Notes under the pieces: model-generated
What the model saw: the letters and a program-made list of their open reading frames with translations, nothing else
Told to the model about the DNA's origin: nothing
Database searches by the model: none
Shown: positions 1 through 64,000 of the stretch, in pieces
Position numbering within the stretch: position 1 is the stretch's first letter
Layout: every line of letters starts with the position of its first letter
Assembly: GCA_902801025.1 (NCBI GenBank)
Contig: CADCGZ010000001.1
Coordinates: 11,091 to 75,090 of the forward strand
Reading direction: 5' to 3'
DNA from: an uncultured bacterium
Lineage (GTDB): Bacteria > Verrucomicrobiota > Kiritimatiellia > RFP12 > UBA1067
DNA: 64,000 nucleotides
Made by a program: the position numbers and the translations under genes

Positions 1-3000
1 CAATACGAATATGGCCTTGGCGCGACCGAGTCGGCGGTGACGGAATGGCTGACCAACCCGACGAATATCGCCGAGGCCGGGACTTGGATCGTCAGGGCCA
101 CGATTCCCGCTAATGACAACTGGGCGTCCGCAACGAAAATCGCAACGTTTGAGATGTGGGACGATCCCGGGAAGCTCTACGACTACCGTGTTGACATCTT
201 CGTGAAGGGCGGATCAGTTCCCCTCACGAACTTCCCCGTCCCCGTGAGAATTTCTGAAGCACGCATAGGGGGCTTCAAGTACAAGCACGCGGATTCAAAG
301 GGGCAGCAGCTTGTGTTCATCGATACAGATGGCAACATCCTGCCCTACGAAGTCGACACGTGGGACACGGCTGGTGAGTCGCTCGTGTGGGTGGGGCTTG
401 CGACGTTGCCGACGACCGGCATGAAGATTACGATGTTCTGGGGGCTTGGCGACGGGAAGGAGCCGTTCGAATACACTCCAAAGGCGGTGTGGGACGAGAA
501 CTTTGTCGGCATCTGGCACATGACCGCATCTGGCGCAACGGGCAAGACCGTTGCGGATACTACTGGACGGAGCGACGGTACGCTTGTCGGATTAGCGACA
601 AGTCAGGCAGGACTGCTTGGCAAGTCAGTTTCGCTCCCGTCTCCAAACGAAAGTTCATGGATCACATGCGGGACAAAGCAGCCCAACTCCGAACTTGCAG
701 AGGGTTTTACTGTCGAGGGCTGGGCCAACGCGTCCAACTATTCAAGCAGGCACGCCATGTTTGGTAAGAAACAGTTTATATCGGTTCGAACTGAGTCCAA
801 GACGCAGATTGCCGTGACGACAATCGGTAAGAAGGATTTTTATATAGATACATCCCTGCCAGATGCCGGAAACTGGTTCCACTACGCGTTGACATTCAGG
901 CCCAGCGTGGCTGGCGGGCTCCAGTTCTATATCAACGGAGCACTGGTAAATGAGCAGACGACAGCGGTAGATAAACCGGGATACAACGACCCTACATCAT
1001 CCTCTGAAATGTTCATCGGTCGCAACGAATTCAGCACCGATCAGTATTTCCACGGACTTCTCGACGAATGTCGCCTTTCCAAGACGATTCGCCCAGGCGA
1101 ATGGATCGCTGCAGAATACGAGAGTATGTTTGATGAGAGCTTTGCGCTTACGAATTCCCCCGTCTATCACGGCGAAAAGAAGATAAATGTCTGGCTTGAA
1201 GTCCCTGCTCTTGACAAGACAGACTGGGATGCGAATGATACGCCCGGTTCGTTTATCTCCGAGGGCAAGTTGCTTTACGGCGATGTCACGAACGTTATTT
1301 ACTCTGTGTACACAGGTGAGACGTTTGCAGGGCTCTCGGATGTCACGAATGCTGGTCTTTATCGCATTGACTTTCTGCCGACCGAGACCGAGGGATATGA
1401 GCCGATCAGCTACACAATTGACATCCATGTCGTCGAGAGTCAGCCGTATACCGATATTGGCGGCAATGGTGGTGATTCTGGGCGTGTTCTCCTGATGAAT
1501 AATCATACTAAAGACCCTAATGCGGTTGACATTGATTATCAAGGATGGTATGATGCGGATAACACTGAACAAATCGATGGCAAAAAAGCTTTTGCAGGAA
1601 AATCCGACACAGTAACGTTCTGGCATCATCAGAATCTCACGGCGCCAGCGGTTACGGCATATAACCTTAAGCACGGAACGATATCGACTCTATACACAAA
1701 AAACTATGGGTCGCGACTTTGGGATCTTTATAATTGCCGTCATGGGAACACCTTCCCAACGAAAGATACAGATCCTCTTGTCGGCACGCAAAACTATTTG
1801 CCATGGAAAGCCACGTACTCACGGCGAATAAATGCTCATAACACATTGTCTGGTTCGCGTTCAACTGTTGGCCAACTTGTGATGCAGAACACGACTGACG
1901 CCGTTGTTTACTCGTCTTGCTTTACGAACGGTATTGGCACGATTTACTTCGATGCAGTGAATGGCTGGTGCCGTAGCGATGAGAATTACGAGAACTATAA
2001 AATTGTTGTTGAAATCGCGACGAATACAATTTATGGGCTTGAGCCGACGGACGTAAATAGCATGACAATCATTGAGACAACAAATGATGTCGAGAATGTT
2101 GGTATCGTCATTACTACAACCACAAACTATTATGGCAATCTTGAAGGGCAGTGGATTGCCGCGGGAATGATCCCATTCAAGCGCGATGGAACGGCAAACT
2201 TTGTCGAAGAGTCCAAGACGAGCGAGCTTGCGCTTTCAGTGATGAATGGCGGCACGATGGACAACTTCTACCGCGTTGTCGTTCCACTTGACATTGCAGG
2301 GCCAGTCCGTTTCCGAATAAGAAGAAGCAAGGCCGACGAAGATCGACCTGTTGACGTTTCCTCCTTCATCCTCCTCGATAACATCATTGCCTCGATTCCT
2401 GCGATGCGTGGAGATCTGGTGTCGGCGGGCCACTTCGACGCGGAAAAGAAGGGTTCGCAGGTGCTTGGCTGGGAGCTCGCGACGAGCACGCCCTATCCGT
2501 CCGGCGCAGATGCAGACCTGATAGCCCGCGCAACGCCTGTGTACACATTGAACGTCGGCGACGGCTCGACGCCCGATACGAACACGTTCTTCTCGTCTGC
2601 GACGATGCACTACCGCTGGCGCTACCTGAACCAGCAGGCAACCGACTGGCGGACGGTCGTCCTCAACCCGAGCGATGGCTTCAAGGCGCTTTCGGCCCTC
2701 GACCTCCCGGGACGCGTCGGCGACGTAGAATACTGGTTCGACTACAAGCTCCAGGCGCCGTTCTACAAGTACGTCGACTATTCAGGCGCGAGCAACGCCT
2801 CGATCAACTACACCGAGGAGCGCGGCATCCTCACGAACCGGCTCGACGGCGCGACGTTCGCGAGCGGCGGCACCGACTGGTTCTTCCGCCTGCGCGACGG
2901 GAAGAGCGACTATGCGGGCTTCGACATCGTCTTCAAGCGCGGCAACAGCGAGAATGTCGAGCGCGTCCACATGGCGCTTGCCGAAGATCATGTCTGGCGC

Positions 3001-6000
3001 GGCTTCGTCCAGACTAAGGAAAACCAGACCGGCCCGATAAAGTACCACATCGAGGCCCTTGACGAGCAGACGGAGCCCTTCGCCGAATATGCCGCGACGA
3101 CGAACTACTTCAACTGCAAGGTGGACGATCCCAAGTTCCCCGTCAGCGAGTCGCTCGTGCCCGGCGCCGCCGACAGCTGGTCGACGCTCACGCTCGACGC
3201 CGTGACGGGATACGTCATGTTCCAGATAGACGATACGTCGAAGGCGCTGACGGTAGTCCACGCCGACTACCAGAACGCAAACGGCTGGAACGACGCACAC
3301 GATCGCGTGGGACAGGACAAGAACGGGAATTCGGTGTCCAAGATCTTCGTCGGCACTTCGACGACCAACGCATACAAGATTGGCGTCTCGCCGTCGAAGC
3401 AGACGTTCAGCGAGGACTTCTCGGCCTGGGGCACGATGCCGGCGACGAACGAAACGTGGACGTTCCCGACGGGACTTACTGACATTCAGTCGGAACACAT
3501 GTACGGCCGCAAGGCATACGAGACGTTTGCGAGCGAGACGAACGGGCTTTGGGACATTGGCCAGGGCATGTGGGTGGCAAAGAAATACATGATTGACAAG
3601 GGCGCCGACGCCGGGGTCGCATTGCAGATGGAGGGCAACGGCAAGGGCTTCTTCCAGTTCACCGACAAAGACAGGGCACCGCGGGGTCTTGAATCGATAT
3701 CGTTCAACGTACGTCTCGGCCAGTTCATAGAATTCGACGATTTCAACTACTATGACGGCGAGGTCAAGATGTCGCTCATGAACTATACGTTCTACACGAG
3801 GGCGGCCTTTGACACAAATTCGAACAAGGATTTCAGGGGCAATGGGTCGCTTTCGGTCATCGCCAACTACCTGCCGAACAAGGGATGCTACGAGGCGAGA
3901 TGGGAACAGATAGCCAACGAATCAAGTAGCAAGGGCGGTCAGCGCCTGTGCCTCTATCGCTGGAATGTGTCGCGCAACGGGAAGACTGAAAAGCTGTTGA
4001 CCGCATGGACCAATGTCAACACATTTGCACAGGCGAAGACAACGGCGTTTAGCAGCAGTGCAAAGTTCATGCCGTTCTACATTACCGTCTCGAACGACAC
4101 GGCAAACGCCTGCACATGGGTCGCGGCAGGTGTGTGCGACACCGCCATAGCGCCAAACGCTTCGTGGCAGTCGAGCAAGTGGTACATTGTCGCCTGCAGG
4201 GACAACGATTCTCAAAATCGCCTTGTCAGGGGCACATACGGCGTCCTGTCATCGAACTGCGACGGCGTCTTTATGGTGCCGCAGTATTCCCCGAACGTGG
4301 TTTTCAGCAAGGATGACGAATTGAAGCTGGCGGCAGGCAAGGCCGGGTTCTACACGCAGAAGACTCGTACGGGGCCGGCGGGACTTGTCATGCGCACGGA
4401 CGGCTTTGGATCGAAAGACGACGTAGATGTAAACTGGAACATAATTCCAGGAAGAATGAAGACGAGGAAAGAGGGAACGGACGACTATACAATAGGAATC
4501 GTAGCCGATCCGAACGTCCAGAACCTTGAGATATATCTCGGCACGGCCGGTCGCGCCGACTGGGGTGCAACACCGTACAAGACAATTGCCATTAATGGCT
4601 TCGGCGGCGCCACGACAAACATTGCCCTCTACACGACGAAGGACTGCTCCGTCAGGTTTGCGGTCGCCGGAACGGGTCGAGACATCAGAACCGACGTCGT
4701 CGTCGATACTGTGCAGCTAAGGCAGTGGCGCGGCGGGAACTGGGACGACGACGATGTGTGGCCGCTTCTCCCGGCGTGGGCGGACGCCCAGCACCGCAAC
4801 AAGCCGGTCGGGCACACGAACTTCGTCTTCACCTCGGCCTGGGTGACGAACCATACCGTGCTCCTTAGCGCCAAGCGCGCGAAGGTCGACGAGCCGTCGT
4901 CGATACGCTCGCCGCTGATGGACGGCTTCTCGGACGATAACACGGGCTACGTCCGCGGCAAGGGCCTTGGCATGATCTCCATCGGCTACGCGAACGCCCA
5001 GGAGAACGCCGTCCTGACGCTGCAGATTGCGACGAACGGCGTCGACTACACGTCGATCGGGACCTACGACCACCATCTCGAGTCCACCATCTGGACGCCG
5101 ATCACGAATTATAACTTCGGGGCGATGACGGAGACGCAGCGCAAGTCGGGCGTTCTCAATACCTACTTGGGGCTCCATGATCTCAAGGGCGCGATGCGCA
5201 TCATCGTGAGCACCAACGTAATCGCCAATGTCGCAGGCGAGACGAATCCTCAAAGATTCGGCGACGTGACGATAACCTCGATTTCCTGCAGCGACGAACC
5301 CGCCGTGGACGTCCACAGCTGGTGGGGCTGGAACCTGCGCACAGTAGGCGGTGACGAGGATAGCGAGAAGAAGATGTTCCTTGGCGACTTTTCGACGGAT
5401 GTCGGCGGGGCGGGCCTCTCGGTCGCGCTTAACAACTCGGTCGACGGCGATAACTGCCAAATTTCCAAGATCGACTACCGTGACCGCGAGTCGTACATCC
5501 AGCACAAGCCGTTCATCCAGACGCCGACGTTCACTTCGAACATCGTGGGCGAAGTCTCGTTCAAGGCCCGCAAGTACTCGTCGTCCGACCCGACGGCCAC
5601 GATCACGATCTACGGGTCGAGGAACGCCTCCGAGACGGACGAGGGCACGTGGGACAGGATCGACAACGGTGTGTTCATGGTGTCGAACGACTGGTACGAG
5701 ACCTACAGCTGCAAGATGGATTCGCGCTACAAGGCGTTCCGCCTCGCCGTCGCGGGCGTTGACGGCGTCATGGAGACCGCCGCAGGCGGCGGCAACGGGC
5801 TTCCCGACGGCGCCTACGACCCGCCGCCGCGCGTCCTCCTTGACGAAATATTCGTCAGCGAAGCCATAGACGCCAGGATGGGCTTCAAGAACGTCGGCTG
5901 CTTCAGGCACGACATGTCGGGGCTCGGCGAGGTGCCGAACGTCCCGAGCGCCGGCGAGCAGCCGCTCTGCGAGGAGTCGTGGGGCGTGCAGTGCGAAATC

Positions 6001-8214
6001 TACGGCGCCCAGCTCGCATCGGACATCGACTTCTCCCACACGCCGCGCGTCAAGCTGTACTGGTACGCGGACATCTCGCCATGGGGCTTCGAAAACTGGA
6101 AGGACAACCCAAAAGCCAATTCCGCGTGGCTTTCCCGCGCGCTCGAGACCGAGGAGGACCGCTACGTCTATCGTTCGAGCATGCGCACGAGCCCTGACGC
6201 CGTCGTGCCGATGTCTATCGTGGCGCCGACTCGCGTGCAGTACATGCTCGAGGTCGTGTTCTACACGAAGGAGAACCCGACCGTCCCGATGACGAACTGG
6301 CTCTCGGCGACCGACTGGCAGATCCCCGACTGGTACAAGCCGCTCGACCTCAACGCCGAATACGGCCGGAACGGCGACTTCGCGGCGTACAACATCCTCG
6401 ACAACGTGGCTCCGGGCTGGGCGTGGATCAACGAGGTCAACATCTTCGGCGAGTTCAAGAACTGGAGCAACTCCGACGAGAACTGCCAGTTCGTCGAAAT
6501 CGCCCATCCGCCTGAGGCCGATGTCTCCGGCTGGCAGGTGCGCCTCCTCGAGCCGAGCATGGGCAACAACCTCATCTACACCAATGTTCTCGCAAGGTTC
6601 GGCAGCGGTGGACTCGCGGGCACGAAGCAGATGTCGTCCGAGGACGCCGAGGTCAACATGGTCTTCCGCGTGATCGGCAGCCCCCTGTCGCGGTCGAGCG
6701 GACGGCTCAAGAAGTCGGACGGCACTCTCGACGCCGTGTGGGGCGTCGACAACCCGACGCTTGAGTTCACGTCCGACGGCGTCATCAGCTACTACGACCC
6801 GATGGTCTTCCAGCTCGTCCGCACAAGCGGCATCATCGAACACGAAATCATCGTCGAAGGCACGAACTACCTCGAGTCGCTCGAGATCGAGTCGCCCGAC
6901 TACCTCAGGGAGATGCGCGACTTCGTGACGAACAAGCTCCAGCAGAGCACGATTCCGATCCCCGGCTACGACTACGGCGGCGCGAGCAACTCCCTCAGCG
7001 TGATCCAGAACTTCGGGCACAACGGCATGGAGGAGCCCGAGAACGACTGGACGACGGCCGTCAAGATGACGCCCGGCGGCCGTAACATAGGCCAGGTCAT
7101 CGACCCCAACCATCCGGTGCCGGCGGGCGAGGAGATTCTCGTCTACTTCACCGTGACAGGCGACCACATCACGCAGTCCATGGATGGCTCGAACTTCACG
7201 AACGGCATGTTCTCCGCGATCGTAACGAAGAACAACCCCGTCGGCACTAACGTCATCTACAGGGTCGACCCGTGGTATGTGCTCGGCTCGGTGAGGACAG
7301 GGACGGTCTCGCTGATCGACAAGGCGGTGCAGACCAAGGCGACGCAGCCCTTCGAGTATACGCTTTCCAACGTCGCGAAGGGAATCTCCAACAACGTGAC
7401 GGTCGTGGCTTCGGCTGTGCTCAACCCGAAATTAGGCACCGACTGGGGCGTTCCCGAGGACGATCCCTACCGCGACGCGATCATCGACTGGCTCGAGGGC
7501 GGCACGGACCTCTACGGCAATCCGTTCGCCGACGTGGAATCGGGCGACATAAAGCTCGCGAACTACCGCTCGTGGTGGACCCGCGAAGTCGTGACGAACC
7601 TGACGCTGAGGGAGATGTACTGGCTCGACATGGATCCCACGATCGGCAACCTCTCGCTCATCGGCGGCATAACCGTCGATCCGCACGGCATAGAGCACGT
7701 CGTGACGCGGACCATCGGCGAAAGCTCGGTCATCATGACGAACCGCCGCGTGAACGTCTACATGATGATCTCGAACGAGAACGCGACGGTTGCGGCGCCG
7801 ACGCATCCGCGCGGCGCACACGACTTCACGACGCACTGGACGCCGTACGTTCTGCGCGGGCTGAAGCCGGGAGAGAGCTCTCGCTACTACGTGTCTGCGA
7901 CGGACGACTGGGACAGCGTCACGTTCAAGATCACGGGCATGCTCATGAACGGCTACACGTCGTTCGAAAACGTCGACAACAAGGTCCCCTTGAGGCACTT
8001 CGTGTTCAACGAGAACTCGTTCAGCGCCGAAGGGCTCTCGAAGATCGAGGTCTACGACCCGTATTCGCCGCTCTCGGTCGGCTACAACGCCGGCTGGAAG
8101 CGCTGGTGGGACAAGCACGGCTACTGCCCCGTCGTATTCTTCTGGATGATCGACACGAGACTTCCGCCTGTTGGCGTGGAGCAGTTGCAGGAGGACAGCT
8201 ACTATGGCGACTGA
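1..8214 (+). CDS. giant secreted/surface protein, 5'-partial (>=2737 aa): DUF2341-like + LamG jelly-roll modules near the N-terminus, lamin-tail-domain (LTD)-like module near the C-terminus
   Basis: Frame 1 has no stop from nt 1, so the GTG at 37 in the ORF track is not a credible start. Stop is TGA at 8212-8214. The translation shows a LamG/ConA-like module ending LLDECRLSKTIRPGEWIAAEYESM (nt ~150-1130). It also shows an LTD-like signature AWINEVNIFGE..CQFVEIAHPPEADVSGWQVRLLE (nt ~6420-6550). Overlapping antisense ORFs are Arg/Val/Ala/Asp-rich low-complexity artefacts. Confidence 0.85.
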   Translation, partial: QYEYGLGATESAVTEWLTNPTNIAEAGTWIVRATIPANDNWASATKIATFEMWDDPGKLYDYRVDIFVKGGSVPLTNFPVPVRISEARIGGFKYKHADSKGQQLVFIDTDGNILPYEVDTWDTAGESLVWVGLATLPTTGMKITMFWGLGDGKEPFEYTPKAVWDENFVGIWHMTASGATGKTVADTTGRSDGTLVGLATSQAGLLGKSVSLPSPNESSWITCGTKQPNSELAEGFTVEGWANASNYSSRHAMFGKKQFISVRTESKTQIAVTTIGKKDFYIDTSLPDAGNWFHYALTFRPSVAGGLQFYINGALVNEQTTAVDKPGYNDPTSSSEMFIGRNEFSTDQYFHGLLDECRLSKTIRPGEWIAAEYESMFDESFALTNSPVYHGEKKINVWLEVPALDKTDWDANDTPGSFISEGKLLYGDVTNVIYSVYTGETFAGLSDVTNAGLYRIDFLPTETEGYEPISYTIDIHVVESQPYTDIGGNGGDSGRVLLMNNHTKDPNAVDIDYQGWYDADNTEQIDGKKAFAGKSDTVTFWHHQNLTAPAVTAYNLKHGTISTLYTKNYGSRLWDLYNCRHGNTFPTKDTDPLVGTQNYLPWKATYSRRINAHNTLSGSRSTVGQLVMQNTTDAVVYSSCFTNGIGTIYFDAVNGWCRSDENYENYKIVVEIATNTIYGLEPTDVNSMTIIETTNDVENVGIVITTTTNYYGNLEGQWIAAGMIPFKRDGTANFVEESKTSELALSVMNGGTMDNFYRVVVPLDIAGPVRFRIRRSKADEDRPVDVSSFILLDNIIASIPAMRGDLVSAGHFDAEKKGSQVLGWELATSTPYPSGADADLIARATPVYTLNVGDGSTPDTNTFFSSATMHYRWRYLNQQATDWRTVVLNPSDGFKALSALDLPGRVGDVEYWFDYKLQAPFYKYVDYSGASNASINYTEERGILTNRLDGATFASGGTDWFFRLRDGKSDYAGFDIVFKRGNSENVERVHMALAEDHVWRGFVQTKENQTGPIKYHIEALDEQTEPFAEYAATTNYFNCKVDDPKFPVSESLVPGAADSWSTLTLDAVTGYVMFQIDDTSKALTVVHADYQNANGWNDAHDRVGQDKNGNSVSKIFVGTSTTNAYKIGVSPSKQTFSEDFSAWGTMPATNETWTFPTGLTDIQSEHMYGRKAYETFASETNGLWDIGQGMWVAKKYMIDKGADAGVALQMEGNGKGFFQFTDKDRAPRGLESISFNVRLGQFIEFDDFNYYDGEVKMSLMNYTFYTRAAFDTNSNKDFRGNGSLSVIANYLPNKGCYEARWEQIANESSSKGGQRLCLYRWNVSRNGKTEKLLTAWTNVNTFAQAKTTAFSSSAKFMPFYITVSNDTANACTWVAAGVCDTAIAPNASWQSSKWYIVACRDNDSQNRLVRGTYGVLSSNCDGVFMVPQYSPNVVFSKDDELKLAAGKAGFYTQKTRTGPAGLVMRTDGFGSKDDVDVNWNIIPGRMKTRKEGTDDYTIGIVADPNVQNLEIYLGTAGRADWGATPYKTIAINGFGGATTNIALYTTKDCSVRFAVAGTGRDIRTDVVVDTVQLRQWRGGNWDDDDVWPLLPAWADAQHRNKPVGHTNFVFTSAWVTNHTVLLSAKRAKVDEPSSIRSPLMDGFSDDNTGYVRGKGLGMISIGYANAQENAVLTLQIATNGVDYTSIGTYDHHLESTIWTPITNYNFGAMTETQRKSGVLNTYLGLHDLKGAMRIIVSTNVIANVAGETNPQRFGDVTITSISCSDEPAVDVHSWWGWNLRTVGGDEDSEKKMFLGDFSTDVGGAGLSVALNNSVDGDNCQISKIDYRDRESYIQHKPFIQTPTFTSNIVGEVSFKARKYSSSDPTATITIYGSRNASETDEGTWDRIDNGVFMVSNDWYETYSCKMDSRYKAFRLAVAGVDGVMETAAGGGNGLPDGAYDPPPRVLLDEIFVSEAIDARMGFKNVGCFRHDMSGLGEVPNVPSAGEQPLCEESWGVQCEIYGAQLASDIDFSHTPRVKLYWYADISPWGFENWKDNPKANSAWLSRALETEEDRYVYRSSMRTSPDAVVPMSIVAPTRVQYMLEVVFYTKENPTVPMTNWLSATDWQIPDWYKPLDLNAEYGRNGDFAAYNILDNVAPGWAWINEVNIFGEFKNWSNSDENCQFVEIAHPPEADVSGWQVRLLEPSMGNNLIYTNVLARFGSGGLAGTKQMSSEDAEVNMVFRVIGSPLSRSSGRLKKSDGTLDAVWGVDNPTLEFTSDGVISYYDPMVFQLVRTSGIIEHEIIVEGTNYLESLEIESPDYLREMRDFVTNKLQQSTIPIPGYDYGGASNSLSVIQNFGHNGMEEPENDWTTAVKMTPGGRNIGQVIDPNHPVPAGEEILVYFTVTGDHITQSMDGSNFTNGMFSAIVTKNNPVGTNVIYRVDPWYVLGSVRTGTVSLIDKAVQTKATQPFEYTLSNVAKGISNNVTVVASAVLNPKLGTDWGVPEDDPYRDAIIDWLEGGTDLYGNPFADVESGDIKLANYRSWWTREVVTNLTLREMYWLDMDPTIGNLSLIGGITVDPHGIEHVVTRTIGESSVIMTNRRVNVYMMISNENATVAAPTHPRGAHDFTTHWTPYVLRGLKPGESSRYYVSATDDWDSVTFKITGMLMNGYTSFENVDNKVPLRHFVFNENSFSAEGLSKIEVYDPYSPLSVGYNAGWKRWWDKHGYCPVVFFWMIDTRLPPVGVEQLQEDSYYGD

Positions 8215-8647
8215 CGAAATGAAAGACAGCAAGAAGCCGAAATGGCTGCTGCCCGCGGCGATAGGCGCCGCGCTGCTCGCGATTGCCGCGTTGGTGGCCC
8301 TGGTATGCCTCCGCGGCAAGTTCGCCGCGGAGCAGCCCGCCGATCCGTACGATACGCAATACGCGCGGATGCACGACCCAGCGTACCTCAAGCAGCTCGA
8401 CGAACTTCGCCAGGAGCAGAAGGGAATCGCCAGGATGCTCGGCGAGGCGCAGGCCGCGCTCGAGCAGGCGAAGGAGAAGGGCGAGGACTCGGAGGAGTTC
8501 AAGGCCGCGCAGGCCAAGATGGCGGCGGCGAAAGACGCATTTCAGAAGAACCGCATAAAGGCGCAGACGCTCGTCCGCGACCGCATCATGCAGGAAAACG
8601 ACGCAATAAAGGCCAAACAGGAATCTTCGAAAGAGAAGGGTGAATAA
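8204..8647 (+). CDS. small single-pass membrane protein with a long Ala/Glu/Lys/Gln-rich predicted coiled coil (hypothetical)
   Basis: ATG 8204 is preceded by GGAGG (8190-8194, 9-nt spacer) and overlaps the upstream stop by 11 nt. An in-frame alternative ATG lies at 8219. One TM helix (WLLPAAIGAALLAIAALVALVCL). Stop TAA 8645-8647 lies 3 nt before the next gene's ATG. No recognisable family. Confidence 0.6.
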   Translation: MATDEMKDSKKPKWLLPAAIGAALLAIAALVALVCLRGKFAAEQPADPYDTQYARMHDPAYLKQLDELRQEQKGIARMLGEAQAALEQAKEKGEDSEEFKAAQAKMAAAKDAFQKNRIKAQTLVRDRIMQENDAIKAKQESSKEKGE

Positions 8648-8650
8648 ATC

Positions 8651-11600
8651 ATGAAAAAGAAACTGACGACCCTCGCACTGACAGCAGCCCTCGGATTGTT
8701 CGCGGGGCCATTCGCCAAGGCCGCCGACGGCGACATCTACGACATCGTGCCGTGCACCGAGTACGGCGTGGACCGAGGCGCGTGGACGATTCCCGACGAT
8801 CCGTTTGGCTCGGGCGTCGACGTCTACTTCAAGATCCGCCTCGTCGCGCGCGAGTTCAACGGCGCTGCCCCGGTCAGCCTCTGGCGCCTCGACTACGACG
8901 GACTTATCTCCCCGAGCGTCGTCTCGAACCTCTACCCGATGCAGATCGGCATCTACGTCTCTGGCAGGCAGACGTTTGCAAAGCTTGACACGGTGCTGGC
9001 CGAGGGCAACTACACGACGGCGCTCATCTTCAAGTACACTACGAAGCCGGGCGACTTCGCGATGCCAATACGCCTTGCGACCGCCGCCGGCCCCGCGGGC
9101 GATGCGATTGGCAACGGCGAGTATGTGTTCAACCCGGCCACCTCCTACTGGAAGATGAGCCGCTACGACTCCAGCAACAACAGCATCTCCGACTGCAACT
9201 GGACCTTTACGTCCGACAACACGAGGATCGGCCGCGCGATAACCGACATCGGCCGCTCGCCAGTCACCGACTACTCGCTCCAGGATTGCGGGATATACGT
9301 CAAGACTGTCGACTTCTCCAACGACTGGGAAGACGCGGCCTATTGGCGCTCGATCCACGAGAACTCGACGATTACCGGCGGCGGCATAAGCCCCCGTCTC
9401 GCGATCACGGCGCCGTCCGACGAGAAGCGCTCGTTCTACGTGTGGTCCTCCGACGAGAGCAAGATCAAGGTCAAGGCCTCCGGGTCCGTCACCGTCTCGC
9501 CGGTCACGATGCAGATCGACTCCTCTGGCACCATGGACACTTTCCAGGTGGCCAAGGTGTCGTTCGAAGGCGGCTCGGGCGATCCCGTTCCGTTCCTCGT
9601 CGAGGCCCAGCCCAACTCGTCGGGCGACACGGCCAACCTCATCCTCAGCGCATACGACCACTTCAACTACTCGGCCTCGTCCACCGACCAGCTCATCGAC
9701 TACATCACGGTTCCCGTGAAGTGCATCGAGGCGCTTCCCGCGAGCGTCATCGTAGAAAGCGCCGACAAGTCGATAACGGCGGACAACGACTACATGACGG
9801 CCAAGACTTCGCTCGCCGTCTATCTCTCGCAGGCGGTTGAAACCAACGTCACCATCACGATCAAGACGACGTTCGAGGACGACGCCACCAAGACCGATTG
9901 GGGCAACTACGTCCGCTTCTCGACTTCCGCCAACACGGTGCAGACCCTTCCGGTCGACAACGAGGTCACGATTACCATTCCCGCCGGCTCGACGGAAAAG
10001 AGGATCGTCTACATCTACGCGCTGCGCGGCGACTCGCATACGACAGGTGACGGGCACCAGGTGAAGTTTACCCCGTACGTCGACCCTGCGGTAATGGCGG
10101 CGGCGGGCATTCAGGATCTCACGGCGGCGGGCCTCTGGATCAGCGCCGCGAAGCCGGTCATCACGACGCCCGACTCGACGAGCACCTATGAGGTCACGGC
10201 AGGCGAGGAACTCGAGATCAACGTCGCCGTGGAGGATACCTACGCCGACATGACCGACACGGCGACCGGCTACCAGGTCAAGATCAAGACCGGCTCGACG
10301 GCAAGCTGGACGACTCTCCCCGAGCGGTTCAAGGTGACCGGCGAGGAAGGCGAGCTTATCGGCCTCACGTCCGGCAACCCGCCGACGATCGAATACCCGT
10401 CCGCCGGCACACAGACGTCGCAGATCCAGGTAATTGCGCCGATCAGCGGCAAGAAGAGCGAAATCGTCACCTTCACCGTGAACGTTGCCGCTGCGAAGAC
10501 GACGAGCGCCATGTCGCTCGACCCCGATCCCGACAACTACGTCGAAGGCGACATCGTGCACTTCCGCATCGCGCTCAGCTCGCAAAACGACACGGGCGCC
10601 CCGATCTACGCGTTCCTCGTCTGCAACGAAGACGTGGATCTCTCGATGTTCGGCGGCACGGCCTCCAAGGCGATCCTGAGGGACAGGACGGCCGCGGCGC
10701 CAGGTTCCGTCGGCAGGCAGATCGGCGAAGTCGGTTCTTACGCCGACAGCTCCTTCACGGTGCTTGATGGCCTTTCCTCGGACGACGGCGGGCTCAACTA
10801 CACGTTCTCCGTGGTCCTCTGCAGGACGAAGGAATACGATCCCGCCCAGCGGCTCGAGGGCTACGCCACGACCGAGATGCTCAACATCACGGTCTACAAC
10901 AAGGAGCCCGAGTTCGTAACCGTGTCCCTCAACGGCTTTGACGCGGACGGCGACGGCTACACGTTCTCCAACCAGTACCCGAAGGGCCAGGACCAGACGA
11001 TCCAGCCGACCTTCGACGACGTCTCCTACGACCTGAAGCACGGCTTCTCCTACAAGTGGACGGCCTCCCGCGACGGCAAGGCCGAGGTGAACGGCACGGT
11101 GATGCACGACACGACCGGAACGGTCACGACGCCAACGACGACCTGGAACGGGAACCAGTGCACGACCGTGGTGCCCGACGGCGAAAACATCAACGAGTGC
11201 CCGATCGTCTACAACTTCCCGCGCGCCGGGACCTGGACCGTCAAGATCCAGATGAAGGACAAGGACATGACGAAGATCTCGCCCGTCTCCTATTCCATCT
11301 CCTTCGTCATACTCTCCAATCCCGCGATCACGATAACGGCCGATTCGTCCTACGACGAAAACCTGAACGCCGCGAAGTTCGACGTCGGGCTCGGCTACTT
11401 CGATTCCGACGACGACATCGTCGTCAAGCTGACCGTTACGCCGCCTGCGGGCACGAACCCGGGATCGCTCGTCCTCGACAACGAGTTCAAGACGGTGCCT
11501 GCGGGCTACCCCGCGCTCGCCGACAACGAGTACTACGTGGTCTTTGACTCCGCGCAGGCGATATCGATCGGCATTGACTCGATGGACGGCACGCGCCTGT

Positions 11601-14600
11601 CGAGCTCCAAGGGCTTCGTCGTCAGGGCCGAGGTGGTCACCACCACGCAATCGGTCGACCCGACGATGACCTGGGCCGAGTACTACACTCCCCACGAGAC
11701 GAAGATCTACGTCAACAACATTACGCCCGAGTTCGACTATGTCACGCCCGAGAACACGAACGCGTGGACCGTTGCCGGCGGCGCGGCCGATTCCTACCCG
11801 ATCAGCTGGGGAATCCGCAACGACGTCGACTACGACTTCACGACCGGCTGGGCCAACGGCGAAGGCCCCGGCATCAAGGTGTCGTTCAAGGGCTGCGACA
11901 ACGAGACGACCTTCTATGTCACCGACACTGACCCGTGGAGCGGCACGTTCATCCCGAACTTCGGCTCGCGCCAGAAGGATCAGACCGTCGTCCTGACGAT
12001 TCAGGACAAGGACGGCGGCATCCAGTCGTGGACGTACCTGTACTTCATAAGGCCGTCCAAGTTCCTGACGACGATACCGAACGGCCCGACGGGCTTCGGC
12101 AACAGCGACCTCTCGAAGAAATATTCGCGGACGGCCCTCAAGGGAGGCCGAGGCGAAGGCCATCTCTACGTGCCCGGCGCGACATTCTCGGACGGTACCG
12201 GCTGGCGCCAGAGGTGGAATTGCTCGTCGTCGGCTGCCGTCGACGTGTATGCGTGGGGCTACCACGTCGGGGCGTTCGACAACGGCTGGCTGAACAACGA
12301 GAGGGACATCGCTATCGACGAGGTCGGCGAGAGCACGGCGAAGGCCGCCGCCGCCGACGTAACCGCCGGCTACTACCCCTATCCAGACGCAGAGAAGGAC
12401 AGCTTCCTCTACGCCTGGCTCATCTCGACTCCGCAGACCGAGAGCGGCCCGCCCGAGTGGACACTTACGCTTGCGCCAGAACAGCCGAGCGCCAAGGCCG
12501 AGCCGGCGACGGCATACCTCCCTACCGCCACGACCGAGGACGAGTCGTACATACCTGTCTATGCGGAGGCGGTGTTCTCGAAGGAATGGTATCCCGAGGA
12601 CAACCTCGGCGACATCAACCAGGACGGCATACCCGACTACTTCGCGATCGCCACGTGGGGCAACGGCCTGTCGCTCATCACGACGATGACCGGCGCCGAG
12701 AACGCGGATGCCGACCTTACCGACATTGCTGCCGGCAACCCCGACGAGGACTACATCCCCGGCGTGTGGCAGGCGCAGGGCAAGCTCAACCTCGTCAACA
12801 AGGAGCTCGCGAGCTACGCGCCGATCGGCTATCCGCTCAACAACCGCCTTGAGCTCCGCGGCTTCCACTACGGCCTCAACGAGACGTCGTTGACCATGAG
12901 CGACGTGTGCTTCAGCACGGCCGAGACGAACGCGTACAAGGCGGCCTTCAAGGCGAAGAACAATGCTGACTGGACCGAAGCCGATGGCTTTGACCTCAAC
13001 TTCTGGTGCCCAGAGCCGCGCGGAAAGGGCGAGCAATACCGCATGGACCCGACGATGGACGACACCGACTCCGACGGCATGCCCGACGGCTGGGAGTACT
13101 TCTTCTGGTACCAGGCCAAGGTCTGGGCCCCCGCCAACGAAGGCCTCGGCAAGCCGAGGGACGGCCAGCTCTTCGTCTTCGAGCGCTTCAACCCGAATGA
13201 CATCGTCAGGGGCATCGAGATCCCCGCAGCGGAGGTGCTTGAGCGCTTCGACCCGTGCGTCGAGCTCGACATGACCGTCAAGGACTTCAACCCCGACTTC
13301 GACGGCGACGGCCTCACGGACTTGGAGGAGCTTGTCATCGGCACAAATCCCTGCCACTGGGATACCGACGGCGACCACATGTGCGACGGCTGGGAGGTTC
13401 TGCATTCGCTCGACCCGCTGAACGGCTCGAAGGTCGGCAACCCCGACGGCGACTTCATGGCGTACCTGAGTCTCCGTCTCTATATGGCCGCAGAGATACC
13501 GAACGCCGACCCCAACGCCCCCACCACATACGTGTTCGACCTTGGCCAGGAACTCCGCGAACCCCGCGATTACGAGACAAGGGAGATTGAGATGTATGCC
13601 ATGAAGAAGTACTACGATTCGAATGGCTTCTACATCCATACGGTCAGTCCAAAAGACGCCAACGGCGACGACAACTATCCGCTCTACTATTACCTCGACG
13701 CCGATGGCAATATGCGCTATACGGTCGACGAGAACGATCCCAACGCCGGCGCCAACACGATAATGCGCTATACGTCGATGGGCGCGATCACGGTCCGCGA
13801 CGTCCCGCTGACAGCGGCGCTGATCGCCCCGGAGAAGCTGGACGCCACCGGCGCCCCCTACCTCTACGGTCTTGAGACCGACGCTCCGCCAATTCCGATT
13901 CCCGCCGTCTGGCACTGGAGCTACCCGATGCTCGACCACAAGTATACCGACGCTGACGGCAATCTGGTGTTTAGGCGCGGCACGTACACGATCCCCGAGG
14001 GAACCCTGCTCGTCAACACTACCCACATCCTCATACACGACCAGGTTGAAGCGGCCTTCGGCTTCGATCCGCGCACGGGCTGGTACAGGAACGGAGCCGG
14101 CTATGTGGCCGACCGCTGGAACCCGCAGATCAACCTCGACCTTGCGCCGACCGACTCGACGGGCCTTGCGGTCAACACCGATCCGTACACGGACTACGAC
14201 GAATACCTCGTCATGCGCTACCGCCACGATTTCGGCATCAGGTACTATGACGACGGGAAGTACGACCCAGGCGACATCTGGGCGACGTTCCTCGCCTTCA
14301 CGACGAAGCCGAACATCGTGTACGCGAAGTCGGACATCGAGGCGATGCTGAACCAGACCAACGCCACGGAAAACGCGACGACGTACGACACGGAAACGTC
14401 GGCGAACCTTCTGGCGACCGCAAACATCTCCGAATACCTTGCAAATGCATTCGCCGAGGTCGGAAGCACGAAGAGCCCCGTCAAGGGCCATGGCGCCGAC
14501 ACCGACGGCGACGGCGTGCCTGACGGCTGGGAGCTCTACAAGGGCCGCAACCCGAACGCGGCGCCTTCCAGGCCGACGGCTGTCGGCAGAGACAGAGAGG

Positions 14601-17600
14601 GCTTTGGCGAGCCGTGGGACAAGGACGGGGACCTTCTCGGCTACACCGCCGAGTACGCGGGCACCGACTCCTGCAATGCCTACAAGGACTGCCCTTCGAT
14701 CTACAACAACCATCCCGGCCTCCACCCGGCGGGAGAGGGCTTCCAGCAGGGCTGGTTCAACAAGTTCTTCCCGACCGACCCGGACAATCCCGACACCGAC
14801 GGCGACGGAATCCTCGACGGCTATGAGGGCATGGCGTGGCGCGGAACGTGGTACAACGGCGGCAACTCCTACATTGTTGCGCCTACCGCGGCCGGCATGA
14901 CGTTCATCTACGGCAATCCGCAGGATTCCATCACCTGCTGCGTGCGCGGCGGCGGCATGAACCCGTGCACGGTTGACACCGATATCGACGGTCTCCCCGA
15001 CCCGTGGGAGATGCAGTACGCCGGCATCGCCGTCGACGCCTTGACGCGCAAGTACGTGGGGCCGGCTCCCAACTTCGACCCCGATATCGCCGAGGCGACG
15101 TTCACGTCCGACGGCCTCAATGCGGCGGGCTTCGCGCTCGCGAGCAACGTCGTCTACATCTGCGGCGGCATGGACGCGACATGGGGAGGCGACGGCTTTA
15201 CCGATCCGCTCATGAACGGCAATTCCACGGACGCGCTTCTCGGCACGGTGCGCGACGTCGACTTCGACCATGACGGTCTCCAGAACTACCAGGAGTATCT
15301 CGTCCAGCAGGTGCGCCACTTCCGCTACGACGACATCACGACCCCGCTCATGGGCCGCTATCTCGACGAGGGCGAGTACGATCTGATGAATCCCATGGGG
15401 CCGCTTCTCAGCAACCACGTCATCAACGAGGCACCGGCCTTCACGCCGATGATGCAGGATGCAGACCAGTTCGTCTTCACGGCAATCGGGAACTGGGGCG
15501 ACGGCGCTGTGGTCTCGATCGTCACCAACGCCATTGACAGCACGGTCACCATCAACGAGTTCACGGGTGCCGAAATGACCAATTTCGTCTACGAAGTGAT
15601 CACGAACGTAGTGCCCGGCAATACAGTCATCGCGAGAAAGTACTACGGCGACGGCTACAACTACATGTACTCGACGCCCTGGGTCGCTGCCGGCTGGCGC
15701 AAGAACGGCTACATGGCGTCGCCCATCCACTACTGGGACCGCATGATCACCTGCGCCGTGATACAGCCGAGCATCATGATGCCTCCTGCGGGCGTCTACG
15801 TCTCGACCGATCCTCGTCTCGCCGACACTGACGGCGACGGCATGGACGACTACTACGAGATGTTCCACGGCCTCAACCCGCTCCTTGGCTCGACCGGGGC
15901 AGGGGCCAAGGACATAATTGCCCTTGCCTGGGGTGCGCCCGCCTTCTACAACGCGTTCTGGAACGAGTGGACCCATCCCGACTTCAACCGCATCGTCGCG
16001 CTCATGGGCATGCCGGGCAGCATCGCCGATCCGACGCCGCTCCAGGCCGCCGCGGCCCTTGATCCGTTCCGCTATCCGTGGTCGATGGGCGCAGGCGAGG
16101 CCGATCCCGACGGCGACGGCCTCAGGAACGACTCCGAACGCGTCACGGCGAACCTGACGAGCCCGATGACGACTCACACCGACCCGACGCCGCTCTGGTT
16201 CACCGACACGAGTTCGCCCGCCAGCTATACGGCCCAGTACTACCAGAACACCATGCCGGTCACCGCCATGCCGTTCTGGCCGCTTTTGGTCGGCTTCGAC
16301 GATCCCTATTCGCCCCAGACGCCCGACGGCGGCTACGGCGGCTTCAGCTACCTCTATGCGTTCGAGGAGAACGAGGGCTACGACACCGACAATGACTGGA
16401 AGAGCGACGGCCACGAGATCATAACGACGACTCGTCCGGGAAGCGACCCGCTCGACTTCACGGACCCTGCGCGCCGTCAGGCGCTCTATCTCGACGGCAA
16501 CAGGTCGTGGGTGCAGTCGCGCGCCATGTTTATGCGCGACATCTTCGAGGGCAAGGAGCCGAGCGCGACGACGGTAGACTTCTTCAAGCAGTTCACCGTC
16601 GAGGCGTGGATCCGTCCCGAGAAGAAGGCAGCCCAGACGATACTCGACCGCTGCTCGCTCTACGGCTACGACGCCATCAACAAGAACGAGGCCGCGATTC
16701 GCTCGAACTTCCGCCTCGGGCTTACGGCTGACGGCAGGGTCTACGGCATGTTCGACAACGACGACGCCAGGGATTCCGGCGACAACGACACCGTCAGTAG
16801 CCAGACTGTCGACGGTCCCGAGGTGCCCCTCAACGAGTGGACCCACGTCGCAATGACCTACGACGGCAAGGCGCTTCTCCTCTACGTGAACGGCATCGAG
16901 CGCGGCCGCAAGCCGACGTCGCTGATTCCGGCCAACGGCGTCACCGTCATCATTCAGGACCCGACGTACACGAACGCCTTCACGCAGCTCTCCTACGAGG
17001 CGGTGCCCGGTGCGTTCTTCATCGGCGGCAGGCCGCTCCCGGCCGGCGACGGCGGCGCGGCGGCGTTCGACACGGCCACCATCACCTACGACGCCATGAA
17101 CGGCGACGAGTGGTTCAAGGGCTATGTCGACGAGGTCCGCATTTGGGACGGTGTGCGCACAGCGAGCGAGATTTCCGCGAACTACGCGAAAAAGATGACG
17201 AAGGCGGATGCCTCGGCGAATCGCGAAGAGGTCTACGCGCACCTTATGAGCCCGAACGCCGACGCGTCGCGCAACGACAACGACGGCAAGCTCAGGCTCA
17301 CGGCCGAGCTCGTCCAGCTCTACGACTTTACGACACTCCCGGGCGCGGTCAACGCCGCTGACGTCGCGACTAATCCGATGGGCTTCGACACGGCTGTCCG
17401 CGGGCAACTCGTCAGCAAACCAGCCGCCTTCAGCGAGAACATCGGCTGGTGGGACGCCTGCGCGACGAAGAGCACGGTATACACCGACTACGCCGTCATG
17501 CCGTGGATCGAGAACACCGTCCACCACCTCCCGGTCATGGACGGCAGCGTCGTCGACTCGTTCCTCTACTCCGACTATCTCGGCGGCTACACCACAACCG

Positions 17601-20600
17601 CGACGCAGCACGAGCTCTCCAAGTACGCGCTCAACAACTCGGCGATGCCGTATCCTTACCACAATTACTTCCTCGAGCGCTACCAGCGTCTCTTCAAGCT
17701 CAACCTGCTCGCCCAGACCGATCCCGAGAACTTCCTGCTCGAAGATCTCGTCTGCCGCTACGAGTACGAGATTCGCTCCGACTTCATCGGCACGGCCGAT
17801 CTCGTCCCGATGGGCGGCGCGTACTCGAAGACCTGCCCGGCCATGTGGGACGGCAACGGCGTCGCTGACGCCTGGGAATACACATCGGTCGACACGGACG
17901 CCGACGGACTTCCTGACTGGTGGGAGGACCTCTACGGTCTCGACCCGGCGGGCGGCTATGACTGGAACTCCATGGTCGACTGGAACGGCGCTCAGATGCC
18001 CGCCTACATCGCCTACACCGTCGACCTCGCGCTCGGCATGCAGCCCGATGGCGAGTACCATCCCGAATACGCCTCGACAGTTGACGCAGACGCCGACAAC
18101 ATCCCCGACTGGTGGGAGAACCTGTTCGGCGTCGCCGGATACGGCGCCGAGGACGACCCCGACAAGGACGGACTTCCGAACTACGCGGAATACCTCATCA
18201 GCTTCGGCCCGTATCCGTATGGCATCACGAACGGCTGGGCGTTCATCAGCCCGCTGAACGCCTATTCGACGAAGGCCGACCAGCGTGTGCCGGACTACTA
18301 TCTCCGTGCGCCCAAGGCGTTCGACGATGGCGGTCGCCACATCAATGCGAATGAATACTACGGCGAAATCGTCACTGACCATGACTTCATGGAAAGCTGG
18401 TGGGAGAACAGCTTCCCGCTCGCCTACGTAAACTCGCACGTCTACGATCCTGACAGGGATGTGGATGGCGACGGCTGGGACAACTGGAGCGAGAACCGCG
18501 CGGCAACATGGTACGGCACGCTGCTCTCCGACCTGATCACGAAGTATCTCTCTGACGACGTGTCGCTCAAGAACTACCCGCAGCCGGCGATCGGCATCAG
18601 GTTCACTTATCCTGAGGGCAACATCCAGGACATCTCCGGGAAGTCGGTCGTTGTCAGGACAATGACCGCTGGCCGTGCAAGGACAGATGCAACGTTTACC
18701 ATTGTGGCTCCAGAGGCGGCTGAGGTCGGCATGGCTGTATACACCGTAGGGGCATTTATTGATAATAGCACGCCAATACAAGGCTTCTTGCAACCGGGCA
18801 ATGTGGTTCCAACCTCTTGCTATGTTTACGGCTTGCATCTTTCAAAGGAAGGCGTCAGTTATTGGGGCATTCCGAGATCGATTTATAGGGAGGATGTCCA
18901 GTGGCGTGATGGCATAAGGGCGCCAAGTTCCTCTGGCACGTATATAGCTACGACAACATTGACCAGAGCCGATGGGACAGCTGTGGATTGCTGGTATTTC
19001 AGAGGAACTTTCCCAGATTATGTCGCAGACGTTCGTTCCTATGGGCGGGATAATGTTATCCTTGATAATCCAGCACTTGACTTTGAAATTGTTGGACGTG
19101 CGGTCAGCCGCGACGACGGGCGCATCGGAGACATAATAATTTCGAGCGCTCAGACCACCGATCAAAGCGTGTTTGGCAGCATCAATTTCATAACGGGTGA
19201 GTTCACTCTGAATCCGGCGCAGCTTGAGACGGCCGGACTTGAACCTGACGGAATGTTGGTGAAGTTCGAATACACTTATTCGATCAGCACCGAGTGGCCG
19301 CAAACGCTGTGGCTCAACAATCCTTCGTCCGGTCGCGTCAGACAGGGTCTCAACACCATTGAGGCGTGGATTGACCTCAATCTTGACGGAGTTTACACGC
19401 CTGGCGAGCCATACGGTGTCGTGCGCAATGTCAACGTTGGCTGGCACAAGACGGCCGAGACGGTAATTGAACTAAAGGACACCTCGACTGTAATTCCGCG
19501 TTATCTGCTTGCCGACGGCTCGAGCGACCGCGCGGTGGTCAAGGGCATCTCCAGCGGTGTGCTGCCCGCCGAGGCTGCCGCGGGCGGCGAAGGCGGCGGC
19601 GCGTCGATTGCTGCGGCCGGCCTGACGGCCGACGTCCTCGTACGTCGTGTCAGCCTGAACGGCCAGCCGAGGGTCGGCGACAAGACGGTGCCTGAGCGCG
19701 TGCTCGTCTCGAAGACGGTCGTCCTGGATGACCGCGCCTATCTGACGGAGGCCGACGTCCTCTCGGACGACAAGTTCGATCTCGACTGGAAGTGGCTCGC
19801 CAAGGACGCCGAGAAGCTCGGAATCACGGGTGTTGACCTCAAGACGGCCGAGTACGAGATATCCACCACCGCCACGTTGCCCGACGGCAGCTCGACGAAC
19901 ATCGCGTTGTCGACGTTCGTAAACACGTTCAACGCGCAGCGCGTCAAGCCGGCGCCCGTGTCGCCGACGCTTGTATCGCCTGTCTACAGCGCGGCGCCGA
20001 CTTTCACGTTCACGTCGCCCGACGACACGATGACGGCGTTCCGCCTGCAGGTTTCGACGTCTACGAACGCGGCCGACGTCGTCTACGACTCCGGCATCCG
20101 TACTCTGCCAGGCCGTGTCCCGACTGCGGTCGGTACCATCGGCTGCACGTTCACGCCGCAGCTGTATGTGAACGACTCCGTCGCGACGAACGGCGCCCCC
20201 GTCTTCGTGGACGGCAGCAACTATTTCTGGCGCGTGACGCTGATGAACGCCAAGTACAACTCGCCTGACGCGGGCTGGGGCGAATGGGCCGAGTTCCAGA
20301 TGGACGTCGCGAACGAGAACCGCTACCCGAAGCTGCCTACTGGCTACGGCAAGTGTGGCGCAGTTGTCCGCTACTTCGGCCCGGGCGAGGCGCCAGAGGG
20401 ACAGGTCGTCGTCGAAGTCCATAAGTCGGCCGACTTCGCCGGTCAGCCGCTCGCGCAGCTGCGCGCCGACGTGTCGCAGCTCGACGACATCGACGACATC
20501 GACACGGTCAACGCGGCGTTCATGGGCATCGAGCCCGGCGCCGTCTACCTGATGGCCTATATCGACGCGAACAACAACGGTCGCCGTGACGTGAACGAGT

Positions 20601-23600
20601 CGTGGGGCTATGCCAACTACATCGGCACCGCCCATCTGTCGATCTACACCCCGCGTGACGTAACGGTGACCGACGAGCTCTACCTGACTGGCGAGCCGCC
20701 GAAGGTCGTGATCTTCATCGAGGACACCGACATCAACCGCAACGAGATTCCCGACTGCCTTGAAGACGCGGACGTTAGCTCGTCCTCTGCCGCCTCCGGC
20801 GACACGGACCGCGACGGCCTTCTCGACGAGGAAGAGCCGAGCTACGCCACCGAGTCGACAATCTGGGATACCGACGGCGACGGCATGCCCGACGGATGGG
20901 AAGTCAAGTTCGCCGACCTCGACCCGAACTTCAACGACGCAGTCGAGGCGGCAGAAGGCGACGTGATGGCCTTTGTCAAGCAGGACTGCACGATCGTGAC
21001 GGTTAGGAACACCGACGGCTCCGATGCCGTCAACTACATCCTGAAGGAAGGCCAGTTGCCGCCTGTCAGGGGAGACTCCATCGACGGGTACTCGCTCTAC
21101 GTTCCGTACGACTACCCCGTCGTCACGAGCAACGGCGTCGAGAGCTGCTACGGACGCGGCGCCGAGGTGCAGCTCAAGGCGGCGGCCGGCACGACGAACC
21201 GCGTCATCGACGTCTCGTCTGGCAAGGTCGTGCTTGTCCACTGGCAGGTGTACGACGAGTTCGGCTTCAATCCTCGGACGGCGAACCCAGTCGCCTTCGC
21301 CAACGGAACCGCCGTCAACACCAAGGAGTTCACGGCGCTCGACAAGTATCTGGTCATCCGCTACCTCGAGGCGCTTGGGCTTTGTAGCGAGGACGAGGTC
21401 AATGTCAAGGGCCAGTGGGCGCAGTATTCGCTCAGGCCGTTCGACAGCGACAACGATCTCGACGGCATTGCGGACGGCTGGGAGCTCTACGTGATGTTCG
21501 GCCATGGCGGCGCTCAGGAACTTTCGATGGAGCCGAGCCCGAAGGTCATCAGCCCGTGGGTCTTCGACGACAGGTCGATGGATCACGACGGCGACAAGCT
21601 CGCGGACGTCCATGAGTACGACCGCGGCAACTACCCGACCGATCCCTGGGACGTGGACAGCGACGGAGACGGCGTAACCGACTACTTCGCCTGGAAGTAC
21701 CATCTCAAGGGCACCGACGGCGTCAAGGACTTCGACGGAGACGGCCTCTCCAACTACGTCGAGTATCTGCTCGCCGAAGTGTTCTCGATAGCCGAATTCT
21801 CGCCGGACGACGCCTTCAGCGTGAACCCGAACGTTTCCGACTACTTCTATCGCCTCAACGAGCTCTATGTCGGCGAGATCTTCACGGATCACGATCGCGT
21901 CTGGGACGTCTGGGAGTCTGGATACTTCGCCAAGGAGGACGATGTCTCGCCGTATGTCTATGACGAAATGCTCGATCCCGACGGCGACGGGTGGTCGAAC
22001 TACTCCGAGTTCCAGGCCGGCACTGCGCCGACGAAGCTTGGCTCTCTCAGCGTCGACGCGATCCAGATGGACGAGTACCCGGTGCCGACGATCGAGCTCA
22101 AGCTCTCCTACAACGGCAACCAGTCCGTCGGCGACAAGGCAGTCGTCGTCAAGGCGTGGAGCGACCCGAAGCTCGTGACCATTCCCGACGCCGTCTGGAC
22201 GCTTGGCGGGCAGGGCAACGTCTCGGTCACCGAGAACGGCAACTCCAACATAGTGACCGGCGTCAAGTACTTCGGCATGAACCCGATGCGCGAGATGCTC
22301 GTCCACCTCTCGCCCGGTAGCGTCGTCCCCGGATCGGTCAAGTTCGAGTTCAAGGATCTTGCCTGGGTGCTCTACAACGAGCTTACGGAGCAAGGCTACC
22401 TCAACGACCCGGTGACCGCTCTCTGGGAGGGCGGAATCATCGACCAGCAGCGCAACGACAACTCCGGACTTGGCGACATCGTCAGCCAGGACGAAACGAC
22501 CAAGTCGCTCGGCACTATTGACTACGCGACGGGCGAGATGAAGGTAGACTTCGCCGCGTTCTCGGAATACTTCGCCATCGTCGGCGACATTTCCGGGCGA
22601 GTCACGGGCAACGGCTGGCTCTCGATCTACAACCTGCAGAAGAGCTATGTCCGCGTCAACTGGCAGTCGAAGCTGATAGCCGGCAGCACGGTCACGACGT
22701 ACTACCTCTCCGAGGCCGACAAGCGTTCTGCCTCCAACAACTCGCTTGGCCACGTCAAGGAGGGTCTGAACACGTTTGTCGCGTTCTACGATCTCGACGG
22801 CGACGGCATGTACACGGCGGGTGAGCCGTACGGCTGCGCGGTCGGCGTCGACGTTGGCTGGAACTATGCCCGCGCCGAGATCGAACTGACCGACACGCAT
22901 CCGGTCTCTGCCCGTATCTGCTGCATCACAGGCGCGGCCGGCGGCGCCGCGGCGGCCGGCTCGACAGGCGGCGGATCTTCCGACAGCACGCTCGGCCAAA
23001 GCGACCGTAAAGTCCTCTGGGGAACCGAGCATGGCGACATTCCCCCGGAGATGCTTCTCGTGAGCCAGGAAACCGGTGGCAAGTATATGCACATCCGCGT
23101 CGTCCGTACGCTGATCGACGGCAAGGACTGCACGCTGTACAACGTGCCCGCAAGGGTCGTCCTCGACAAGGAGTATCTCAGCGTCGACAGCGTACGCTAC
23201 CTCACCGAGGCCGACTTCCTTGCGAACGGAGCGCTTGACATCGACTGGCAGGACCTTGCCAACGACCTCAGCAAGGCCAACGTCAACGGCCTCGCGATTT
23301 CGAACGTGACCTATCGCATTGTCATGGGCGAAGGCGACGTCTCGAACTCCGCGACGAACAACTGCGTCGGCGCGTTCAATCGCTGGTTCGACTCGCTGTC
23401 CGTCTACAATGCCTCGAAGCCGATCCTCCTTGACGACGACCAAATGATTACCGCCGTCTCGCCGACGTTCAAGTGGGCGATTCCGAACGGGCTTGGCACC
23501 TATACGGCGTTCCGCATCGAGATTACCGGCGATGGCTTTGCCTGGGATTCCGGGTTCCAGAGGATGCCGCCGCGCATCATGGATCCAGGCAAGGACTACA

Positions 23601-24769
23601 AGTGCCACTACGAGTGGACGGCGCCCATTTGCGTGGACGATCTGGTCGCCATCAACGGCAGGACGGCGCGCTTCGCGAACGACAAACGGTACGCCTGGCG
23701 CGTGACGCTTGCGAACGCCCGGTTCCGCGAGAACTGGTCGGTGCAGGGGCATTTCCACATGAACGTGCCAGAGCCATCGCGGGAATGTGGCAAGGCCCAA
23801 GTGGCCGTCCGCTACTACGGCCCCTCCAATGTCGCAAACGGCTCCGTCATCAGGGTCGAGGCGTTCACGACGCCCGACTTCTCGGGAGAGCCGGTCTCTC
23901 GCGGCTATGTGACGAACAAGTCCGACATCGCCTCGGCGGATGCGATCACCGTTGCGAACGCGACGCTTCCTGGGCTCAAGACCGGCAGCTACTACATCCG
24001 CGCCTACATTGACACGCTGTCCAACGGCATGCACGAGGGTTGGGAGTCGTGGGGTTGCTACTGCACGCGTGACGTCGCGACTGGCACGATCTACACGCCG
24101 AAGAGCGTGACGGTTGGGCCGGAGATCGGCGGGGGCGACATCATCCCTGTCTACATCGATGACTGCGATACCGATCGGGACTGCCTGCCCGATGCGTGGG
24201 AATGGGCGTCGAACGGCAATCTCTCGACGTATGGCTCCGCGCAGATCGACCAGACCGCGACGGGTGGCTTTGCGCTGAAGACGTCCCTTGGCCAGAACCT
24301 GAGGTCCGGCGGCTCGCCGTCGGGCGGGCTTGCGGTGATGGTTAGCCGCGTGCTCTCGTCGCCGCGCATCGCCGCGCAGATTGTCGGCGTCGACGCGACT
24401 GGAACCGACGAGCAGGTCAATGCGACGCTTGCAAACGTCTCCGCCGATGCCGAGGCGACGCCTGTTGCCGTTGCGATCACGGCGATTGCGCTTGACCGCA
24501 CGGCCGGCACCGTCTCCATCTCGGCCGACACCGAGGGTGCAGCGTCCGGCGACGCGGCGTCGCAGATATACACGATACCAGGCGGCGCCGACACGCTTGA
24601 GCTGACTTGCAAGGTCCTGCACCGCGATTCGCTCGACTCTGGCGACTGGACGGTGATCAAGACCGAGAAGGTCACGATCGAGAAGAAGTCCAGGACGTAC
24701 ACGTTCGACCTCGGCTCGTCGCCGATCGACCTCTCGAGCGGGTTCTTCAAGGTTTCTCTGGAAAAATAA
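8651..24769 (+). CDS. giant secreted protein (5372 aa) with many thrombospondin-type-3-like Ca-binding repeats, a LamG-type domain and a duplicated ~470-aa C-terminal module
   Basis: Signal peptide MKKKLTTLALTAALGLFAGPFAKA. More than 15 DxDxDGxxDxxE repeats (DTDGDGMPDGWE, DFDGDGLTDLEE, DTDADGLPDWWE, DPDKDGLPNYAEY...). LamG-like module ending VDEVRIWDGVRTASEISANYAKKM (nt ~16440-17200). TAA at 24767-24769. Confidence 0.9.
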   Translation: MKKKLTTLALTAALGLFAGPFAKAADGDIYDIVPCTEYGVDRGAWTIPDDPFGSGVDVYFKIRLVAREFNGAAPVSLWRLDYDGLISPSVVSNLYPMQIGIYVSGRQTFAKLDTVLAEGNYTTALIFKYTTKPGDFAMPIRLATAAGPAGDAIGNGEYVFNPATSYWKMSRYDSSNNSISDCNWTFTSDNTRIGRAITDIGRSPVTDYSLQDCGIYVKTVDFSNDWEDAAYWRSIHENSTITGGGISPRLAITAPSDEKRSFYVWSSDESKIKVKASGSVTVSPVTMQIDSSGTMDTFQVAKVSFEGGSGDPVPFLVEAQPNSSGDTANLILSAYDHFNYSASSTDQLIDYITVPVKCIEALPASVIVESADKSITADNDYMTAKTSLAVYLSQAVETNVTITIKTTFEDDATKTDWGNYVRFSTSANTVQTLPVDNEVTITIPAGSTEKRIVYIYALRGDSHTTGDGHQVKFTPYVDPAVMAAAGIQDLTAAGLWISAAKPVITTPDSTSTYEVTAGEELEINVAVEDTYADMTDTATGYQVKIKTGSTASWTTLPERFKVTGEEGELIGLTSGNPPTIEYPSAGTQTSQIQVIAPISGKKSEIVTFTVNVAAAKTTSAMSLDPDPDNYVEGDIVHFRIALSSQNDTGAPIYAFLVCNEDVDLSMFGGTASKAILRDRTAAAPGSVGRQIGEVGSYADSSFTVLDGLSSDDGGLNYTFSVVLCRTKEYDPAQRLEGYATTEMLNITVYNKEPEFVTVSLNGFDADGDGYTFSNQYPKGQDQTIQPTFDDVSYDLKHGFSYKWTASRDGKAEVNGTVMHDTTGTVTTPTTTWNGNQCTTVVPDGENINECPIVYNFPRAGTWTVKIQMKDKDMTKISPVSYSISFVILSNPAITITADSSYDENLNAAKFDVGLGYFDSDDDIVVKLTVTPPAGTNPGSLVLDNEFKTVPAGYPALADNEYYVVFDSAQAISIGIDSMDGTRLSSSKGFVVRAEVVTTTQSVDPTMTWAEYYTPHETKIYVNNITPEFDYVTPENTNAWTVAGGAADSYPISWGIRNDVDYDFTTGWANGEGPGIKVSFKGCDNETTFYVTDTDPWSGTFIPNFGSRQKDQTVVLTIQDKDGGIQSWTYLYFIRPSKFLTTIPNGPTGFGNSDLSKKYSRTALKGGRGEGHLYVPGATFSDGTGWRQRWNCSSSAAVDVYAWGYHVGAFDNGWLNNERDIAIDEVGESTAKAAAADVTAGYYPYPDAEKDSFLYAWLISTPQTESGPPEWTLTLAPEQPSAKAEPATAYLPTATTEDESYIPVYAEAVFSKEWYPEDNLGDINQDGIPDYFAIATWGNGLSLITTMTGAENADADLTDIAAGNPDEDYIPGVWQAQGKLNLVNKELASYAPIGYPLNNRLELRGFHYGLNETSLTMSDVCFSTAETNAYKAAFKAKNNADWTEADGFDLNFWCPEPRGKGEQYRMDPTMDDTDSDGMPDGWEYFFWYQAKVWAPANEGLGKPRDGQLFVFERFNPNDIVRGIEIPAAEVLERFDPCVELDMTVKDFNPDFDGDGLTDLEELVIGTNPCHWDTDGDHMCDGWEVLHSLDPLNGSKVGNPDGDFMAYLSLRLYMAAEIPNADPNAPTTYVFDLGQELREPRDYETREIEMYAMKKYYDSNGFYIHTVSPKDANGDDNYPLYYYLDADGNMRYTVDENDPNAGANTIMRYTSMGAITVRDVPLTAALIAPEKLDATGAPYLYGLETDAPPIPIPAVWHWSYPMLDHKYTDADGNLVFRRGTYTIPEGTLLVNTTHILIHDQVEAAFGFDPRTGWYRNGAGYVADRWNPQINLDLAPTDSTGLAVNTDPYTDYDEYLVMRYRHDFGIRYYDDGKYDPGDIWATFLAFTTKPNIVYAKSDIEAMLNQTNATENATTYDTETSANLLATANISEYLANAFAEVGSTKSPVKGHGADTDGDGVPDGWELYKGRNPNAAPSRPTAVGRDREGFGEPWDKDGDLLGYTAEYAGTDSCNAYKDCPSIYNNHPGLHPAGEGFQQGWFNKFFPTDPDNPDTDGDGILDGYEGMAWRGTWYNGGNSYIVAPTAAGMTFIYGNPQDSITCCVRGGGMNPCTVDTDIDGLPDPWEMQYAGIAVDALTRKYVGPAPNFDPDIAEATFTSDGLNAAGFALASNVVYICGGMDATWGGDGFTDPLMNGNSTDALLGTVRDVDFDHDGLQNYQEYLVQQVRHFRYDDITTPLMGRYLDEGEYDLMNPMGPLLSNHVINEAPAFTPMMQDADQFVFTAIGNWGDGAVVSIVTNAIDSTVTINEFTGAEMTNFVYEVITNVVPGNTVIARKYYGDGYNYMYSTPWVAAGWRKNGYMASPIHYWDRMITCAVIQPSIMMPPAGVYVSTDPRLADTDGDGMDDYYEMFHGLNPLLGSTGAGAKDIIALAWGAPAFYNAFWNEWTHPDFNRIVALMGMPGSIADPTPLQAAAALDPFRYPWSMGAGEADPDGDGLRNDSERVTANLTSPMTTHTDPTPLWFTDTSSPASYTAQYYQNTMPVTAMPFWPLLVGFDDPYSPQTPDGGYGGFSYLYAFEENEGYDTDNDWKSDGHEIITTTRPGSDPLDFTDPARRQALYLDGNRSWVQSRAMFMRDIFEGKEPSATTVDFFKQFTVEAWIRPEKKAAQTILDRCSLYGYDAINKNEAAIRSNFRLGLTADGRVYGMFDNDDARDSGDNDTVSSQTVDGPEVPLNEWTHVAMTYDGKALLLYVNGIERGRKPTSLIPANGVTVIIQDPTYTNAFTQLSYEAVPGAFFIGGRPLPAGDGGAAAFDTATITYDAMNGDEWFKGYVDEVRIWDGVRTASEISANYAKKMTKADASANREEVYAHLMSPNADASRNDNDGKLRLTAELVQLYDFTTLPGAVNAADVATNPMGFDTAVRGQLVSKPAAFSENIGWWDACATKSTVYTDYAVMPWIENTVHHLPVMDGSVVDSFLYSDYLGGYTTTATQHELSKYALNNSAMPYPYHNYFLERYQRLFKLNLLAQTDPENFLLEDLVCRYEYEIRSDFIGTADLVPMGGAYSKTCPAMWDGNGVADAWEYTSVDTDADGLPDWWEDLYGLDPAGGYDWNSMVDWNGAQMPAYIAYTVDLALGMQPDGEYHPEYASTVDADADNIPDWWENLFGVAGYGAEDDPDKDGLPNYAEYLISFGPYPYGITNGWAFISPLNAYSTKADQRVPDYYLRAPKAFDDGGRHINANEYYGEIVTDHDFMESWWENSFPLAYVNSHVYDPDRDVDGDGWDNWSENRAATWYGTLLSDLITKYLSDDVSLKNYPQPAIGIRFTYPEGNIQDISGKSVVVRTMTAGRARTDATFTIVAPEAAEVGMAVYTVGAFIDNSTPIQGFLQPGNVVPTSCYVYGLHLSKEGVSYWGIPRSIYREDVQWRDGIRAPSSSGTYIATTTLTRADGTAVDCWYFRGTFPDYVADVRSYGRDNVILDNPALDFEIVGRAVSRDDGRIGDIIISSAQTTDQSVFGSINFITGEFTLNPAQLETAGLEPDGMLVKFEYTYSISTEWPQTLWLNNPSSGRVRQGLNTIEAWIDLNLDGVYTPGEPYGVVRNVNVGWHKTAETVIELKDTSTVIPRYLLADGSSDRAVVKGISSGVLPAEAAAGGEGGGASIAAAGLTADVLVRRVSLNGQPRVGDKTVPERVLVSKTVVLDDRAYLTEADVLSDDKFDLDWKWLAKDAEKLGITGVDLKTAEYEISTTATLPDGSSTNIALSTFVNTFNAQRVKPAPVSPTLVSPVYSAAPTFTFTSPDDTMTAFRLQVSTSTNAADVVYDSGIRTLPGRVPTAVGTIGCTFTPQLYVNDSVATNGAPVFVDGSNYFWRVTLMNAKYNSPDAGWGEWAEFQMDVANENRYPKLPTGYGKCGAVVRYFGPGEAPEGQVVVEVHKSADFAGQPLAQLRADVSQLDDIDDIDTVNAAFMGIEPGAVYLMAYIDANNNGRRDVNESWGYANYIGTAHLSIYTPRDVTVTDELYLTGEPPKVVIFIEDTDINRNEIPDCLEDADVSSSSAASGDTDRDGLLDEEEPSYATESTIWDTDGDGMPDGWEVKFADLDPNFNDAVEAAEGDVMAFVKQDCTIVTVRNTDGSDAVNYILKEGQLPPVRGDSIDGYSLYVPYDYPVVTSNGVESCYGRGAEVQLKAAAGTTNRVIDVSSGKVVLVHWQVYDEFGFNPRTANPVAFANGTAVNTKEFTALDKYLVIRYLEALGLCSEDEVNVKGQWAQYSLRPFDSDNDLDGIADGWELYVMFGHGGAQELSMEPSPKVISPWVFDDRSMDHDGDKLADVHEYDRGNYPTDPWDVDSDGDGVTDYFAWKYHLKGTDGVKDFDGDGLSNYVEYLLAEVFSIAEFSPDDAFSVNPNVSDYFYRLNELYVGEIFTDHDRVWDVWESGYFAKEDDVSPYVYDEMLDPDGDGWSNYSEFQAGTAPTKLGSLSVDAIQMDEYPVPTIELKLSYNGNQSVGDKAVVVKAWSDPKLVTIPDAVWTLGGQGNVSVTENGNSNIVTGVKYFGMNPMREMLVHLSPGSVVPGSVKFEFKDLAWVLYNELTEQGYLNDPVTALWEGGIIDQQRNDNSGLGDIVSQDETTKSLGTIDYATGEMKVDFAAFSEYFAIVGDISGRVTGNGWLSIYNLQKSYVRVNWQSKLIAGSTVTTYYLSEADKRSASNNSLGHVKEGLNTFVAFYDLDGDGMYTAGEPYGCAVGVDVGWNYARAEIELTDTHPVSARICCITGAAGGAAAAGSTGGGSSDSTLGQSDRKVLWGTEHGDIPPEMLLVSQETGGKYMHIRVVRTLIDGKDCTLYNVPARVVLDKEYLSVDSVRYLTEADFLANGALDIDWQDLANDLSKANVNGLAISNVTYRIVMGEGDVSNSATNNCVGAFNRWFDSLSVYNASKPILLDDDQMITAVSPTFKWAIPNGLGTYTAFRIEITGDGFAWDSGFQRMPPRIMDPGKDYKCHYEWTAPICVDDLVAINGRTARFANDKRYAWRVTLANARFRENWSVQGHFHMNVPEPSRECGKAQVAVRYYGPSNVANGSVIRVEAFTTPDFSGEPVSRGYVTNKSDIASADAITVANATLPGLKTGSYYIRAYIDTLSNGMHEGWESWGCYCTRDVATGTIYTPKSVTVGPEIGGGDIIPVYIDDCDTDRDCLPDAWEWASNGNLSTYGSAQIDQTATGGFALKTSLGQNLRSGGSPSGGLAVMVSRVLSSPRIAAQIVGVDATGTDEQVNATLANVSADAEATPVAVAITAIALDRTAGTVSISADTEGAASGDAASQIYTIPGGADTLELTCKVLHRDSLDSGDWTVIKTEKVTIEKKSRTYTFDLGSSPIDLSSGFFKVSLEK

Positions 24770-24777
24770 TTGAGGGG

Positions 24778-24795
24778 GCGGGCCTTCGGGCCCGC
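24778..24795 (+). terminator. GC-rich stem-loop directly after the giant gene (GCGGGCC-TTCG-GGCCCGC), no U-tract
   Basis: Perfect 7-bp stem with a TTCG tetraloop, 9 nt after the stop codon. The missing T-run makes intrinsic-terminator function uncertain. Confidence 0.35.
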
Positions 24796-24809
24796 GGGAA
24801 TACAACGAA

Positions 24810-25946
24810 ATGAAAAAGCAGATAAGGAAAGTTCTCGTAATCAACTCGGGCTCAAGCTCGCTCAAGTATCAGCTCTTCGACATGAAGACGGAGACGCGGC
24901 TCGCCAAGGGTCTCGTCGAGCGCATTGGCTGCGGCGGCCCCAAGGACCACGCCGCCGCGCTCGCCAAGGTCGTCGCGGATCTTGGCGACATGGCGAAGGG
25001 CATCGACGCAATCGGCCACCGCATCCTCCACGGCGGCGAGGTCTTCAAGGACTCCGCCGTGATGAACAAGGCGAACATGGCTAAGGCGAAGAAGCTCGTC
25101 AAGTTCGGCCCCTTGCACATGCCCGCCAACCTCGGCGGCGTCGAGGCGTGCGAGAAGATCTTCAAGGGAGTTCCGAACGTCGGCGTCTTCGACACGGCGT
25201 TCCACATTGCGACGATGCCCGACTGCGCGGGAATGTACGCGATCGACCCTAAGTACTACAAGAAGATGGGAATTAGGAAGTACGGCTTCCATGGCACCTC
25301 GCACAAGTTCATCACCCAGGCCGCCGCGAAGTTCCTTAAGAAGCCGCTTGCGAAGGTGAATCTCGTCACGTGCCATCTCGGCAACGGCTCGTCTCTCGCC
25401 GCGATCAAGAACGGCGGCGTCGTAGATACGTCGATGGGGCTCACTCCTCTCGCCGGCATGGTGATGGGGACGAGGTGCGGCGACATCGATGCCGCGGCGG
25501 TTCTCTCCATCATGGAGGCCGAGAAGCTCACGCCCGCCCAGACCGACACGCTGCTCAACAAGAAGTCGGGGCTTCTCGCGCTTACCGGCTCGAGCGACTG
25601 TCGCGACATCTGCACGATGGCCGACAAGGGCAACAAGCAGGCCGAGCTCGCGCTTGAGATGCTCGCCTACCGCGTCGCGCTCTACATCGGCGCGTACAAC
25701 ACAGTCATTGGCGGTGCGGACGCCATCATCATGACAGGCGGCATCGGCGAGAACTCGAAGGAGGTGCGCGAGAGGATCATCCGCCGTCTCGGCGCGCTCG
25801 GCATTAAGCTCGACCCGAAGGCCAACAAGGTCCGCGGCGAAGTCAAGATCATCAGCGCGAAGGGCTCGAAGATCCCCGTTGTCGTCATCCCCACCAACGA
25901 GGAGCTCATGATTGCTCGTGACACCGTGAAAGTGCTGGGAAAGTGA
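24810..25946 (+). CDS. ackA: acetate kinase
   Basis: 378 aa. N-terminal VLVINSGSSSLKYQLFDM matches the acetate/propionate kinase signature. HGTSH, CHLGNGSS and TGGIGENS motifs are present. Confidence 0.95.
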   Translation: MKKQIRKVLVINSGSSSLKYQLFDMKTETRLAKGLVERIGCGGPKDHAAALAKVVADLGDMAKGIDAIGHRILHGGEVFKDSAVMNKANMAKAKKLVKFGPLHMPANLGGVEACEKIFKGVPNVGVFDTAFHIATMPDCAGMYAIDPKYYKKMGIRKYGFHGTSHKFITQAAAKFLKKPLAKVNLVTCHLGNGSSLAAIKNGGVVDTSMGLTPLAGMVMGTRCGDIDAAAVLSIMEAEKLTPAQTDTLLNKKSGLLALTGSSDCRDICTMADKGNKQAELALEMLAYRVALYIGAYNTVIGGADAIIMTGGIGENSKEVRERIIRRLGALGIKLDPKANKVRGEVKIISAKGSKIPVVVIPTNEELMIARDTVKVLGK

Positions 25947-25950
25947 AATC

Positions 25951-26000
25951 GACCCTAAAGGACTCTAAAAGACTCTAAAAGACACTAATTGACCCTACTG
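25951..26000. repeat. 5 x 10-bp phased tandem words GACNCTAANN in the ackA-pta spacer
   Basis: GACCCTAAAG GACTCTAAAA GACTCTAAAA GACACTAATT GACCCTACTG. The same word family occurs inside kdsD, inside uvrA and in the hairpin after the secretin gene. Confidence 0.9.
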
Positions 26001-26002
26001 CT

Positions 26003-27040
26003 ATGAACGCAATCAAGAACATCATTGAAAAGGCCTCGAAGCTGAACGGAACGGTCGTTCTCCCCGAGGGCATGGACCCCCGCGTCATAACCGCCGCGTG
26101 CGCTTGCGTCGACCGCAAGATCGCGACGCCCGTCGTTCTCGGCACTCCCGCGGAAATCGCCGACGCAGAGGCGAAGGCCGGTCTCAAGCTCGCAGACCGC
26201 GGCATCAAGACGATTGACTATACGCAAGGCGACGCGGAACTCGAAGCCGCGTATCTCGAAGCGTGGAACGCAAAGGAGTCGAAGAAGCCGGCCGAGAAGC
26301 AGAAGATCATTGACCTCGCCGCAGCGCAGAAGACGCTCCGCACGAAGCGCATATACTTCGGCGGCATGATGGTTAAGCTTGGTCGCGTCAACGGTCTTGT
26401 CGCGGGTTCGATCGCCTCGACTGGCGACATGCTTCGCGCGGCGTTCCACACGCTTGGCACGCAGAAGGGCGTCAAGACGGCGTCGAGCTGCTTCATCCTC
26501 GACCTCAAGACCCCGACGGCGTCGGGCGACGAAGTGCTCGCGTTCGGCGACTGCGCGGTTATTCCCGATCCGACGGCCGAACAGCTCGTCGACATCGGCC
26601 TTGCTACGGCGCAGACCTACCGCGACCTCACCGGCAAGGAGCCGCGCGTCGCGTACCTCTCGTTCTCCACAAAGGGCTCCGCGGCGGGTCCGCTCGTCGA
26701 GAAGGTCCAGAAGGCCGTCGAGCTCGCAAAGCCCCGCTTCGAGGAAGCCGGCATCAAGATGGATGGCGAGCTGCAGTTCGATGCGGCGATCGTCCCTGCG
26801 ACCGGCAAGCAGAAGAACCCGAACGGCGCCGTGCAGGGCGACGCGAACGTCTTCATTTTCCCTGACCTCAACGCAGGCAACATCGGCTACAAGATCGCGC
26901 AGAGAATCGGTGGCGCCGACGCCATCGGGCCGAACCTCCAGGGACTCGCCAAGGCGATGAACGACCTCTCGCGCGGCTGCTCCGCCGAGGACATCGTTGG
27001 AACCATCTGTGTAACGCTGCTTCAGTCGACGACAAAGTGA
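26003..27040 (+). CDS. pta: phosphate acetyltransferase (short form)
   Basis: 345 aa. VVLPEGMDPRVI, the DCAVIPDP region and FIFPDLNAGNIGYKIAQR are typical Pta/PTA_PTB motifs. Located next to ackA. Confidence 0.95.
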   Translation: MNAIKNIIEKASKLNGTVVLPEGMDPRVITAACACVDRKIATPVVLGTPAEIADAEAKAGLKLADRGIKTIDYTQGDAELEAAYLEAWNAKESKKPAEKQKIIDLAAAQKTLRTKRIYFGGMMVKLGRVNGLVAGSIASTGDMLRAAFHTLGTQKGVKTASSCFILDLKTPTASGDEVLAFGDCAVIPDPTAEQLVDIGLATAQTYRDLTGKEPRVAYLSFSTKGSAAGPLVEKVQKAVELAKPRFEEAGIKMDGELQFDAAIVPATGKQKNPNGAVQGDANVFIFPDLNAGNIGYKIAQRIGGADAIGPNLQGLAKAMNDLSRGCSAEDIVGTICVTLLQSTTK

Positions 27041-28143
27041 CAGACAACAAGATGATCGAGCGCGCGAAGCAAGTCTTCGCAGTTGAGATCGAGGGTCTCG
27101 AGAAGACCCGCGACTCTCTCGGTGCATCTTTTGTCAAGGCGGTCCGGCTCATTCTCGACACTGTCGCGGACGGCGGCATTGTCGTCGTCTCCGGCGTCGG
27201 CAAGAACCTCCACATCGCCGAGAAGATGAGCGCCATCTTCTCTTCGACTGGCACGCGTTCGATCGTCCTCAATCCCGTGCAGGCGATGCATGGCGACCTC
27301 GGCATGGTCTCCGCGAAGGACGTCCTTATCGCGCTTAGCTTCTCCGGCGAGTCGGCCGAGGTCAACAACTTGATTCCCGCGATCCGCCGTCACGGGCTCA
27401 AGGTCATTTCGATGACTGGCCGCCCCGACTCGACGCTTGCGCAGATGAGCGATATCCACATCGAGATTCCGTGCGGCAAGGAGGCGTGTCCGTTCGGCAT
27501 GGCGCCGACGAACTCGACGACGGCGACGATGGCGATGGGCGATGCGCTCGCGATGGTGATGATCGACGCGCAGAAGTTCCCTGTCGAGGACTACGCGATG
27601 AACCATCCGGCGGGCGCGATTGGCAGGGCGCTTGTCATGAAGGTGACGGATGTCATGCGCTCGGGCGAGCGGCTTGCGAAGGTCGGCCCCGAGGCGACCG
27701 TTCTCGATGCGCTGATGGCGATGACGAAGGCGCAGGGCGGCAGTGCCATTGTCGTGGACGCGAGCGGCAAGCTGCTCGGCATCTTCACCGACGGTGACTT
27801 CCGCCGCATCATGAGCGAGAGGGGCAAGTTTGGGTCAAATAGCGTCGGTGTAGAGTCTGGTAGTGTCGGCAAGACCCTGAGCGACTCTAATTCGCCCCTA
27901 AGCGACGCTAAAGGACCCTATTCGACCCTAAGCGACGCTAAAGGACCCTATTCGACCCTAAACGACCCTATCTCCCTCTACATGACCAAGTCTCCGCTCT
28001 TCGTCTACGACGACGCGTATGCTGCGGAGCTCCTCAAGATCTTCGAGAGAAAGCGCATCGACGACCTGCCGGTGTGCGACAAGTCTGGCCGGGTGGTCGG
28101 ACTCGTGGACATCCAAGACCTGCCAAAGATGAAAGTATTGTGA
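27037..28143 (+). CDS. kdsD: KpsF/GutQ-family arabinose-5-phosphate isomerase (SIS + CBS pair) carrying a ~50-codon repeat-derived insertion
   Basis: SIS motifs VVVSGVGKNLHIAEKMSAIFSSTG and ALSFSGES, followed by a CBS pair. GTG 27037 overlaps the pta stop (GTGA); an alternative ATG lies at 27052. The protein is ~40-50 aa longer than typical KdsD, and the excess maps to 27828-27978. Confidence 0.9.
   Translation: MTDNKMIERAKQVFAVEIEGLEKTRDSLGASFVKAVRLILDTVADGGIVVVSGVGKNLHIAEKMSAIFSSTGTRSIVLNPVQAMHGDLGMVSAKDVLIALSFSGESAEVNNLIPAIRRHGLKVISMTGRPDSTLAQMSDIHIEIPCGKEACPFGMAPTNSTTATMAMGDALAMVMIDAQKFPVEDYAMNHPAGAIGRALVMKVTDVMRSGERLAKVGPEATVLDALMAMTKAQGGSAIVVDASGKLLGIFTDGDFRRIMSERGKFGSNSVGVESGSVGKTLSDSNSPLSDAKGPYSTLSDAKGPYSTLNDPISLYMTKSPLFVYDDAYAAELLKIFERKRIDDLPVCDKSGRVVGLVDIQDLPKMKVL
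27828..27978 (+). repeat. in-frame foldback word array inside kdsD: ~4 inverted words (nTAGnGTC) then ~11 forward 10-bp words (GACnCTAn), including a perfect 30-bp x2 duplication (27901-27960)
   Basis: Read directly from the sequence. It encodes KFGSNSVGVESGSVGKTLSDSNSPLSDAKGPYSTLSDAKGPYSTLNDPISL between the two CBS motifs. Confidence 0.9.
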
Positions 28144-28151
28144 TTAAAATA

Positions 28152-28296
28152 AGCCACAAAGAACAGGAGAAAACAGGAGAATGGGAAAGAAAGAACGTAA
28201 TATCACCTATTTGGTGATGAGGGATATTGAAATCGGTGCTGTTGAAATGTCAAATTGCCGAGACAATACCTCCTGTATCTCCTGTTCTTTGTGGCT
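28152..28296. repeat. foldback element: 28-29-bp imperfect inverted repeat (19 bp perfect AGCCACAAAGAACAGGAGA / TCTCCTGTTCTTTGTGGCT) around an AT-rich 88-bp core
   Basis: Left arm 28152-28180 contains AACAGGAGA twice. Right arm 28269-28296 contains the complement TCTCCTGT/CCTCCTGT twice. The core holds a sub-hairpin TCACC..GGTGA. Located between kdsD and the pilus-like cluster. Confidence 0.85.
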
Positions 28297-28362
28297 AAAC
28301 GATGGCGAGACCTGGGGCAACAGAGGAATTTAAGTTAAACCAAATAGGAAAGGAACAACAAA

Positions 28363-29064
28363 ATGAACAAGAAGCTTATGACATTTTCCATTGCGATGCT
28401 TGCTGTTGCAGTGGCGTTTGCCGCCCCCAGGACTTCGAAGAAGCCGGTGGCCACTGACGACGATGCGCCTACGACTGGCAAGGAGGCGAAGATCATGCTC
28501 GACCAGTTCCCGAAGCTTGGCCGCCAGTCCACTCTTTCGGCGCCGGCCCTTCAGGGCGGCTCGATTATCGGCGCATGCTATACGAAGCCGCGCAAGTGGA
28601 TCGTCCTTGAGGCGAAGTATACGACTTTCGTGAAATGGCAGGACCAGCTCACCTTCACTTGGCACGTCCTCCTCGAGACGAAGAGCGCGACCGAGAACAA
28701 GGGCAACAAAGAAGGGCTCGCCCCCTATTCCTACTTCACGGCCTCCACGACCTACCAGAACATTCCGCAGGGTTCGCATGCGGCGTCCGTATGCCTGCAT
28801 CCGTCCTACCTCGAACGCTACGGCGAGGCGAAGGCCATCGGTCTCGTCATCACCAACGCGAAGGGCGAGATTCTGCAGGGCGACAGCGAGAGCGAGATCA
28901 ACGGAATCGCCAAGCACACGAAGTGGTGGGAGAACCAGGACATCATGAACAAGCAGCAGGCCGACGGCAAGCCCATGATCGAGCGCCGCCAGGGGCTTAT
29001 GGATCGCTCGAAGACGATCTGGGCCCTTGTGAACCCGAACGACTACGAGCAGGTCGCGCAGTAA
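28363..29064 (+). CDS. secreted protein, first gene of the pilus-like cluster (occupies the position of Amuc_1102 in the Akkermansia cluster)
   Basis: 233 aa. Signal peptide MNKKLMTFSIAMLAVAVAFAAP. The family assignment rests on synteny and size only. Confidence 0.75.
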   Translation: MNKKLMTFSIAMLAVAVAFAAPRTSKKPVATDDDAPTTGKEAKIMLDQFPKLGRQSTLSAPALQGGSIIGACYTKPRKWIVLEAKYTTFVKWQDQLTFTWHVLLETKSATENKGNKEGLAPYSYFTASTTYQNIPQGSHAASVCLHPSYLERYGEAKAIGLVITNAKGEILQGDSESEINGIAKHTKWWENQDIMNKQQADGKPMIERRQGLMDRSKTIWALVNPNDYEQVAQ

Positions 29065-29065
29065 T

Positions 29066-29118
29066 GGGGTAACGGGGAACGGGAACCGGGTAACGGGGAA
29101 CGGGGAACGGGTAACGGG
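29066..29118 (+). repeat. array of 8 G-tracts (GGGGTAAC/GGGGAAC/GGGTAAC, ~7-bp period): canonical G-quadruplex motif on the + strand
   Basis: G3-4 runs start at 29066, 29074, 29081, 29088, 29095, 29102, 29109 and 29116, separated by 3-4 nt. Located between the stop at 29064 and the pilM ATG at 29133. Confidence 0.85.
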
Positions 29119-29132
29119 AACGGAAACTTTCT

Positions 29133-30770
29133 ATGGCTAAACGATACCTAACATTAGACATCGGCGCTTCCGCGGTGAAGCTTGCCGAATACGAAGGCGG
29201 GAAAGGCGGCCTGACGCTCGTCAACTACGGCATCGCCGCCCTCGCCGCTCCACTCGACGCCGGCAACGCGGGCGCGCTCCTCTCGCCGGCGCTCCTCGAG
29301 ATCGTCCGCGAGAAGGGCATCAAGCCGGGTCCAGTCGCCATCTCGATTTCCGGGCAGATGGTGTTCCCGCGCTTCGCGTCCATCGCGGCCGCCGGAGGTG
29401 CGGACCGGTTCGACCAGATGGTCCGTTTCGAGATCGAGCAGAACATTCCGTTCCCGATCGACGAGATGATCTGCGACAGGCAGGTTCTCGGCGACAACGA
29501 AAACGGCGAGAAGAACGTGATGATCGTCGCCGCGAAGATCGACCAGGTCGAGGACATCGTGGCCGCCGTGCGTGGCGCGGGATTCACGCCGGAGCTCGTG
29601 GACGTCGCGCCGATCGCCCTCACGAACGTGCTTCGCCACGCGGGCGCCGCAGACGGCGGGTGCTGCGTCGTCCTCGATATCGGCTCCAAGACGACGTCGC
29701 TCGTGATCGTCGACGGCGACAAGCTCTACAACCGCTCGATCCCCGTCGCGGGCAACACGATCACGAAGGAGATATGCTCCGCGCTCGGGTGCACGCCGGA
29801 GGAGGCGGAGGAATACAAGCGCGCCGCCGCGTACGTCGCCCTCGGCGGTGTCGTAGAGGACGAGGACGCGACGCGCGACCGCGTGTCCAAGGTCTGCCGC
29901 GCGGTGATGACGCGCCTTCACGCCGAAGTGTCGCGTTCGATCAACTTCTACCGTTCGCAGCAGGGCGGGAGCGTCCCCGTGAAGCTCTACATCACGGGCG
30001 GCACCGCGCTTCTTCCGCAGCTTGACCGCTTCTTCGCCGAAAGTCTCCAGCTCGAAGTCGAGTACGTTAATCCGTTCGACGTCGTCGGCGTCGGCCCCAG
30101 GATCGACGCCGAGGCGCTTGAGGGCGATGCAACGCAGCTCGCGGCGACGGTCGGCCTTGCCCTTCATCTGGCAGGCCACGCGACGTTTGCGATAAATCTC
30201 CTGCCGCCCTCTTTGGTGAAGGAACGCGCCGACATCGCGAAGATCCCGTTCGTGGCCGTTGGCGCCGTATCGCTTGTCGCGGCACTTGTGCTCGTGATGC
30301 TCGCCGCCAACAAAGGCGCCGCCGAAGCGGAGGCCAAGAGTTCGGCTGTCTCGGCCGAGGTGTCGCGTCTCCGCTCCGTGGAAGCCAAGGTCAAGGAAGC
30401 GATTGCGGAAGAGGAGCAGGTTACCGCCAAGGCGGACTCGTTTAAGGCGCTCTTTGCGAAGCGCAGTCTTCCCGTAGCGAAGATCATGGCGATTCGCTCC
30501 GCCCTCGGCAACGAGATGTGGATCGAGAAGTGGGAGGGCGACCGCATCACCGTTCGCGGCTGGGCGGACGACCTCAAGACGCTCGTCTCGCGCACGAAGA
30601 CGGGCGGCTCCACGGCCGCGCAGATAATCGAGGCCCGGCTCAAGGGGTCGCCGGTGGTTGATCCGGCGTCAGTCAAGATCGAGTCGATGACCGATGTCGG
30701 CAAGGACGCTGCGCTCAAGCAAATCGTCGTCGTCGCCAAGTTCAAGTTCGGGAAGGGAGAAGAGCGATGA
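29133..30770 (+). CDS. pilM: PilM-like actin-fold ATPase fused to a PilN-like membrane/coiled-coil segment (Amuc_1101-like)
   Basis: 545 aa. The N-terminal YLTLDIGASAVKLAEYE and VLDIGSKTTSLVIVDG motifs are typical of PilM/FtsA. A TM helix (IPFVAVGAVSLVAALVLVMLAA) sits at ~aa 370, followed by a PilN-like tail. Confidence 0.88.
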   Translation: MAKRYLTLDIGASAVKLAEYEGGKGGLTLVNYGIAALAAPLDAGNAGALLSPALLEIVREKGIKPGPVAISISGQMVFPRFASIAAAGGADRFDQMVRFEIEQNIPFPIDEMICDRQVLGDNENGEKNVMIVAAKIDQVEDIVAAVRGAGFTPELVDVAPIALTNVLRHAGAADGGCCVVLDIGSKTTSLVIVDGDKLYNRSIPVAGNTITKEICSALGCTPEEAEEYKRAAAYVALGGVVEDEDATRDRVSKVCRAVMTRLHAEVSRSINFYRSQQGGSVPVKLYITGGTALLPQLDRFFAESLQLEVEYVNPFDVVGVGPRIDAEALEGDATQLAATVGLALHLAGHATFAINLLPPSLVKERADIAKIPFVAVGAVSLVAALVLVMLAANKGAAEAEAKSSAVSAEVSRLRSVEAKVKEAIAEEEQVTAKADSFKALFAKRSLPVAKIMAIRSALGNEMWIEKWEGDRITVRGWADDLKTLVSRTKTGGSTAAQIIEARLKGSPVVDPASVKIESMTDVGKDAALKQIVVVAKFKFGKGEER

Positions 30771-31834
30771 ACCTGTCCAAGAACCAGATAGTGATGCTCG
30801 CGATAGGCGGAGTTGCGCTTGTCGCCTCGGCCGTGCTTGGATATTTCGCATTTAGCGCCTACTCCGCGAAGTCCGAGGCGGAGGATGCTTTCGAAAGCGA
30901 TTCCGCCGCGGTTCGCGCCTTGCTCGGCGCCGCGATAAGCCCAGACGCCGCGAGCACAAAGGCGGTGAAAGACAACAGCGCCGCCCTCGCGGGCTGGACG
31001 GAGGCCGCGCTTTCGACGGCTTCGGCAGGCGACCGCGTCGTCGAAGCCGACGTCAACGAGGCCGCCTTCAAGCAGAAGCTCGTCGACGAGGCTCGCGCCC
31101 TTTCCGCTCTCCCCGGCGGCGTCGATGGCAAGATCGTCAAACCCGACTTCGCGTTCGGCTTTCCCGATTTCGTGACGGGCGACAAACTTCCCGAGAGGGA
31201 GAAGCTTCCGCAGCTCCAGCGCCAGTGGGCCGACATCCGCACTGTCGTCGAGGCGCTCGCCGACTGCGGAATCGTGGAGATTGTCAGGGTCGAGCCAATC
31301 CTTGCGAAGCAGCCCCAGGCCAGCGAGCAGCAGAAGGACGCGAAGACGAACAGGCGTCAGCGCAGGCGGAAGGACGCCGAGGAGGCGAAACCCGCCTATA
31401 CGGAGGAGAAGTACGCAATCGACTTCCGTGCGAAGCCGGCGGCGCTTGTCAAGGTCGTAAACGCGTTTGCGACGTCGCAGCGTTTCCTCGTCGTCGAGAC
31501 GCTGGACTTTGCGCGCGAAGGCGACATGATCGGCAAGGCCCTCGGCGAGGGCGACAAGAGGGGCGCGTCCGAGCAGCAGTCCTCGCGTCCGCGGCGGAGG
31601 CGCCGCGGCGAGCAGACCGGATTCGGGGAGGAGAAGCCGGCCGAGGGCGCCGAAGAGCCGGACAATGGCGTCGTGAACGATCCCGAGAAGGAGGAGCCGT
31701 TCCTCGTGCATGCAGTTGTTGCGACGTATGATTTCGGTTTGGCGGTGAAGCCAGTCGTAGGCGAGAGCGCCGAGCTCCCTGCGGCCGAGGGCGACGCCGA
31801 GGGAGTCAAGGAAGAGAAGGAGGGCGAGGAATGA
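30767..31834 (+). CDS. Amuc_1100-family pilus-like protein
   Basis: ATGA overlap with pilM. N-terminal TM helix. ALADCGIVEIVRVEP and YAIDFRAKPAALVKVVNAFATSQRFLVVETLDFARE parallel my recollection of Amuc_1100 (LAECGLSKFIKVYRP; PLEIAFQGDRESVLKAMNAITGMQDYLFTVNSIRIRNE). The C-terminal strand FLVHAVVATYDF parallels VFVQVSLNLVHF. Confidence 0.75.
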   Translation: MNLSKNQIVMLAIGGVALVASAVLGYFAFSAYSAKSEAEDAFESDSAAVRALLGAAISPDAASTKAVKDNSAALAGWTEAALSTASAGDRVVEADVNEAAFKQKLVDEARALSALPGGVDGKIVKPDFAFGFPDFVTGDKLPEREKLPQLQRQWADIRTVVEALADCGIVEIVRVEPILAKQPQASEQQKDAKTNRRQRRRKDAEEAKPAYTEEKYAIDFRAKPAALVKVVNAFATSQRFLVVETLDFAREGDMIGKALGEGDKRGASEQQSSRPRRRRRGEQTGFGEEKPAEGAEEPDNGVVNDPEKEEPFLVHAVVATYDFGLAVKPVVGESAELPAAEGDAEGVKEEKEGEE

Positions 31835-32916
31835 TCTCCAGGAATGCCGAAGGCGGCTTTTTCGCCGCACATTGGGACTGGCTTGTGGCAGCGGTCGGAG
31901 TCGCTGCGCTCGTTGTCGGTGTGGTGCTTTTCGTGATGACGGGCGGCGGCGATCCCGATGAGAACGCGAGAGTGGCCGTCGACCGGCTGAAATTGGCCAA
32001 GCGCTCCGAGACCGGTGTCAAGCCCGTGGACATGTCGCAGTACGAGCGTGCGCTCCAGTTTGCCGTCAAGCCGGCGACGATTTCCGAAATCGAGGATGCG
32101 GGCGGGAACTTCCTCGTTTCCGAGCGGCGCGTGTTCTGCAAGTCCTGCAAGAAGCCAATCAAGGACGGCTCGAAGACCTGCCCGTTCTGCGGCGAGGCCC
32201 AGCCAGAGCCCGAGAAGGTCGTGGTCGACTCCGACGGCGACGGACTGCCCGACTGGTGGGAGGAGAAGTACGGGCTTGATGTTACGCAGAACGACGCCGA
32301 TGCGGATAAAGACGGCGATGGCTTCACCAATGCCGAGGAGTATGCGGCGGGAACGGATCCGTCCGACAAGAACTCGCATCCGGACTACTTCGATTCGCTT
32401 AAGCTCGTGCTTCCGCTGAAGGAGACGGTCCTCCCGTTCTACCTGCGCTCGTACATGAAGACCCCGAACGGAATGAAGCTCGAGTTCTTCGATCCGAAGC
32501 GCCGCAACGACTACGGGAAGAACGGATATCGCTACTCCGTGCTCGTCGGCGAGGCGATCGGCGACACTGGCTTCACCGCTAAGGCGTTCGAGCAGAAGGA
32601 AAAGAAAGTCAAGATCAAGGGCTCTAACGTCGAGCGCGCCGTCGATGTCTCGGCCGTGACGATCGTTCGCAAGAAAGACGGCAAGGAACTCGAGCTTGCG
32701 CTCGACGAAAAGCGCAAGCCGGTAGACGTGCAGGCGACGCTCGAATTCAGCCGCGGCGAGACGAAGACCTTCGTCGTTGTGCCGGGCGGGACGATTGATT
32801 TGTACGGAAACAAATACAAGGTTATGGACGTGAAAAGAGTCGAAAAGGGTGCAAAGGTCACTCTTGAAGACGTGCTACTCGGCAAAATTCGTACTGTAGA
32901 GACCCTTGAACAGTGA
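31831..32916 (+). CDS. membrane protein with zinc-ribbon and TSP3-like repeats (Amuc_1099 position)
   Basis: ATGA overlap with the upstream gene. TM helix WLVAAVGVAALVVGVVLFVM. CKSCKKPIKDGSKTCPFCGE. DSDGDGLPDWWEEKYGLD..DKDGDGFTNAEEY. Confidence 0.7.
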   Translation: MISRNAEGGFFAAHWDWLVAAVGVAALVVGVVLFVMTGGGDPDENARVAVDRLKLAKRSETGVKPVDMSQYERALQFAVKPATISEIEDAGGNFLVSERRVFCKSCKKPIKDGSKTCPFCGEAQPEPEKVVVDSDGDGLPDWWEEKYGLDVTQNDADADKDGDGFTNAEEYAAGTDPSDKNSHPDYFDSLKLVLPLKETVLPFYLRSYMKTPNGMKLEFFDPKRRNDYGKNGYRYSVLVGEAIGDTGFTAKAFEQKEKKVKIKGSNVERAVDVSAVTIVRKKDGKELELALDEKRKPVDVQATLEFSRGETKTFVVVPGGTIDLYGNKYKVMDVKRVEKGAKVTLEDVLLGKIRTVETLEQ

Positions 32917-32928
32917 GAAGAATTAGGA

Positions 32929-32934
32929 TATAAT
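32929..32934 (+). promoter_or_regulatory. -10-like TATAAT located 5 nt upstream of the secretin ATG (possible leaderless transcript)
   Basis: GGATATAATACACAATG. The hexamer is at 32929-32934 and the ATG at 32940. Confidence 0.4.
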
Positions 32935-32939
32935 ACACA

Positions 32940-35900
32940 ATGCAAAACATTAGGAGCATGTTCGATATGACGAACCTCAGGACATACGTCGCGCTGACGG
33001 CGACCATCGCTTTCATCGCGCTCGGCCAGAGCATGAACGCGCAGGACGATCTTGACGATCTGCTTGCCGACCTCGAAGGCGAGGCCCCCGCAGCGACACC
33101 AGCCGCGCCTGCACCAGCCGCCGAGGAACCGGCACCGGCGCCCGCAGCTGAAGAGCCTGCGCCAGCGGCCGAGGAACCGGCACCGGCGCCCGCAGCTGAA
33201 GAGCCTGCTGCCGAGGAGCCCGCACCGGCGCCAGCCGCCGAGGAGCCCGCGCCTGCTGCCGAAGAACCGGCACCAGCACCTGCGGCTGAAGAGCCCGCTG
33301 CTGAGGAGCCCGCACCTGCTGCTGAGGAGCCGGCGGCCGAGGAGCCTGCACCTGCAGCTGAAGAGCCCGCACCTGCTGCCGAAGAGCCGGCGGCCGAGGA
33401 GCCTGCACCTGCAGCTGAAGAGCCCGCGGCTGAGGAGCCCGCTGCCGAGGAGCCTGCACCCGCGCCAGCGGCTGAAGAGCCCGCTGCCGAGGAGCCCGCG
33501 CCCGCTGCCGAAGAGCCCGCGCCCGCGCCTGTGGCTGAGGAACCTGCTGCCGAGGAGCCTGCAGCTGAGGAACCTAAGGCTGATGACAAGAAGATTGATG
33601 ATACGCTTAGTCTTCTCGACGAACTCGAGGCCGAGGAGCCCGTCGCAACCGATCAGATCGGGGAGGCGGGCGTCTCGCCCGCGCCGGCGGCCAAAGCCGA
33701 CGAACCGCTTCCAGAGCCCGTCGCTGCGACTGAAGCCGTCGAACCGGCTTCTGCTGCCGAGTCGGAAGAATCGGCCGTAAAGCAGCGGCTTCAGAACAGG
33801 AAAGACGGCGGTCTCATCGGCGAGATCCTGACGGTTGAAAAACTGCGTCGCGAGGCGATGGACACCCAGGCGATGCGCGAGATTTCGGAGGCCCGCGCTG
33901 CGATGACCAGTGGCGAGTATGCCGAAGCCGTCCGTCACTATGGCATTGCCGCTAAGCTCCTGAACGACAGTGAGAAGTCCAAGATCTTCAAGGCCGAGTG
34001 CACTGAAGGCATTGCCGAAGGGCTTTACAGGGCCGCGCTCGAGGAAGAGCGCACCGGTCGCCGCGCGCGTGCGATAAAGTACATGGAGAAGGCCGTCGAC
34101 CTTCGCCACCCGAAGGCCCGCCGCCAGCTTGAGGCCTGGCTTTCCACTGTAGACCCCGATGCCCTCAAGACCGATGTCTCCGAGATTTCGCATCGTCGCA
34201 ACGATGCCGACTACAAGGCCCGTCGCGAAATCGAGCGCCGCCACCTGAAGCGCGCCAGTCAGTTGCTTGCCCAGCGCGAGATCGACCGCGCGCTCGACGA
34301 GTGCGAGCTTGTCCTCGTGAAGGACCCCTACAACCAGGAGGCCCTTCGCCTCAGGGACTCCATCGTCCGGAAGAGCGACGTCATTCTCAAGAAGGAGCGC
34401 GAAGTCGCCCGCGAGAAGTGGATAGCCGACGTCGACAAGGCGTGGCGTCCGAACTACGCCACCGACGCCAAGGACCGCGACGACAAGAAGGGTGCCACCA
34501 TAAAGGCCAAGCCCGACCCCAACAACAAGGAGCGCACGATCGAGCAGACGATCATCCAACGCATGAAGGAGATGCGTCTCCCGGCGATTTCGTTCAAGCC
34601 GCCGGCGACGATCATCGACGCGGTCGAGTATTTCCGCGGCGCTTCGAAGGACTTCGACCGTCCCGAGATCCCGCTTGAGCAGCGCGGCTTCAACTTCGTC
34701 CTCAAGACGCCCGAGGCCGTTCGCATGAAAACGGCCGCAGCGGCGGGCGAGGATGCTGATGACTTCTCCGACACTGGTTCCGACGAGGCGGCGGATGCCG
34801 GCGGGCCGCTTGGCGTTCCTGTCATCCCGATGATCACCGCGAGCGACATCACGTTCTACGACGCCCTCAAGCTCGTGTGCGAATCCGTCGAGTACAAGTT
34901 CACCGTGCAGGGTCCGATCGTCATGGTCATGCACAAGGACATGTCGGTCGAGGAACTCGTCACGCGCTCCTTCCCGGTTCTCTCGTCCTTCACCGAGAAG
35001 ATGGAAAGCGCGAAGGGCGACATCACGACGATGCGCTCGAGCAATAGCGGCTTCGGCGGCGCATCGCGCAAGAACGACGACGGCGAGGAAAACGAAGAGC
35101 GCGACTGGAAGGAGTTCTTCTCGCTCCTCGGCGTCAAGTGGCCCGAGGGCAGCTCGATCTTCTACGTGAAGACCGTCGGCCGGCTCTTCGTAAAGAACAC
35201 CCAGGAGAACCTCGCCGAGTTCGAGAACGTCCTCGCCCAGCTCAACCAGCAGGTCACGCTCGTCGAGATCGAGACGAGGTTCATCGAGGTCTGCCAGGAC
35301 GACCTGACCTCTCTCGGTTTCGAATGGATTCTCAACAGCGACTATTCACTTGGCCTCAACAAGCACCTCGGTAGGGCGCTTGGCATTCGTGGCGGCGCGT
35401 TCAGCGGTCTCGGCGGTGAAATTGGCACTGGCAGTTCCTCCACTTCGACTACTGGCGGCGATACGACGACTATCACGACGCAGGCCGGCGGGATTATCAC
35501 TTCCCAGGGTACGGGCACTGCGGTTTCCGGGGGCAGCAGCTCTGGCACTGCGTCTGCTTTGTCGCAAGACGCTTCTTGGGTGCGTAGCTCTGGTGCAAAA
35601 AGGAACATTGGCATCAATTCGGTTGACGGTGAGACTTATGCAAGCGGGCATCGATATCTCTCGGATGTCGGGAATCATATTTCCGGTGAATCGAAGTCGA
35701 CAAATGATCGCTTTATGCGGCTGAATGCCTTCCTTGGCAGTGCCGACCTCTCGATGATCCTGCACATGCTTTCGCAGCGCAGCGACACCGATCTCCTCTC
35801 TGCTCCGAAGGTGCTGACGCGTCCGGGCGAAGAGGCCGTCATGAAGGTCGTGACGGAGTACATCTACCCGACCGACTACGACGTGCAGCTCCAGTCGAGC

Positions 35901-36611
35901 TCTTCCGGCAGTTCGGGCAATTCGGGCGGCAGCCAGTCGGCCATTCTCGCCGTCGTTGAGCCCCAGAGCTTCACGATGCGCGAAGTGGGCGTCATACTCC
36001 AGGTCACCCCGACCCTGACTGACGACGGCAACGTCGTTGACCTCGAGCTCAACACCCAGGTCGTCGACGAGCCGACATGGAAGAACTACGGCATGAGGAT
36101 CCCGTTCACGGGCAATGCCTCGGCCGGCAATCTCACGATCGGAATAGGCGACGGGCCGTTTGCGGAACAGGGCTACACGCCGTCTGCCGCTGTAATGGAG
36201 CGCATTGTCACGCGCTATTGGGAGGCGGTCGCCAACATGTTCGAGAACCTCTCAGGCGGCAACCAGAACATTACCTACTACGATGCACCGATGGAGCAGC
36301 CGTTCTTCCACGTCCGGTCCGTCGATTCGAAGATAAGCGTGTATCCTGGGGCGACGATCGTCATGGGCGGCCTTATCACCGAGGCCCGCAAGGCGATGGA
36401 CGACAAGATTCCGTTCCTTGGCGACATTCCGTTCCTCGGACGCTTCTTCCGCAGCCATTCCGAGCAGACCTCGAAGCGCAACCTCCTCATCTTCGTCACG
36501 ACCCGCATCGTCGACGGACGTGGTCGTGAGATGCACAACGATGGTTTTGAGATCTCCGATCAGTCCGCTGGTGCCGACGCGAAGGAGGCGCCCGAGATGC
36601 CGGCTAATTAA
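32940..36611 (+). CDS. secretin (GspD/PilQ family, Amuc_1098-like) with a long acidic Ala/Pro/Glu N-terminal spacer and TPR-like region
   Basis: 1223 aa. Signal peptide ending SMNA/QDD. C-terminal secretin core: DLLSAPKVLTRPGEEA, VGVILQVTPTLTDDGNV, IVMGGLI, IPFLGDIPFLGRFFRS and NLLIFVTTRIVD. Confidence 0.9.
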   Translation: MQNIRSMFDMTNLRTYVALTATIAFIALGQSMNAQDDLDDLLADLEGEAPAATPAAPAPAAEEPAPAPAAEEPAPAAEEPAPAPAAEEPAAEEPAPAPAAEEPAPAAEEPAPAPAAEEPAAEEPAPAAEEPAAEEPAPAAEEPAPAAEEPAAEEPAPAAEEPAAEEPAAEEPAPAPAAEEPAAEEPAPAAEEPAPAPVAEEPAAEEPAAEEPKADDKKIDDTLSLLDELEAEEPVATDQIGEAGVSPAPAAKADEPLPEPVAATEAVEPASAAESEESAVKQRLQNRKDGGLIGEILTVEKLRREAMDTQAMREISEARAAMTSGEYAEAVRHYGIAAKLLNDSEKSKIFKAECTEGIAEGLYRAALEEERTGRRARAIKYMEKAVDLRHPKARRQLEAWLSTVDPDALKTDVSEISHRRNDADYKARREIERRHLKRASQLLAQREIDRALDECELVLVKDPYNQEALRLRDSIVRKSDVILKKEREVAREKWIADVDKAWRPNYATDAKDRDDKKGATIKAKPDPNNKERTIEQTIIQRMKEMRLPAISFKPPATIIDAVEYFRGASKDFDRPEIPLEQRGFNFVLKTPEAVRMKTAAAAGEDADDFSDTGSDEAADAGGPLGVPVIPMITASDITFYDALKLVCESVEYKFTVQGPIVMVMHKDMSVEELVTRSFPVLSSFTEKMESAKGDITTMRSSNSGFGGASRKNDDGEENEERDWKEFFSLLGVKWPEGSSIFYVKTVGRLFVKNTQENLAEFENVLAQLNQQVTLVEIETRFIEVCQDDLTSLGFEWILNSDYSLGLNKHLGRALGIRGGAFSGLGGEIGTGSSSTSTTGGDTTTITTQAGGIITSQGTGTAVSGGSSSGTASALSQDASWVRSSGAKRNIGINSVDGETYASGHRYLSDVGNHISGESKSTNDRFMRLNAFLGSADLSMILHMLSQRSDTDLLSAPKVLTRPGEEAVMKVVTEYIYPTDYDVQLQSSSSGSSGNSGGSQSAILAVVEPQSFTMREVGVILQVTPTLTDDGNVVDLELNTQVVDEPTWKNYGMRIPFTGNASAGNLTIGIGDGPFAEQGYTPSAAVMERIVTRYWEAVANMFENLSGGNQNITYYDAPMEQPFFHVRSVDSKISVYPGATIVMGGLITEARKAMDDKIPFLGDIPFLGRFFRSHSEQTSKRNLLIFVTTRIVDGRGREMHNDGFEISDQSAGADAKEAPEMPAN
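33075..33575 (+). repeat. coding low-complexity tandem region (AEEPAPAP/AAEEPA units, ~165 aa)
   Basis: Imperfect repeats of GCYGARGARCCNGCNCCNGC-type units read directly from the sequence. The antisense ORF 32858-33589 over this region is an artefact. Confidence 0.9.
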
Positions 36612-36687
36612 GGGTCAGACCCCTCTGACACAGTAGCTGACACAGCTAAAGCTGCGGTCAGCTACTGCAGTCAGAAAGGTCCGACCC
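36612..36687. repeat. long imperfect hairpin/foldback element immediately after the secretin stop (possible terminator)
   Basis: Outer pairing is GGGTCAGACC (36612-36621) with GGTCCGACCC (36678-36687). Inner pairing is CTGACACAGTAGCTGAC (36625-36641) with GTCAGCTACTGCAGTCAG (36657-36674). The outer words belong to the GACCCTAA family (TTAAGGGTC ... GACCCTCTAAAA). No U-tract. Confidence 0.8.
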
Positions 36688-36696
36688 TCTAAAAAC

Positions 36697-37302
36697 ATGA
36701 AAGTCGCACTAACGGGAGGGATTGCCTGCGGCAAATCCCTCCTTTCTAAGTTTTTGAATGAGCTCGGCGTCGAGACGCTTGACGCCGACGATGTCGTGCA
36801 CGAGTTTCTCCCCGACCCCGAGGAGCGTCGCCGCATCGCGGCTGAAGTCTTCGCCGACCCCGAGAAGCGCCGCGCACTCGAGGCGAAGATACATCCAGTC
36901 GTCAAAGAGAAAATTGACGCTTGGCTTGACAGGACGAGCGGGACTAACAGGACCACCGGGACAGACGTGACAAACGGGACTATCGCCTGTCCCGTTAGTC
37001 TCGGTGGTCTCGTCTGTCCTGTTCGTGTCGCTATAATTCCGCTTTTGTTTGAAGCACACTGGGAGAAAAATTTTGATATAATATGTTGTGTCGCTTCCAC
37101 ACGCGAGAGCCAGATCGAACGTATGACGGCGACGCGGGGGATGACGCTTGCGGAGGCCGAAGCCCGTCTTGCGGCACAGATGCCAGTCGAGGAAAAGGCC
37201 AAGCGTTCGCACTACGTCATTCATAACAACGGCACAGCCGATGAACTTCGCGCAGAGGCGCAAAAATTCGTCGCCTGGTTGCATGAGCAGAAATCCAATT
37301 AA
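36697..37302 (+). CDS. coaE: dephospho-CoA kinase with a 30-codon repeat insertion
   Basis: P-loop VALTGGIACGKS. IHPVV, IPLLFE and the C-terminal HYVIHNNG are typical CoaE. The insertion lies between AWLDR and VAIIPLLFE. Confidence 0.88.
   Translation: MKVALTGGIACGKSLLSKFLNELGVETLDADDVVHEFLPDPEERRRIAAEVFADPEKRRALEAKIHPVVKEKIDAWLDRTSGTNRTTGTDVTNGTIACPVSLGGLVCPVRVAIIPLLFEAHWEKNFDIICCVASTRESQIERMTATRGMTLAEAEARLAAQMPVEEKAKRSHYVIHNNGTADELRAEAQKFVAWLHEQKSN
36940..37029 (+). repeat. 10 x 9-bp in-frame array inside coaE: five GGGACnnnC-type words followed by five reverse-complement GnnnGTCyC-type words
   Basis: GGGACTAAC AGGACCACC GGGACAGAC GTGACAAAC GGGACTATC | GCCTGTCCC GTTAGTCTC GGTGGTCTC GTCTGTCCT GTTCGTGTC. 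It encodes GTNRTTGTDVTNGTIACPVSLGGLVCPVRV. Confidence 0.9.
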
Positions 37303-37328
37303 TTGCGGTATTCAACATGGCGAAGAAG

Positions 37329-37442
37329 TTTTTAACGCAGAGTAGCGGAGTAGCAGAGTAGCAGAGTTGTTTTGGGCCGCGCAAGCGCGGGGTCTGGGGT
37401 GCAACCCCAGCATCAACATCCTCTGCGTCTCTGCGTTAAAAA
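37329..37442. repeat. foldback element / candidate structured RNA between coaE and rho
   Basis: Perfect 14-bp terminal IR: TTTTTAACGCAGAG (37329-37342) and CTCTGCGTTAAAAA (37429-37442). Left arm has 4 x 8-bp CAGAG words (37335-37366). Right arm has 2 x CTCTGCGT (37421-37436). The core is TTTTGGG plus hairpin CCGCGCAAGCGCGG plus hairpin CTGGGGTGCAACCCCAG (37370-37410). Confidence 0.85.
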
Positions 37443-37510
37443 TCAATTCCCCAACTTGAAATTCTACACGATCTACATGTTCTACACGGCTAAAAAAGAT
37501 AGATAAGATT

Positions 37511-39070
37511 ATGGCAGAAGAACTCGATGTGTTTGCGAGCGCCGTCACCAAGAGCGCCGCGCCGAAGCCCCAGCAACCCCAGCCGCCGCAGCAGGGGGGC
37601 AGCGGCAATAATGGCCAGAAAAAGCGGTTCCACAACCGCGGCGGCAAGAACTTTAACCGCGGTGGCGGCAAGCCGAACAACTCCCCGATTCGCGGCGCGA
37701 ACGGCGAGGAGAGCGTAAATCCGCTTCTCAACGCCCCGCTTCCGACGGAACAGCGAGTGCAGGAGGTCGACGCCCCCGCGAACCCGAACCGCAATCCCGA
37801 CCTCCCGGAGTACCGCCTCGCCGACATCCAGACGTGGACTGCGCCGGAGATAGTCGAGCGCATGATGCCCGGCGCCGATCCCGAGGAGCTCGGCACCTAC
37901 CGCAAGCACGAGCTCATCTTCGCCGCTATACGCAGATATCTCGCGAACGGCGGCGCGGTGCTTGCCTCCGGCTGCCTTGAGATCGTCCGCGAAGGGCACG
38001 GCTTCTTGAGGTCCGCGAAGAACAACTTCCTCGCATACCCCGAGGACGTCTTCGTCACGCAGCAGCAGATCCGCCGCCATGCACTCAGGACGGGCGACAT
38101 AGTGGAGGGCCCGATCCGCGATCCGCGCGACCGCGACCGATTCTTCTGCCTCGGCAACGTCGCGACGGTCAACGGCAAGGAGCCGTCCGTCGCCGCCCGC
38201 GTCATACACTTCGAGAACCTGACCGCCACGTTCCCGACGCGGCGCATCATCCTCGAGACCGACCCGAAGGAGTTCTCGACGCGCGTCGTCGACCTCTTCA
38301 CGCCGATCGGCTTCGGACAGCGCGGCCTCATTATCGCGCCGCCGCGCGTCGGCAAGACGGTTCTTCTCCAGAAGATGGCCAATGCGATTTCCAAGAACTA
38401 CCCCGAGGCGATGCTCATCATCCTTCTCATCGACGAGCGCCCCGAGGAAGTCACCGACATGCAGCGCAACACGAAGGCGATGGTGCTTTCGTCTACGTTC
38501 GACGAAGAACCTCAGCACCACGTGAGCGTCACCGAGATGGTCCTCGAGATGTCGAAGCGCCAGGTCGAGAATGGGCGCGACGTGATTATTCTCATGGACT
38601 CGCTGACTCGCATGGCGCGCGCCTACAACACGGTGCAGCCGCATTCCGGCAAGATCCTGACAGGCGGCGTCGACGCGCTCGCGATGCACAGGCCCAAGAG
38701 GTTCTTCGGCGCGGCAAGAAACATCGAGGGCGGCGGCTCGCTCACAATCATTGCAACAGGCCTCGTCGACACGGGTTCCAGGATGGACGAGGTCATTTTC
38801 GAGGAATTCAAGGGCACCGGCAACATGGAAATCGTCCTCGACCGCGGGCTTGCGGACAAGCGCATATACCCGGCGATCGACATCGACAAGTCCGGGACGC
38901 GCAAGGAAGACCTCCTTCTGGATCCGGTCGAACTCGAGAAGACGTGGGGCATGCGCCGCATCCTTTCCGACGCAGGCCCCGAGAGCGCGATGAAGTCGGT
39001 GTTGAACTCGCTCAAGAAGACAAAATCCAATCCAGAGTTCCTGCTTGCCCTCGACCTCAAAAACCTCTAA
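37511..39070 (+). CDS. rho: transcription termination factor Rho with a ~95-aa Gln/Gly/Asn/Arg-rich N-terminal extension
   Basis: 519 aa. GFGFLR-type motif (EGHGFLRS), Walker A (PPRVGKTVLLQ), and the DSLTRMARAYN and IDKSGTRKEDLL motifs are present. The N-terminal extension reads PKPQQPQPPQQGGSGNNGQKKRFHNRGGKNFNRGGGKPNN. Confidence 0.95.
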   Translation: MAEELDVFASAVTKSAAPKPQQPQPPQQGGSGNNGQKKRFHNRGGKNFNRGGGKPNNSPIRGANGEESVNPLLNAPLPTEQRVQEVDAPANPNRNPDLPEYRLADIQTWTAPEIVERMMPGADPEELGTYRKHELIFAAIRRYLANGGAVLASGCLEIVREGHGFLRSAKNNFLAYPEDVFVTQQQIRRHALRTGDIVEGPIRDPRDRDRFFCLGNVATVNGKEPSVAARVIHFENLTATFPTRRIILETDPKEFSTRVVDLFTPIGFGQRGLIIAPPRVGKTVLLQKMANAISKNYPEAMLIILLIDERPEEVTDMQRNTKAMVLSSTFDEEPQHHVSVTEMVLEMSKRQVENGRDVIILMDSLTRMARAYNTVQPHSGKILTGGVDALAMHRPKRFFGAARNIEGGGSLTIIATGLVDTGSRMDEVIFEEFKGTGNMEIVLDRGLADKRIYPAIDIDKSGTRKEDLLLDPVELEKTWGMRRILSDAGPESAMKSVLNSLKKTKSNPEFLLALDLKNL

Positions 39071-39085
39071 ACGGGAGGAAAAGCC

Positions 39086-42000
39086 ATGAAGAAGATCCTT
39101 GCATTGATCGCTTCGGCGTGGACCGCGCTCGCGGTTGGCGCCGCCGTTCAGCTGACAGCGTCAGTCTATGACGACGATACAGGCGGAACCTACACGGGAA
39201 GCGGGGTTTTCGTGGAGGTGACATATTCATGGTGGCAGGGCGAGCGACAGGAGACGGGGGTTGACGATGTATCTGTCACGATAGGCGAATACAACAGCGC
39301 GAGCTACGCTATTGTCCGCGGTTGCATCACGAACGAGAACATCGACCGCGACAAGTGCAAGTGGGAAGTCGTCAGCGACAGTTCCAATCTCGGCTTTGCA
39401 GAGGATGCCAATGGCGCGGACCTTGCGGCTGGATATCTCACCAATCGCGTAGTTGGCGTGCGTGCGGACGGGACCGGAACGTATGGCAAGGCGGCGATAG
39501 TCCTGCATGTCGCGCGGCGGCACTGCACGTTGACGTACAACGCAAACGGCGGCAATGCCTCCGGACTGCCTGGCGCCGTCGAGATTGTCAGCGGCGTATC
39601 GACGCGGCTTACATCTGTGGTTCCTACGCGTTCTGGCTATGCGTTTGGGGGATGGTCGAAGTCCGCTACCAGCATTTCGGCAATGTACAGCCCTGGGGCT
39701 TCGGCGACGTTCTCGGAAGACACGACGCTTTATGCAGTTTGGGTCGCCAACGACTACTCGGTTGCCTTCAACGCCAATGGCGGCACGGGTACAATGGCTA
39801 CGCAGGCGATGACCTATGGGACGCCTACAAGTCTTTCCATCAACGCGTTCACGCGGCCTGGATATGCGTTTGCAGGGTGGTCGTTGACGGCAGACGGCGA
39901 GGTCGCATACACCGACGGGGCCGCAGTTACCGGAATCGCGACTGGTTTAGGCGAGACAGTCATGCTCTATGCCGTCTGGACCCCCGAGGAATATCTGCTG
40001 ACGGTAGATCCAAATGGCGGCGTCTATAAAGGGAGTTCGGAGACAACGGCCTTGTCGCCATCGATCAAGTATGACACGAAGCTGTGGAACAACATTGGCG
40101 CAGCGACTCGGACCGGCTATGCGCTCAGGGGATATTACGCCGACCGCGAAGGCGAGACGCGCGTATACGATGAAAAGGGCAAGAATGTCGCTGCTGGCGG
40201 CTATTGGTCTGCGGCGTATTCGAATGGCGTCTGGAGATGTCTGGGCGACCTGAAGGTCTATGCGCTGTGGTTGCCTGTCGTCTACAAGGTTTCCTTCAAC
40301 GCCAATGGTGGCAATGGCACGATGCCGGCGCAGCAGCTGACTTATGACGCGAAAACCGCGCTGACTTTGAATGCCTTTACCCGCACGGGGTTTGCTTTCG
40401 CCGGCTGGGCGCAGTCCGCCGATGCGGACAAGGCGAGCTACGCCGATGGTGCGGAAGTCCTGAACCTGGCCGACACTGCCAATGCGACTGTCGCGCTCTA
40501 TGCCGTCTGGGAGGCGAGTCGCTACTATGTCGCCTTTGCCGCGAACGGCGGCAAGGGAACGATGAACGCGCAGAACGCGACTTATGGAGTCGAGACCGAC
40601 CTTGAAACAAACGCATTTACAAGGGTGGGGTATGCATTCGGTGGCTGGGCAAAGACGCCAGGCGGGGCCGCTGTCTATGCTGACGGAGCGTCCGTTTCAA
40701 ATCTGACGGACGTCGCCGACGCTACCAACACTCTATATGCCGTGTGGAAGGCCAATGACTATTCCGTCGCCTTTTACGCGAACGGCGGCACGGGGAAGAT
40801 GGATCCGCAGAATGCGACTTACGGGAAGGCGCTCGTCCTTGAGCCCAATACCTTCAGCCGGACGGGTTACGAGTTTGGTGGATGGAAGGCGACGGACGGG
40901 TCGATATACGTAGACGGCGCGACCGTCTCTAACTTGACGACGATCGCCGGCGCCGCAGCTCCGCTCTATGCAGTCTGGACTCCAAAATCGTACGACCTTT
41001 CGTTTGATGCTGACGGCGGCACAGGCGAACTCGCCCCCCGTACGGTTTCCTACGACTCCGCGTATGGCGATTTGCCGACGCCGACTCGTCCTGGCTACGA
41101 TTTCGTCGGATGGTTTGACGAGTCCGGCAAGGAGGTTACGAAGGATACGCGTGCAAAGTCGACGAGCGCAGGGACATTGAAGGCCCGCTGGGCATCGATC
41201 GCCTACAACGTAGTCTTCGACGCGAATGGCGGTGAGGGGTGGAAGGAACCGTTCGAGGCAATCTGCCGCTACGACGAGACGCTCACGCTGCCGGACGAGA
41301 CCTTCGTGCGCGCGGGCTATACATTAGACGGATGGGATTGCGGCGGAACCAATTATGTCTGCGGCGCCATCGTGTCCAACCTGACGACGGCGGCAGGCGG
41401 CCGCGTCACATTTGCCGCGCAATGGAAGCCGGTTGTCTACAATGTCGTCTTCGACGGAAACGGCGGAACATGTGAAACCAATTCGGCTTCGTCCGTCACG
41501 AATGTAGTGACATACGGCGAGGAGCTTGAAGTGCCGGCGTTTGTCCGCCTCGGCCGCGTTCTCAACGGATGGAATTGCGCGGACGCAGCCTATCCTACCA
41601 ACGCCGTAGTGTCCAACTTGACGGCGACGGCTGGCGGGACAGTGAAGATGAGGGCCAATTGGAATCTTGGCCCCAACGATTTGTCGGAGGCGCTGGATAT
41701 TGACAACCTTGTGTTTGAGAACGACGGCGGAGCGTGGACTGTCCGAGATGATGCCGCCGCCGTGAGCGGCACATGCATCGCCGTGACGGGAGACGGCGTA
41801 ACGAATGAAGTCGCCCTTGCGACGGAGACAGACAGTGGCGGTACGATTAGCTTCTGCTGGAAGTTTGCCAGCGTAGATTCCACATCGGCAGCGTTTGGGT
41901 TTAGACTTTACGATTCTACGGAGGGCAAGACCCTCTGGTCTACAAACTATTCTCGGGACACGGCTTCGACAAGTCCGTTTTACGCGGATTATTCGCCTCA

Positions 42001-44572
42001 TTGGGAGCCGTTTTCCACCAACATTGTTGCGGATGGCATTCATAAGCTTCAATGGGAAATAACGGAATCGCATTCCGGCACCGACGACGAAGGCATAATG
42101 CTTGACCATGTGACATGGGAGCCTGCGGGTGGTGCAGCCGGCATTGCCGCAGTGGAAATCCCCGTTGCGGTCCCCGGTCTTGTCTACGACGGCACTAAAA
42201 AGATCGGCGTTGACGAGAATGCGGCCTATACGCTTGTCGGTAATGTCGCGACAAACGCGGACGGATATCTCGCGACTGCGACGCTGAACAACAAGGCCGC
42301 AAGCGTCTGGGCAGACGGCACGACGGACGACAGGGAGATCCCGTGGCGAATCGCTACCAAGGTCATAGATCTTAGCGGCGTTGCGTTTGCGGATGCATCG
42401 TGGAAGTTCGACGGCAAATCCAAGAGTATCAATGCCTCCGGCGTGCCCGCTGGTGTAGAGGTGACCTACGATGGCAATAATCGAACAGAGGTTGGCGAAT
42501 ACACGGTGACAGCGTGGTTCAAGAGCACTTCCACTGGAAATCTGCTGACGAACATGACGGCTACGCTCACGATAGAGGCGCTGAGCGTCGGCGAGCCATC
42601 AGCCGTTGCGGGACTCGTCTACGACGGCACGGCGAAGACTGGCGTTGTCGAAAGTGTCGGTTACACGCTTGCCGAGAACGTTGCGACGGCCGCAGGCGAT
42701 TATGTCGCGACGGCAACGCTTGACGCCGGATATGTCTGGTCCGACAACACGACTGGACCGAAGGAGATTTCGTGGTCGATTGCGCGCGCTACATACGACA
42801 TGGGCGACGTGTTGTTTGAAGACGGGACGTTTGAGTTCGACGGCACGAATCTGTATCTTGCCGTGGAGGGAGATCTTCCCGATGGCGTTGACGTCTACTA
42901 CCTGTACAACGGGAAGTCCGGCGTCGGCTCTTATACGGTCATTGCCAGGTTCACGGCATCCGATGCCGTCAACTACGAGCCGATTCCAGATCTTGCGGCC
43001 ACGCTGACTATCGTGCTCCCTCCGACGAAGATTGAGGTGCCGACGGCCGTGTCGGGGCTTGTCTACGACGGTGCGGCGCAGATCGGCGTCCTTGAAGGCG
43101 TTGGATACGCCCTTGCCGGGAACGTCGAGACGAACGCGGGCTCGCATGCCGCTACCGCGACGCTGGAGGACGGGTATGTCTGGGCTGACGGCACGACGGT
43201 TGCGCAGACAATCCACTGGTCTATTGCCAAGGCAACATACGACATGAGCGGGGTGTCGTTCGCGAGCAAGACGTTTGAGGCCGATGGCACGAAAAAATCT
43301 ATTGCCATTACGGGAACGCTTCCTTCTGGCGTGAAGGTGTCTTATGTTGGCAACGGCCAGACCGAGCCCGGGACATACACGGTGACGGCGAAATTCACGG
43401 GTGACGCGAACAACTACAATTCGATTTCAGATAAAAAGGCCACACTGACCATAACGAAGAAGTCTGATCCTGTCCCGCCAGGCCCAGGCCCTGGGCCAGA
43501 ACCCGATCCTGATCCAGTGGACGAGACGCCCGATCTGTATCCGAGCGGAGTCGCGGTGCTTGGCGCATTCACGGCCGAGAAGGCAGAGACCTACAACGGC
43601 TGGCTTAAGGATGATGCCGAGCGAGTCGTCGCATTGCTGACAGTGAAGACGACAGCGGCAAAATCTGGCAAGCAGACTAAGTCGACGATCACAGTGACGC
43701 CTGTCAATGGAAAGAAGTACACAAAGAAAACGTCTTTCGATCCAGGGGGGAATCCGACCGACGAATTTGGCATCGTCTACGGCTCGCGTGGGCTCCTTGG
43801 CACATTTGGCGGTTATTCCGTCGAGGCCGGTGTAGATGTCTACAAATCCAAGATTTCCGAGGTAAAGGCCCTTGCTGCGAATATTCCAGTTGCGACGCAT
43901 ACGTTCTCCGTCGACACTGGGAACGGCATGGCGGTGTTCTCGGCCGTGATTGCCAAGACTGGCAAGACGAAAGTCCAGGGATATCTTGAAGACGGCGCAA
44001 AGATATCGGTCTACACTACCGGTGCGCTTGGGGAAGAATACTTTGCCGTCCCTGTCGTTTCGCCAAAAGCGGCGACGCGGTGTGGGTTTGTCCTCTGGTT
44101 CCCCCTTGACGGCGGTTCGCCGACACTCGCAAACTTCTACGATTCGAACTGGACGGCTTCGCTGTCTGGTGGATCATACGCCCTGGCCAACGGTGAGCAT
44201 GTCTTTGACTTCGAGGAGCCGGACTTCCGCAATTATCTCGCTTCAGTCGACGGCTTTGCCGTTGCGCCCGTTGGAGCCGTGTTTACCGTTAAGCGCGGCA
44301 AATGGGACGCCGGCAAGACGGTCGGCCGTCTCAAGGTTATCGATGGCGCACCGGCTGTCACCGGAACTTCGTCGCCGTCGAATCTGTCCGCGCTTAAGCT
44401 GACGTATACTGCGAAGTCGGGGCTTGTGAAGGGCTCGTTCAAGCTGTACTATATGGATGGCAAGCGGCTTAAGAATGACACTGTGACGGTTACGGGCGTT
44501 GTTGTCGACGGCAAGCTATTCGGAAGTGGCACAATCAAGAAGCTCGGCTCCTTTGCCGTAACGGCGGAATGA
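39086..44572 (+). CDS. large surface protein (1828 aa): ~10 Listeria-Bacteroides (InlB B / Flg_new) repeats, then YDG-containing MBG-like repeat pairs, a Pro-rich linker and a C-terminal domain
   Basis: GGAGG RBS at 39075-39079. Signal peptide [19 protein letters not shown]. Repeats of the type [24 protein letters not shown]...LYAVW. Repeated VxGLVYDGTxKxGV...ATLTI units. Linker [19 protein letters not shown]. Confidence 0.9.
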
Positions 44573-47481
44573 GCGACATCAGCATACACAACGCCAAGGT
44601 CCACAACCTCAAGGGGATAGACGTCACGATTCCCCGTGACTCGCTTACGGTCGTGACGGGGCTTTCGGGGAGCGGCAAGTCGTCGCTCGCGTTCGACACG
44701 CTCTATGCGGAAGGCCAGCGTCGCTACGTCGAGTCGCTTTCCGCGTATGCGCGGCAGTTCCTCGACAGGATGCAGAAGCCGGACGTAGAAAAGATAGAAG
44801 GGCTCTCGCCTGCGATCTCCATCGAGCAGCGAACGACGAGCGGCAACCCGCGCTCGATTGTCGCGACCGTCACCGAGATACACGACTACCTGCGAATCCT
44901 CTACGGCGCGATTGCGGTTGCGCACTGTCCGCACTGCGGCAAGCCGGTCACTAAGCAGTCGGCGGAGCAGATTGTGGAGGCGATTCTCGGGGAATGGGGA
45001 ACGGGAAACGGGGAACGGGCAGGTGGCGCAAAAATTATCATCTACGCCCCTCTCGTGAAGGGCAAGAAGGGGCGGCACGAAGAGCCGCTTGCCGCCGTCA
45101 AGCGCAACGGCTTTGCGCGCGTCAAGATCGACGGCACGATATATCCCGTCGACGAGCTTCCCGCGCTCGACAAGAAAAAGGCGCACACCATTGACGTCGT
45201 GGTTGACCGCCTCGTGATTCCGGCGGCGCCCGACGCAGCGTTCAAGACGCGCCTCACCGATTCCGTCGAACTTGCTCTCAAGACCGGCAAGGGCATAATG
45301 GAGGTGGAGAGATTGGGGAACGGGGAACGGGATATATACTCAGAACTCAACGCGTGTCCCGATTGCGGTATTTCCTTTGACGAGCTGAAGGCGCGGTCGT
45401 TCTCGTTCAACTCGCCCTTTGGTGCATGTCCGACATGCGCGGGGCTTGGGCAGCTCTACTACTTCGACGAAGATCTCGTCGTGCCCGACAAGTCGCTTCC
45501 GCTCGAGGAGGCGATACACCCGTGGCGTCGCATGGGGCAGATGAACATCCTCTATCACAAGGAGCTTCTTTCGCAAATCGCAAAGCAGAACAAGGTGAAG
45601 CTCTCGACTCCCTACGAGAAGCTGCCGGCGAAGTTCCGACACGGGCTTATGCACGGCTTCAAGGAAGACCTCGTTCTTCCGTGGCGGCGCGTCGACCGTC
45701 CGTTCGAGGGAGTCCTCGCGTCGCTTCAGCGGCGGCTCGACGAGGCGGAGGACGACGAGATGCGTGCGAAGTTCGAGGCATACCAGAGCTTCCGTACCTG
45801 CCCCGACTGCGGCGGTTCGCGGCTTAGGCCCGAGTCGCGCGCGGCGACTGTCGCCGGGAAGTCGATAGTAGAGGTAATGGCGATGCCGGTCACCGAGGCG
45901 CTCGAGTTTTTCAGCGCCATTCAAGATTATGCAAATGGCGTAGTGTCTGATAGAGGTGCGACCCTAACCGACTCTAATCGCCTCCACGGCCTCAAGGACA
46001 TCATCGCGGAGATCGTGCGGCGGCTCCAGTTCCTTCTCGACGTTGGACTAGACTATCTGACGCTCGACCGCGCCGCGTCAACTCTCTCCGGCGGCGAAAT
46101 GCAGCGCATCCGCCTCGCGACGCAAATCGGCTCTGGGCTCACGGGAGTTCTTTATGTGCTCGACGAGCCGACAATCGGCCTCCACCCGCGCGACAACGAG
46201 CGGCTTATCTCTACCCTAAAGGGGCTCCGCGACCGCGGCAACACCGTCGTCGTCGTAGAGCACGACGAAGAGATGATGAGGAACGCCGACTACATCGTCG
46301 ACCTTGGTCCCGGCGCGGGGCGTGAAGGCGGGAAGGTGATGTACCAGGGCGACTTCAAGGGGCTCCTAAAGTCTAAGTCGCTCACCGCCGACTACCTCAC
46401 GGGGAGGAAGAGGGTGGTGACGGCCGACGACCGGCAGCCGACAGTCGCAAGTCGAAAGTCGAACGGATTGTCGGGTGACGGTTGCCGACTGTCGAAAAAC
46501 TCCGCCTACCTCACCATCTCCGGCTGCACCGAGCACAACCTCAAGAACATCACCGCCCGCTTCCCCGTAGGCGCGTTCACCGTGGTGACAGGCGTCTCTG
46601 GCTCCGGCAAGTCGACGCTCGTCGACGAAACGCTAAAGAGGGCGCTTCTCCAGAAGTTCTACCACGCGAAGGCCGTCCCCGGCAAGTTCAAGAAGCTCAC
46701 TGGCTTCGAGAACTTCGACAAGATTGTGGAGATCGACCAATCGCCTATCGGCCGCACTCCGCGCTCGAACCCGGCGACGTACGTCGGCTTCTTCTCCGAG
46801 ATACGCGAGCTTTTCGCGAAGACAGAGTCGGCGCGCGCGCGCGGCTACACTGCGGGGCGCTTCTCGTTCAATGTGAAGGGCGGAAGGTGCGAGACGTGCG
46901 GCGGCGATGGCCTCCAGAAGCTCGAGATGAGCTTCCTCCCCGATGTCTACGTCACATGCGACCAGTGCGGCGGCAAGCGCTTCAACGCCGAGACTCTTGA
47001 AGTCACCTACGGCGGCAAGAACATCGCCGATGTCCTCGAGATGACGGTCGCCGAGGGGTGCGAGTTCTTCGCGAAGGTGCCGTCCCTCGCCCGCAAGCTC
47101 CAGACGCTTGTCGACGTCGGGCTTGGCTATGTCGCTCTCGGGCAGTCCGCGACGACGCTCTCAGGCGGCGAGGCACAGCGCATCAAGCTCGCGACGGAAC
47201 TTTCACGCCGCTCGACGGGCCGCACACTCTATCTTCTCGACGAACCGACGACGGGGCTCCACTTCGACGACGTGGCGAAGCTGATGAAGCTTCTCCTGCG
47301 GCTCCGCGACCAGGGGAACACGATCATCGTCATTGAGCACAACGTAGACGTGATGAGGTGCGCCGACTGGATCGTCGATCTCGGGCCCGGCGGGGGCGAT
47401 GCGGGCGGCGAGCTTGTCTGCGAAGGGCCGATTTCGGCCATTAAGGCATGCAAATCTTCCATCACTGGGCGCTTTTTGTAA
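44569..47481 (+). CDS. uvrA: excinuclease ABC subunit A
   Basis: 970 aa. [58 protein letters not shown] and [12 protein letters not shown] are present. The ATG overlaps the upstream stop (ATGA, 44569-44572). Confidence 0.96.
45938..45985 (+). repeat. in-frame copy of the GACCCTAA-family foldback element inside uvrA
   Basis: GTAGTGTCTGATAGAGGTGCGACCCTAACCGACTCTAATCGCCTCC aligns with kdsD 27850-27898 (GTAGAGTCTGGTAGTGTCGGCAAGACCCTGAGCGACTCTAATTCGCCCC). It encodes ..[18 protein letters not shown].. in a segment that I recall as longer than in E. coli UvrA. Confidence 0.8.
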
Positions 47482-47492
47482 TCCGCCCTTTT

Positions 47493-47501
47493 TGATATAA
47501 T
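47493..47501 (+). promoter_or_regulatory. extended -10 promoter (TGATATAAT) upstream of recA
   Basis: The TTTTTGATATAAT motif recurs at 37071-37082 and, as TATAAC, at 57986-57998. It would give recA a ~100-nt leader containing the CTCTGCG array. Confidence 0.45.
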
Positions 47502-47567
47502 ACTGGCAAGTGAAATTCAACCGAAACCAACCATGAGAAAATCTGCACGCCAGTCCGAAGCATCCAC

Positions 47568-47591
47568 GCTCTGCGGCTCTGCGCCTCTGCG
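47568..47591 (+). repeat. 3 x 8-bp CTCTGCGN tandem words in the recA leader
   Basis: CTCTGCGG CTCTGCGC CTCTGCGT then TAAG. This matches the right arm of the 37329-37442 element. No complementary left arm is present. Confidence 0.85.
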
Positions 47592-47608
47592 TTAAGACAT
47601 TTCAAACA

Positions 47609-48637
47609 ATGGCAACGAAAGAAACAGTGAAGAAGTCCGGCAACACCGCGCTTGACGCGGTGATGAGCCAGATCCGCAAGGAATTCGGCGAGATGGCGAT
47701 TATGCGTCTCGGCGACCAGGAAGTGAAGTCCATCCCCGTGATCTCCACGGGCGCCCTCTCCTTGGACATGGCGCTTGGCGTCGGCGGGCTCCCGCGCGGG
47801 CGCATCGTCGAGTGCTACGGCCAGGAGTCATCGGGCAAGACGACGCTCGCCCTGCATGTCGTCGCGAACGCCCAGAAGGCGGGCGGCGTCGCGGCGTTCA
47901 TCGACGCGGAGCACGCGCTTGACCCCGGCTATGCGAAGCAGATCGGCGTCGATCTCGACAACTTGATCGTCTCCCAGCCGAACAGCGGAGAGGAAGCGCT
48001 TACGATTTGCGAGCAGCTCGCGAAGTCGGGCGCCCTCGACGTGATCGTGGTCGACTCGGTCGCGGCGCTCGTTCCGCAGGCCGAGATCGACGGCAACATG
48101 GGCGACAGCCACATGGGGCTTCAGGCGCGCCTCATGTCGCAGGCGATGAGAAAGCTCACGGCCGTCGTCGCGCAGACGAAGACGCTCATCATCTTCACGA
48201 ACCAGGTGCGCGAAAAGATCGGCGTGATGTTCGGCAATCCCGAAACGACGCCCGGCGGCAAGGCGCTCAAGTTCTACGCGAGCTGCCGCCTCCAGGTGCA
48301 GAGGATCGGCGCGATCAAGAATCCCGCCGGGCAGGTCGTCGGCAACAGGACGCGCGTCAAGGTCGTGAAGAACAAGGTCGCTCCGCCTTTCACCGAGGCC
48401 GAGTTCGACATCCTCTACACTTGCGGCATCTCCTACGAGGGCTCGGTCCTCGACGCGGCGCTTGCGCGCGGAGTCGTCGAGAAGCGCGGCAGCTGGCTTT
48501 CCTTCGGCGACGAGCAGCTTGCGCAGGGAGCGCTTGCGACGATCGAGTACTTGAAGGCGAATCCCGACGTGACGGCGAAGATCGTCGGGCTCGTGAAGTC
48601 CACGCCGGTCAATCCTGCGTTGGCTAAGAGGAAGTAA
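47609..48637 (+). CDS. recA: recombinase RecA
   Basis: 342 aa. Walker [13 protein letters not shown]; [18 protein letters not shown] and [22 protein letters not shown] are present. Confidence 0.97.
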
Positions 48638-48662
48638 AAGATTTTGCGAGTCCCGGACGAGA

Positions 48663-48752
48663 GGAGGGTTGGCGGAGTGGTTGAACGCGGCGGTCTTGAA
48701 AACCGTTGAGGATGCAAGTCCTCCGGGGGTTCGAATCCCTCACCCTCCGCCA
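48663..48752 (+). tRNA. tRNA-Ser (anticodon UGA), CCA encoded
   Basis: Acceptor GGAGGGT/ACCCTCC. Anticodon loop CTTGAAA on stem GCGGT/ACCGT. Long variable arm GAGGATGCAAGTCCTCC. T-arm GGGGGTTCGAATCCCTC. Confidence 0.9.
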
Positions 48753-48785
48753 CTTTGGAGTGACTTTTAAAAAAGGAGACAAAAA

Positions 48786-49949
48786 ATGAAGAAGACCGTC
48801 ATCGTCAACGCGCACGTCGTTTCCCCCGGCGTCGACATCGAGAACGCCACGATATTCGTCGAGGGCAAGAAGATAAAGAAGGTCGTCAAGGGCTCCAAGC
48901 CCGTCAAGTCCGACGCGAACACGACCGTCGTCGACGTTCGCGGGCAGTACGTGATGCCTGGCTTCATCGACGTCCACACCCACGGTGCGCTCGGCTACGA
49001 TTTCTGCGACGCCGACCCCAAGGCGGTCTTCGAGTTCGCGAAGGCGAAACTCCAGGAAGGCGTGACGACCGTTCTCCCGACCACGCTCACCGTCTCCAAC
49101 GGCGAGCTCAAGGCAGCGGCGAAAAACGCCAAGGCCTACGCCGACGCGGGCATGCCCTATGCGAAGGTTCCCGGCATCCACCTCGAGGGCCCGTTCATCA
49201 ACGTCAAGTGCTGCGGCGCGCAGAACCCGAAGTTCGTCCGCAGGCCCGACATCAAGGAAGTGAAGGAGATCGCGAAGGTCTATCCCGTGAAGCTCATCTC
49301 CTATGCCGTCGAGACCGAGGGCGGCGACAAGTTTGCGAAGGAGTGCTTCAAGGCCGGCGTCGTTCCGAGCTGCGGCCACACGGGCGCCAAGTTCGCCGAC
49401 CTCAAGAAGGCGTACAAGAACGGCCTCCGCCACATGACGCATTTCTGCAACCAGATGACGCCGCTCCACCACCGCGAGATCGGCATGGTCGGCGCGGGCT
49501 TTCTCGTCGAGGACCTCAACACCGAGGTCATCTGCGACAAGATCCACCTTTGCCCCGACATGCTCAACCTCATCTTCACGCGTCGTAGTCTCGCGCACAT
49601 CCAGATGATCACCGACTCGCTCCGCTGCTCGCACTGCAAGGACGGCTACGCGTTTACGATGGGCGGCCTCGAGGTCAAGCTCGAGAACGGCGAGGCGCGT
49701 CTCGTCAAGGGCGGCAACCTCGCGGGCTCGACTCTCTGGATGGGCATGGGCCTCAAGAACGTCCACGACGTCACCGGCATACCGCTCAAGGACCTCGTCC
49801 GCACGACCTCGTGGAACCAGGCCATCGAGCTCGGCTGGGGCAAGAAGCTCGGCAAGGTCGAGAAGGGGTTCATAGCCGATCTCGTCGTGATCAATCCGCG
49901 CAGCTGGAAGCCGTCGGCCGTCTTCATTGACGGCGAACAGCGCATTTGA
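48786..49949 (+). CDS. nagA: N-acetylglucosamine-6-phosphate deacetylase
   Basis: 387 aa. AAGGAGA RBS 8 nt upstream. The GFIDVHTHG metal motif and the overall amidohydrolase/NagA pattern (HLEGPF, GHT.A) are present. Confidence 0.9.
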   Translation: MKKTVIVNAHVVSPGVDIENATIFVEGKKIKKVVKGSKPVKSDANTTVVDVRGQYVMPGFIDVHTHGALGYDFCDADPKAVFEFAKAKLQEGVTTVLPTTLTVSNGELKAAAKNAKAYADAGMPYAKVPGIHLEGPFINVKCCGAQNPKFVRRPDIKEVKEIAKVYPVKLISYAVETEGGDKFAKECFKAGVVPSCGHTGAKFADLKKAYKNGLRHMTHFCNQMTPLHHREIGMVGAGFLVEDLNTEVICDKIHLCPDMLNLIFTRRSLAHIQMITDSLRCSHCKDGYAFTMGGLEVKLENGEARLVKGGNLAGSTLWMGMGLKNVHDVTGIPLKDLVRTTSWNQAIELGWGKKLGKVEKGFIADLVVINPRSWKPSAVFIDGEQRI

Positions 49950-49971
49950 TACAATACGCGCCGAACGATTT

Positions 49972-50062
49972 GGAGAGATGGCCGAGTGGCTGAAGGCAAC
50001 GGTTTGCTAAATCGTCGTACGGGTTAATTTCCGTACCGAGGGTTCGAATCCCTCTCTCTCCG
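49972..50062 (+). tRNA. tRNA-Ser (anticodon GCU), CCA not encoded
   Basis: Acceptor GGAGAGA/TCTCTCC. Anticodon loop TTGCTAA on stem ACGGT/ATCGT. Long variable arm. T-arm GAGGGTTCGAATCCCTC. Preceded by TGATACAAT (49947-49955). Confidence 0.9.
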
Positions 50063-50151
50063 CGCGTCGGTGCTGCCTGACGCCGCTTGGCCCCGACGCG
50101 GAGCTGCCGCTCGGCCAGCCCAACGTCTTCAAGCGACCCTATCCGACGAGG

Positions 50152-51381
50152 ATGGGGCAGCTTGGGCCGCTCTTCTCGTGCGTGCCCTCGATGCAGAACT
50201 TCCCGCGCCAGGTGAACGCAGGCGAGAACCAGGACCTCTACTTCGCGACGCAGCTCGCGTTCGACGCGCTCGCCGACGCGGGGCTTCGCCCGCACTCGCC
50301 GACTTCCGTAAAGGGCAGCGTGCGCGTCGGCTACGCGCCGCCGTTCAACGCCTCGACGGTGAACTGGCTCCAGCATACGGCGTTCCTCGACCAGACGATG
50401 GACATCATTCGCCGCTTCTTGCCGCATGCGCCCGAGGATTCGCTCGGCGTCGTGAAGGAGAAGCTTGTGGAGTCCCTTCCCGCGCCGAACGCGTCTTCCT
50501 TCCTTCTCGGCACTGGCTACCGCTTCGCGTCGTGGATTGCGCGCGAGTGTTCCTTTGCGGGCGTGGCGACGACGATGGACGCGGGGCTTCTAACCGGCGC
50601 TGCGACTTTGCAGGATGCGATGGCCGACCTCGTTTCGGGGCAGGCAGACGTCGCCCTCGCGGGCGCGCTCACGCCGCCGATTCCTCGCGCCTACCTCGAG
50701 GGGCTCTCGGGCGAGGTGCTTTTTTCGACGCGCACGGAGCTCTATCCCTTCGCACAGGATCAGGACGGCACGATTCCCGGCGAGGGCGGCGCGTTCTTCG
50801 TCTTGAAGCGTCGCGCCGACGCGCTGCGCGACCATGATCGCATCTATGCCAACATCCGTTCCGTCGCGATAGGCCACAACCCCGAGGACGATCCGTCTGC
50901 CATTTTCGCCCAGGCGACGAAGGACAGCGGCATCCCCGTCAAGACAATCGGGCTCATAGAGGCGGATGGCACTGGAATTGCGGTCTCCGAGCAGCGCGAG
51001 ATCGACGCCGTCCACCGGCTCTGGGGCGAACACCGTCCCGGCGGGCCGCTTGTCGCGATGGGGTCCGTGAAGGGCAACATAGGACACACGCTCCGCGCGG
51101 CCATGGCCGCAGGCGTCGCGAAGGCCGCGCTTGCGCTTTTCCACCGCGTCCTGCCGCCACAGATTTCGCCGGAGCGGCCGCACGAGTCGCTTGCAAACCT
51201 CTCGTCGAGCGTCTATCTCCTCGACGAGGCGCGTCCGTGGATAACGGGCGACAGCTCGAGCCCGCGCCGCGCCGTAGTGCTTGGCGCGAACTTTGACGCG
51301 ACCGATCCCATTGGCAATGCCTCGAAGGGCGGTCGCGCCGCCGCAATCGTGCTTGAAGAGGAACCGGAGGACCGGCTGTGA
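50152..51381 (+). CDS. ketosynthase-like protein, N-terminally short, with catalytic Cys and first His substituted (predicted inactive)
   Basis: 409 aa. GVATTMDAGLLTGAATLQDAMADLVSGQADVALAGA aligns without gaps to the KS motif G.AVTVDTACSSSLVALHLA.Q.LR.GECD.ALAGG, giving Cys->Leu. EADGTG replaces EAHGTG (His->Asp). KGNIGHT is retained. The C-terminal AAAIVLEE is KS-like. Confidence 0.8.
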   Translation: MGQLGPLFSCVPSMQNFPRQVNAGENQDLYFATQLAFDALADAGLRPHSPTSVKGSVRVGYAPPFNASTVNWLQHTAFLDQTMDIIRRFLPHAPEDSLGVVKEKLVESLPAPNASSFLLGTGYRFASWIARECSFAGVATTMDAGLLTGAATLQDAMADLVSGQADVALAGALTPPIPRAYLEGLSGEVLFSTRTELYPFAQDQDGTIPGEGGAFFVLKRRADALRDHDRIYANIRSVAIGHNPEDDPSAIFAQATKDSGIPVKTIGLIEADGTGIAVSEQREIDAVHRLWGEHRPGGPLVAMGSVKGNIGHTLRAAMAAGVAKAALALFHRVLPPQISPERPHESLANLSSSVYLLDEARPWITGDSSSPRRAVVLGANFDATDPIGNASKGGRAAAIVLEEEPEDRL

Positions 51382-54300
51382 CGGCGGAATTCGGAGCGAT
51401 GGGAAGGGTTGAGCTCGTCCTTGTCTCGGCGGCGGACGACGAGGCGCTTGTCGCCGAGATCTCCCGCCTTGCGGCGTTTCTCGACCGCATTCCCGACGCG
51501 CCTCTCGCAGACGTCGCCTACACTTGCTCCCTTACGCGCGGCGACGCCGTTCTCGCGCTTGTAGTCTCAAGCGTCAACGAGCTGAGGGTGCGGCTTCTCT
51601 CCGCGCGTTCGCGCATTGCGTCGGGCACGGCGAAGATACGCGACAAGAGCGGCACTTACTACTTCCGCGAGCATCTCGTCGGCGAAGGAACTGGGAAGCT
51701 CGCGTTCGTCTACCCGGGCGTGATGAGCTACTATCCCGACATGCTCCGCGACATCGCGATCCTCCATCCGGAGTGCCGCACGCCGTTTGACGAGCTCGAA
51801 GAGGCGCTTTCCGACAATCCCGACTTCACGCCGTCAAGCTTCATCTTCCCGCCCGCTCCCTACTACCGCCACGACGCCGACATCTTCAGCTCCGGCGCGT
51901 ATGCGCAGGCGTTCGTCGCGTCGTTCGCCGGCTGCGTCGCCCTGTCTCGGCTCCTTGGCCGCCTCGGCGTCCAGCCCGACGGCGTCGTCGGCTGCGTCGG
52001 CGGCGATCTTGCCGCGGTTATGCGCTCCGGTGCGGCTGGCATTGACAACCCTCGGCCGGTCAGGGTGCGCGCAATCCGCGACATCTACAAGATCGTCGAC
52101 AAGGCGGTGGACCATTCGGGGCTTCCCAAGACGTCGATGATCTCCGTCCTCCTCAAGCACGAGGGCGAGGCCGACGAAGTGGTGAAGGGCTTTCCCGCAG
52201 ACAAGGTCGCGCTTGCGCTCGACTTCTCTCCGCGCCAGCGCACCTACGCCATCGCGCCAGACTACGAGGAGACGGCGCTAAAGGCGTTTGCCGACGCAGG
52301 CATCCGCACGATGAAGCTCGCGCTCGAGCGGCCCTTCAACACGTCGAAGTGCAAGCCGATAGTCGCGGGCGTCAAGAAGTTCGCCGGCGACTGGATGAAG
52401 CACGAGTCGGTGTGCGACGTCTATTCTTGCGCCCAGGCCGAGAAGCTTCCGAGAAAGGCGCGTCCCGCGCGCAACGACACCGCCGAGCGCTGGGCGCAGC
52501 CGGTGAGGTTCCGCGAGACAATTCTCAAGATGTACGCCGACGGCTACCGCGTGTTCCTCGAGGTCGGTCCGCGCGGGCTGATGACTACGGCGGTCTCCGA
52601 GACGTTGAAGGGCTCCGACTTCGCGGCGATTGCGCTCAACTCGATACACCGTCGCGGAGTCCTGCAGGCGTGCCACGCGCTCGGGCAGCTTGCAGCGTAC
52701 GGCGTGAAATTCGACTTCTCGAAGTCGTTCGAGCGCCGTCGCGCGAGAAAGCTCGACTTTGACTCCGCCCTGTCGCTCGAAGTGCGCCGCGACGCGGAGA
52801 TGCGCCTTTCGAGCGCGTTCCCGCGGCTTACGCTCCTTGGCGACGAGTCCTTCCTGCAGGGCGCTAACTTCCTCGTAGAGCCGACGGGCCGCGGCGCAAA
52901 GGCCGCGCAGAGGGCGGCGGCGGCCGCGGCGAAGGCCCGCCGCCAGAGGCAGTTCGACTTCGGCGCCGCGAACCCGCTTGTCTCAGACGCGGACGTCCTT
53001 GCGCAGAGCCCGGGCGTCTCGATTGAGATCTCGAAGACTTTTCGCATTTCCGATGCGCCGTTCCTCGCGGACTTTGCGCTCGGCGCGAGCCAGCTTTCCT
53101 ATTCCGACCCGAACCTCAAGGGACTCGTCATGCTGTCGATTCCCGTTGCCGCAGAGATGATGGCAGAGGTCGCGCGGATGCTCGTTCCGAACAGGACGCT
53201 CGTTTCAATCGAGAATCTGGGCTGCAGGCGCATGGTCGCGTTTACCGGCGGCGAACTGAAGCTTTTCATAAAGGCCGAGCGCGTCGCCTCTGGAGACGCA
53301 AAACTTGCGGCCGTCAAGGTTCAGATACGCGACGACTCGCCGAACTCCGCCTATACGTGGCCCGTCATGGACGGCGTGTTTGTCATGGCCGACGGCCACG
53401 CCCCGGCGGTGCCGGCGTCTGCGCCTCCGATGTTCAAGCCGCGCAGCGTCCACTGGTCGGGCCGCGACATATATCCCTCTCGGCTCTGCTACGGCCGGCG
53501 GCTTAGGGGCATCCGCTTCGTCGAGTCGTGGAGCGAGTCTGGGCTCGACTACGAGGTCGAGGTTCCGTCGCTTTCCGACGCCGTAGTCTTCACGCGCTTC
53601 CCGCTGTGGGTCGTGAATCCGATTCTCCTCGGCGCCATCACGAGCGGCTTCGCGCTTTGGCGCAGCCACGAGAAGTTCGTCGGCGCCTTCTCCTTCCCGT
53701 TCCGCCTGCGGAAGCTCGCGCTTCACGGCGCCCAGCCACACGAGGGCACGCGGCTCAAGTGCTATCTGCGGCTCACTGGCGTGACGCCGAAGTCGCACGT
53801 CTGCGACATCACGGCCACGGACGGCAACGGTGTCGCCATAATGTCCCTCTCCGGCTGGGAGGAGCTCACCGAGCGCGTTCCCGCGGAGTACCGCGAACTA
53901 GTCCTCCAGCCGGCCAACGCGTTTCTCACACGCCGTGTCTCGACCGACATGCTCGGAGACCCCGCGACCGACGTCGCGAGCGCGTTCATCACCGACGTCC
54001 CGTATCCGATCTTCGAGCGGAACGAGGAGCTTTGGCTGAAGACGCTCTCCAACGTCGTCCTCGGCTCGCAGGAGCGCGAAGAGTTTCGCAACATGCCGGG
54101 CTCCACGTCTCGTCGCACCGAGTGGCTGTTCGGGCGCGTCGCCGCGAAGGAGGCCGTCCGGCGGTATTTGAAGGACTTCCACCAGGCGAGGTGGAGCGAC
54201 GCCGACATACAGATCTGGCGCGACGACGCGGGCAAGCCCCACGCGCTCGGCGAATGGGGCGACCGCCTTTCCTCGAAGATCGACATAGCGATCGCGCACA

Positions 54301-54704
54301 CGGCGCAGTTCATCATCGCGCTCGCGGCGGCGAACGCGCGCGTCGGCGTAGATGTCGAATCCGTCGCCCGCGACCTTTCCGAGGAGTTCACGGCGGGCGT
54401 GTTTGTTCCCGAGGAACTCGAGTTGGCGGCGAATGCGGCGAATGCGGCGCAGGCGATAATCCGCTTCTGGTGCGCGAAGGAGGCCGTCTCCAAGGCGCTC
54501 GGCACCGGCATTCGCTACAGTCCGCGCGAGATGCACGTCACCGAATACCAGCCGGACACCGGCCGGCTCGCCGTCCGCTTGGAGGGCGCGTGGCTCGACG
54601 CCTTCAAGAAGTTCCGCGGCCGCGACATCGACGTCGTGTCGCGCGTGATGCGCGACCATGCGCTCGCCTTCTGTTTCATTCCAATGACGCTGTTCGATGA
54701 GTAG
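51378..54704 (+). CDS. multidomain PKS-like protein: KS-AT linker + acyltransferase-like (Ser-less) + double-hotdog DH-like (His-less) + C-terminal 4'-phosphopantetheinyl transferase domain
   Basis: 1108 aa, with GTGA start/stop overlap. FVYPGVMSYYPDM replaces FPGQGSQ. GVVGCVGGDLAA replaces GHSxGE. RVFLEVGPRG is AT-like. FLADFALG..LSIPVAAEMMAEVA resembles the DH HxxxGxxxxP region but has no His. PPTase motifs GKPHAL, VGVDVE and FWCAKEAVSKALGTG are intact. I found no carrier-protein GxDS motif. Confidence 0.8.
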   Translation: MTAEFGAMGRVELVLVSAADDEALVAEISRLAAFLDRIPDAPLADVAYTCSLTRGDAVLALVVSSVNELRVRLLSARSRIASGTAKIRDKSGTYYFREHLVGEGTGKLAFVYPGVMSYYPDMLRDIAILHPECRTPFDELEEALSDNPDFTPSSFIFPPAPYYRHDADIFSSGAYAQAFVASFAGCVALSRLLGRLGVQPDGVVGCVGGDLAAVMRSGAAGIDNPRPVRVRAIRDIYKIVDKAVDHSGLPKTSMISVLLKHEGEADEVVKGFPADKVALALDFSPRQRTYAIAPDYEETALKAFADAGIRTMKLALERPFNTSKCKPIVAGVKKFAGDWMKHESVCDVYSCAQAEKLPRKARPARNDTAERWAQPVRFRETILKMYADGYRVFLEVGPRGLMTTAVSETLKGSDFAAIALNSIHRRGVLQACHALGQLAAYGVKFDFSKSFERRRARKLDFDSALSLEVRRDAEMRLSSAFPRLTLLGDESFLQGANFLVEPTGRGAKAAQRAAAAAAKARRQRQFDFGAANPLVSDADVLAQSPGVSIEISKTFRISDAPFLADFALGASQLSYSDPNLKGLVMLSIPVAAEMMAEVARMLVPNRTLVSIENLGCRRMVAFTGGELKLFIKAERVASGDAKLAAVKVQIRDDSPNSAYTWPVMDGVFVMADGHAPAVPASAPPMFKPRSVHWSGRDIYPSRLCYGRRLRGIRFVESWSESGLDYEVEVPSLSDAVVFTRFPLWVVNPILLGAITSGFALWRSHEKFVGAFSFPFRLRKLALHGAQPHEGTRLKCYLRLTGVTPKSHVCDITATDGNGVAIMSLSGWEELTERVPAEYRELVLQPANAFLTRRVSTDMLGDPATDVASAFITDVPYPIFERNEELWLKTLSNVVLGSQEREEFRNMPGSTSRRTEWLFGRVAAKEAVRRYLKDFHQARWSDADIQIWRDDAGKPHALGEWGDRLSSKIDIAIAHTAQFIIALAAANARVGVDVESVARDLSEEFTAGVFVPEELELAANAANAAQAIIRFWCAKEAVSKALGTGIRYSPREMHVTEYQPDTGRLAVRLEGAWLDAFKKFRGRDIDVVSRVMRDHALAFCFIPMTLFDE

Positions 54705-55467
54705 CAGGGATCCGTTTGGTGAGTTGGCGCCGCGCCGTTCGCTGCCGCCGGGGCTTAAGCAGAGGTTTCCCGACCGCGTGCTCGTGATGACGACGGACCG
54801 CTGCTTCGGCGCTTGCACGCACTGCACCAGGAAGTTCATTCTCGGGAAGTCGCCTGTCGTTGACTCGGCCGAGCGGCTTGCCGCCTGCGTCGACTACGTG
54901 AAGCGCCATCCGAAAGTGCGCGATGTGCTTCTTTCCGGTGGCGACGTCCTCACGCTTTCCGATGCGAAAGTGGCGAAGTTCGTCGAGGCGTTTGCGAAGC
55001 TCGACCAGATCGAGGTCGTTCGCGTCTGCACTCGCGCGCCGGTGTCGAATCCTGCGCGGATTACCGTTCGTCTCGCGCGGCTCTTGCGCCGCGTCGGGCG
55101 CGGCAAGGTTTGGGCGAATGTCCACGTCAACACGGCAGAAGAAGCGCGGGTCGCGCGCGAGGCGTCGGCGCGGCTTGTCGACTGCGGTATTCCCGTCTCG
55201 TCGCAGACGGTGCTTCTCCGTGGCGTGAACGACACGCCGCGCAAGATGCTATCTCTTCTCCGTGCGCTTTCCGCCGCGAGGATTCGGCCGTACTATGTCT
55301 TTCAGTGCGATCCGGTGGAAGGGCTTGTCGAGCGTTTCGGCGTTCCGCTCTCCCGCGCGAAACAAATCGAGGCTTACTGCGCCGAGCGCATTGGCGGCCT
55401 TGCGCTCCCGCGCTTCGTCGCCGACCTCCCCTCCGCCAAGCGTAAAACACCCCTCGACCTCCTCTAA
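54697..55467 (+). CDS. minimal KamA-family radical SAM protein (lysine-2,3-aminomutase-like core only, 256 aa)
   Basis: ATGAGTAG overlap with the upstream stop. FPDRVLVMTTDRCFGACTHCTRK carries the CX3CX2C motif. DVLLSGGD, VLLRGVND, RPYYVFQCD and FVADLPSAKRKTPL parallel KamA. The protein lacks the ~100-aa N- and C-terminal extensions of KamA/EpmB. Confidence 0.85.
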   Translation: MSSRDPFGELAPRRSLPPGLKQRFPDRVLVMTTDRCFGACTHCTRKFILGKSPVVDSAERLAACVDYVKRHPKVRDVLLSGGDVLTLSDAKVAKFVEAFAKLDQIEVVRVCTRAPVSNPARITVRLARLLRRVGRGKVWANVHVNTAEEARVAREASARLVDCGIPVSSQTVLLRGVNDTPRKMLSLLRALSAARIRPYYVFQCDPVEGLVERFGVPLSRAKQIEAYCAERIGGLALPRFVADLPSAKRKTPLDLL

Positions 55468-55521
55468 CCAGCGCCTCATCCAAAAGTAAACGCGCGTTCT
55501 GAAAGTAAGCGCACAAGAATT

Positions 55522-55745
55522 AACTCCGATCGTTTGGGCTCTCGCTACCGCTCCGCTGCTTCGCGAGGCCTCAACGACAATCCAGTGAGTGGAATTGTCT
55601 TTTGGGGCCGCCTTCGGCAGAGGAGGTCTGGAGGAAACCTCCTCCAGCTTAAAGACAATCAGCATCATTCAGCGAGAAACGAATGATGGGCGCGAAGCAA
55701 ATGTAATTCTGCGGAGCGGTAGCGAGAGCCCTGCTGATCGGAGTT
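55522..55745. repeat. long-stem hairpin element, copy A (224 bp)
   Basis: Left arm AACTCCGATCGTTTGGGCTCTCGCTACCGCTCCGCTGCTTCGCG (55522-55565). Right arm CGCGAAGCA..GCGGAGCGGTAGCGAGAGCCCTGCTGATCGGAGTT (55691-55745), including a perfect 21-bp pairing. The interior holds TTTTGGGG plus two hairpins (55600-55647). Confidence 0.9.
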
Positions 55746-55775
55746 TGTGAATCGATGAGAAACGCACTACAAGTA

Positions 55776-55784
55776 TGGTATAAT
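55776..55784 (+). promoter_or_regulatory. extended -10 promoter TGGTATAAT, 9 nt upstream of the parE-like ATG
   Basis: TATGGTATAATATCTGCTCTATG has the same geometry as the tkt promoter TATGGTATAATATACCCCCTATG. Confidence 0.5.
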
Positions 55785-55793
55785 ATCTGCTCT

Positions 55794-57607
55794 ATGGCTA
55801 CAGACTACGGTGATAAAAGCATAAAGACTCTCGATCCGGTGACGCACATCCGCCTGCGTCCCGGCATGTACGTCGGCGAACCCGGCACGGGCGCGATGTA
55901 CCATGACTGCATCTACATCCTGATGAAGGAAGTGATCGACAACGCGATCGACGCGGGCGAAGTGTCCGTGCGCGACTACGGGCGCGGCATTCCGCTTGGC
56001 AAGGTCGTCGACTGCGTCTCGCAGATGAATACCGGCGGCAAGTACGACAACGAGAACTACCAGTTCTCCGCCGGTATGAACGGCGTCGGCACGAAGGCCG
56101 TGAACGCGCTTTCCGAGTTCTTCGAGGTGCGCTCGTTCCGCGACGGCGAGTTCTCCGAGGCGTATTTCGAGGAAGGGCGACTAAAGTCCAAGAAGCGCGG
56201 CAAGCTCAAGACGAACGAGCATTCGGGAACGTACATCCGCTACAAGCCCGACCTCAAGGTTCTGAAGAAGTTCAAGGTGCGCGAGGAACACGTCCTCAGG
56301 CGCATGAAGATGTACTGCTACGTGAACGCGGGGCTGACGATAGTCCTGAACGGCCAGGAGATCTGCTCCGACCGCGGGCTTGCCGACCTCATCGCTGACG
56401 AGGCGCAGTTCGAGAAGCTCTACCAGCCGTTCCACGTGAAGACGAAGTCGCTCGAGATAATCTTCACGCACACCAACCGCTTCGGCGAGGAGTACCACAC
56501 GTTCGTGAACGGCCAGTACACGACCGACGGCGGCACGCACCTCACGGCGTTCAAGGAGGCGCTCACCAAGGCGCTCAACGACTACGACCCGAAGAAGAAG
56601 TTTGACGGCGACGACATCCGCGACGGTCTTCTCGGCGCGGTGTCGGTGAGGATCATGAACCCCGTCTTCGAGGGGCAGACGAAGATCAAGTTCGTGATGA
56701 ACGACATCAAGTCCGAGCTCGTCCAGCAGATGAAGAAGGAGATCGAGGCGGCGCTCCACCGCTCGCCCTCCGAAGCCGACAAGCTCATCTCCAAGGTCGA
56801 GGAGACGGGGAAGATACGCTCGCAGCTCAACACGATAAAGAAGCAGGCGCGCGAGAGGTCAAGCAGGCGCGCGAGAGGTCGCAGGCCGTCTCGGTGCGCG
56901 TTCCGCAGCTCAAGGACTGCAAGAACCACCTGAAGCTCGACAAGGTCGACAAGAAGACCGGGAAGGCCGAGGGCGAGGACACGATGATCTTCCTCACTGA
57001 GGGCCAGTCGGCGGGCGGCACGCTCGGCGGCGCGCGCGACGCGATGAACCAGGCGGTCTTCTTCCTGCGCGGCAAGTGCCTCAACACGTGCGGGCTCAAC
57101 AAGGACGTTCTCTACAAGAACGAGGAGTTTTTCAACCTCATCAAGACGCTCGACATCGAGGACACGCTCGAGCACCTTCGCTACGGGAAGATCATCTTCG
57201 CGACGGATGCCGATGTCGACGGACTCCACATCAGGATGCTCCTCACGACGTTCTTCATGCGCTTCTACCGCCAGCTCATCCTCGACGGGCGCGTCTTCAT
57301 CCTCGAAACGCCCCTCTTCCGCGTCAGGAACAAGAAGGAGCACTACTTCTGCTACACAGACGAGGAGCGCGAGGACGCGATAAAGAAGTGCGGGCGCGGC
57401 TGCGAGATCACGCGCTTCAAGGGACTTGGCGAGATCGACAAGGAGGACTTCAGGGGCTTCATCGGCGAGGAGATGCGCCTTACGCCCGTGACTTGCTCCG
57501 ACGACACAGACGTCGAGAAGACGATCAAGTTCTACATGGGCGCCAACACGCCCGAGCGCAAGGACTACATCATGGAGTCTCTCGTCTGCGACGCCGCCGA
57601 GTTCTGA
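55794..57607 (+). pseudogene. parE: type IIA topoisomerase subunit B (ParE/GyrB family, Bacteroidetes/PVC-type topo IV B-like) disrupted by a 20-bp tandem duplication
   Basis: The GHKL region (EVIDNAID, DYGRGIP, NTGGKYD, GMNGVGTKAVNALS) and transducer lie in frame 3 up to ~56880. Toprim (FLTEGQSAGG, ATDADVDGLHI) and the tail (RFKGLGEI) lie in frame 2 from 56894. Deleting one copy of 56841-56860 restores a single ~597-aa ORF that reads ..KKQARERSQAVSVRVPQLKDCKNH... Confidence 0.8.
56841..56880 (+). repeat. perfect 20-bp tandem duplication AAGCAGGCGCGCGAGAGGTC x2
   Basis: 56841-56860 is identical to 56861-56880. Twenty nt is +2 in reading frame, which is exactly the observed frame change. Confidence 0.97.
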
Positions 57608-57649
57608 TGCGGCGTTCCAAATTTCACCGCTCCACACGGAGTGATTTTG

Positions 57650-57658
57650 TGGTATAAT
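57650..57658 (+). promoter_or_regulatory. extended -10 promoter TGGTATAAT upstream of the low-GC orphan ORF
   Basis: TTGTGGTATAATAAC, 77 nt upstream of ATG 57735. Confidence 0.4.
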
Positions 57659-57734
57659 AACAATGTTCCATGCAGGGGATGTGGAATCGCACCCTATGCC
57701 CATAGCACGCCGTTGAAAAGAAAGGGGCTTTGAA

Positions 57735-57992
57735 ATGATGTACAAATTCATGGAATTGCCGGACAAGACGGAAATCACTCATTCCGACTTAAGAGATGAC
57801 GGAACCGTGAAGGTTTGCGTCGAACGTCCTATTGAGGGAGATTTTAAGACCGCGTATTGCACTATCCCCGGCTATGGGTGGTATGATGTCGAGGGATACT
57901 TGCCAGAAGAGCTTGCTGAGAATCGGAAAATCCTTGAATCCCTTTCGCATCTGATAGTCCGATTTGCTCGCAACGGAGGAGTGGCTTTTTGA
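57735..57992 (+). CDS. hypothetical small protein (85 aa) in a visibly AT-richer segment
   Basis: ATG preceded by AAAGGGG. The ORF has no long overlapping competitor. No family recognised. Confidence 0.5.
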   Translation: MMYKFMELPDKTEITHSDLRDDGTVKVCVERPIEGDFKTAYCTIPGYGWYDVEGYLPEELAENRKILESLSHLIVRFARNGGVAF

Positions 57993-58037
57993 TATAACGA
58001 TGCTGTTCCAATGACAACATTCTGTGGAGTGTGATCT

Positions 58038-58440
58038 TTGACATCGTTGGAGGTTCCCCAGTTTTTCGGGCATGAAAACGGCCACACCCCTGTAAACAAA
58101 GGGTGAAGTGGTGATTTTCATTTCGCGATAAGTGAAAACTCCTTTCCCGATTTTCTAAGCAACTCCGAGCGTTTGGGCTCCCGCTACCGCTCCGCAGCTT
58201 CGCGTCCCTCAACGACTGAATATGTGCAGGGTTAAGCGTTTGGGGATGCGACTGCGTCGCATAAATCGGCCGAGGGCCGCTATAAACACTATGAAAGGAG
58301 TCACTTGATCGTGGTTGAAAAGCGCGAAGCAGTGAAGCGGTAGCGGGAACCCTAACCATCGGAGTTTCTGAAATTCCGCGCGGGGTGTCGGAAAGGGGCG
58401 GCAGTACCTGCGAAAATTGGGGAACCTCCAATTGACATCG
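58038..58440. mobile_element. non-autonomous transposable element (MITE, 385 bp) with 19-bp terminal inverted repeats and a perfect 9-bp target-site duplication
   Basis: TSD TTGACATCG at 58038-58046 and 58432-58440. Left TIR TTGGAGGTTCCCCAGTTTT (58047-58065). The reverse complement of the right TIR (58413-58431) is TTGGAGGTTCCCCAATTTT, an 18/19 match. No transposase ORF lies inside. Confidence 0.75.
58161..58366. repeat. long-stem hairpin element, copy B (206 bp), nested inside the MITE
   Basis: Arms are ~90% identical to copy A (AACTCCGAGCGTTTGGGCTCCCGCTACCGCTCCGCAGCTTCGCG ... CGCGAAGCAGTGAAGCGGTAGCGGGAACCCTAACCATCGGAGTT). The interior holds TTTGGGG plus hairpins ATGCGACTGCGTCGCAT and CGGCCGAGGGCCG (58239-58279). 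Confidence 0.9.
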
Positions 58441-58481
58441 GCATTGCCACGAGGGGCGCGATTTGGTAGACTACGCGGAGA

Positions 58482-58570
<89 letters not shown>

Positions 58571-58593
58571 GACCTAAACTTCGCAAGTGTCTC

Positions 58594-58618
58594 GCGCAGA
58601 GGCGCAGAGAGCATAGAG
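58594..58618 (+). repeat. GCGCAGAG x2 plus a degenerate third unit directly upstream of rnc (CAGAG-orientation half element)
   Basis: GCGCAGAG GCGCAGAG AGCATAGAG. This is the reverse-complement orientation of the CTCTGCG array upstream of recA. Confidence 0.8.
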
Positions 58619-58624
58619 ACCATC

Positions 58625-59266
58625 ATGGAAATATTCGGGTACGCCTTCAAGAACGCCGCGCTTCTCGAAGAAGCGCTGACGACGCCGTCGTTCAAGATGA
58701 GCAGTCCGGATGCGGCCGACAACCAGCGGCTCGAATTCCTCGGCGACGCCGTTCTCGGCTTCATCGCGGCGGAGCGGCTCTACGGCTCCCTGCCCGACGC
58801 GCCGGAAGGCGTTCTCACCGTAAAGCGCACGCACATGGTCTCCTCTGCCGCGCTCTGCGAGGCGGCCGCGCGCCACGATCTCGCTCCTCGCCTCAGGCGC
58901 AACAAGGGCGCGGCGCCTCTCCCGGAAAACTCGAAGACTCTCGCCGACGCAGTTGAGGCCGTGATCGGCGCCGCATTCCTCGACGGCGGTCTCGACGCTG
59001 CGCGGACGATTTTCGACGCCTTGGATCTCGCCTCGATGGCCGACACTGCCGGTTTCAACCCCAAAGGCGACCTCCAGATCCGTGCGCAGGCCATGACTCC
59101 GCCGCGCCACCCCACCTACCAGCTCGTCAAGACCGAGGGCAGCGACCACGAGCCGGTCTTCACCGTGGAAGTCACCGTAGACGGTCTTGGAACCGCTTCC
59201 GCGTCGGCGCACAGCCACAAGGAAGCCGAGGCGCTTGCCGCCGCGAAACTCCTATCTATGGTATAA
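58625..59266 (+). CDS. rnc: ribonuclease III
   Basis: 213 aa. RNase III signature NQRLEFLGDAVL and ADAVEAVIGAAFLD. The C-terminal dsRBD-like segment ends KEAEALAAAKLL. Confidence 0.9.
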   Translation: MEIFGYAFKNAALLEEALTTPSFKMSSPDAADNQRLEFLGDAVLGFIAAERLYGSLPDAPEGVLTVKRTHMVSSAALCEAAARHDLAPRLRRNKGAAPLPENSKTLADAVEAVIGAAFLDGGLDAARTIFDALDLASMADTAGFNPKGDLQIRAQAMTPPRHPTYQLVKTEGSDHEPVFTVEVTVDGLGTASASAHSHKEAEALAAAKLLSMV

Positions 59267-59267
59267 T
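59259..59267 (+). promoter_or_regulatory. extended -10 promoter TGGTATAAT inside the rnc 3' end, 9 nt upstream of the tkt ATG
   Basis: TATGGTATAATATACCCCCTATG. The hexamer is at 59262-59267 and the ATG at 59277. Confidence 0.5.
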
Positions 59268-59276
59268 ATACCCCCT

Positions 59277-61214
59277 ATGAAACTCACCGAAGAAACATTC
59301 CGTCTCGTCGCCAACACCATCCGCTGCCTCTGCGCGGATATGGTTGAAAAGGCGAAATCAGGCCACCCCGGCGCCCCGATGGGCATGGCCGACCTCGCTT
59401 CAGTCCTCTGGCTCAAGCACCTCAATGTCGACCCCAAGGACCCCGAATGGGCCGGTCGCGACCGGCTCGTCTTCTCCGGCGGACACGCCTCTTCCCTTGT
59501 ATACGCTCTCTTCCACCTCTCCGGCATGGGCGGACTTAAGATGGAGGAGCTAATGGAGTTCCGCCAGTGGGGCAGCCGCTGCGCCGGCCACCCCGAGCGC
59601 GGCGTGACGCCCGGCGTCGAGGTGACGACGGGTCCGCTCGGCCAGGGCATCGCGATGGCCGTCGGTCTCGCGCTCGCTGCGAAGAAGAAGGGCGTCCAGA
59701 ACCGCACGTGGGTCTTCTGCGGCGATGGCGACCTCGAGGAGGGAATCTCCCACGAGGCGGCGAGCCTCGCGGGCGCTCTCAAGCTCGACAATCTCACGCT
59801 CATATACGACTCCAACCACATCACCATCGAGGGAGACACGGCCCTCGCGATGGCCGACGACGCCAAAAAGCGCTTCGAGAGCTACGGCTGGAAGGTCTTC
59901 GAGGTCGACGGTCACGATCCAGCCGCGATCGACCGCGTCCTCTCCCGCGCGAAGAAGGTCGCCGGACAGCCCTCGATAATCATCGCGTCCACGCATATCG
60001 GATGCGGAGCGCCGACGAAGCACGACACGGCAGACTGCCACGGGGCGCCGCTCGGCGCCGATGAGCTCGCGGCCACGAAGAAGGCGCTCGGCTTCGACCC
60101 TGAGAAGAGCTTCTACGTTCCGGAGGAAGTCTACTCCGTCTTCAAGTTCCGCACGACCCAGCAGCACCGTTTCGCCAAGAAGACGGCGAAACCCGCCGAG
60201 GAGACCGCCCCTGCGCCCACGCGCAAGGACCTCCTCAAGGCGCTGCCCGCGTTCGACCCAGCGAAGCCGGTCGCGACGCGCGCCGCCTGCGGCACGGTCA
60301 TGAACGCGCTTGCGCCGGTCTTCACCGGGCTTGTCGGCGGCTCGGCCGATCTCGCGCCGTCCAACAAGACCTACCTCAAGGGGCTCGGCGACGTCGGTCC
60401 CGGCTCATACGAGGGACGCAACATCCACTTCGGCATCCGCGAGCTCGCGATGACGGCGATCGTCAACGGCATCACTGCGTTCGGCCAGGGCCTGCGCGGC
60501 TACGGCGCGACGTTCTTCGTGTTCTCCGACTACTGCAAGCCGGCGATTCGCCTCGCGGCGCTCATGGAGCTCCCGTCGATCTTCGTCTTCTCCCACGACA
60601 GCTACTGTGTCGGAGAGGACGGCCCGACGCACGAGCCCGTTGAGCAGCTCGCGAGCCTCAGGTCCATGCCGAACGTCCGCACGTGGCGCCCGGCCGACGC
60701 GAACGAGACGGCATACGCGTGGGTCGAGATGCTTATGCGCACTGACGGCCCGAGCTGCATCTTGACGACGCGGCAGAACCTGCCGATCCTCGAGGGCGTG
60801 ACGCCCGATGGCGTCGCGAAGGGCGGCTATGTCGTATACCAGGCGGGCAGGCAGGACTCCGAGACGATTCTCTTCATCGCGACTGGATCCGAAGTCTCGA
60901 TCTGCATCGAGGCCGCGAAGCGCCTCGCGGCGGAAGGCCGCGGCGTGAGGGTCGCGAGCTTCCCGTGCATCGAACGCTTCTACCTCGAGACGACGCCGGA
61001 GTACCGCTGCGAGGTCATGCCGCAGGAGATGAAGCGCCGCGTGATCGTCGAGGCGGGCGTGAGGTACGGGCTTGACCGCTTCCGCCTCGACTTCCGCACT
61101 ACGGCGTTTGTGACGCTCGACCACTTCGGCGCGTCCGCGCCGTACCAGACGCTCTCCACCAAGTTCGGTTTCACGCCCGAGAACGTCTACAACGTCGCGA
61201 AGACCATAGTCTGA
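59277..61214 (+). CDS. tkt: transketolase
   Basis: The start is moved to ATG 59277 (MKLTEETFRLVANTIRCL..). The ORF-track start at 59187 would overlap rnc and adds an Arg/Pro-rich non-homologous leader. SGHPGAPMGMADLA, GPLGQGIAMAVG, GDGDLEEG and HDSYCVGEDGPTHEPVEQL are present. Confidence 0.95.
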   Translation: MKLTEETFRLVANTIRCLCADMVEKAKSGHPGAPMGMADLASVLWLKHLNVDPKDPEWAGRDRLVFSGGHASSLVYALFHLSGMGGLKMEELMEFRQWGSRCAGHPERGVTPGVEVTTGPLGQGIAMAVGLALAAKKKGVQNRTWVFCGDGDLEEGISHEAASLAGALKLDNLTLIYDSNHITIEGDTALAMADDAKKRFESYGWKVFEVDGHDPAAIDRVLSRAKKVAGQPSIIIASTHIGCGAPTKHDTADCHGAPLGADELAATKKALGFDPEKSFYVPEEVYSVFKFRTTQQHRFAKKTAKPAEETAPAPTRKDLLKALPAFDPAKPVATRAACGTVMNALAPVFTGLVGGSADLAPSNKTYLKGLGDVGPGSYEGRNIHFGIRELAMTAIVNGITAFGQGLRGYGATFFVFSDYCKPAIRLAALMELPSIFVFSHDSYCVGEDGPTHEPVEQLASLRSMPNVRTWRPADANETAYAWVEMLMRTDGPSCILTTRQNLPILEGVTPDGVAKGGYVVYQAGRQDSETILFIATGSEVSICIEAAKRLAAEGRGVRVASFPCIERFYLETTPEYRCEVMPQEMKRRVIVEAGVRYGLDRFRLDFRTTAFVTLDHFGASAPYQTLSTKFGFTPENVYNVAKTIV

Positions 61215-61227
61215 AAAGGGGAAGCCG

Positions 61228-62808
61228 ATGTCCGCTCCGAAGACACTGAGAAATGTGTTTACTGTCGGGGCGTTCACGATGCTCTCGCGCGTGCTCGGGC
61301 TCGTCCGCGAGGTGCTGCAGGCGTGCCTGATAGGCGCCGGCGTGGCGCAGAGCGCGTTCGCCCTCGCGTTTGCGGTTCCGAACATGGCACGCAAGCTCTT
61401 CGGAGAGGGTGCGCTCACCGCCGCGTTCGTGCCTGTCTTCAAGGGGGAGGTAGAGACGGTCGGGCTCGAAAAGGCGGAACGTCTCGCGCGCATCGTCATG
61501 ACGATGGTGCTTGCCGTTCTCGCTTGCGCCGTTGCCGTCGCGCTCGCGGCGCTCGTCGCGGCCGATGGACTGCTCACCGGATGGCGGGCGTTCGTCGGCG
61601 ACGACCGGCGATGCCTCGTCATCTCCCTCGTGATCATTCTCGTCCCGTACATGATCGCGATATGCGGTGCGGCGTTCGGAATGGGCGTCCTGAACGCGCT
61701 CGGCAGATTCAAGGCTTCGAGCTTCATGCCCGCGTTCCTGAATCTTTTCTGGATAGCCGCGCTCGTCGCGCTTGTTCCGTTTCCGGCTCTTCCCGTCGCA
61801 GTTCGCGTGCGCATCGTGGCCGGCGCGATTCTCGTGGCCGGCTTCGCGCAGACGGCGTTCATGTTCCGCTGCATGTCCCGCGCAGGCGTGAGTCCGCGCC
61901 CGCTATTCTCGGGCTGGGGCTCGGAGAAGGTGCGGCTCGTCTGGCGGAATCTCGGCATCGCGGCGCTTGGCGCCGGGGCGGTGCAGGTGAACTATATGCT
62001 CGACCAGGTCCTCGGACAGATAGCGAGTCCGTGGGCGGCCGGTGTGATCGGCTACGCGGAGCGGCTTATGGACCTTCCGCTCGGAGTGATCGGCGTCGCT
62101 TTCGGAACCGTGCTTCTGCCGACGTTCGCGGGACTCTTCGCGAAAGGCGACGTCGAAGGCGCGAGGGAGGCGCTTTCGTCTTCCGTCCGCTCGCTGATGT
62201 TCGTGATGCTCCCCTCGGCGGCCGGACTCCTCGTGCTTGCGCCCGAGATAACGCGCGTAGTCTACGAGCGCGGCGAATTCGACGCGCTCGCGACTGTGCG
62301 CGTGTCGCGCGCGCTCGCGGTCTATGCGGCAGGGCTCGGCCTCTTCGGCTTCCAGAAGACGCTTGTTCCGTGGTTTCATGCGCAGAACGACATGAAGACG
62401 CCTCTCAGGGTCTCCGTGCTGACTGTGGCCGTGAACGCGGTTCTCAACATTCTCGCCGTGTGGCTCCTCCCTGTCGAGTGGCGGCACGTCGGGCTCGCGC
62501 TCTCGACGGTATTGTGCGCCGCGATCGGGTGCGCCCTGCTCGTCGCCATCGCGCGGCGGCGCAACGGCTCGCTTGGTTTGCGCAAGACCTTTGGCGTGCT
62601 CGGCGCGCCCGGTCCGCTTCTGAAGATGCTCGCGGCCTCGATCCTCATGGGATTTGCCGTCGCCGCGGCCAAGCCGCTTGTCGCCAATGGCCCCGCGCTT
62701 ATTGCCCTTGTGGCGCTTATCGCGCTTGGTGCCGTCGTCTACGGCGTTCTCTCGCTCCTTTTCATGCGCGGCCAGGTCCGCGAGCTCCTCCGCCGCAGAA
62801 GGCGGTAG
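61228..62808 (+). CDS. murJ: lipid II flippase MurJ (MviN family)
   Basis: 526 aa polytopic membrane protein. The N-terminus TMLSRVLGLVREVLQACLIGAGVAQSAFALAFAVPNMARKLFGEGALTAAFVPVF matches the MurJ signature. Confidence 0.9.
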   Translation: MSAPKTLRNVFTVGAFTMLSRVLGLVREVLQACLIGAGVAQSAFALAFAVPNMARKLFGEGALTAAFVPVFKGEVETVGLEKAERLARIVMTMVLAVLACAVAVALAALVAADGLLTGWRAFVGDDRRCLVISLVIILVPYMIAICGAAFGMGVLNALGRFKASSFMPAFLNLFWIAALVALVPFPALPVAVRVRIVAGAILVAGFAQTAFMFRCMSRAGVSPRPLFSGWGSEKVRLVWRNLGIAALGAGAVQVNYMLDQVLGQIASPWAAGVIGYAERLMDLPLGVIGVAFGTVLLPTFAGLFAKGDVEGAREALSSSVRSLMFVMLPSAAGLLVLAPEITRVVYERGEFDALATVRVSRALAVYAAGLGLFGFQKTLVPWFHAQNDMKTPLRVSVLTVAVNAVLNILAVWLLPVEWRHVGLALSTVLCAAIGCALLVAIARRRNGSLGLRKTFGVLGAPGPLLKMLAASILMGFAVAAAKPLVANGPALIALVALIALGAVVYGVLSLLFMRGQVRELLRRRRR

Positions 62809-62858
62809 GGCCACGATTTCGCTTGCGCTTCAGACGTAGAATGTAGTATACTAATGTC

Positions 62859-64000
62859 ATGATGTTCAGAAAGGTATCTTTCGTTTTTGGGTGCACGGCA
62901 CTTCTCGTGTCGCCGGTCGCGTCGTTCATTGCCGTCGCCGACGACCCTGCGCCAGCGCCTGCGGCCGAGGCTCCCGTCGAGGAGACCGATCCCGCGCTTG
63001 AGCTCGAAATCCGCTACGTCGAAGCGCTGATCGAGTACGGCTATCCCGATTTCGCAGAGCCCGTCATCGAGGCGACGAAGAAGAAGTGGCCCGAGGCCGA
63101 GACCAAGTTCTTCGCGATCGAGATCCGCGGCATGCTCTCCTTGGGCAAGTTCGACGAGGCCGAGAAGAAGATAGCGGCGCTCCCCGACCGCAACGGCCCT
63201 AAGTACTGGGCGGCGCGACTCGAAGTCGCCAACAACCTCTTCTTCCGCGGCAAGAAGGCCGAGTGCTCGAAGATCTACGACGAGTTCTTCAAGGCGTTTC
63301 CGAAGCCCACGAAGGAAATCCGCGAGTTTTACATGCAGGCGTGCTACGCCTGGGGACAGATCCTCGTCGGCGACAAGCGCTTCGAGGAGGCCGTGAAGGT
63401 CTACGCCGGGCTCCTTGCGCAGATCAACAAGAAGAAGAGCGACGACGACGCGAACACGTGGTGCAACGTCGCCTGCGAGACGGCAGAGATGTACCTGAAG
63501 CTCGCGTCCGACCAGCCCAACGTCAAGAACCGCAAGCAGTACATCGACCCCGCGAGGAAGATCATCGACGCCCTCCTGTGGGAGTCTGACCGCCCCGTCT
63601 ACTTCGGCCGCGCCATCGCGATGAAGGCAAACTCCGAGCTTTTGAAGGGCGACGTCGCCAAGGCCCAGCAGACGATCAACGAGTACATGCAGCAGCTCGA
63701 GCAGCTCCACCAGTCGATCGTCGAGTTCGACCCCGAGGGCAAGGAGGGGCTGAGGAAGTTCTCTCCGATGCCGCTCTGCCGCTTCATGCTCGCGAAGATG
63801 CTGTGGGACGAGGCCCAGGCCGAGTTCAAGAAGCCGAAGCGCGACGACGACCGCATCAAGGCGCTCCTCTTCGGCGACAAGCTGCCCTCCGGCAAGCGCA
63901 ACGGCCTCGGCGCGTACAACCATGCGCTCAACGTCTTCATCCAGTATCCCGAGTCCACGTGGGCCGCCGACGCGGGCGAGATGGCCGAGAAAATCAAGGA
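62859..64000 (+). CDS. secreted TPR-like/helical-repeat protein, 3'-partial (runs off the window; absent from the ORF track)
   Basis: My own translation of frame 3 from ATG 62859: MMFRKVSFVFGCTALLVSPVASFIAVADDPAPAPAAE...EIRYVEALIEYGYPDFAEPVIEA... No stop through nt 64000. Preceded by TAGTATACT (62847-62852). The listed antisense ORF 62739-63923 is Arg/Val/Leu/Asp-rich low complexity. Confidence 0.75.
   Translation, partial: MMFRKVSFVFGCTALLVSPVASFIAVADDPAPAPAAEAPVEETDPALELEIRYVEALIEYGYPDFAEPVIEATKKKWPEAETKFFAIEIRGMLSLGKFDEAEKKIAALPDRNGPKYWAARLEVANNLFFRGKKAECSKIYDEFFKAFPKPTKEIREFYMQACYAWGQILVGDKRFEEAVKVYAGLLAQINKKKSDDDANTWCNVACETAEMYLKLASDQPNVKNRKQYIDPARKIIDALLWESDRPVYFGRAIAMKANSELLKGDVAKAQQTINEYMQQLEQLHQSIVEFDPEGKEGLRKFSPMPLCRFMLAKMLWDEAQAEFKKPKRDDDRIKALLFGDKLPSGKRNGLGAYNHALNVFIQYPESTWAADAGEMAEKIK

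Follow-up and report, generated by a model that had tools for sequence, protein, structure and literature searches.

The closest described counterparts of the giant proteins reported here are surface adhesins exported by Sec or T1SS, such as the LapA/SiiE/MpIBP-type proteins, SprB from Flavobacterium and SwmB from Synechococcus. These adhesins are chains of several thousand residues composed of Ig-like beta-sandwiches; they contain calcium-binding repeats, vary in length with the repeat number and are encoded in operons together with small accessory genes. TSP3 repeats within secreted envelope proteins are present in CglD and MtsD of Myxococcus (NF033765, NF047639). The lipase-specific foldase Lif and the secretin pilotins are helical helpers that are tethered to a membrane in the periplasm and whose genes lie next to that of the client. 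A further point of comparison is the pilus-like cluster Amuc_1098-1102 of Akkermansia muciniphila, a much-studied yet functionally obscure apparatus for which no giant-protein partner is described.

The locus described here lies in a window of 64,000 nucleotides, the whole stretch of DNA analysed, from an uncultured Kiritimatiellae MAG. Kiritimatiellae of the gut and rumen are abundant degraders of glycans that have not been cultured. Positions 1-24769 are filled by three intact ORFs on the same strand, comprising two giants and a small ORF between them:

1..8214, + strand: giant 1, C-terminal 2,737 of 3,392 aa (ORF, profile search)
301-435, + strand: DUF2341-like stretch of giant 1, sub-threshold (profile search)
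694-1107, + strand: Laminin_G_3 domain of giant 1 (profile search)
6385..6678, + strand: beta-sandwich of giant 1 with the motif WINEVNIFG...QFVEIA...SGW (AF2, profile search)
8129..8211, + strand: conserved C-terminal tail of giant 1, …FFWMIDTRLPPVGVEQLQEDSYYGD (orthologue alignment, AF2)
8204..8647, + strand: small 147-aa protein (ORF, family alignment)
8651..24769, + strand: giant 2, 5,372 aa (ORF, profile search)
16574..16966, + strand: Laminin_G_3 of giant 2, aa 2642-2772 (profile search)
17876..20764, + strand: repeat module of giant 2, copy 1, aa 3076-4038 (sliding-window self-comparison)
21449..24202, + strand: repeat module of giant 2, copy 2, aa 4267-5184 (sliding-window self-comparison)
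24464..24766, + strand: terminal beta-sandwich of giant 2, ending in SGFFKVSLEK (AF2, orthologue alignment)

The gene for giant 1 starts with an ATG at position 9126 of the contig, 1,965 nt before the window, and its reading frame (frame 1) runs without a stop from base 1 up to a TGA at 8212-8214. The small ORF extends from an ATG at 8204, preceded 9 nt 5' by GGAGGA, to a TAA at 8645-8647, and giant 2 begins with an ATG at 8651. The resulting overlap of 11 nt between giant 1 and the small ORF and the gap of 3 nt before giant 2 agree with the tight packing reported in the first-pass annotation. Neither promoter-like nor terminator-like sites were found at the two junctions, and the three genes are probably co-transcribed. 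Homologue clusters exist for giant 1 (more than 370), the small protein (137) and giant 2 (63), and hence the genes are considered real; antisense ORFs of 3,605 and 1,797 aa were rejected as artefacts that the GC content of the giant 2 frame produces. A pilin-like gene was sought upstream of giant 1 without success: an ORF of 145 aa was dismissed as Arg-rich antisense noise and another of 739 aa as an unrelated secreted protein.

Signal peptides and membrane anchors were assigned by eye, and whole proteins as well as tiles of 700-900 aa were searched against Pfam and NCBIfam profiles; matches on the giants were limited to Gly_rich_2, LamG, TSP3 and a weak DUF2341. Giant 1 consists of an N-terminal Sec-type signal and a Gly_rich_2 domain, followed by Ig-like repeats, the weak DUF2341, LamG and a region of 2,300 aa for which no Pfam or NCBIfam family was matched. 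Laminin_G_3 (PF13385; E 6.7e-17, 62.5 bits) scored above the gathering score and bears out the LamG part of the DUF2341-like/LamG modules proposed previously, whereas DUF2341 (PF10102) stayed sub-threshold in this protein (17 bits, E 0.0084; cut-off 23.4 bits). A precomputed PF10102 match is present in many orthologues, one of which is named 'DUF2341 domain-containing', and the DUF2341/LamG module is common to about 20 other large ORFs of the genome. The beta-sandwich at 6385..6678 was confidently modelled by AF2, but its former identification as an LTD-like module was not borne out at the profile level: PF00932 gave no match at E<=0.1 in segments of giant 1, none at E<=1 in its C-terminal 992 aa or in 20 orthologues, and no precomputed match among 120 homologues. 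For the last 992 aa, AF2 predicted a chain of beta-sandwiches (pLDDT 76) with S-layer and complement MG arrays as top Foldseek matches. A PDB sequence search with giant 1 yielded no match, and the TSP3 motif DxDxDGxxDxxE was not found in this protein. Its homologues are narrowly distributed in length (median 3,351 aa, interquartile range 3,091-3,410) and share 40-95% identity over 2,293 aa.

Giant 2 carries a Sec signal at residues 1-24, with cleavage expected between AKA and AD, and a conserved GDIYDI..C in its N-terminus. This signal peptide, already recognized in the first reading, and the N-terminus (GDIYEI..C) are conserved across the 63 homologue clusters. The LamG module was likewise substantiated (Laminin_G_3, E 2e-20, 73.9 bits, above the gathering score). 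TSP3 repeats are present, with TSP3_bac (PF18884) scoring 28.4-35.7 bits against a cut-off of 25 bits, but the 'dozens' once counted reduce to about 21 motifs of the DxDxDGxxDxxE type. An internal duplication was detected by sliding-window comparison, while a whole-giant BLAST self-comparison returned nothing useful; the two copies of a module of about 1,000-1,100 aa are 30-35% identical. The copy number of this module, ranging from 1 to 4, tracks the length of the orthologues from 3,951 to 7,508 aa, and relatives with N-terminal regions about 95% identical measure 4,217 and 5,372 aa. The longest orthologue noted, from a sister genus, has 8,801 aa; over all species, 1-4 or more copies of the module are present. 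AF2 modelled the last 450 aa as four beta-sandwiches, the terminal one of a generic type, and Foldseek related this model to FN3/Ig arrays; a stretch of 4,000 aa from giant 2 had no match in a PDB sequence search. TM-scores for the models of both giants were 0.18 or lower, since the queries were multi-domain models, and they point to generic Ig/FN3/MG arrays only. Judged from these features, giant 2 is a predicted Sec-exported chain of beta-sandwiches.

Both giants resemble the adhesins introduced above in being chains of Ig-like beta-sandwiches of several thousand residues, and the locus likewise has calcium-binding repeats, lengths that change with the number of repeats and a small accessory gene in the probable operon. 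In contrast to T1SS adhesins, they possess N-terminal Sec-type signals, and RTX/haemolysin-type calcium-binding repeats were found in neither giant; hence they are not T1SS RTX adhesins. They also lack the T9SS CTD and the autotransporter barrel of known giant adhesins, with which they share no sequence kinship beyond common domain types. The likeness of giant 2 to CglD and MtsD is confined to weak local matches (E 8e-10 and 5e-7), which score 25-37 bits where the cut-offs are 400-800 and cover TSP3 stretches only; giant 2 lacks a VWA domain and is built altogether differently. A function as adhesin or fibre may be inferred from the LamG, TSP3 and Ig-like domains, which are also found in enzymes and S-layers.

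The small protein has a basic N-terminus, a single hydrophobic helix as anchor and about 90-100 helical residues, and contains the conserved motif R-M-x-D-P-x-Y-x-x-x-L. Among the 120 listed clusters of its family (137 in total), the anchor and an R-h-x-D-x-x-Y motif occur in 102 and lipobox-like Cys motifs in 50; as assigned by eye, the protein of this genus is attached to the membrane by a TM anchor and those of the sister genera by a lipoprotein signal. No Pfam domain was found in the family, nor was a relative of known function detected by Pfam, NCBIfam and PDB profile searches, the latter retrieving designed helical bundles only. In line with the N-terminal anchor and helical remainder read at first, the sequence characterizes it as a membrane-tethered helical protein, predicted to be periplasmic. 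With Lif and the pilotins it has in common the N-terminal tether, an all-helical periplasmic part and a gene adjoining and coupled with that of the client. The resemblance is a functional analogy without sequence similarity, and with about 100 helical residues the protein is much shorter than Lif; by this analogy, it may act as a holder/tether or chaperone.

The order giant 1, small gene, giant 2 was observed on one contig and one strand in all four same-genus contigs inspected and, by coordinates, in 17 of 19 genomes, the other two being interrupted by contig ends. It holds in at least 17 genomes from this genus and one close relative. In the sister genera (g19 and g21), a Peptidase_C10 protein of about 1,000-1,180 aa precedes a small homologue of 120-173 aa and giant 2, an order that gene calls made independently on public contigs reproduce; the homologue of giant 1 is located there on a separate contig, followed by leuS (at least 10 genomes, two genera). 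A C10 peptidase hidden within giant 1, or upstream of it in this genus, was considered and rejected on testing; the C10 homologues of this genome sit elsewhere, not at the giant 1 locus. The giant-small-giant arrangement highlighted in the first-pass annotation is, among the genera compared, a property of this genus that does not extend to its sisters. What is conserved across the three genera is the pair of the small gene and giant 2; in the sister genera the trio is broken up, with giant 1 unlinked and a C10 peptidase in its place.

As the best explanation we cautiously favour two independently conserved Sec-exported giants, with the small protein and giant 2 constituting a functional module. 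The small protein would be tethered to the membrane on its periplasmic side and translationally coupled to giant 2, a putative calcium-binding (TSP3), LamG-bearing fibre whose length would vary between species by whole modules of about 1,100 aa. As a dedicated periplasmic holder or tether, it may keep the 4-9 kaa chain of giant 2 export-competent or attached. Giant 2 itself might form a binding fibre located on or beyond the outer membrane, with glycans or host surfaces as probable ligands. Giant 1 would represent a separate, clade-core giant of near-constant length (about 3,300-3,450 aa), which here occupies the slot held by a secreted C10 cysteine peptidase in the sister genera; the two giants co-occur, and co-encoding would not be required.

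Downstream of giant 2, housekeeping genes and a pilus-like cluster follow:

24810..28143, + strand: ackA, pta and kdsD/kpsF, housekeeping genes (profile search)
28363..36611, + strand: Akkermansia-type pilus-like cluster of five genes (NCBIfam)
28363-29064, + strand: Amuc_1102-like (NCBIfam)
29133-30770, + strand: Amuc_1101/PilM-like (NCBIfam)
30767-31834, + strand: Amuc_1100-like (NCBIfam)
31831-32916, + strand: Amuc_1099-like, with a TSP3 motif (NCBIfam)
32940-36611, + strand: Amuc_1098-like secretin (NCBIfam)

The best NCBIfam matches of all five cluster genes are the Amuc families in the order of Akkermansia muciniphila (models NF042912, NF042425, NF038287, NF045709 and NF042424; E 2.5e-6 to 7e-119), with Amuc_1099_fam alone passing its curated cut-off, and the secretin resembles Amuc_1098 in its N-terminal TPR region. 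This likeness concerns the neighbouring cluster, not the giants. It is unlikely, on balance, that the three proteins and the cluster form one export-and-display system in which giant 2, and perhaps giant 1, passes through the secretin or is docked at it. The block from the small gene over giant 2, ackA, pta and kdsD to the Amuc_1102..1098-like cluster is kept across three genera: the secretin lies 8-15 kb downstream of giant 2 on the same strand in 8 of 10 sister-genus genomes (on different contigs in the other two), even though both flanks are rearranged, with another gene upstream and with recA, here 11 kb past the secretin, on other contigs. The Amuc_1099-like gene shares its TSP3 motif with giant 2. 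Since the Sec-exported giant 2 is devoid of T1SS, T5SS and T9SS features, a secretin remains as the generic route for folded periplasmic cargo. On the other hand, ackA, pta and kdsD intervene, ackA also directly 3' of giant 2 in the sister genera; an ATPase or pilin in cis is absent, and the giants have neither pilin-like N-termini nor the seven-residue C-terminal tag described below. Moreover, the linkage may be inherited synteny, as in Akkermansia no other outer membrane protein is as abundant as the homologous secretin (PMC4960237). The cluster indeed lies 3.6 kb downstream, as stated earlier, and its position is kept in three genera, but it does not qualify as a unique conduit with at least seven secretin-domain ORFs in the genome, this secretin included. 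The conserved linkage of giant 2 and secretin is compatible with export by the secretin and is no proof of it.

It appears distinctly unlikely that giant 1, the small gene and giant 2 constitute one functional unit with the coiled-coil protein anchoring or chaperoning both giants. The genus-wide order, the overlap of the giant 1 stop with the start of the small gene and the co-occurrence of the giants (every one of the 28 giant 2-bearing genomes tested contained giant 1) would suit such a unit. The location of giant 1 on a separate contig next to leuS and the C10 peptidase in the upstream slot of the sister genera argue against it, as does one genome (G130) with giant 1 and no match to giant 2.

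Sorting signals were sought at the C-termini. The earlier statement that LPXTG, PEP-CTERM and a T9SS CTD are missing was corroborated by the Pfam and NCBIfam searches, which revealed no other catalogued sorting domain either. T9SS CTDs (Por_Secre_tail/TIGR04183, TIGR04131) were not detected in C-terminal segments at E<=0.1-1; for PEP-CTERM, LPXTG or tripartite signals, the C-termini showed no motif, hydrophobic helix, basic tail or profile match; and type V autotransporter families gave no match, the AF2 models of both C-termini being without a barrel. A genome-wide paralogue search with the final 130 and 200 aa of either giant found nothing, and hence no CTD is shared at the sequence level. 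The ends are conserved and family-specific, not featureless: giant 1 orthologues end in FFW.[IL]D.RL....VE.L...NYYG[DE] (here ...YYGD, with low AF2 confidence over the last ~10 residues) and nearly all giant 2 orthologues in SGF[FY][KR]V.[LVI].. (here ...FFKVSLEK). That these ends are recognition elements, with the small protein, giant 2 and the C10 peptidase or giant 1 as cargo of the Amuc_1098-1102-type PilM/secretin machine, seems very doubtful. If true, this would represent a new PVC route for exporting or displaying proteins of 400-900 kDa; if the linkage is synteny only, the locus adds one further family of giant adhesin-like proteins.

That the giants are structural envelope parts (S-layer-like or cell-coat) and not adhesins is highly improbable: such a role would explain the near-constant length and clade-wide presence of giant 1 (in every genome tested) and suits its sequence conservation, and Foldseek matched its C-terminal third best to an archaeal S-layer Ig array (E 7e-7), yet the TM-score of 0.09 denotes a generic beta-sandwich-array match, the whole-module variation of giant 2 (4,217 vs 5,372 aa) is typical of exposed fibres and not of lattices, and domains that could form a lattice or provide an anchor, such as SLH, were not detected.

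The two giants take about 0.7% of the genome, and no described family matches the largest parts of the locus, namely 2,300 aa in giant 1, the bulk of giant 2 and the small protein over its full length. Telling the small protein and giant 2 apart from their genus-specific neighbour provides experimenters with a pair to test, and the neighbourhood of the Amuc_1100-type cluster offers a testable idea for the cargo of this apparatus.

Two further C-terminal features were observed in the genome. About 13 large ORFs, including a C10 peptidase homologue, have a common 'FF[KR]V' C-terminal domain, which corresponds to no Pfam or NCBIfam family. Giant 2 shares with it only the GFFKV last strand and the layout of TSP3 motif followed by sandwich; an HMM of the domain (~90 C-terminal residues, 13 ORFs) did not match giant 2 at E<=10. 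A seven-residue C-terminal tag, G-h-x-h-x-h-R, which to our knowledge is undescribed for secreted Kiritimatiellae proteins, is absent from giant 1, giant 2 and the small protein. It terminates 87 ORFs (>=300 aa) of this genome, and a stricter form (final R or K) 79 ORFs versus about 10 in controls. The tagged proteins belong to the same class of large, secreted LamG/DUF2341 proteins as giant 1, and many of the approximately 20 ORFs with its N-terminal modules end in this tag.

The interval from 1 to 24769 holds three co-directional open frames on the plus strand, as read from the ORF listing and the translations:

1-8214 (+): giant 1, with the frame open at the 5' end of the window
8204-8647 (+): small protein, 147 aa counted from the first ATG
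8651-24769 (+): giant 2, 5,372 aa

The source assembly is a MAG of 3.5 Mb (195 contigs, 82.6% complete), in which genes are ORF calls and signal sequences were judged by eye. Walking the frame of giant 1 upstream in the assembly located its start, an ATG at position 9126 of the same contig (C1), outside the window (C1:11091-75090), and extended the protein to 3,392 aa. The tight packing described in the first-pass annotation was confirmed by the junction DNA: giant 1 and the small gene overlap by 11 nt (ATG at 8204, TGA at 8212-8214), and 3 nt separate the TAA of the small gene (8645-8647) from the ATG of giant 2 (8651). A GGAGGA sequence lies 9 nt upstream of the ATG at 8204, and a consensus scan of both junctions yielded no terminator-like or promoter-like site. 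Two antisense frames of 3,605 and 1,797 aa within giant 2 (ORF listing) were rejected as genes; they are expected from a coding frame of 62% GC, and nothing backs them. Just upstream of giant 1 (C1:1128-8853), two ATPase_2/DUF234 genes and an AAA_14/DUF4143 gene accompany a secreted 739-aa protein of no known family and a PDDEXK_3 nuclease in the opposite orientation. Together these genes resemble an accessory or mobile region, which may correspond to the rearrangement point.

The cassette is real, conserved and undescribed, its anatomy being for the most part as given in the first-pass annotation, and the few source names given for homologues of its three proteins are Kiritimatiellae. Within the genus, the order giant 1, small gene, giant 2 was present in all four inspected contigs, with giants of 3,276-3,453 aa and 4,129-4,433 aa, respectively. 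The C-terminus of giant 1 and the N-terminus of giant 2 were located 120-650 nt apart on the same contig and strand in 17 genomes, a count that takes in both copies of the MAG G356, assigned to another genus (g156) though the sequences are ~80% identical; in two more genomes the arrangement was broken by contig ends. G356 (5% contamination) carries two complete cassettes on its contigs C131 and C17, one ~80% and the other ~48% identical to this window; either two strains were binned into one MAG or the cassette is genuinely duplicated. The triplet described in the first-pass annotation is not kept in the two sister genera (g19 and g21), where both giants are present in 10/10 genomes but on separate contigs. 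There, leucyl-tRNA synthetase follows the giant 1 homologue (a frame of 2,245-2,703 aa), and giant 2 is preceded by a homologue of the small gene and, further upstream, by a secreted cysteine peptidase of ~1,100 aa (Peptidase_C10, E 1e-24). Public metagenome contigs with independent gene calls show the same order of C10 protein (973-1,120 aa), small protein (157-173 aa) and a protein of ~4,015-4,022 aa. In this genome the C10 homologues sit on other contigs, and none was found upstream of giant 1 in other genomes of the genus. Since the sister genera retain the small gene and giant 2 together, with C10 upstream and giant 1 apart, this pair is the invariant unit and the upstream slot is variable; the unit is redefined accordingly, and giant 1 need not be co-encoded with giant 2.

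The small protein consists of a Lys-rich N-terminus, a hydrophobic helix of ~22 residues and a helical remainder, largely in agreement with the earlier description of one TM helix and a long coiled coil. It has no family in Pfam or NCBIfam, and a PDB search with its profile retrieved designed helical bundles only. Its own family comprises 137 clusters of 92-194 aa. As judged by eye, the N-terminus is a signal-anchor in the proteins of this genus and a lipoprotein-type signal (…LLSGC, …LCGC) in those of the sister genera; among 120 listed clusters, a lipobox-like Cys motif was found in 50 and an R-h-x-D-x-x-Y motif directly after the anchor in 102. With either type of anchor, the helical part is predicted to be periplasmic on a membrane tether.

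The N-terminus of giant 2 reads by eye as a classical Sec signal (MKKKLTTLALTAALGLFAGPFAKA|ADGD), and the protein has TSP3_bac matches exceeding the cut-off and one Laminin_G_3 domain (E 2e-20), all as anticipated; the DxDxDGxxDxxE-type motifs, announced as dozens, number 21 and are scattered over aa 1471-4442. NCBIfam matches to CglD and MtsD were weak and restricted to the TSP3 motifs. A sliding self-comparison revealed that aa 3076-4038 and 4267-5184 are two copies of one module (30-35% identity), and across 63 homologue clusters module copy number tracks protein length, which falls in steps of ~1,100 aa (about 4.1k, 5.3k, 6.3k and 7.4k aa).

Module copies and length of giant 2 homologues
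1 copy: 3,951-4,517 aa
2 copies: ~5,100-5,500 aa
3-4 copies: ~6,300-7,500 aa

Relatives with N-terminal regions ~95% identical differ by a whole module; one relative, 95% identical over the N-terminal 1,300 aa, totals only 4,217 aa. The longest orthologue, from a sister genus, reaches 8,801 aa.

Giant 1 begins with a basic stretch and a hydrophobic, signal-like segment (by eye), followed by a Gly_rich_2 domain (E 2.6e-20). Of the modules assigned to it earlier, Laminin_G_3 was recovered (E 6.7e-17), DUF2341 gave a weak match (E 0.0084) and the LTD identity was rejected. Gly_rich_2, DUF2341 and Laminin_G_3 form an N-terminal set that giant 1 has in common with ~20 further large ORFs in this genome. 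The ~2,300 aa beyond them had no match in Pfam, NCBIfam or PDB sequences and no paralogue in the genome. Conservation of this region is nonetheless high: it is matched by more than 370 clusters, the best 120 at 40-95% identity and with a median full length of 3,351 aa. The supposed LTD module centres on WINEVNIFG…QFVEIA…SGW at aa 2797. Because PF00932 matched neither giant 1 nor 20 orthologues even at E<=1, and precomputed annotation listed it for 0/120 homologues, the module is treated as a beta-sandwich without assigned family.

As noted before, no catalogued C-terminal sorting domain was detected in either giant (Pfam and NCBIfam profile searches), yet both ends carry conserved motifs. Almost all 63 giant 2 clusters end in SGF[FY][KR]V.[LVI].., which an AF2 model of the last 450 aa (pLDDT 75; three sandwiches, a floppy linker and a terminal sandwich) shows as the final strand of the C-terminal sandwich. 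The model of the last 992 aa of giant 1, built with 21 orthologues, is a chain of beta-sandwiches (pLDDT 76). Both models are multi-domain and were searched whole with Foldseek, which returned FN3/Ig arrays for giant 2 and, for giant 1, generic arrays only (such as an archaeal S-layer and complement MG domains; TM <= 0.1). Giant 1 orthologues end in …FFW.[IL]D.RL.P..VE.L[KQ].[ED][NS]YYG[DE]; the low AF2 confidence of the last ten residues is as expected for a linear motif.

The last-strand motif of giant 2 recurs at the end of the sister-genus C10 proteins and of ~13 other large ORFs here, including the C10 homologue on contig C94. These ~13 ORFs share a C-terminal domain of ~90 aa (W-x-S/T-Y/W-V/L-x-G-L-D-P-T/D, sandwich, terminal FF[KR]V.V) that corresponds to no described family in Pfam or NCBIfam and whose HMM did not match giant 2. 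Examples are:

C30:2737-14058 (-)
C94:7591-10245 (+)
C17:10464-12260 (+)
C25:19711-23952 (-)

A different ending, a seven-residue tag, terminates 87 ORFs of >=300 aa exactly (G-[LF]-x-[IL]-x-[VIL]-[RKY]-stop, i.e. G-h-x-h-x-h-[RKY]-stop), among them 46/178 ORFs of >=1,000 aa; with the last position narrowed to R or K, the count is 79 versus ~10 in position-shifted controls. The inspected carriers have Sec signals, for example:

C9:26261-37807 (-)
C4:42097-46680 (+)

The tag is absent from giant 1, the small protein and giant 2, and none was found inside 1-24769. By their residues, a 1,828-aa protein with Listeria-Bacteroides repeats (Flg_new x8; 39086-44572, +) and a 3,447-aa ORF (C46:14734-25077, -) ending in …GTATIKKVGSMDITIE may share a third ending. 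At the position of the former, several same-genus genomes have an ORF with an N-terminal C10 peptidase domain.

From these features we infer that Sec carries both giants across the inner membrane. The small tethered protein would be produced together with giant 2 and would most likely hold or guide that long chain in the periplasm, or fasten it to the envelope. Giant 2 would form a fibre that is stiffened by calcium and carries a lectin domain, its reach depending on the number of modules. Giant 1, the other clade-core protein built of beta-sandwiches, has a conserved peptide at its C-terminus and may act with giant 2, as both co-occur in 28/28 genomes. The cassette would belong, as a variant, with giant adhesin-like surface proteins that have a dedicated helper.

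The simplest assumption for the outer-membrane step is a secretin. Downstream of giant 2, beyond ackA, pta and kdsD, the genes at 28363-36611 best match, in order, Amuc_1102, Amuc_1101 (PilM-like), Amuc_1100, Amuc_1099 and Amuc_1098 (secretin) in NCBIfam, the curated cut-off being passed by Amuc_1099_fam only. The Akkermansia protein Amuc_1098 exceeds all other outer-membrane proteins in abundance and has been read as the secretin of a type IV pilus (PMC4960237). In 8/10 sister-genus genomes, giant 2 and the secretin gene share a strand, with the secretin 8-15 kb further downstream (in the remaining two they are on different contigs), and ackA directly follows giant 2 in 8/8. The gene recA, which follows the secretin at a distance of 11 kb in this genome, lies on other contigs in the sister genera, including cases in which the giant 2 contig would have room for it. 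The block from giant 2 to the secretin is conserved beyond the genus while both flanks, the recA side and the upstream slot, vary. Such a pattern could reflect a functional or regulatory link, and equally well synteny that was inherited without a break. At least seven secretin-domain ORFs (contigs C55, C13, C40, C77, C33 and C2, and window 32940-36611) were found, and therefore alternative candidate conduits exist. Seven or more secretin-type outer-membrane channels are an unusually large set for a 3.5-Mb, 83%-complete genome.

Follow-up and report, generated by a model that had tools for sequence, protein, structure and literature searches.

The stretch of DNA analysed here, 64,000 nucleotides long and referred to below as the window, is bacterial DNA with a GC content of 61%. 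At positions 27037–28143 of its + strand lies kdsD/kpsF, a gene for arabinose-5-phosphate isomerase whose product is 368 residues long if translation starts at a GTG codon and 363 if it starts at an ATG. The product is a KdsD/KpsF protein: an N-terminal SIS domain (Pfam, 2.4e-24) is followed by a pair of CBS domains (Pfam, 2.4e-20), and it is similar to arabinose-5-phosphate isomerase structures (PDB 2xhz, 2.2e-42, and the CBS-pair structures 3k2v, 4o9k and 3fna).

Between CBS1 and CBS2, and in frame, this gene carries an insert of approximately 145 nt (27829–27972) that consists of four inverted and ten direct copies of the word GACNCTAANN and places the array between residues 264 and 312 of the protein. 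The left arm (27829–27867) holds the four inverted words, with TAGNGTC-type cores at 27830–36, 27840–46, 27851–57 and 27861–67 (spacing 10, 11 and 10 nt), and is translated as FGSNSVGVESGSV. After a centre that reads GGCAA (27868–27872), the right arm (27873–27972) follows with the ten direct words, whose cores start at 27873, 27883 and 27894 and thereafter every 10 nt up to 27964 (spacing 10, 11, then seven times 10); its translation is KTLSDSNSPLSDAKGPYSTLSDAKGPYSTLNDP. TRF reported a 10-nt period over 27873–27970 (9.7 copies) together with a 30-nt super-period. Coordinates, word pattern and TRF output all agree with the in-frame word array of about 150 bp that a first-pass annotation of this DNA had placed between the CBS motifs of kdsD. 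Across the window, a phased double-word pattern matched 17 times where 0.77 matches were expected, and the counts from 100 shuffled sequences all stayed below 17.

Because its TAGGGTC-type words come first and its GACCCTA-type words second, each as a run, the whole element is a foldback, as had been proposed. The opposed arms are indeed there, but pairing between them is imperfect, with four words facing ten and a DNA folding z-score of −2.4. Single and double words had a folding free energy of 0 and did not pair with themselves; pairing occurred only between opposed arrays. Within the right arm, positions 27901–27930 are identical to 27931–27960, so that 27901–27960 is an exact tandem duplication of a 30-nt unit (three words, ten codons), and the perfect offset-30 match even extends to 36 nt (27896–27931 and 27926–27961).

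The insert contains ten stop triplets, none of them in the kdsD frame, and the remaining five frames are all closed. The TAG triplets of the inverted words at 27840, 27851 and 27861 fall outside the reading frame and TAT codons stand in frame at 27919 and 27949, both as first annotated; the two TAT words sit in the duplicate copies and therefore represent one independent event inside the window. In an AlphaFold model of KdsD the insert is a coil (pLDDT 22–34) that comes after the CBS1 helix at residues 252–261 (α2) and before CBS2. This would agree with the loop position suggested earlier, but the model is weak overall (mean pLDDT 54.7), owing to a shallow alignment, and served for secondary-structure placement only. 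The tryptic peptides predicted from KdsD are FGSNSVGVESGSVGK, TLSDSNSPLSDAK, GPYSTLSDAK and GPYSTLNDPISLYMTK.

The window holds three copies of the repeat, in kdsD, in uvrA and in the spacer between ackA and pta. The spacer copy (25951–25997, + strand) is non-coding and consists of five direct words that fill the spacer. It had been described as keeping CTAA, which holds for four of its five words but not for the other one. The uvrA copy (approximately 45931–45987, within the ORF at 44569–47481) lies in frame and comprises two inverted and two to three direct words, or 19 residues; the first-pass annotation did not include it. It is missing from the uvrA of CAMOCC, which is 82% identical, and from P0121.

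Several further repeats were seen along the way. The uvrA gene of the window has at least four in-frame inserts belonging to three families, and a search with UvrA fragments, which returned fragments only, showed that the same loop carries other inserts in other strains. The window also contains GGGGAAC heptamer arrays. Other short-word arrays and word-armed foldbacks are abundant in these genomes, many operon spacers hold arrays or foldbacks, and corresponding spacers carry different word families in different relatives.

Length alleles at the kdsD site

We compared the KdsD protein of the window with its 120 best relatives, all from Kiritimatiellae and 77–99% identical to it. Lengths in this set ranged from 324 to 410 residues, and nearly all of the difference fell at one site, after the sequence FTDGDFRR. 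Two relatives, L003 (324 aa) and L121 (328 aa), had no words and a clean, short native linker; they were 81–86% identical overall. Alignment with orthologues, which had been named as a check on the array, thus confirmed the insertion. Where arrays were present they occupied exactly the same site with very different lengths, for example one inverted and three direct words in L122 and 21 inverted and six direct words in L001.

Another check that had been named, comparison of copy number between strains, revealed eight or more kdsD alleles within clusters of 90% identity or above; their linker segments measure 29, 33, 36, 43, 53 and 60 aa. Steps between alleles were +7 or +10 residues, and every observed allele differed by multiples of 3 nt. 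Since its copy number differs among closely related strains, the kdsD array is a VNTR. A phase-variable contingency locus (an SSR on/off switch) was considered as well and rejected, because the differences between kdsD alleles are all multiples of 3 nt. The array of the window corresponds to the single-copy form found in L124 and L102 plus the exact 30-nt duplication. That duplication had been read as a sign of recent expansion; it is real, but it is not necessarily very recent, as the two-unit form is present on several backbones and in some of them one substitution separates the units.

The array in the ackA–pta spacer also varied, with five words in the window and four in L001 and L121. It was missing in L102 and L036, in which ackA ends and pta begins within a shared ATGA; in L121 the stop codon is provided by the first word itself. 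The kdsD array was present in the window, L001, L102 and L036 and missing in L121 and L003. Because these patterns of presence and absence differ, the histories of the two sites are independent. We also looked at ATGAA as a possible target-site duplication around the spacer copy. Of three lineages, L001 alone has it intact on both sides; on the left, GTGAA takes its place in the window and GTGAC in L121, and it stays only a lead. Searches with UvrA fragments and flanks found no near-identical filled and empty pair for the kdsD or uvrA site, and an all-against-all flank search among the retrieved loci gave no further pairs.

Dispersal in gut Kiritimatiellae and fit to the genetic code

A scan of 185,579 reference genomes with a three-word pattern gave 116 loci among the matches listed. 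At least 38 loci among these matches (counted as 8-kb blocks) came from a single MAG, CAMOCC01, labelled ‘uncultured Verrucomicrobia’, and other listed loci belonged to Kiritimatiellae MAGs from goat, reindeer, roe deer and rumen. The listed loci from gut Kiritimatiellae hold at least 60 word arrays, and all 21 two-armed copies among the matches listed have TAGGGTC words first and GACCCTA words second. The repeat is a lineage-specific dispersed family of animal-gut Kiritimatiellae, and no Rfam family matches it.

Arrays with a GACCCTA core also occur in several unrelated phyla, each with its own, and in phages. Carriage by phages was considered and rejected, as the 29 viral loci were mostly AT-rich, 11-nt, iteron-like arrays. 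The idea that the word is special across phyla fared no better: against 29 viral loci for GACCCTA, three permuted words of matched composition had 19, 61 and 5. Given these counts, the word itself is not special and the cross-phylum matches reflect ascertainment.

In at least 22 long ORFs the arrays are translated alike, the left arm as (L/I/V)GS(D/N/S)(R/S)V and the right arm as DP(N/K)xTL(K/S/N). Pfam domains were present in 17 of the 19 host ORFs examined. The hosts include IspH, an FGGY kinase, UvrA (at a site that differs from the one in the window), altronate dehydratase, a MiaB-like enzyme, MnmE, threonine synthase (ThrC), the B12 domain of MetH, DnaG, PriA, two SNF2 helicases, glycosyltransferases and a peptidase U32. 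Copies within genes frequently stand at Pfam domain boundaries, several of them between Pfam domains. A search for host proteins with a synthetic consensus peptide gave no matches, the likely cause being HMMER’s low-complexity correction.

Coding and non-coding arrays differ in the spacing of their words. Of 225 gaps in non-coding arrays, 202 measured 10 nt; in coding arrays, a class defined by an open frame and with some loci counted in several strains, 10-nt and 11-nt spacings alternated in 138 of 151 successive gap pairs. This alternation gives a 21-nt period and thereby confines the words to two stop-free phases. Only 8 of 126 same-strand coding words were found in the stop phase, and all eight read TAT, readings that recur as (R/G)PY peptides; in the other two phases TAA was retained in 48 of 57 and 45 of 61 words. 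An open frame is what defines the class, so that in-frame stops are in part absent by construction; the link between the 21-nt period and genes is no artefact of that definition.

Stop-avoiding word variants, which the first-pass annotation had pointed out within kdsD, therefore extend far beyond this gene, but the change from TAA to TAT is the minor route and the 10/11-nt alternation the main one. The same annotation had called the repeat tuned. The stop phase is indeed avoided, but such tuning is what purifying selection leaves behind, as intact genes never show an array that carries an in-frame stop. Codon usage in the repeat is foreign to the host: GC3 is 0.54 in the element versus 0.83 in the surrounding genes, and CTA accounts for four of six Leu codons in the element versus 5 of 250 elsewhere. 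Conservation therefore acts at the DNA level and not at the peptide level. With both frame and stops constrained, the sequence indicates that translation most likely includes the kdsD insert in the protein and that it is not removed.

Origin and turnover of the repeat

We consider it probable that the repeat is an old, dispersed element that undergoes slippage in situ under selection. It would be a non-coding-type DNA element made from a non-palindromic 10-nt word. One copy would have been seeded long ago in the CBS1–CBS2 linker of kdsD, a position that would tolerate extra residues, and would have been translated with KdsD ever since. Each arm would afterwards have gained and lost words independently, most likely through replication slippage, which we infer to be the mechanism of length change, and selection would retain only those alleles in which the frame is preserved and no stop codon occurs. 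Such selection would account for the steps of 21 nt (10 + 11) or 30 nt and for the use of TAT in place of TAA in the stop phase. The insert itself may be neutral or slightly costly to KdsD. New loci would probably have been seeded by transposition or recombination of a foldback unit of about 50–60 nt.

Copies at different loci are 80–91% alike, with unrelated centres of 0–35 nt and uncorrelated arm lengths, so nothing indicates recent copy-and-paste activity. The terminal words are bordered by 5 nt that are G-rich, or C-rich on the other side, at up to 30 of 42 ends, and in uvrA these flanks are part of the inserted DNA. The selfish, mobile character assigned to the repeat at first is suggested by its dispersal and by its independent presence and absence at two sites, but no transposase, clear target-site duplication or near-identical copies accompany it. 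The search for a transposase or partner gene found none; it included tblastn with IS200 TnpA over 390 kb, which was negative and is a weak test because the query was approximate. One candidate partner, a four-helix-bundle gene flanked by long arrays in L007 and L012, was rejected, as it is missing from the similar L089 cluster; its protein is not a transposase.

Other explanations have to be weighed against an old element with in-situ slippage. One is that copies in genes are kept by a function of the DNA or RNA, for instance as a hairpin or a G-rich structure, such as pausing of transcription or translation, stabilisation of the mRNA, or marking of domain boundaries for co-translational folding, and we regard this as unlikely. 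The frequent position of copies at domain boundaries would suit such a role, but tolerance alone would give the same position. Word arrays or foldbacks do occur in many operon spacers, and REPs have been argued to act as RNA elements (Di Nocera et al., PMC3733652). Foldbacks folded better than shuffles (z-scores of −2.4 and −3.0), but the short uvrA copy folded no better than shuffles (z = −1.1), and the arms are very unequal and the spacers of coding copies not complementary. Furthermore, close relatives have no insert at the identical sites.

Quite improbable, in our assessment, is an origin by break healing, in which a templated activity would add TTAGGGTC-type words at both 3’ ends of a double-strand break before joining. 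The candidate activity would be telomerase-like, a reverse transcriptase or a primase-polymerase, and copies would be made on the spot and not transposed. If true, this would account for the polarity and the independent arms, for centres that look like filler, for G-rich flanks as priming sites and for the absence of any clear target-site duplication. On each strand, G-rich words run 5’ to 3’ toward the centre in 21 of 21 two-armed copies among the matches listed; arm lengths are independent, and centres of 0–35 nt of unrelated filler resemble repair junctions. The 5 nt beyond the first word are G-rich on the strand to be extended at up to 30 of 42 ends, the spacers are nearly without G on the GACCCTA strand, and neither a clear target-site duplication nor near-identical copies were found. 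However, one founder element would yield an equally fixed polarity. Inheritance with small stepwise changes is clear for arrays at orthologous sites, and one-armed arrays and higher-order units, such as the unit of about 51 nt in L007, fit slippage. We also know of no enzyme in bacteria that adds templated repeats at break ends, and count this against such an origin.

It is very improbable that the encoded peptide is the object of selection, as a flexible linker of variable length, placed between CBS1 and CBS2 here and likewise in other proteins, that tunes regulation. In favour of this, the peptides are modelled as coil, are hydrophilic with much Gly, Ser, Asp and Pro, and differ in length between strains. 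However, identical DNA words are also found in non-coding spacers, the host proteins are unrelated and insert-free orthologues are abundant. Codon usage is foreign, and a single word gives different peptides according to which of two or three phases it is read in. It is the DNA words that are conserved, the opposite of the synonymous variation under conserved peptides that such selection would leave.

Finally, short-read assemblies are prone to collapse or expand tandem repeats, and the arrays of 280–376 nt in L001 and L007 exceed typical read length, so that their copy numbers may be mis-assembled, but an assembly artefact is an extremely improbable explanation for the array or its copy number in the window: the exact 363-aa KdsD was assembled on 14 contigs (NCBI and ENA), arrays at the same site occur in independent projects (ERZ27279903, ERZ922500, ERZ914863, ERZ28613569, ERZ27280109, JAFQYM01 and JAZSLQ01) and the reading frame is kept in all kdsD alleles, and on the strength of the 14 contigs and the allele series we set mis-assembly aside.

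Relation to known repeat elements

No description of the repeat came up in literature searches for the word, or for palindromic or in-frame repeats in Kiritimatiellae or Kiritimatiellota. The repeat, which we take as an old, dispersed element changing length by slippage, was likened to the RPEs of Rickettsia from the start, and the comparison fits: the same words stand at dozens of loci, and 17 host ORFs with Pfam domains carry them in frame. As outlined in PMC10969869 after Ogata et al., 2000, RPEs are units of fixed length (about 100–150 bp) that share a family consensus and occur in alphaproteobacteria with an obligate intracellular life, and about half of their copies are intragenic; a 2024 review of MITEs presents them as the extreme case of in-frame palindromic inserts. 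The present repeat is RPE-like in its dispersal over many loci and in its in-frame insertion, with a recurrent peptide, in unrelated conserved genes. Set against that outline, both are dispersed palindromic repeats that lie in frame in many unrelated housekeeping genes; like RPEs, the present repeat is most likely translated and would be tolerated at permissive positions. Unlike RPEs as described there, the repeat has a variable count of a 10-nt word, changes in length between close strains, and belongs to free-living gut Kiritimatiellae. With respect to MITEs more generally, the ends of the element are inverted words with G-rich and C-rich outer flanks.

Intragenic GTAG- and CGTC-tagged REPs were described in several species by Di Nocera et al., 2013 (PMC3733652). 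The verrucomicrobium Opitutus terrae had the largest number of intragenic GTAG copies, which were over-represented in genes for replication and repair, and both uvrA genes of O. terrae contain REP dimers (PMC3733652). The in-frame palindromic phenomenon was therefore already known, even in a sister lineage. A GTAG-REP unit is a stem-loop with a stem of 5–13 bp and a loop of 2–20 nt, and more than 90% of members have a terminal GTAG (PMC3733652). The present repeat resembles GTAG-REPs and REPINs in being short and palindromic, in occurring in the PVC superphylum both between and within genes, and in having replication and repair hosts (here uvrA, dnaG and priA); as in REPINs, opposed units build larger hairpins. 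In contrast to GTAG-REPs, the palindrome here arises only from two opposed tandem arrays, and the weak 390-kb scan gave no RAYT gene (HUH Y1 transposase) of the sort that accompanies REPs. Identity with GTAG-REPs or REPINs was rejected, since the words have no stem-loop and the GTAG form makes up only 89 of 495 words (18%), the commonest ending being TAA. In-frame palindromic repeats were thus known before, and the build from opposed arrays of a 10-nt word differs from the definition of a GTAG-REP.

Drosophila foldback (FB) transposons are eukaryotic, kilobase-scale elements that have long inverted arms of short tandem repeats, with variable arm length, and to our knowledge they have not been reported as in-frame coding inserts. 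Our repeat likewise has inverted arms of short tandem repeats and varies in length; sequence and host are unrelated. Cyanobacterial STRR heptamer arrays and mycobacterial MIRU-VNTRs are mainly intergenic and consist of short tandem words whose copy number varies between strains. They are matched here by the several short-word families that fill operon spacers with strain-variable copy number. Unlike them, the opposed arrays described here colonise many ORFs in a fixed translation phase. PARCELs, according to the account in PMC2996958, encode a 25-residue amphipathic motif in ORFs for surface proteins or proteins of unknown function. Within the scope of that account, the similarities are intragenic tandem repeats, dyad symmetry of the DNA and apparent spread between loci. 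The units here, by comparison with that description, measure 7 or 10 residues and stand inside conserved enzymes, and identity with PARCELs as described was rejected for that reason.

In-frame ‘selfish’ palindromes have been documented in few lineages, and the repeat adds a free-living gut phylum to these. Its modular build is unusual, with two opposed arrays of one 10-nt word, and is accompanied by an abundant natural series of length alleles. In practical terms, the arrays make annotated MAG proteins longer and uneven in length, and assemblies can break at them. The genetic code can clearly be seen to filter a repeat here, as the period of 10 nt outside genes becomes 10/11 nt (21 nt) inside them, and the alleles in KdsD, UvrA, DnaG, PriA and IspH constitute a natural experiment in insertion tolerance.

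In-frame inserts and the G-rich strand

Besides its GACCCTA-word element, the uvrA gene of the window carries other in-frame inserts. Arrays of GGGGAAC-type heptamers lie in frame at 44989-45021, with a translation of 12 residues, and at 45313-45331, translated as LGNGERD; the former is an insertion of 10 extra residues relative to the uvrA gene of the related MAG CAMOCC01. Since three heptamers make 21 nt, the uvrA GGGGAAC-type arrays, too, keep the reading frame. A further in-frame insert, at about 46414-46512, is palindromic, distinct from the GACCCTA element and built of AGTCGAA-like words (CCGACAGTCG...CGACTGTCG). At the exact site of this insert, CAMOCC01 uvrA has a GACCCTA foldback. Because the two share a site, we regard this uvrA loop as a hotspot common to unrelated inserts.

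On the GACCCTA strand, the spacer bases of all arrays are nearly without G (3-7%), and the opposite strand therefore presents a GGG run every 10 nt, resembling TTAGGG. Where at least four intact words are present, for example in L001, one of the loci fetched from other genomes, these runs would fit a G-quadruplex motif.

Identity tract and neighboring word families

Between the window and L003, another fetched locus, identity reaches 93% over pta and the 5' portion of kdsD (window 26003-27810, L003 8952-10759), with the flanking genes at 80-84%. The high-identity alignment stops just short of the kdsD array site, and this stretch may be a recombination tract that ends at the repeat.

Downstream of kdsD, at 28150-28300, is a foldback with arms made of AACAGGAGAA words (CCACAAAGAACAGGAGAAAACAGGAGAA ... 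CTCCTGTATCTCCTGTTCTTTGTGG); the same spacer in relatives contains different word families or none. The entire spacer ahead of pilM (29067-29127) is occupied by a GGGGAAC/GGGTAAC heptamer array, and its counterparts hold five GACCCTAATT words in L001 and a foldback of AAAGTTG/CTTTAAAC in L121. Octamer words of the GCAGAGTA/CTCTGCG type are found at 37337-37436 (in a foldback whose centre is a GC-rich hairpin), directly after the uvrA stop at 47568-47591, and at 58594-58609. These may be terminator-like elements belonging to another word family.

The window also contains a perfect two-copy tandem duplication of 20 nt (56841-56880, AAGCAGGCGCGCGAGAGGTC) and a long, imperfect coding tandem repeat, Ala/Pro/Glu-rich, at 33107-33583 (units of 21-93 nt, AEEPAPAPAA-like). 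The ORF containing the latter (32940-36611, 1223 aa) occupies the place of the secretin gene in relatives.

Arrays in other genomes

In two further fetched loci, L007 (3920-5576) and L012 (5867-7279), a gene for a 255-aa four-helix-bundle protein lies between very long non-coding arrays, of 5+32 words and 16 words, with a higher-order unit of ~51 nt within the long array. The protein matches PF05635 weakly, under the Pfam cutoff, and has a zinc-ribbon-like CxxC...CxxC motif at its C-terminus.

Niastella (L014/L108, where a foldback is likewise formed), Flavihumibacter (L018/L033/L068/L091/L106) and a Spirochaetes MAG (L058/L082/L088/L099/L109) each possess, at several loci, 10-11-nt arrays of their own that contain a GACCCTA core. 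Controls with permuted words indicate that the sharing of this core among unrelated phyla is an ascertainment effect. Dispersed word arrays as such seem to be widespread.

Follow-up and report, generated by a model that had tools for sequence, protein, structure and literature searches.

The five genes at positions 28,363 to 36,611 of the window, by which we mean the whole 64,000-nucleotide stretch of Kiritimatiellia DNA analysed here, are very probably the Kiritimatiellia orthologue of the Akkermansia Amuc_1102–Amuc_1098 cluster (MUL2 plus secretin), that is, a divergent pilM-N-O-'P'-Q module that would supply a type IV filament machine with its envelope-spanning part but with neither motor nor fibre. 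The five-gene module belongs to an already known kind of system and reveals no new kind. Its Akkermansia counterpart, which is termed a type IV pili cluster in PMC10688800, encodes Amuc_1100, a much-studied immunomodulatory protein. A MUL2-type module with a clear PilM::PilN/PilO/secretin anatomy is now seen under purifying selection in gut Kiritimatiellae, which is useful for the annotation of PVC genomes and for choosing a second model organism in which to study the MUL2 machine.

All five open reading frames are co-directional on the plus strand, with exactly the coordinates of the preliminary description. They encode, in order, an Amuc_1102-like protein of 233 aa (28363–29064), an Amuc_1101-like PilM::PilN fusion of 545 aa (29133–30770), an Amuc_1100-like protein with a PilO fold of 355 aa (30767–31834), an Amuc_1099-like connector of 361 aa in the PilP/GspC position (31831–32916) and an Amuc_1098-like secretin of 1223 aa (32940–36611). 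The tight junctions described previously were confirmed in the sequence: ATGA overlaps join the PilM::PilN gene to the Amuc_1100-like gene (30767–30770) and the latter to the Amuc_1099-like gene (31831–31834), and a gap of 23 nt (32917–32939) precedes the secretin gene. By Pfam, the cluster is flanked by ackA-pta-kdsD and coaE-rho; the downstream coaE (36697–37302; CoaE) and rho (37511–39070; Rho_RNA_bind and ATP-synt_ab) also lie on the plus strand. Because dN/dS against the closest relative is 0.16–0.29 across all five genes, indicating purifying selection, we regard the five reading frames as real genes; chance ORFs are ruled out by these ratios together with the conservation described below.

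The likeness to the Akkermansia cluster held up in a profile search against its NCBIfam models (NF042424, NF045709, NF038287, NF042425 and NF042912), in which all five proteins matched the corresponding model in the right order. The Amuc_1099-like protein alone scored above the curated cut-off (Amuc_1099_fam, E = 9.4e-20, 71.4 bits, cut-off 50). The other four fell below theirs and thus failed strict equivalog membership: the 233-aa protein on Amuc_1102_rel (E = 2.5e-6, 27.2 bits, cut-off 55), the 545-aa protein on Amuc_1101_fam (6.8e-114, 381.9 bits, cut-off 650), the 355-aa protein on Amuc_1100_fam (1.2e-21, 77.5 bits, cut-off 180) and the 1223-aa protein on Amuc_1098_fam (7.1e-119, 398.1 bits, cut-off 750). 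Since these scores lie under the equivalog cut-offs, the four proteins are distant homologues whose equal function is not assured. The assignment gained further support from profiles of the relatives, which match the crystal structures of both Amuc_1100 and Amuc_1102, and from a presumed Akkermansia genome with the identical five-gene order. Family profiles were required for the structure matches, as PDB searches with the single sequences of the 233-, 355- and 361-aa proteins yielded no useful match.

The signal peptide of the first protein is of the Sec type (AFA|AP), and the protein has no prepilin motif. Its family profile (A3) matches the Amuc_1102 structure 7DSZ (E = 1e-14), which identifies the 233-aa protein as a homologue of Amuc_1102. 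The second protein begins with a PilM domain (residues 8–345; PF11104, PilM_2, E = 1.3e-43, 149.6 bits, cut-off 27) and exceeds the cut-off of the pilM model TIGR01175 (169.3 bits against 133). The PilN signature INLLPP (residues 354–359), kept in 21 sequences, follows this domain and leads into a TM helix (about residues 371–392), a coiled coil and a periplasmic domain, and the profile of the tail (A4) matches Myxococcus xanthus PilN (3jc8_Na) over residues 3–131 (E = 2.5e-11). On this evidence, the 545-aa protein is a cytoplasmic actin-like PilM covalently fused to PilN. The fusion had been noticed before and is indeed present, but it does not set the locus apart from Akkermansia, where the corresponding 612-aa protein is likewise fused. 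A comparison of the PilM tail with the Amuc_1100-family profile (hhalign) aligned only the TM and coiled-coil part, with a probability of 39%, and was discarded.

In the AF2 model of the third protein (pLDDT 74), a TM helix at the N terminus is combined with long helices and two alpha-beta-beta units. Foldseek placed Amuc_1100 chains at the top (E = 2.4e-8 to 1.6e-6, 11–15% identity over the structural alignment) and Pseudomonas aeruginosa PilO next (2rjz, E = 0.012, probability 1.0), with further matches to 3jc8_Oa and 5uvr. A Pfam scan of the sequence gave no PilO match, and the family profile (A1) matches the Amuc_1100 structures 6LAD, 6KNY and 6LAF (E = 1.7e-12). The 355-aa protein, as modelled, is thus a homologue of Amuc_1100 with a PilO fold. 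The anatomy of the module supports the view that Amuc_1100 belongs to the scaffold, as a PilO-type protein with an anchor in the inner membrane, and is no pilin.

The fourth protein is the least classical part of the module. It has a TM anchor at about residues 16–36, followed by a four-cysteine zinc ribbon (C103, C106, C117 and C120; nucleotides 32137–32190), which Pfam zinc-ribbon families match weakly (residues 102–122), and by two TSP3 calcium-binding repeats (residues 133–179; TSP3_bac, E = 6.5e-10). In the AF2 model (pLDDT 80.7), residues 190–360 fold into two all-beta domains. Foldseek with the full-length model returned no match at E<=0.001, the profile search of the family against the PDB returned no PilP or GspC and EF-hand-like matches from the TSP3 repeats only, and PilP or GspC Pfam families were found in none of 20 family members. 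We infer a PilP or GspC role for this protein solely from the position of its gene.

The 1223-aa protein is identified as a secretin by PF00263 (E = 4.3e-32, 111.5 bits, cut-off 27.5). Its signal peptide is followed by the motif QDDLDDLL, an acidic tandem repeat of alanine, glutamate and proline (TRF; nucleotides 33107–33583), a TPR region supported by weak Pfam matches and the secretin core; no AMIN domain is among its Pfam matches. The core itself carries an insert rich in serine, threonine and glycine (residues 825–877) and a Ser/Gly run from residue 986.

We next asked how far these features extend beyond the window. All five genes occur in the same order in 18 of 20 loci sampled across the order, the remaining two (L045 and L050) being cut by a contig end inside the cluster, and an Amuc_1102-like gene comes first in all 20 (phmmer or HMM search). 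The presumed Akkermansia locus has the five genes in this order as well, as do two other class-level genomes. HMMs built from the order-wide relatives match all five genes of this presumed A. muciniphila locus, with E values from 9.7e-14 to 1.7e-145. Of 24 related loci, 13 have both coaE and rho downstream of the cluster, among them the presumed Akkermansia locus; L069 has rho only and L071 coaE only. The same two neighbours are named for Akkermansiaceae in PMC13174399. Members of the Amuc_1100 family can be detected in 114 of the 151 genomes of the phylum that were sampled.

Against this background, most of what had been described as lineage-specific elaboration proved to be clade-wide. The zinc ribbon and TSP3 repeats exist as described, but they are common to Kiritimatiellia and Lentisphaeria: 20 of 20 relatives from across the order keep the four cysteines and the TSP3 motif unchanged, and both features recur in Lentisphaeria. 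Likewise, the charged segments QRRRKDAEE and RPRRRRRGEQ are present in the Amuc_1100-like protein, which has disordered Arg/Lys-rich loops (residues 183–189 and 270–301) and an acidic tail, but basic loops are found throughout the order. The acidic and Ser/Thr/Gly-rich inserts of the secretin are also real, although the acidic N-terminus again occurs order-wide. In the comparison across relatives, only two features are local: the regular tandem repeat of PAAEE and how large the Ser/Thr/Gly insert is. Akkermansia shares the five homologous genes, arranged alike in order and orientation, the coaE-rho neighbourhood, the PilM::PilN fusion, the PilO-fold third protein and the TPR-secretin, but several features differ. 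The fourth Akkermansia protein has one TSP3 repeat in common with the locus studied here but lacks the four-cysteine ribbon and the second repeat; the Amuc_1100-like protein has Arg/Lys-rich loops here and Ala/Pro-rich ones there; and the secretin, with 1223 aa compared with 907 aa in Akkermansia, includes some 200 residues of acidic A/E/P sequence. Zinc ribbon, TSP3 repeat number, loop charge and secretin N-terminus are therefore features that vary between classes.

The preliminary description had also pointed to the absence of an ATPase, platform or prepilin gene in cis. This absence was confirmed on contig C1, which holds the window: profile searches gave no T2SSE ATPase or T2SSF platform match, and a regular-expression scan found no prepilin-like N-termini. 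It is not unusual, however, as 24 of 24 loci have no motor or pilin in their flanks, and in complete genomes the motors lie more than 380 kb from the cluster. In classical type IV pilus systems, too, a pilMNOPQ operon apart from pilB, pilC and pilT is common. A search of the genome located all of the missing functions elsewhere: eight T2SSE matches, including a PilT above cut-off, three PilC/GspF proteins, two A24 prepilin peptidases and at least 14 prepilin-like genes. Among these are a conserved PilB-PilT-PilB triple on contig C66 and, on contig C44, a GspF/PilC gene followed by GspG-, GspH- and GspK-like pseudopilins. A second PilM/N/O/P/Q-like operon on contig C13, which includes a GspM-like protein, has an ATPase of its own as a neighbour, together with rpoN, a regulator of the sigma-54 type and a PilA-like pilin, and the genome contains 6–7 secretin loci. 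Paralogues of PilB/GspE and PilC/GspF lie on contigs C66, C6, C13, C44 and C72. We consider the C66 triple and the C44 operon candidates, on sequence grounds, for the motor and platform of the module, with the C13 operon and the other secretins as possible competing users. Assigning partners by the number of secretins failed, given the 6–7 loci here and two even in the Akkermansia-like genome, and co-occurrence with PilT does not discriminate, as PilT is present in 145 of 151 genomes of the phylum.

Based on this anatomy, we propose the following working model. In the inner membrane, the PilN part of the fusion would pair with the PilO-like protein, both using their TM and coiled-coil segments. 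The role of PilP or GspC would fall to the TM-anchored 361-aa protein, in which the calcium-binding TSP3 repeats and four-cysteine knuckle would serve as a stiff spacer in the periplasm and the beta domains would contact the secretin. A platform of the PilC type and ATPases of the PilB/PilT type, encoded at other loci, would dock onto a cytoplasmic PilM ring, and pilins processed by a prepilin peptidase would be assembled into a filament or short piston through the secretin. The classical type IVa system of P. aeruginosa and M. xanthus (3jc8, 2rjz) shares with the present locus PilM, a PilN with INLLP, the PilO fold, a secretin gene in last position and the separation of the operon from pilB, pilC, pilT and pilA. 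In contrast to that system, PilM and PilN are one polypeptide here, an extra Sec-secreted Amuc_1102-like protein is encoded first, the place of a recognisable PilP lipoprotein is taken by a TM-anchored protein that combines a zinc ribbon with TSP3 repeats and beta domains, and the secretin has a TPR region and a low-complexity N-terminus without AMIN among its Pfam matches. By analogy with Akkermansia MUL2, which bioRxiv 10.64898/2025.12.30.696933 and PMC13174399, as secondary sources, describe as important for mucin acquisition, the physiological role is likely to attach the cell to glycans of host or dietary origin or to acquire them.

The reported role in mucin acquisition also lends itself to a reading in which the module is an import gate, with a retractile filament or piston that brings large glycans or glycopeptides into the periplasm by way of the secretin, a mechanism proposed for the uptake of mucin by MUL2 in Akkermansia. 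The anatomy of such a gate overlaps that of a pilus scaffold; the two differ in cargo and direction. A. muciniphila reportedly moves large portions of mucin into its periplasm. The cluster studied here is a vertically conserved core locus in a phylum rich in polysaccharide specialists, its host belongs to gut or rumen Kiritimatiellae, and the retraction ATPase PilT is present in the genome. However, the evidence is all by analogy with one organism and from secondary sources, and the flanking ackA-pta-kdsD and coaE-rho genes, like the rest of the genome, do not tie the cluster to glycan-degrading genes. Furthermore, we know of no case of polymer import by any secretin. We therefore regard import as possible but, on balance, unlikely. 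More speculative still is an extension of this reading to the phylum, to which we give a low probability: the Amuc/MUL2-type module next to coaE-rho would be a core machine of ancestral origin, passed on vertically in the broad Verrucomicrobiota (Verrucomicrobiae, Kiritimatiellia and Lentisphaeria), that acts as a retraction-driven gate for glycans or glycopeptides into the periplasm, not as the base of a conventional adhesive pilus, and whose connector gained the four-cysteine knuckle and the second TSP3 repeat in Kiritimatiellia/Lentisphaeria. The periplasmic knuckle and second repeat are possibly a metal-dependent spacer or switch.

Transport in the opposite direction, by a type II secretion-like machine in which the pseudopilus of C44 (GspG/H/K-like) exports folded glycoside hydrolases and sulfatases, appears improbable to us. 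In such an exporter, PilM::PilN would mimic GspL, the PilO-like protein GspM and the 361-aa protein GspC, and the domain architecture does equal that of GspL-GspM-GspC-GspD: a fused actin-like/TM/periplasmic protein, a bitopic partner with a ferredoxin fold, a connector that is TM-anchored and no lipoprotein, and a secretin. In addition, the secretin scores marginally better on the GspD model than on that of PilQ (130 against 113 bits), and C44 supplies both a GspF/PilC platform and the pseudopilins. The identity of the parts nevertheless argues against an exporter, since the matches described above are to PilM, PilN and PilO; GspL, GspM and GspC were matched neither by sequence nor by fold, no GspM structure being among the fold matches, and the GspM-like protein of this genome sits in the C13 operon.

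A filament-less complex, in which the module tethers the inner to the outer membrane or forms a channel between them with no pilin or ATPase and the surface Amuc_1100/1102-like proteins are the output, is very unlikely given that the PilM domain, which is known as the docking site of the platform and ATPases, is well conserved, that PilT-type ATPases occur in every sampled genome with the cluster and that classical systems show the same separation from pilB/C/T, even if no locus has a motor or pilin in cis (0 of 24) and the first gene's product is Sec-secreted and no prepilin. Such a complex would also fit the description, in PMC5332112, of the cluster proteins as among the most abundant envelope proteins of Akkermansia, with Amuc_1100 at the cell surface. 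On the reading that we prefer, an envelope-spanning type IV filament scaffold, the motor and fibre would be supplied from other loci.

Finally, the 68-nt spacer between the gene for the 233-aa protein and pilM is filled by a G-rich tandem repeat, (GGGGAAC)x8 (29067–29127, plus strand; TRF period 7, 8.3 copies). The corresponding genes abut or overlap in many relatives, and the repeat therefore looks like a local insertion.

The five co-oriented genes at 28363-36611 represent a known system, the Akkermansia Amuc_1102-to-1098 (MUL2) cluster, observed here in a new class-level lineage. The preliminary description had proposed this likeness from gene order, and all five plus-strand ORFs were found exactly where it placed them: an Amuc_1102-like gene (28363-29064, 233 aa), an Amuc_1101-like PilM gene (29133-30770, 545 aa), an Amuc_1100-like gene (30767-31834, 355 aa), an Amuc_1099-like gene (31831-32916, 361 aa) and an Amuc_1098-like secretin gene (32940-36611, 1223 aa). 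Read from the sequence, the junctions at 30767 and 31831 are ATGA overlaps, and 23 nt separate the 361-aa gene from the secretin gene, again as claimed. Compared with the locus of the closest relative, dN/dS was 0.16-0.29 across all five genes; these are real genes under purifying selection. The 68-nt spacer 5' of the 545-aa gene is occupied by a G-rich tandem repeat, (GGGGAAC)x8, at 29067-29127; in many relatives the Amuc_1102-like gene and pilM abut or overlap. The repeat appears to be another of the genome's short word-array insertions, and might influence how pilM is translated.

In NCBIfam searches, each protein matched one Amuc family, and the families appeared in the expected order: Amuc_1102_rel (E = 2.5e-6; 27 bits, cut-off 55), Amuc_1101_fam (6.8e-114; 382 bits, cut-off 650), Amuc_1100_fam (1.2e-21; 77.5 bits, cut-off 180), Amuc_1099_fam (9.4e-20; 71.4 bits, cut-off 50) and Amuc_1098_fam (7.1e-119; 398 bits, cut-off 750). 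Because only Amuc_1099_fam passes its curated cut-off and the other four score below theirs, we regard the five proteins as distant homologues rather than NCBI equivalogs. As most scores fell below cut-off, homology was also tested in the reverse direction, by searching orthologue alignments from 20 same-order genomes against crystal structures. The alignment for the 355-aa protein matched the Amuc_1100 structures 6LAD/6KNY/6LAF over nearly full length (E = 1.7e-12), and that for the 233-aa protein matched the Amuc_1102 structure 7DSZ (E = 1e-14). HMMs of the relatives further matched all five cluster genes in a 2.65-Mb single-contig genome, presumed to be A. muciniphila, where the proteins measure 238, 612, 317, 337 and 907 aa, sizes consistent with that species.

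Counting two members picked up by HMMs alone, the full gene order was present in 18 of 20 order-level loci; these are all the loci not cut by contig ends, the other two stopping within the third gene (L050) and within the secretin gene (L045). Three loci from other lineages, namely L070, L071 and the presumed Akkermansia locus L068, share the identical order. Of 41 close relatives, 38 have a detectable member of the Amuc_1100 family; across the phylum, the family was detected in 114 of 151 high-quality genomes, which represent 67 of 79 genera. The relatives that carry names are gut MAGs of Kiritimatiellae/Kiritimatiellia, with goat, yak, sheep, roe deer and human as hosts. At this locus, and in 13 of 24 related ones (that of the presumed Akkermansia genome among them), the secretin gene is followed by both coaE and rho, and PMC13174399 also draws them beside the Akkermansiaceae cluster. 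This deep synteny with coaE-rho is worth retaining.

The 545-aa protein is a PilM (TIGR01175, 169 bits vs cut-off 133; PF11104, 1.3e-43) that continues, past a conserved (E/A)INLLPP motif and a TM helix, into a coiled-coil tail. A profile of this tail matches the PilN chain in the type IVa pilus machine from Myxococcus xanthus (3jc8_Na, E = 2.5e-11); on these grounds the protein is a PilM::PilN fusion. In the AlphaFold2 model of the 355-aa protein (pLDDT 74), a TM helix at the N-terminus is accompanied by long helices and a pair of alpha-beta-beta units, and the Arg/Lys-rich segments are disordered loops. Foldseek placed Amuc_1100 chains at the top (E = 2.4e-8 to 1.6e-6; target TM-score 0.6-0.72), followed by Pseudomonas aeruginosa PilO (2rjz, E = 0.012, probability 1.0), 3jc8_Oa and 5uvr. 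This modelled fold agrees with the likeness of Amuc_1100 to PilO/PilN put forward in bioRxiv 10.64898/2025.12.30.696933 and PMC13119276, and the explicit PilM::PilN/PilO assignment is worth keeping. In the 361-aa model (pLDDT 80.7), a TM anchor precedes a 4-Cys knuckle, two TSP3 loops and two all-beta domains; fold and profile searches found no link to PilP/GspC. The 1223-aa protein belongs to the secretins (PF00263, 4.3e-32) and also matches TPR models weakly. The 233-aa protein shares a Sec signal peptide with all its orthologues and itself lacks a prepilin motif.

Several features had been described as elaborations of this lineage, and each was compared across relatives. The PilM-PilN fusion is no departure from Akkermansia, whose 612-aa protein has the same TM helix and tail. 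The zinc ribbon and TSP3 repeats are present but not specific to this lineage, the four Cys and the TSP3 motif being invariant in 20/20 relatives. Among named genomes, the 4-Cys motif with two TSP3 repeats occurs in Kiritimatiellia and Lentisphaeria, whereas counterparts in Verrucomicrobiae, Chthoniobacterales and Akkermansia contain 0-2 Cys and a single TSP3 repeat; the 4-Cys, double-TSP3 connector, specific to Kiritimatiellia and Lentisphaeria, also merits recording. The charged insert of the Amuc_1100-like protein exists, yet basic loops occupy the same two sites order-wide, where Akkermansia Amuc_1100 has neutral Ala/Pro-rich loops. As for the secretin, nearly all relatives have a conserved QDDLDDLL motif with an acidic A/E/P N-terminal stretch of 132-316 aa after it, but the regular PAAEE tandem repeat is confined to this genome and the S/T/G insert (30-84 aa) to the genus. 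Nested DNA tandem repeats at 33107-33583 (periods 15, 21, 36, 42, 48, 57, 90 and 93) encode the (P)AAEEPA units. Since the acidic segment differs in length and sequence among congeners, we suggest that repeats turn over rapidly in this segment, which would be disordered and either periplasmic or at the surface.

Scans for T2SSE, T2SSF and prepilin-like genes confirmed that no ATPase, platform or prepilin gene lies on the 79-kb contig. All were found in trans in this MAG (82.6% complete): a PilB (563 aa)-PilT (360 aa; TIGR01420, 447 bits vs 319)-PilB (563 aa) triple on contig C66, which recurs in 4 of 6 relatives examined; additional PilB/GspE-type ATPases on C13, C6 and C107; Tad-type ATPases on C33 and C70; PilC/GspF proteins on C44, C6 and C72; A24 prepilin peptidases on C25 and C33; and at least 14 prepilin-like genes (eight on C44, four on C8, one each on C37 and C13). 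Where genomes are complete or nearly so, over 380 kb separate the cluster from the closest ATPase (in the presumed Akkermansia genome, ATPases at 0.20 and 1.85 Mb, cluster at 1.28 Mb), and the flanks of the 24 related loci contain no motor, platform, peptidase or pilin gene. Separation from the motors is thus the norm for clusters of this type. PilT occurs in 145 of 151 genomes, which makes its co-occurrence with the cluster uninformative.

With trans-encoded parts, such a module can in principle assemble a filament. In the inner membrane, the PilN tail would partner the PilO-like protein; the 361-aa protein, judging by its gene position, may bridge from there to the secretin; PilM would dock a PilC platform and PilB/PilT ATPases; and a pilin filament or piston would pass through the secretin. 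Since MUL2 is reported, in bioRxiv 10.64898/2025.12.30.696933 and PMC13174399, to be important for mucin acquisition in Akkermansia, the cluster may by analogy serve glycan attachment or acquisition. A T2SS-like exporter would share this architecture, but the cluster yielded no Gsp-specific matches. A gate dedicated to import is possible, and an envelope complex operating with no filament is the least likely reading.

Elsewhere in the genome, which has 6-7 secretin loci, C44:1437-11532 carries a PilC/GspF gene and, following it, about eight prepilin-like genes whose N-termini resemble GspG, GspH and ComG, plus a gene for a GspK-like protein of 1047 aa; it is a pseudopilus-type operon with no adjoining ATPase. 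At C13:41-10068, the minus strand carries a second, more divergent PilM/N/O/P/Q-like operon (8080 to 3144). Its products include a weak PilM match, a GspM-like protein of 199 aa and a PilQ-like secretin of 675 aa that has STN and Secretin_N domains; flanking it are rpoN and the genes for an MshEN-bearing PilB/GspE ATPase, a response regulator of sigma-54 type and a PilA-like prepilin (9622-10068). This appears to be a type IVa pilus locus that is self-contained. Three shortened Amuc_1098-type secretin paralogues, all without the N-terminal half, lie at C2:34269-36209 (646 aa; phmmer 1.7e-98 vs the window secretin), C2:41475-42266 (263 aa; 4.8e-14) and C113:8559-9662 (367 aa; 3.8e-42). The 646-aa paralogue adjoins a gene with an N-terminal CxxxCxxC (radical-SAM-like) motif, and a small conserved protein (MK[T]QIEVG[V/A]AVL..) is encoded near paralogues on both contigs. 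The cluster region itself is flanked by giant ORFs, probably surface adhesins, at 1-8214 (at least 2737 aa), 8651-24769 (5372 aa, with a TSP3_bac match) and 39086-44572 (1828 aa, with six Listeria-Bacteroides repeats, Flg_new). An additional 1575-aa protein with a PA14 domain and seven TSP3 repeats is encoded on C78.

Follow-up and report, generated by a model that had tools for sequence, protein, structure and literature searches.

A probable in-frame passenger repeat with word-array hairpin architecture at a hypervariable site within coaE of gut Kiritimatiellae

Rickettsia palindromic elements (RPEs) are palindromic repeats that interrupt housekeeping genes without breaking the reading frame (Ogata et al. 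2000, 2002, reviewed PMC10969869). A different architecture is known from organelles, namely the LIMP/HyLIMP "repetitive palindromic repeats" of the Lobosphaera incisa mitochondrion, in which tandem AACCA is followed by a loop and tandem TGGTT (PMC4524435), and palindromic microsatellite repeats have likewise been described from Fusarium mitochondria (PMC7218506). REP/BIME elements and bacterial MITEs are furthermore dispersed palindromes of within-operon spacers, for which roles in mRNA stability or termination have been proposed (PMC3733652, PMC3184786, PMC10969869), and quasipalindromes are subject to template-switch mutagenesis (PMC7202029, PMC8794818, PMC8604942), a process that makes as well as maintains hairpins (PMC8794818). 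A literature search on repeats of Kiritimatiellae returned nothing specific.

The locus described here lies in a stretch of 64,000 nucleotides, in the following called the window, from a contig of an uncultured bacterium. In a scan of species-representative genomes the relatives of the window were gut and rumen Kiritimatiellae MAGs, and the host belongs to these free-living gut/rumen Kiritimatiellae with a GC content of about 61%. The genes are ordered as kpsF-like, Amuc_1102-like, pilM-like, Amuc_1100-like, a TSP3-repeat gene, an Amuc_1098-family secretin, coaE and rho, and the features needed at the outset are these:

36697..37302, + strand: coaE (dephospho-CoA kinase), 201 aa, with a core of about 176 aa when the insert is left out, as given by the open reading frame list
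36930..37029, + strand: hypervariable cassette, that is, the in-frame word-array insert, codons ~79-111, peptide TSGTNRTTGTDVTNGTIACPVSLGGLVCPV
37511..39070, + strand: rho, matching NCBIfam Rho at 7.6e-179, its adjacency to coaE being conserved

The coaE frame matches Pfam PF01121 (CoaE) at 1.1e-32 and NCBIfam TIGR00152 at 95.6 bits, above the curated cut-off of 65.6, it contains the P-loop and PLL(F/V)E motifs of the family, and CoaE homologues in the PDB match it. The gene is essential in E. coli and presumably in the organism of the window too, and surviving variants of it would therefore be in frame and free of stops.

In a sequence-only reading of the window, CoaE had been taken to be interrupted in frame where the AWLD helix passes to the IPLLFE strand, and this is borne out, as the segment is found neither in CoaE orthologues nor in homologues in the PDB, the structures of which have about eight residues at this position. 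An alignment of CoaE orthologues from about 45 Kiritimatiellae species points to an ancestral state without the insert. The site is delimited by conserved flanks in the 45 species-level loci (K-I-D-x-W-L ... V-R-V-A-I-I-P-L-L-F-E), between which outgroup loci have only 21-39 nt, their CoaE proteins being 174-180 aa long, and in the clade closest to the window the inserts at the site reach 267 nt. To judge from these alignments, the ancestral CoaE of the Kiritimatiellae had no insert and the insert is derived. An insert is present in all 120 close CoaE homologues (66-99% identity), albeit in different kinds and lengths; a reversion to the short loop of the ancestor is seen in none of the more than 120 variants in the genus, and nearly all carry structure-forming sequence in the form of a hairpin or a G-run array. 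Selection could thus be keeping some insert, of whatever kind, throughout the genus.

The boundaries of the segment are seen most directly in a blastn comparison with a related locus, L004, which over 20 kb is about 93% identical in nucleotide sequence and colinear with the window save for cassette-like breaks, one of them exactly at 36929/37030. These comparisons show that the segment 36930-37029 behaves as an intergenic-type spacer inside a gene, one that is exchanged cassette-wise between close relatives. Inserts of at least 40 nt occur in 29 loci and fall into 15 similarity clusters, about ten of which are word-array, hairpin or G-run families; the L004 insert, for instance, has four GGGG runs with 3-nt spacers. 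Families found at the site include:

GGGAC with period 9, in the window, L001, L006 and L010-12
a related GGGAC/GTGAC array with period 9 in L015/16, read in a different frame (R-D-V-G-D-A instead of G-T-N)
GGGGTCAG runs
a composite element, TTAACGCAGAG...CTCTGCGTT
a GGGTCAGACCCC hairpin with CAACTTT repeats
CGAATAAT words
GGAAGAAGG words
GGGAGGTTT words
two long elements

When placed on a tree of Rho, at least six insert types are found among congeneric species with Rho at least 98% identical, the sister clade has other insert types or none (L017 and L031), and a distant locus, L041, has gained its insert independently. This hypervariability, with unrelated repeat families in sister species, had been missed in the sequence-only reading.

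The insert of the window consists, letter for letter as that reading had it, of ten 9-nt words at 36940-37029, five of GGGAC type followed by five complementary ones. Words 1-5, from 36940 onward, are GGGACTAAC, AGGACCACC, GGGACAGAC, GTGACAAAC and GGGACTATC, with a GGGAC-type core; words 6-10, up to 37029, are GCCTGTCCC, GTTAGTCTC, GGTGGTCTC, GTCTGTCCT and GTTCGTGTC, with a complementary GTCYC core; and a further unit, AGGACGAGC, lies upstream at 36931-36939. The motif is thus a constant 5-nt core combined with changeable 4-nt spacers. Tandem Repeats Finder detects a period of 9 at 36939-36980, and an inverted-repeat search gives arms of 44 nt (36937-36980 and 36989-37032) at 73% complementarity, the top inverted repeat of the 64-kb window. 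Compared as reverse complements, words 1 and 7, 3 and 6, and 3 and 9 are each separated by a Hamming distance of 1, and words 2 and 8 by a distance of 2.

Folded as RNA, the array region forms a single long imperfect hairpin spanning 36934-37026 at -58.1 kcal/mol (z = -6.1; 0/200 shuffles as good), the stem of which takes in codons flanking the array; folded as DNA it gives z = -4.4, and in a sliding 110-nt fold the insert ranks among the top two of the 64 kb. The array is therefore confirmed as real and beyond chance. Its parts, and the two other hairpins that surround coaE, are as follows:

36934..36980, + strand: 5' arm of the hairpin, cores AGGAC/GGGAC/GTGAC, 4-nt spacers GAGC, TAAC, CACC, AGAC and AAAC
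about 36981-36988: apical loop of the hairpin
36989..37026, + strand: 3' arm of the hairpin, cores GTCCC/GTCTC/GTCCT, spacers GTTA, GGTG, GTCT and GTTC
36612..36690, + strand: H1, a word-array hairpin in the secretin-coaE spacer, the top-ranking fold of the window (z = -5.4) and of the same repeat class as the coaE insert
37331..37440, + strand: H3, a composite hairpin, TTAACGCAGAG...CTCTGCGTTAAA, in the coaE-rho spacer, identified by fold scan and by homology to an element inside coaE of L007/L014

H1, the coaE insert and H3 make up three of the five strongest folds in the 64 kb, and all of them flank or interrupt coaE. The 3' arm of the insert is identical in L010, and H1 is replaced in L007 and L010.

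Hairpins computed on a pure axis are stable in several registers, namely at -55.6 kcal/mol in register 0, -52.7 when shifted by +1 unit and -47.7 when shifted by -1 unit. The alternative pairings that had been suggested for the array are therefore accounted for by these slippery registers without any pseudoknot, which is superfluous given that the fold of minimum energy is an ordinary mirrored hairpin: the coaE array is a register-slippery plain hairpin and not a pseudoknot. It had also been suggested that the word pairs recur in the same rather than the mirrored order, and this holds for the allele group of the window, where the spacers TAAC/GTTA, CACC/GGTG and AGAC/GTCT match 12/12, but not for the other 11 GGGAC alleles. 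Neither same-order pairing nor a pseudoknot was hence retained as a defining feature of the array, the parallel spacer match being confined to one allele group and plain hairpins in three registers being sufficient. The three-codon phase of the words likewise fails as a rule of the site, since relatives have 7- and 8-nt words and the related array of L015/L016 is read in a different frame. The number of GGGAC units per arm ranges from 2 to 12 among alleles, and arms may be unequal, with 5 versus 12 units in L006 and 2 versus 4 units in L070.

A terminator scan found no intrinsic terminator at the hairpin, which has no U-tract; the closest T-rich run starts about 17 nt past the stem and has no counterpart in L012, L014 and L015. 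Rfam returned nothing on the insert, and on H1 only sub-threshold microRNA-like matches, so that membership in a known RNA family was likewise rejected. When compared for G-U bias, the sense strand folds much like the antisense strand, with small differences the direction of which varies by family, and selection on a sense-strand RNA was discarded as an explanation since no strand bias is consistent across species. The inserts of L004, L013 and L009 are without a local hairpin, and the lengths of the two arms, by what is a crude measure, do not correlate significantly among 89 GGGAC-type proteins (r = 0.11). A consistent sign of selection on the hairpin was thus not found, and we infer that it has no required function.

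Several of the repeats found at the site also occur elsewhere. The insert in coaE of L051 has three additional copies, 90% identical, within 20 kb, one of which is an in-frame part of kpsF and is translated into the same peptide, VLSPAA..ASHPSSD.LRG..SGDMLV.SRGKAALVQG. The element inside coaE of L007 and L014 is homologous to the spacer element H3 of the window and has another copy in L014, insert words of L013, L023, L025, L029, L004, L008 and L041 are found again elsewhere in their own loci, and the L013 insert is the reverse complement of the coaE-rho spacer of the same locus (70 nt, 89%). A second in-frame array of the window, again in kpsF (27873-27970), accounts for 39 extra residues, apart from which the encoded proteins of the window and L004 are 100% identical. 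These copies show several of the site families to be dispersed repeats that occupy intergenic spacers and, in frame, the housekeeping gene kpsF. For the GGGAC family, neither the 64-kb window, searched with blastn-short among others, nor about 1 Mb of related flanks yielded another copy. The family does occur on a metagenome contig, L065, where a GGGAC period-9 hairpin (-99 kcal/mol, z = -5.9) directly follows the stop of a four-helix-bundle gene that has another GGGAC array within its N-terminal coding part, read as G-T-x like that of coaE. A homologue of this gene, as a possible carrier of the GGGAC array, was found neither in the window nor in the loci.

Downstream of the cassette, two internal promoters had been proposed in coaE, and they fared differently:

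37032..37037, + strand: TATAAT, codons A112-I114, not conserved and probably incidental
37074..37082, + strand: predicted extended -10 promoter TGATATAAT, coaE codons F126-I129, with a start expected near 37089

The first of these has to be given up, since codons 112-114 vary among species (GCT ATA ATT, GCC ATC ATC, GCA GTC ATC and others). The second, TTTTGATATAAT at 37071-37082, is very probably real, its part TGATATAAT being invariant at synonymous sites in 27 species and tied to a downstream rho. TGATATAAT lies 45 nt downstream of the cassette, and the only coaE codons that are invariant at the nucleotide level in the 27 species are found in it, namely D127 GAT, I128 ATA and I129 ATA, compared to a mean major-codon fraction of 0.69 for the gene, with ATA making up 12.8% of Ile codons in 15 long open reading frames of the window. 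The motif is present in 40/40 loci of the clade where coaE is followed directly by rho and in 0/7 loci that have no adjacent rho; it is also absent from three distant loci with rho. Furthermore, TGNTATAAT occurs five times in the window against 0.17 expected, always on the + (coding) strand, and the other four occurrences lie just upstream of gene starts. Positions 37074-37082 thus agree with the TGnTATAAT consensus of sigma-70 extended -10 promoters, share the enrichment on the coding strand, and are conserved beyond what the protein sequence needs. In L010 and L012 the called gap between coaE and rho is 20 nt only, a spacer in which a separate promoter for rho would hardly fit. TGATATAAT is most likely the rho promoter, or one of them, as predicted from these patterns, and this embedded promoter is the best-supported functional element in the finding of the sequence-only reading. 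The rho leader is hypervariable and C-rich.

As for the insert itself, we consider it probable that it is an RPE-like passenger repeat, inserted in frame and of LIMP-like word-array architecture, at a recurrent hot spot in a disordered surface loop. The array would be a copy of a fast-evolving word-array hairpin DNA of the lineage, made up of tandem short words followed by complementary words, which would have arrived at the coaE site by transposition or by recombinational capture at a fragile palindrome. Once there, it may be remodelled through gain and loss of units by slippage, for which the slippery registers offer a ready route, as well as through arm-to-arm copying by template switching (PMC7202029, PMC8794818). 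Selection for an intact CoaE frame would act as a filter on the products, leaving in-frame, stop-free versions alone to survive. That some ten unrelated repeat families are found at the same spot in close relatives gives the insert the look of passenger DNA, as in Rickettsia; the failure to find a second GGGAC copy in the window or the related flanks speaks against such a reading, and no transposase, terminal inverted repeat with target-site duplication or other mark of mobility was noticed.

An origin of the insert as an assembly or chimera artefact has to be considered, as palindromes and short repeats may be mis-assembled, but it is exceedingly improbable, since a 99%-identical protein with the same insert (P0001) is encoded on 15 contigs from independent assemblies of independent studies, and since the reading frame is kept in every case. 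The insert is also present in JGI and ENA metagenome contigs, where a scan for the 3' arm recovered ten more coaE alleles, and the GGGAC-type set now comprises 13 distinct related alleles in 18 loci, with JGI and ENA assemblies among them. That the insert is instead an adaptive protein feature, in which a new CoaE loop of, for example, N-G-T repeats has been selected at the protein level, might be suggested by the fact that all variants are in frame and free of stops and by the recurrence of a GT-rich peptide in the same frame in L065. Purifying selection, coaE being essential in E. coli, is however enough to account for the in-frame, stop-free state, and the peptides at the site are unrelated among congeners, with similar DNA words translated in different frames, as in L015/L016. 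Arms of 2 to 12 units and a disordered loop likewise fit poorly with selection on the peptide. Indeed, an AlphaFold2 model of CoaE (mean pLDDT 78) is confident except at residues 82-106, between helix 55-77 and strand 110-113, where pLDDT falls under 50 and the chain has no predicted secondary structure, in agreement with the disordered loop that the sequence-only reading had anticipated. An adaptive loop is accordingly a very improbable explanation, and the peptide would seem to be a passenger with no function of its own.

A function at the level of nucleic acid is harder to set aside, though we regard it as rather unlikely. The insert would here be a functional structure at an operon boundary inside coaE, which attenuates, pauses or processes secretin-coaE transcripts or insulates the rho promoter; any strongly structured sequence would serve, and turnover of its sequence would be tolerated. 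Such a function would agree with the position of the site at a fixed distance (~-50 and beyond) upstream of the conserved TGATATAAT, with the retention of an insert by every variant in the genus, and with fold z-scores of -3 or below in 17/29 inserts of at least 40 nt, L004 having its four GGGG runs instead. It is also in line with the rank of H1, H3 and the insert among the top five folds of the window and with the slightly better folding of GGGAC alleles as sense RNA, and the L013 insert could, by virtue of being the reverse complement of its own coaE-rho spacer, sequester the C-rich leader. On the other hand, L017 and L031 have promoter and rho but no insert, several inserts (L013, L009 and L004) do not fold locally, strand bias is inconsistent and a U-tract is absent. 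Furthermore, the same element families also occupy kpsF and ordinary spacers, and since the hairpin lies upstream of the presumed start site, it is not part of rho transcripts derived from the promoter. It is moreover conceivable, but quite doubtful, that word-array hairpins form an undescribed self-propagating bacterial class with coaE and kpsF loops as preferred sites, or that coaE holds a selected "structure slot" that tunes read-through into rho. The class may then be a bacterial counterpart of the organellar LIMPs with RPE-like coding insertions, and in the case of a structure slot the rho leader of C-rich word arrays may provide possible Rho-loading sites.

If the insert is indeed a passenger repeat as we propose, in-frame palindromic passengers are not peculiar to Rickettsia but exist in a free-living gut lineage as well, with a distinct word-array architecture, and a single codon position of an essential-type gene would be a recurrent hot spot for about ten unrelated repeat families within one genus. 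The coaE site would thereby offer a natural system for the spread and turnover of hairpin repeats, for the tolerance of proteins to arbitrary loop insertions and for the persistence of fragile palindromes in coding DNA. The conserved extended -10 promoter of rho within coaE codons would, for its part, be relevant to annotation and to Rho regulation in the phylum.

Among the known systems, membership in the REP/BIME group is not supported, as REPs are extragenic, 20-40 bp long, headed by GTAG/CGTC and dependent on RAYT, whereas the coaE element is intragenic and about 95 nt long. MITEs are marked by terminal inverted repeats and target-site duplications, together with a related autonomous transposon; the coaE element is palindromic throughout, so that terminal inverted repeats are indistinguishable from the stem. 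Template switching lengthens and homogenises arms and alters coding sequence without selection, which fits a slippery hairpin with shared arm units, but it is a mutational process and not an element family, and alone it leaves the arrival of unrelated dispersed families unexplained. The likeness to the LIMP and Fusarium repeats is closer in architecture: in both cases a tandem short motif, a loop and a tandem complementary motif follow each other, this being the arm structure that characterizes LIMPs, and the repeats, in the present case judged from several families of the site, are dispersed, vary in presence among close relatives and go along with indels. Theirs are however organellar and intergenic with 5- or 10-nt motifs, while the element described here, with its 9-nt motif, sits within an essential-type gene of a bacterial chromosome and keeps its frame.

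With RPEs the likeness concerns behaviour. Hairpin-forming repeats of about 100-250 nt are found in frame in housekeeping genes, the encoded peptide is placed where it leaves the fold undisturbed, one family may be found in different genes with the same peptide (coaE and kpsF of L051), and there are intergenic copies too. The coaE insert is accordingly an in-frame hairpin element of about 100 nt that is absent from orthologues and sits at a disordered, fold-compatible location. Multiple dispersed copies, likewise a mark of RPEs, are found for sister families at the site (L051 and L014/L007); for the GGGAC family the sampled flanks hold no second copy, and two further arrays come from metagenome contig L065. 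Unlike RPEs, the elements at the coaE site have arms that are arrays of 7-12-nt words in variable number, many unrelated families alternate at one codon position in congeneric species, and the host is a free-living gut lineage of about 61% GC. What sets the case apart is the combination of RPE behaviour and LIMP architecture in a bacterial chromosome, the constant 5-nt core with changeable 4-nt spacers and, above all, the succession of unrelated families, in turn, at one codon position.

The spacer between coaE and rho (window 37303-37510) equals the coaE loop, the site of the in-frame GGGAC array, in hypervariability, as seen when it is compared with the spacers of the related loci L001, L013, L014, L023-L029 and L048. 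Indeed the spacers of the window and L001 are entirely different even though their CoaE proteins are 99% identical, and word arrays (tandem short words) that are C-rich and G-poor, namely CTGACCCC, CTCCAA, CATTCGA and CCTCAC, make up most coaE-rho spacers. Rho could load at these C-rich arrays, which would then be rut sites in a rho leader under autoregulation. In L013, furthermore, the coaE insert (5301-5390) and the coaE-rho spacer (5683-5838) are reverse complements over 70 nt at 89%. Together they make a long-range inverted repeat, and between its arms lie the 3' half of coaE and, with it, the embedded promoter, the extended -10 inside coaE that probably drives rho. Downstream of rho lies a giant Flg_new-repeat gene (window 39068-44575) that has no counterpart in L010, where the alignment with the window breaks off as rho ends and resumes at uvrA.

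Two hairpins are found at the other end of coaE:

36612-36690, between the secretin gene and coaE: hairpin H1, the strongest fold of the window (z = -5.4)
36714-36743, in the P-loop codons of coaE: conserved hairpin, GGAGGGATTGCC TGC GGCAAATCCCTCC, -20.6 kcal/mol

H1 is composed of 12-nt words CTGACACAGTAG and their complement, enclosed by a GGGTCAGACCCC / GGTCCGACCC clamp, and L007 and L010 carry other sequence in its place. The hairpin in the P-loop codons is followed by TTTCTAAGTTTTTG and displays a synonymous conservation of 0.85-0.96 among about 25 species. In L019 and L021 the amino acids have changed here, and a different hairpin with compensating changes is retained. The P-loop hairpin may act as an attenuator or terminator a short way into coaE. 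In the Amuc_1098-family secretin, the N-terminal region (window 33107-33583) is a long PAPAAEE-type tandem repeat with periods of 15-93 nt.

A second in-frame word array of the window (27873-27970) lies in a kpsF-like ORF (27037-28143). It repeats the word GACCCTAAGCGACGCTAAAGGACCCTATTC with a period of 10/30 nt and makes the KpsF/GutQ protein 39 residues longer than that of L004, to which it is 100% identical elsewhere. L051 has, at this same site of its kpsF, a copy of the dispersed element found in its coaE loop. GGGAC arrays of period 9 are also found in L065, a 1341-nt rumen metagenome contig, on both sides of a gene for a four-helix-bundle protein with a suffix domain (TIGR02436/TIGR04258); one forms a -99 kcal/mol hairpin immediately past the stop codon, and a GT-rich stretch at the N-terminus of the protein is encoded by the other.

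Promoter-like (TG)nTATAAT sites occur on the coding strand of the window:

32927-32934
47493-47501
55776-55784
57650-57658
59259-59267

The start codons of the secretin gene, a gyrB-like gene and the gene following an rnc-like ORF come 5-10 nt after such sites, a spacing which suggests that these mRNAs are leaderless or nearly so. No obvious ORF comes after the site at 57650-57658, which could serve a non-coding RNA instead.

G-run arrays are likewise present:

Window 29067-29127, sense strand: GGGGAAC, 8 copies, in a spacer
Window 44988-45019, sense strand: CGGGGAA, 4.6 copies, in a spacer
L004 10234-10273, sense strand: GGGGTCAG, 4 copies, in the coaE loop

With their four-G runs and 3-nt spacers, these arrays are G-quadruplex-type motifs.
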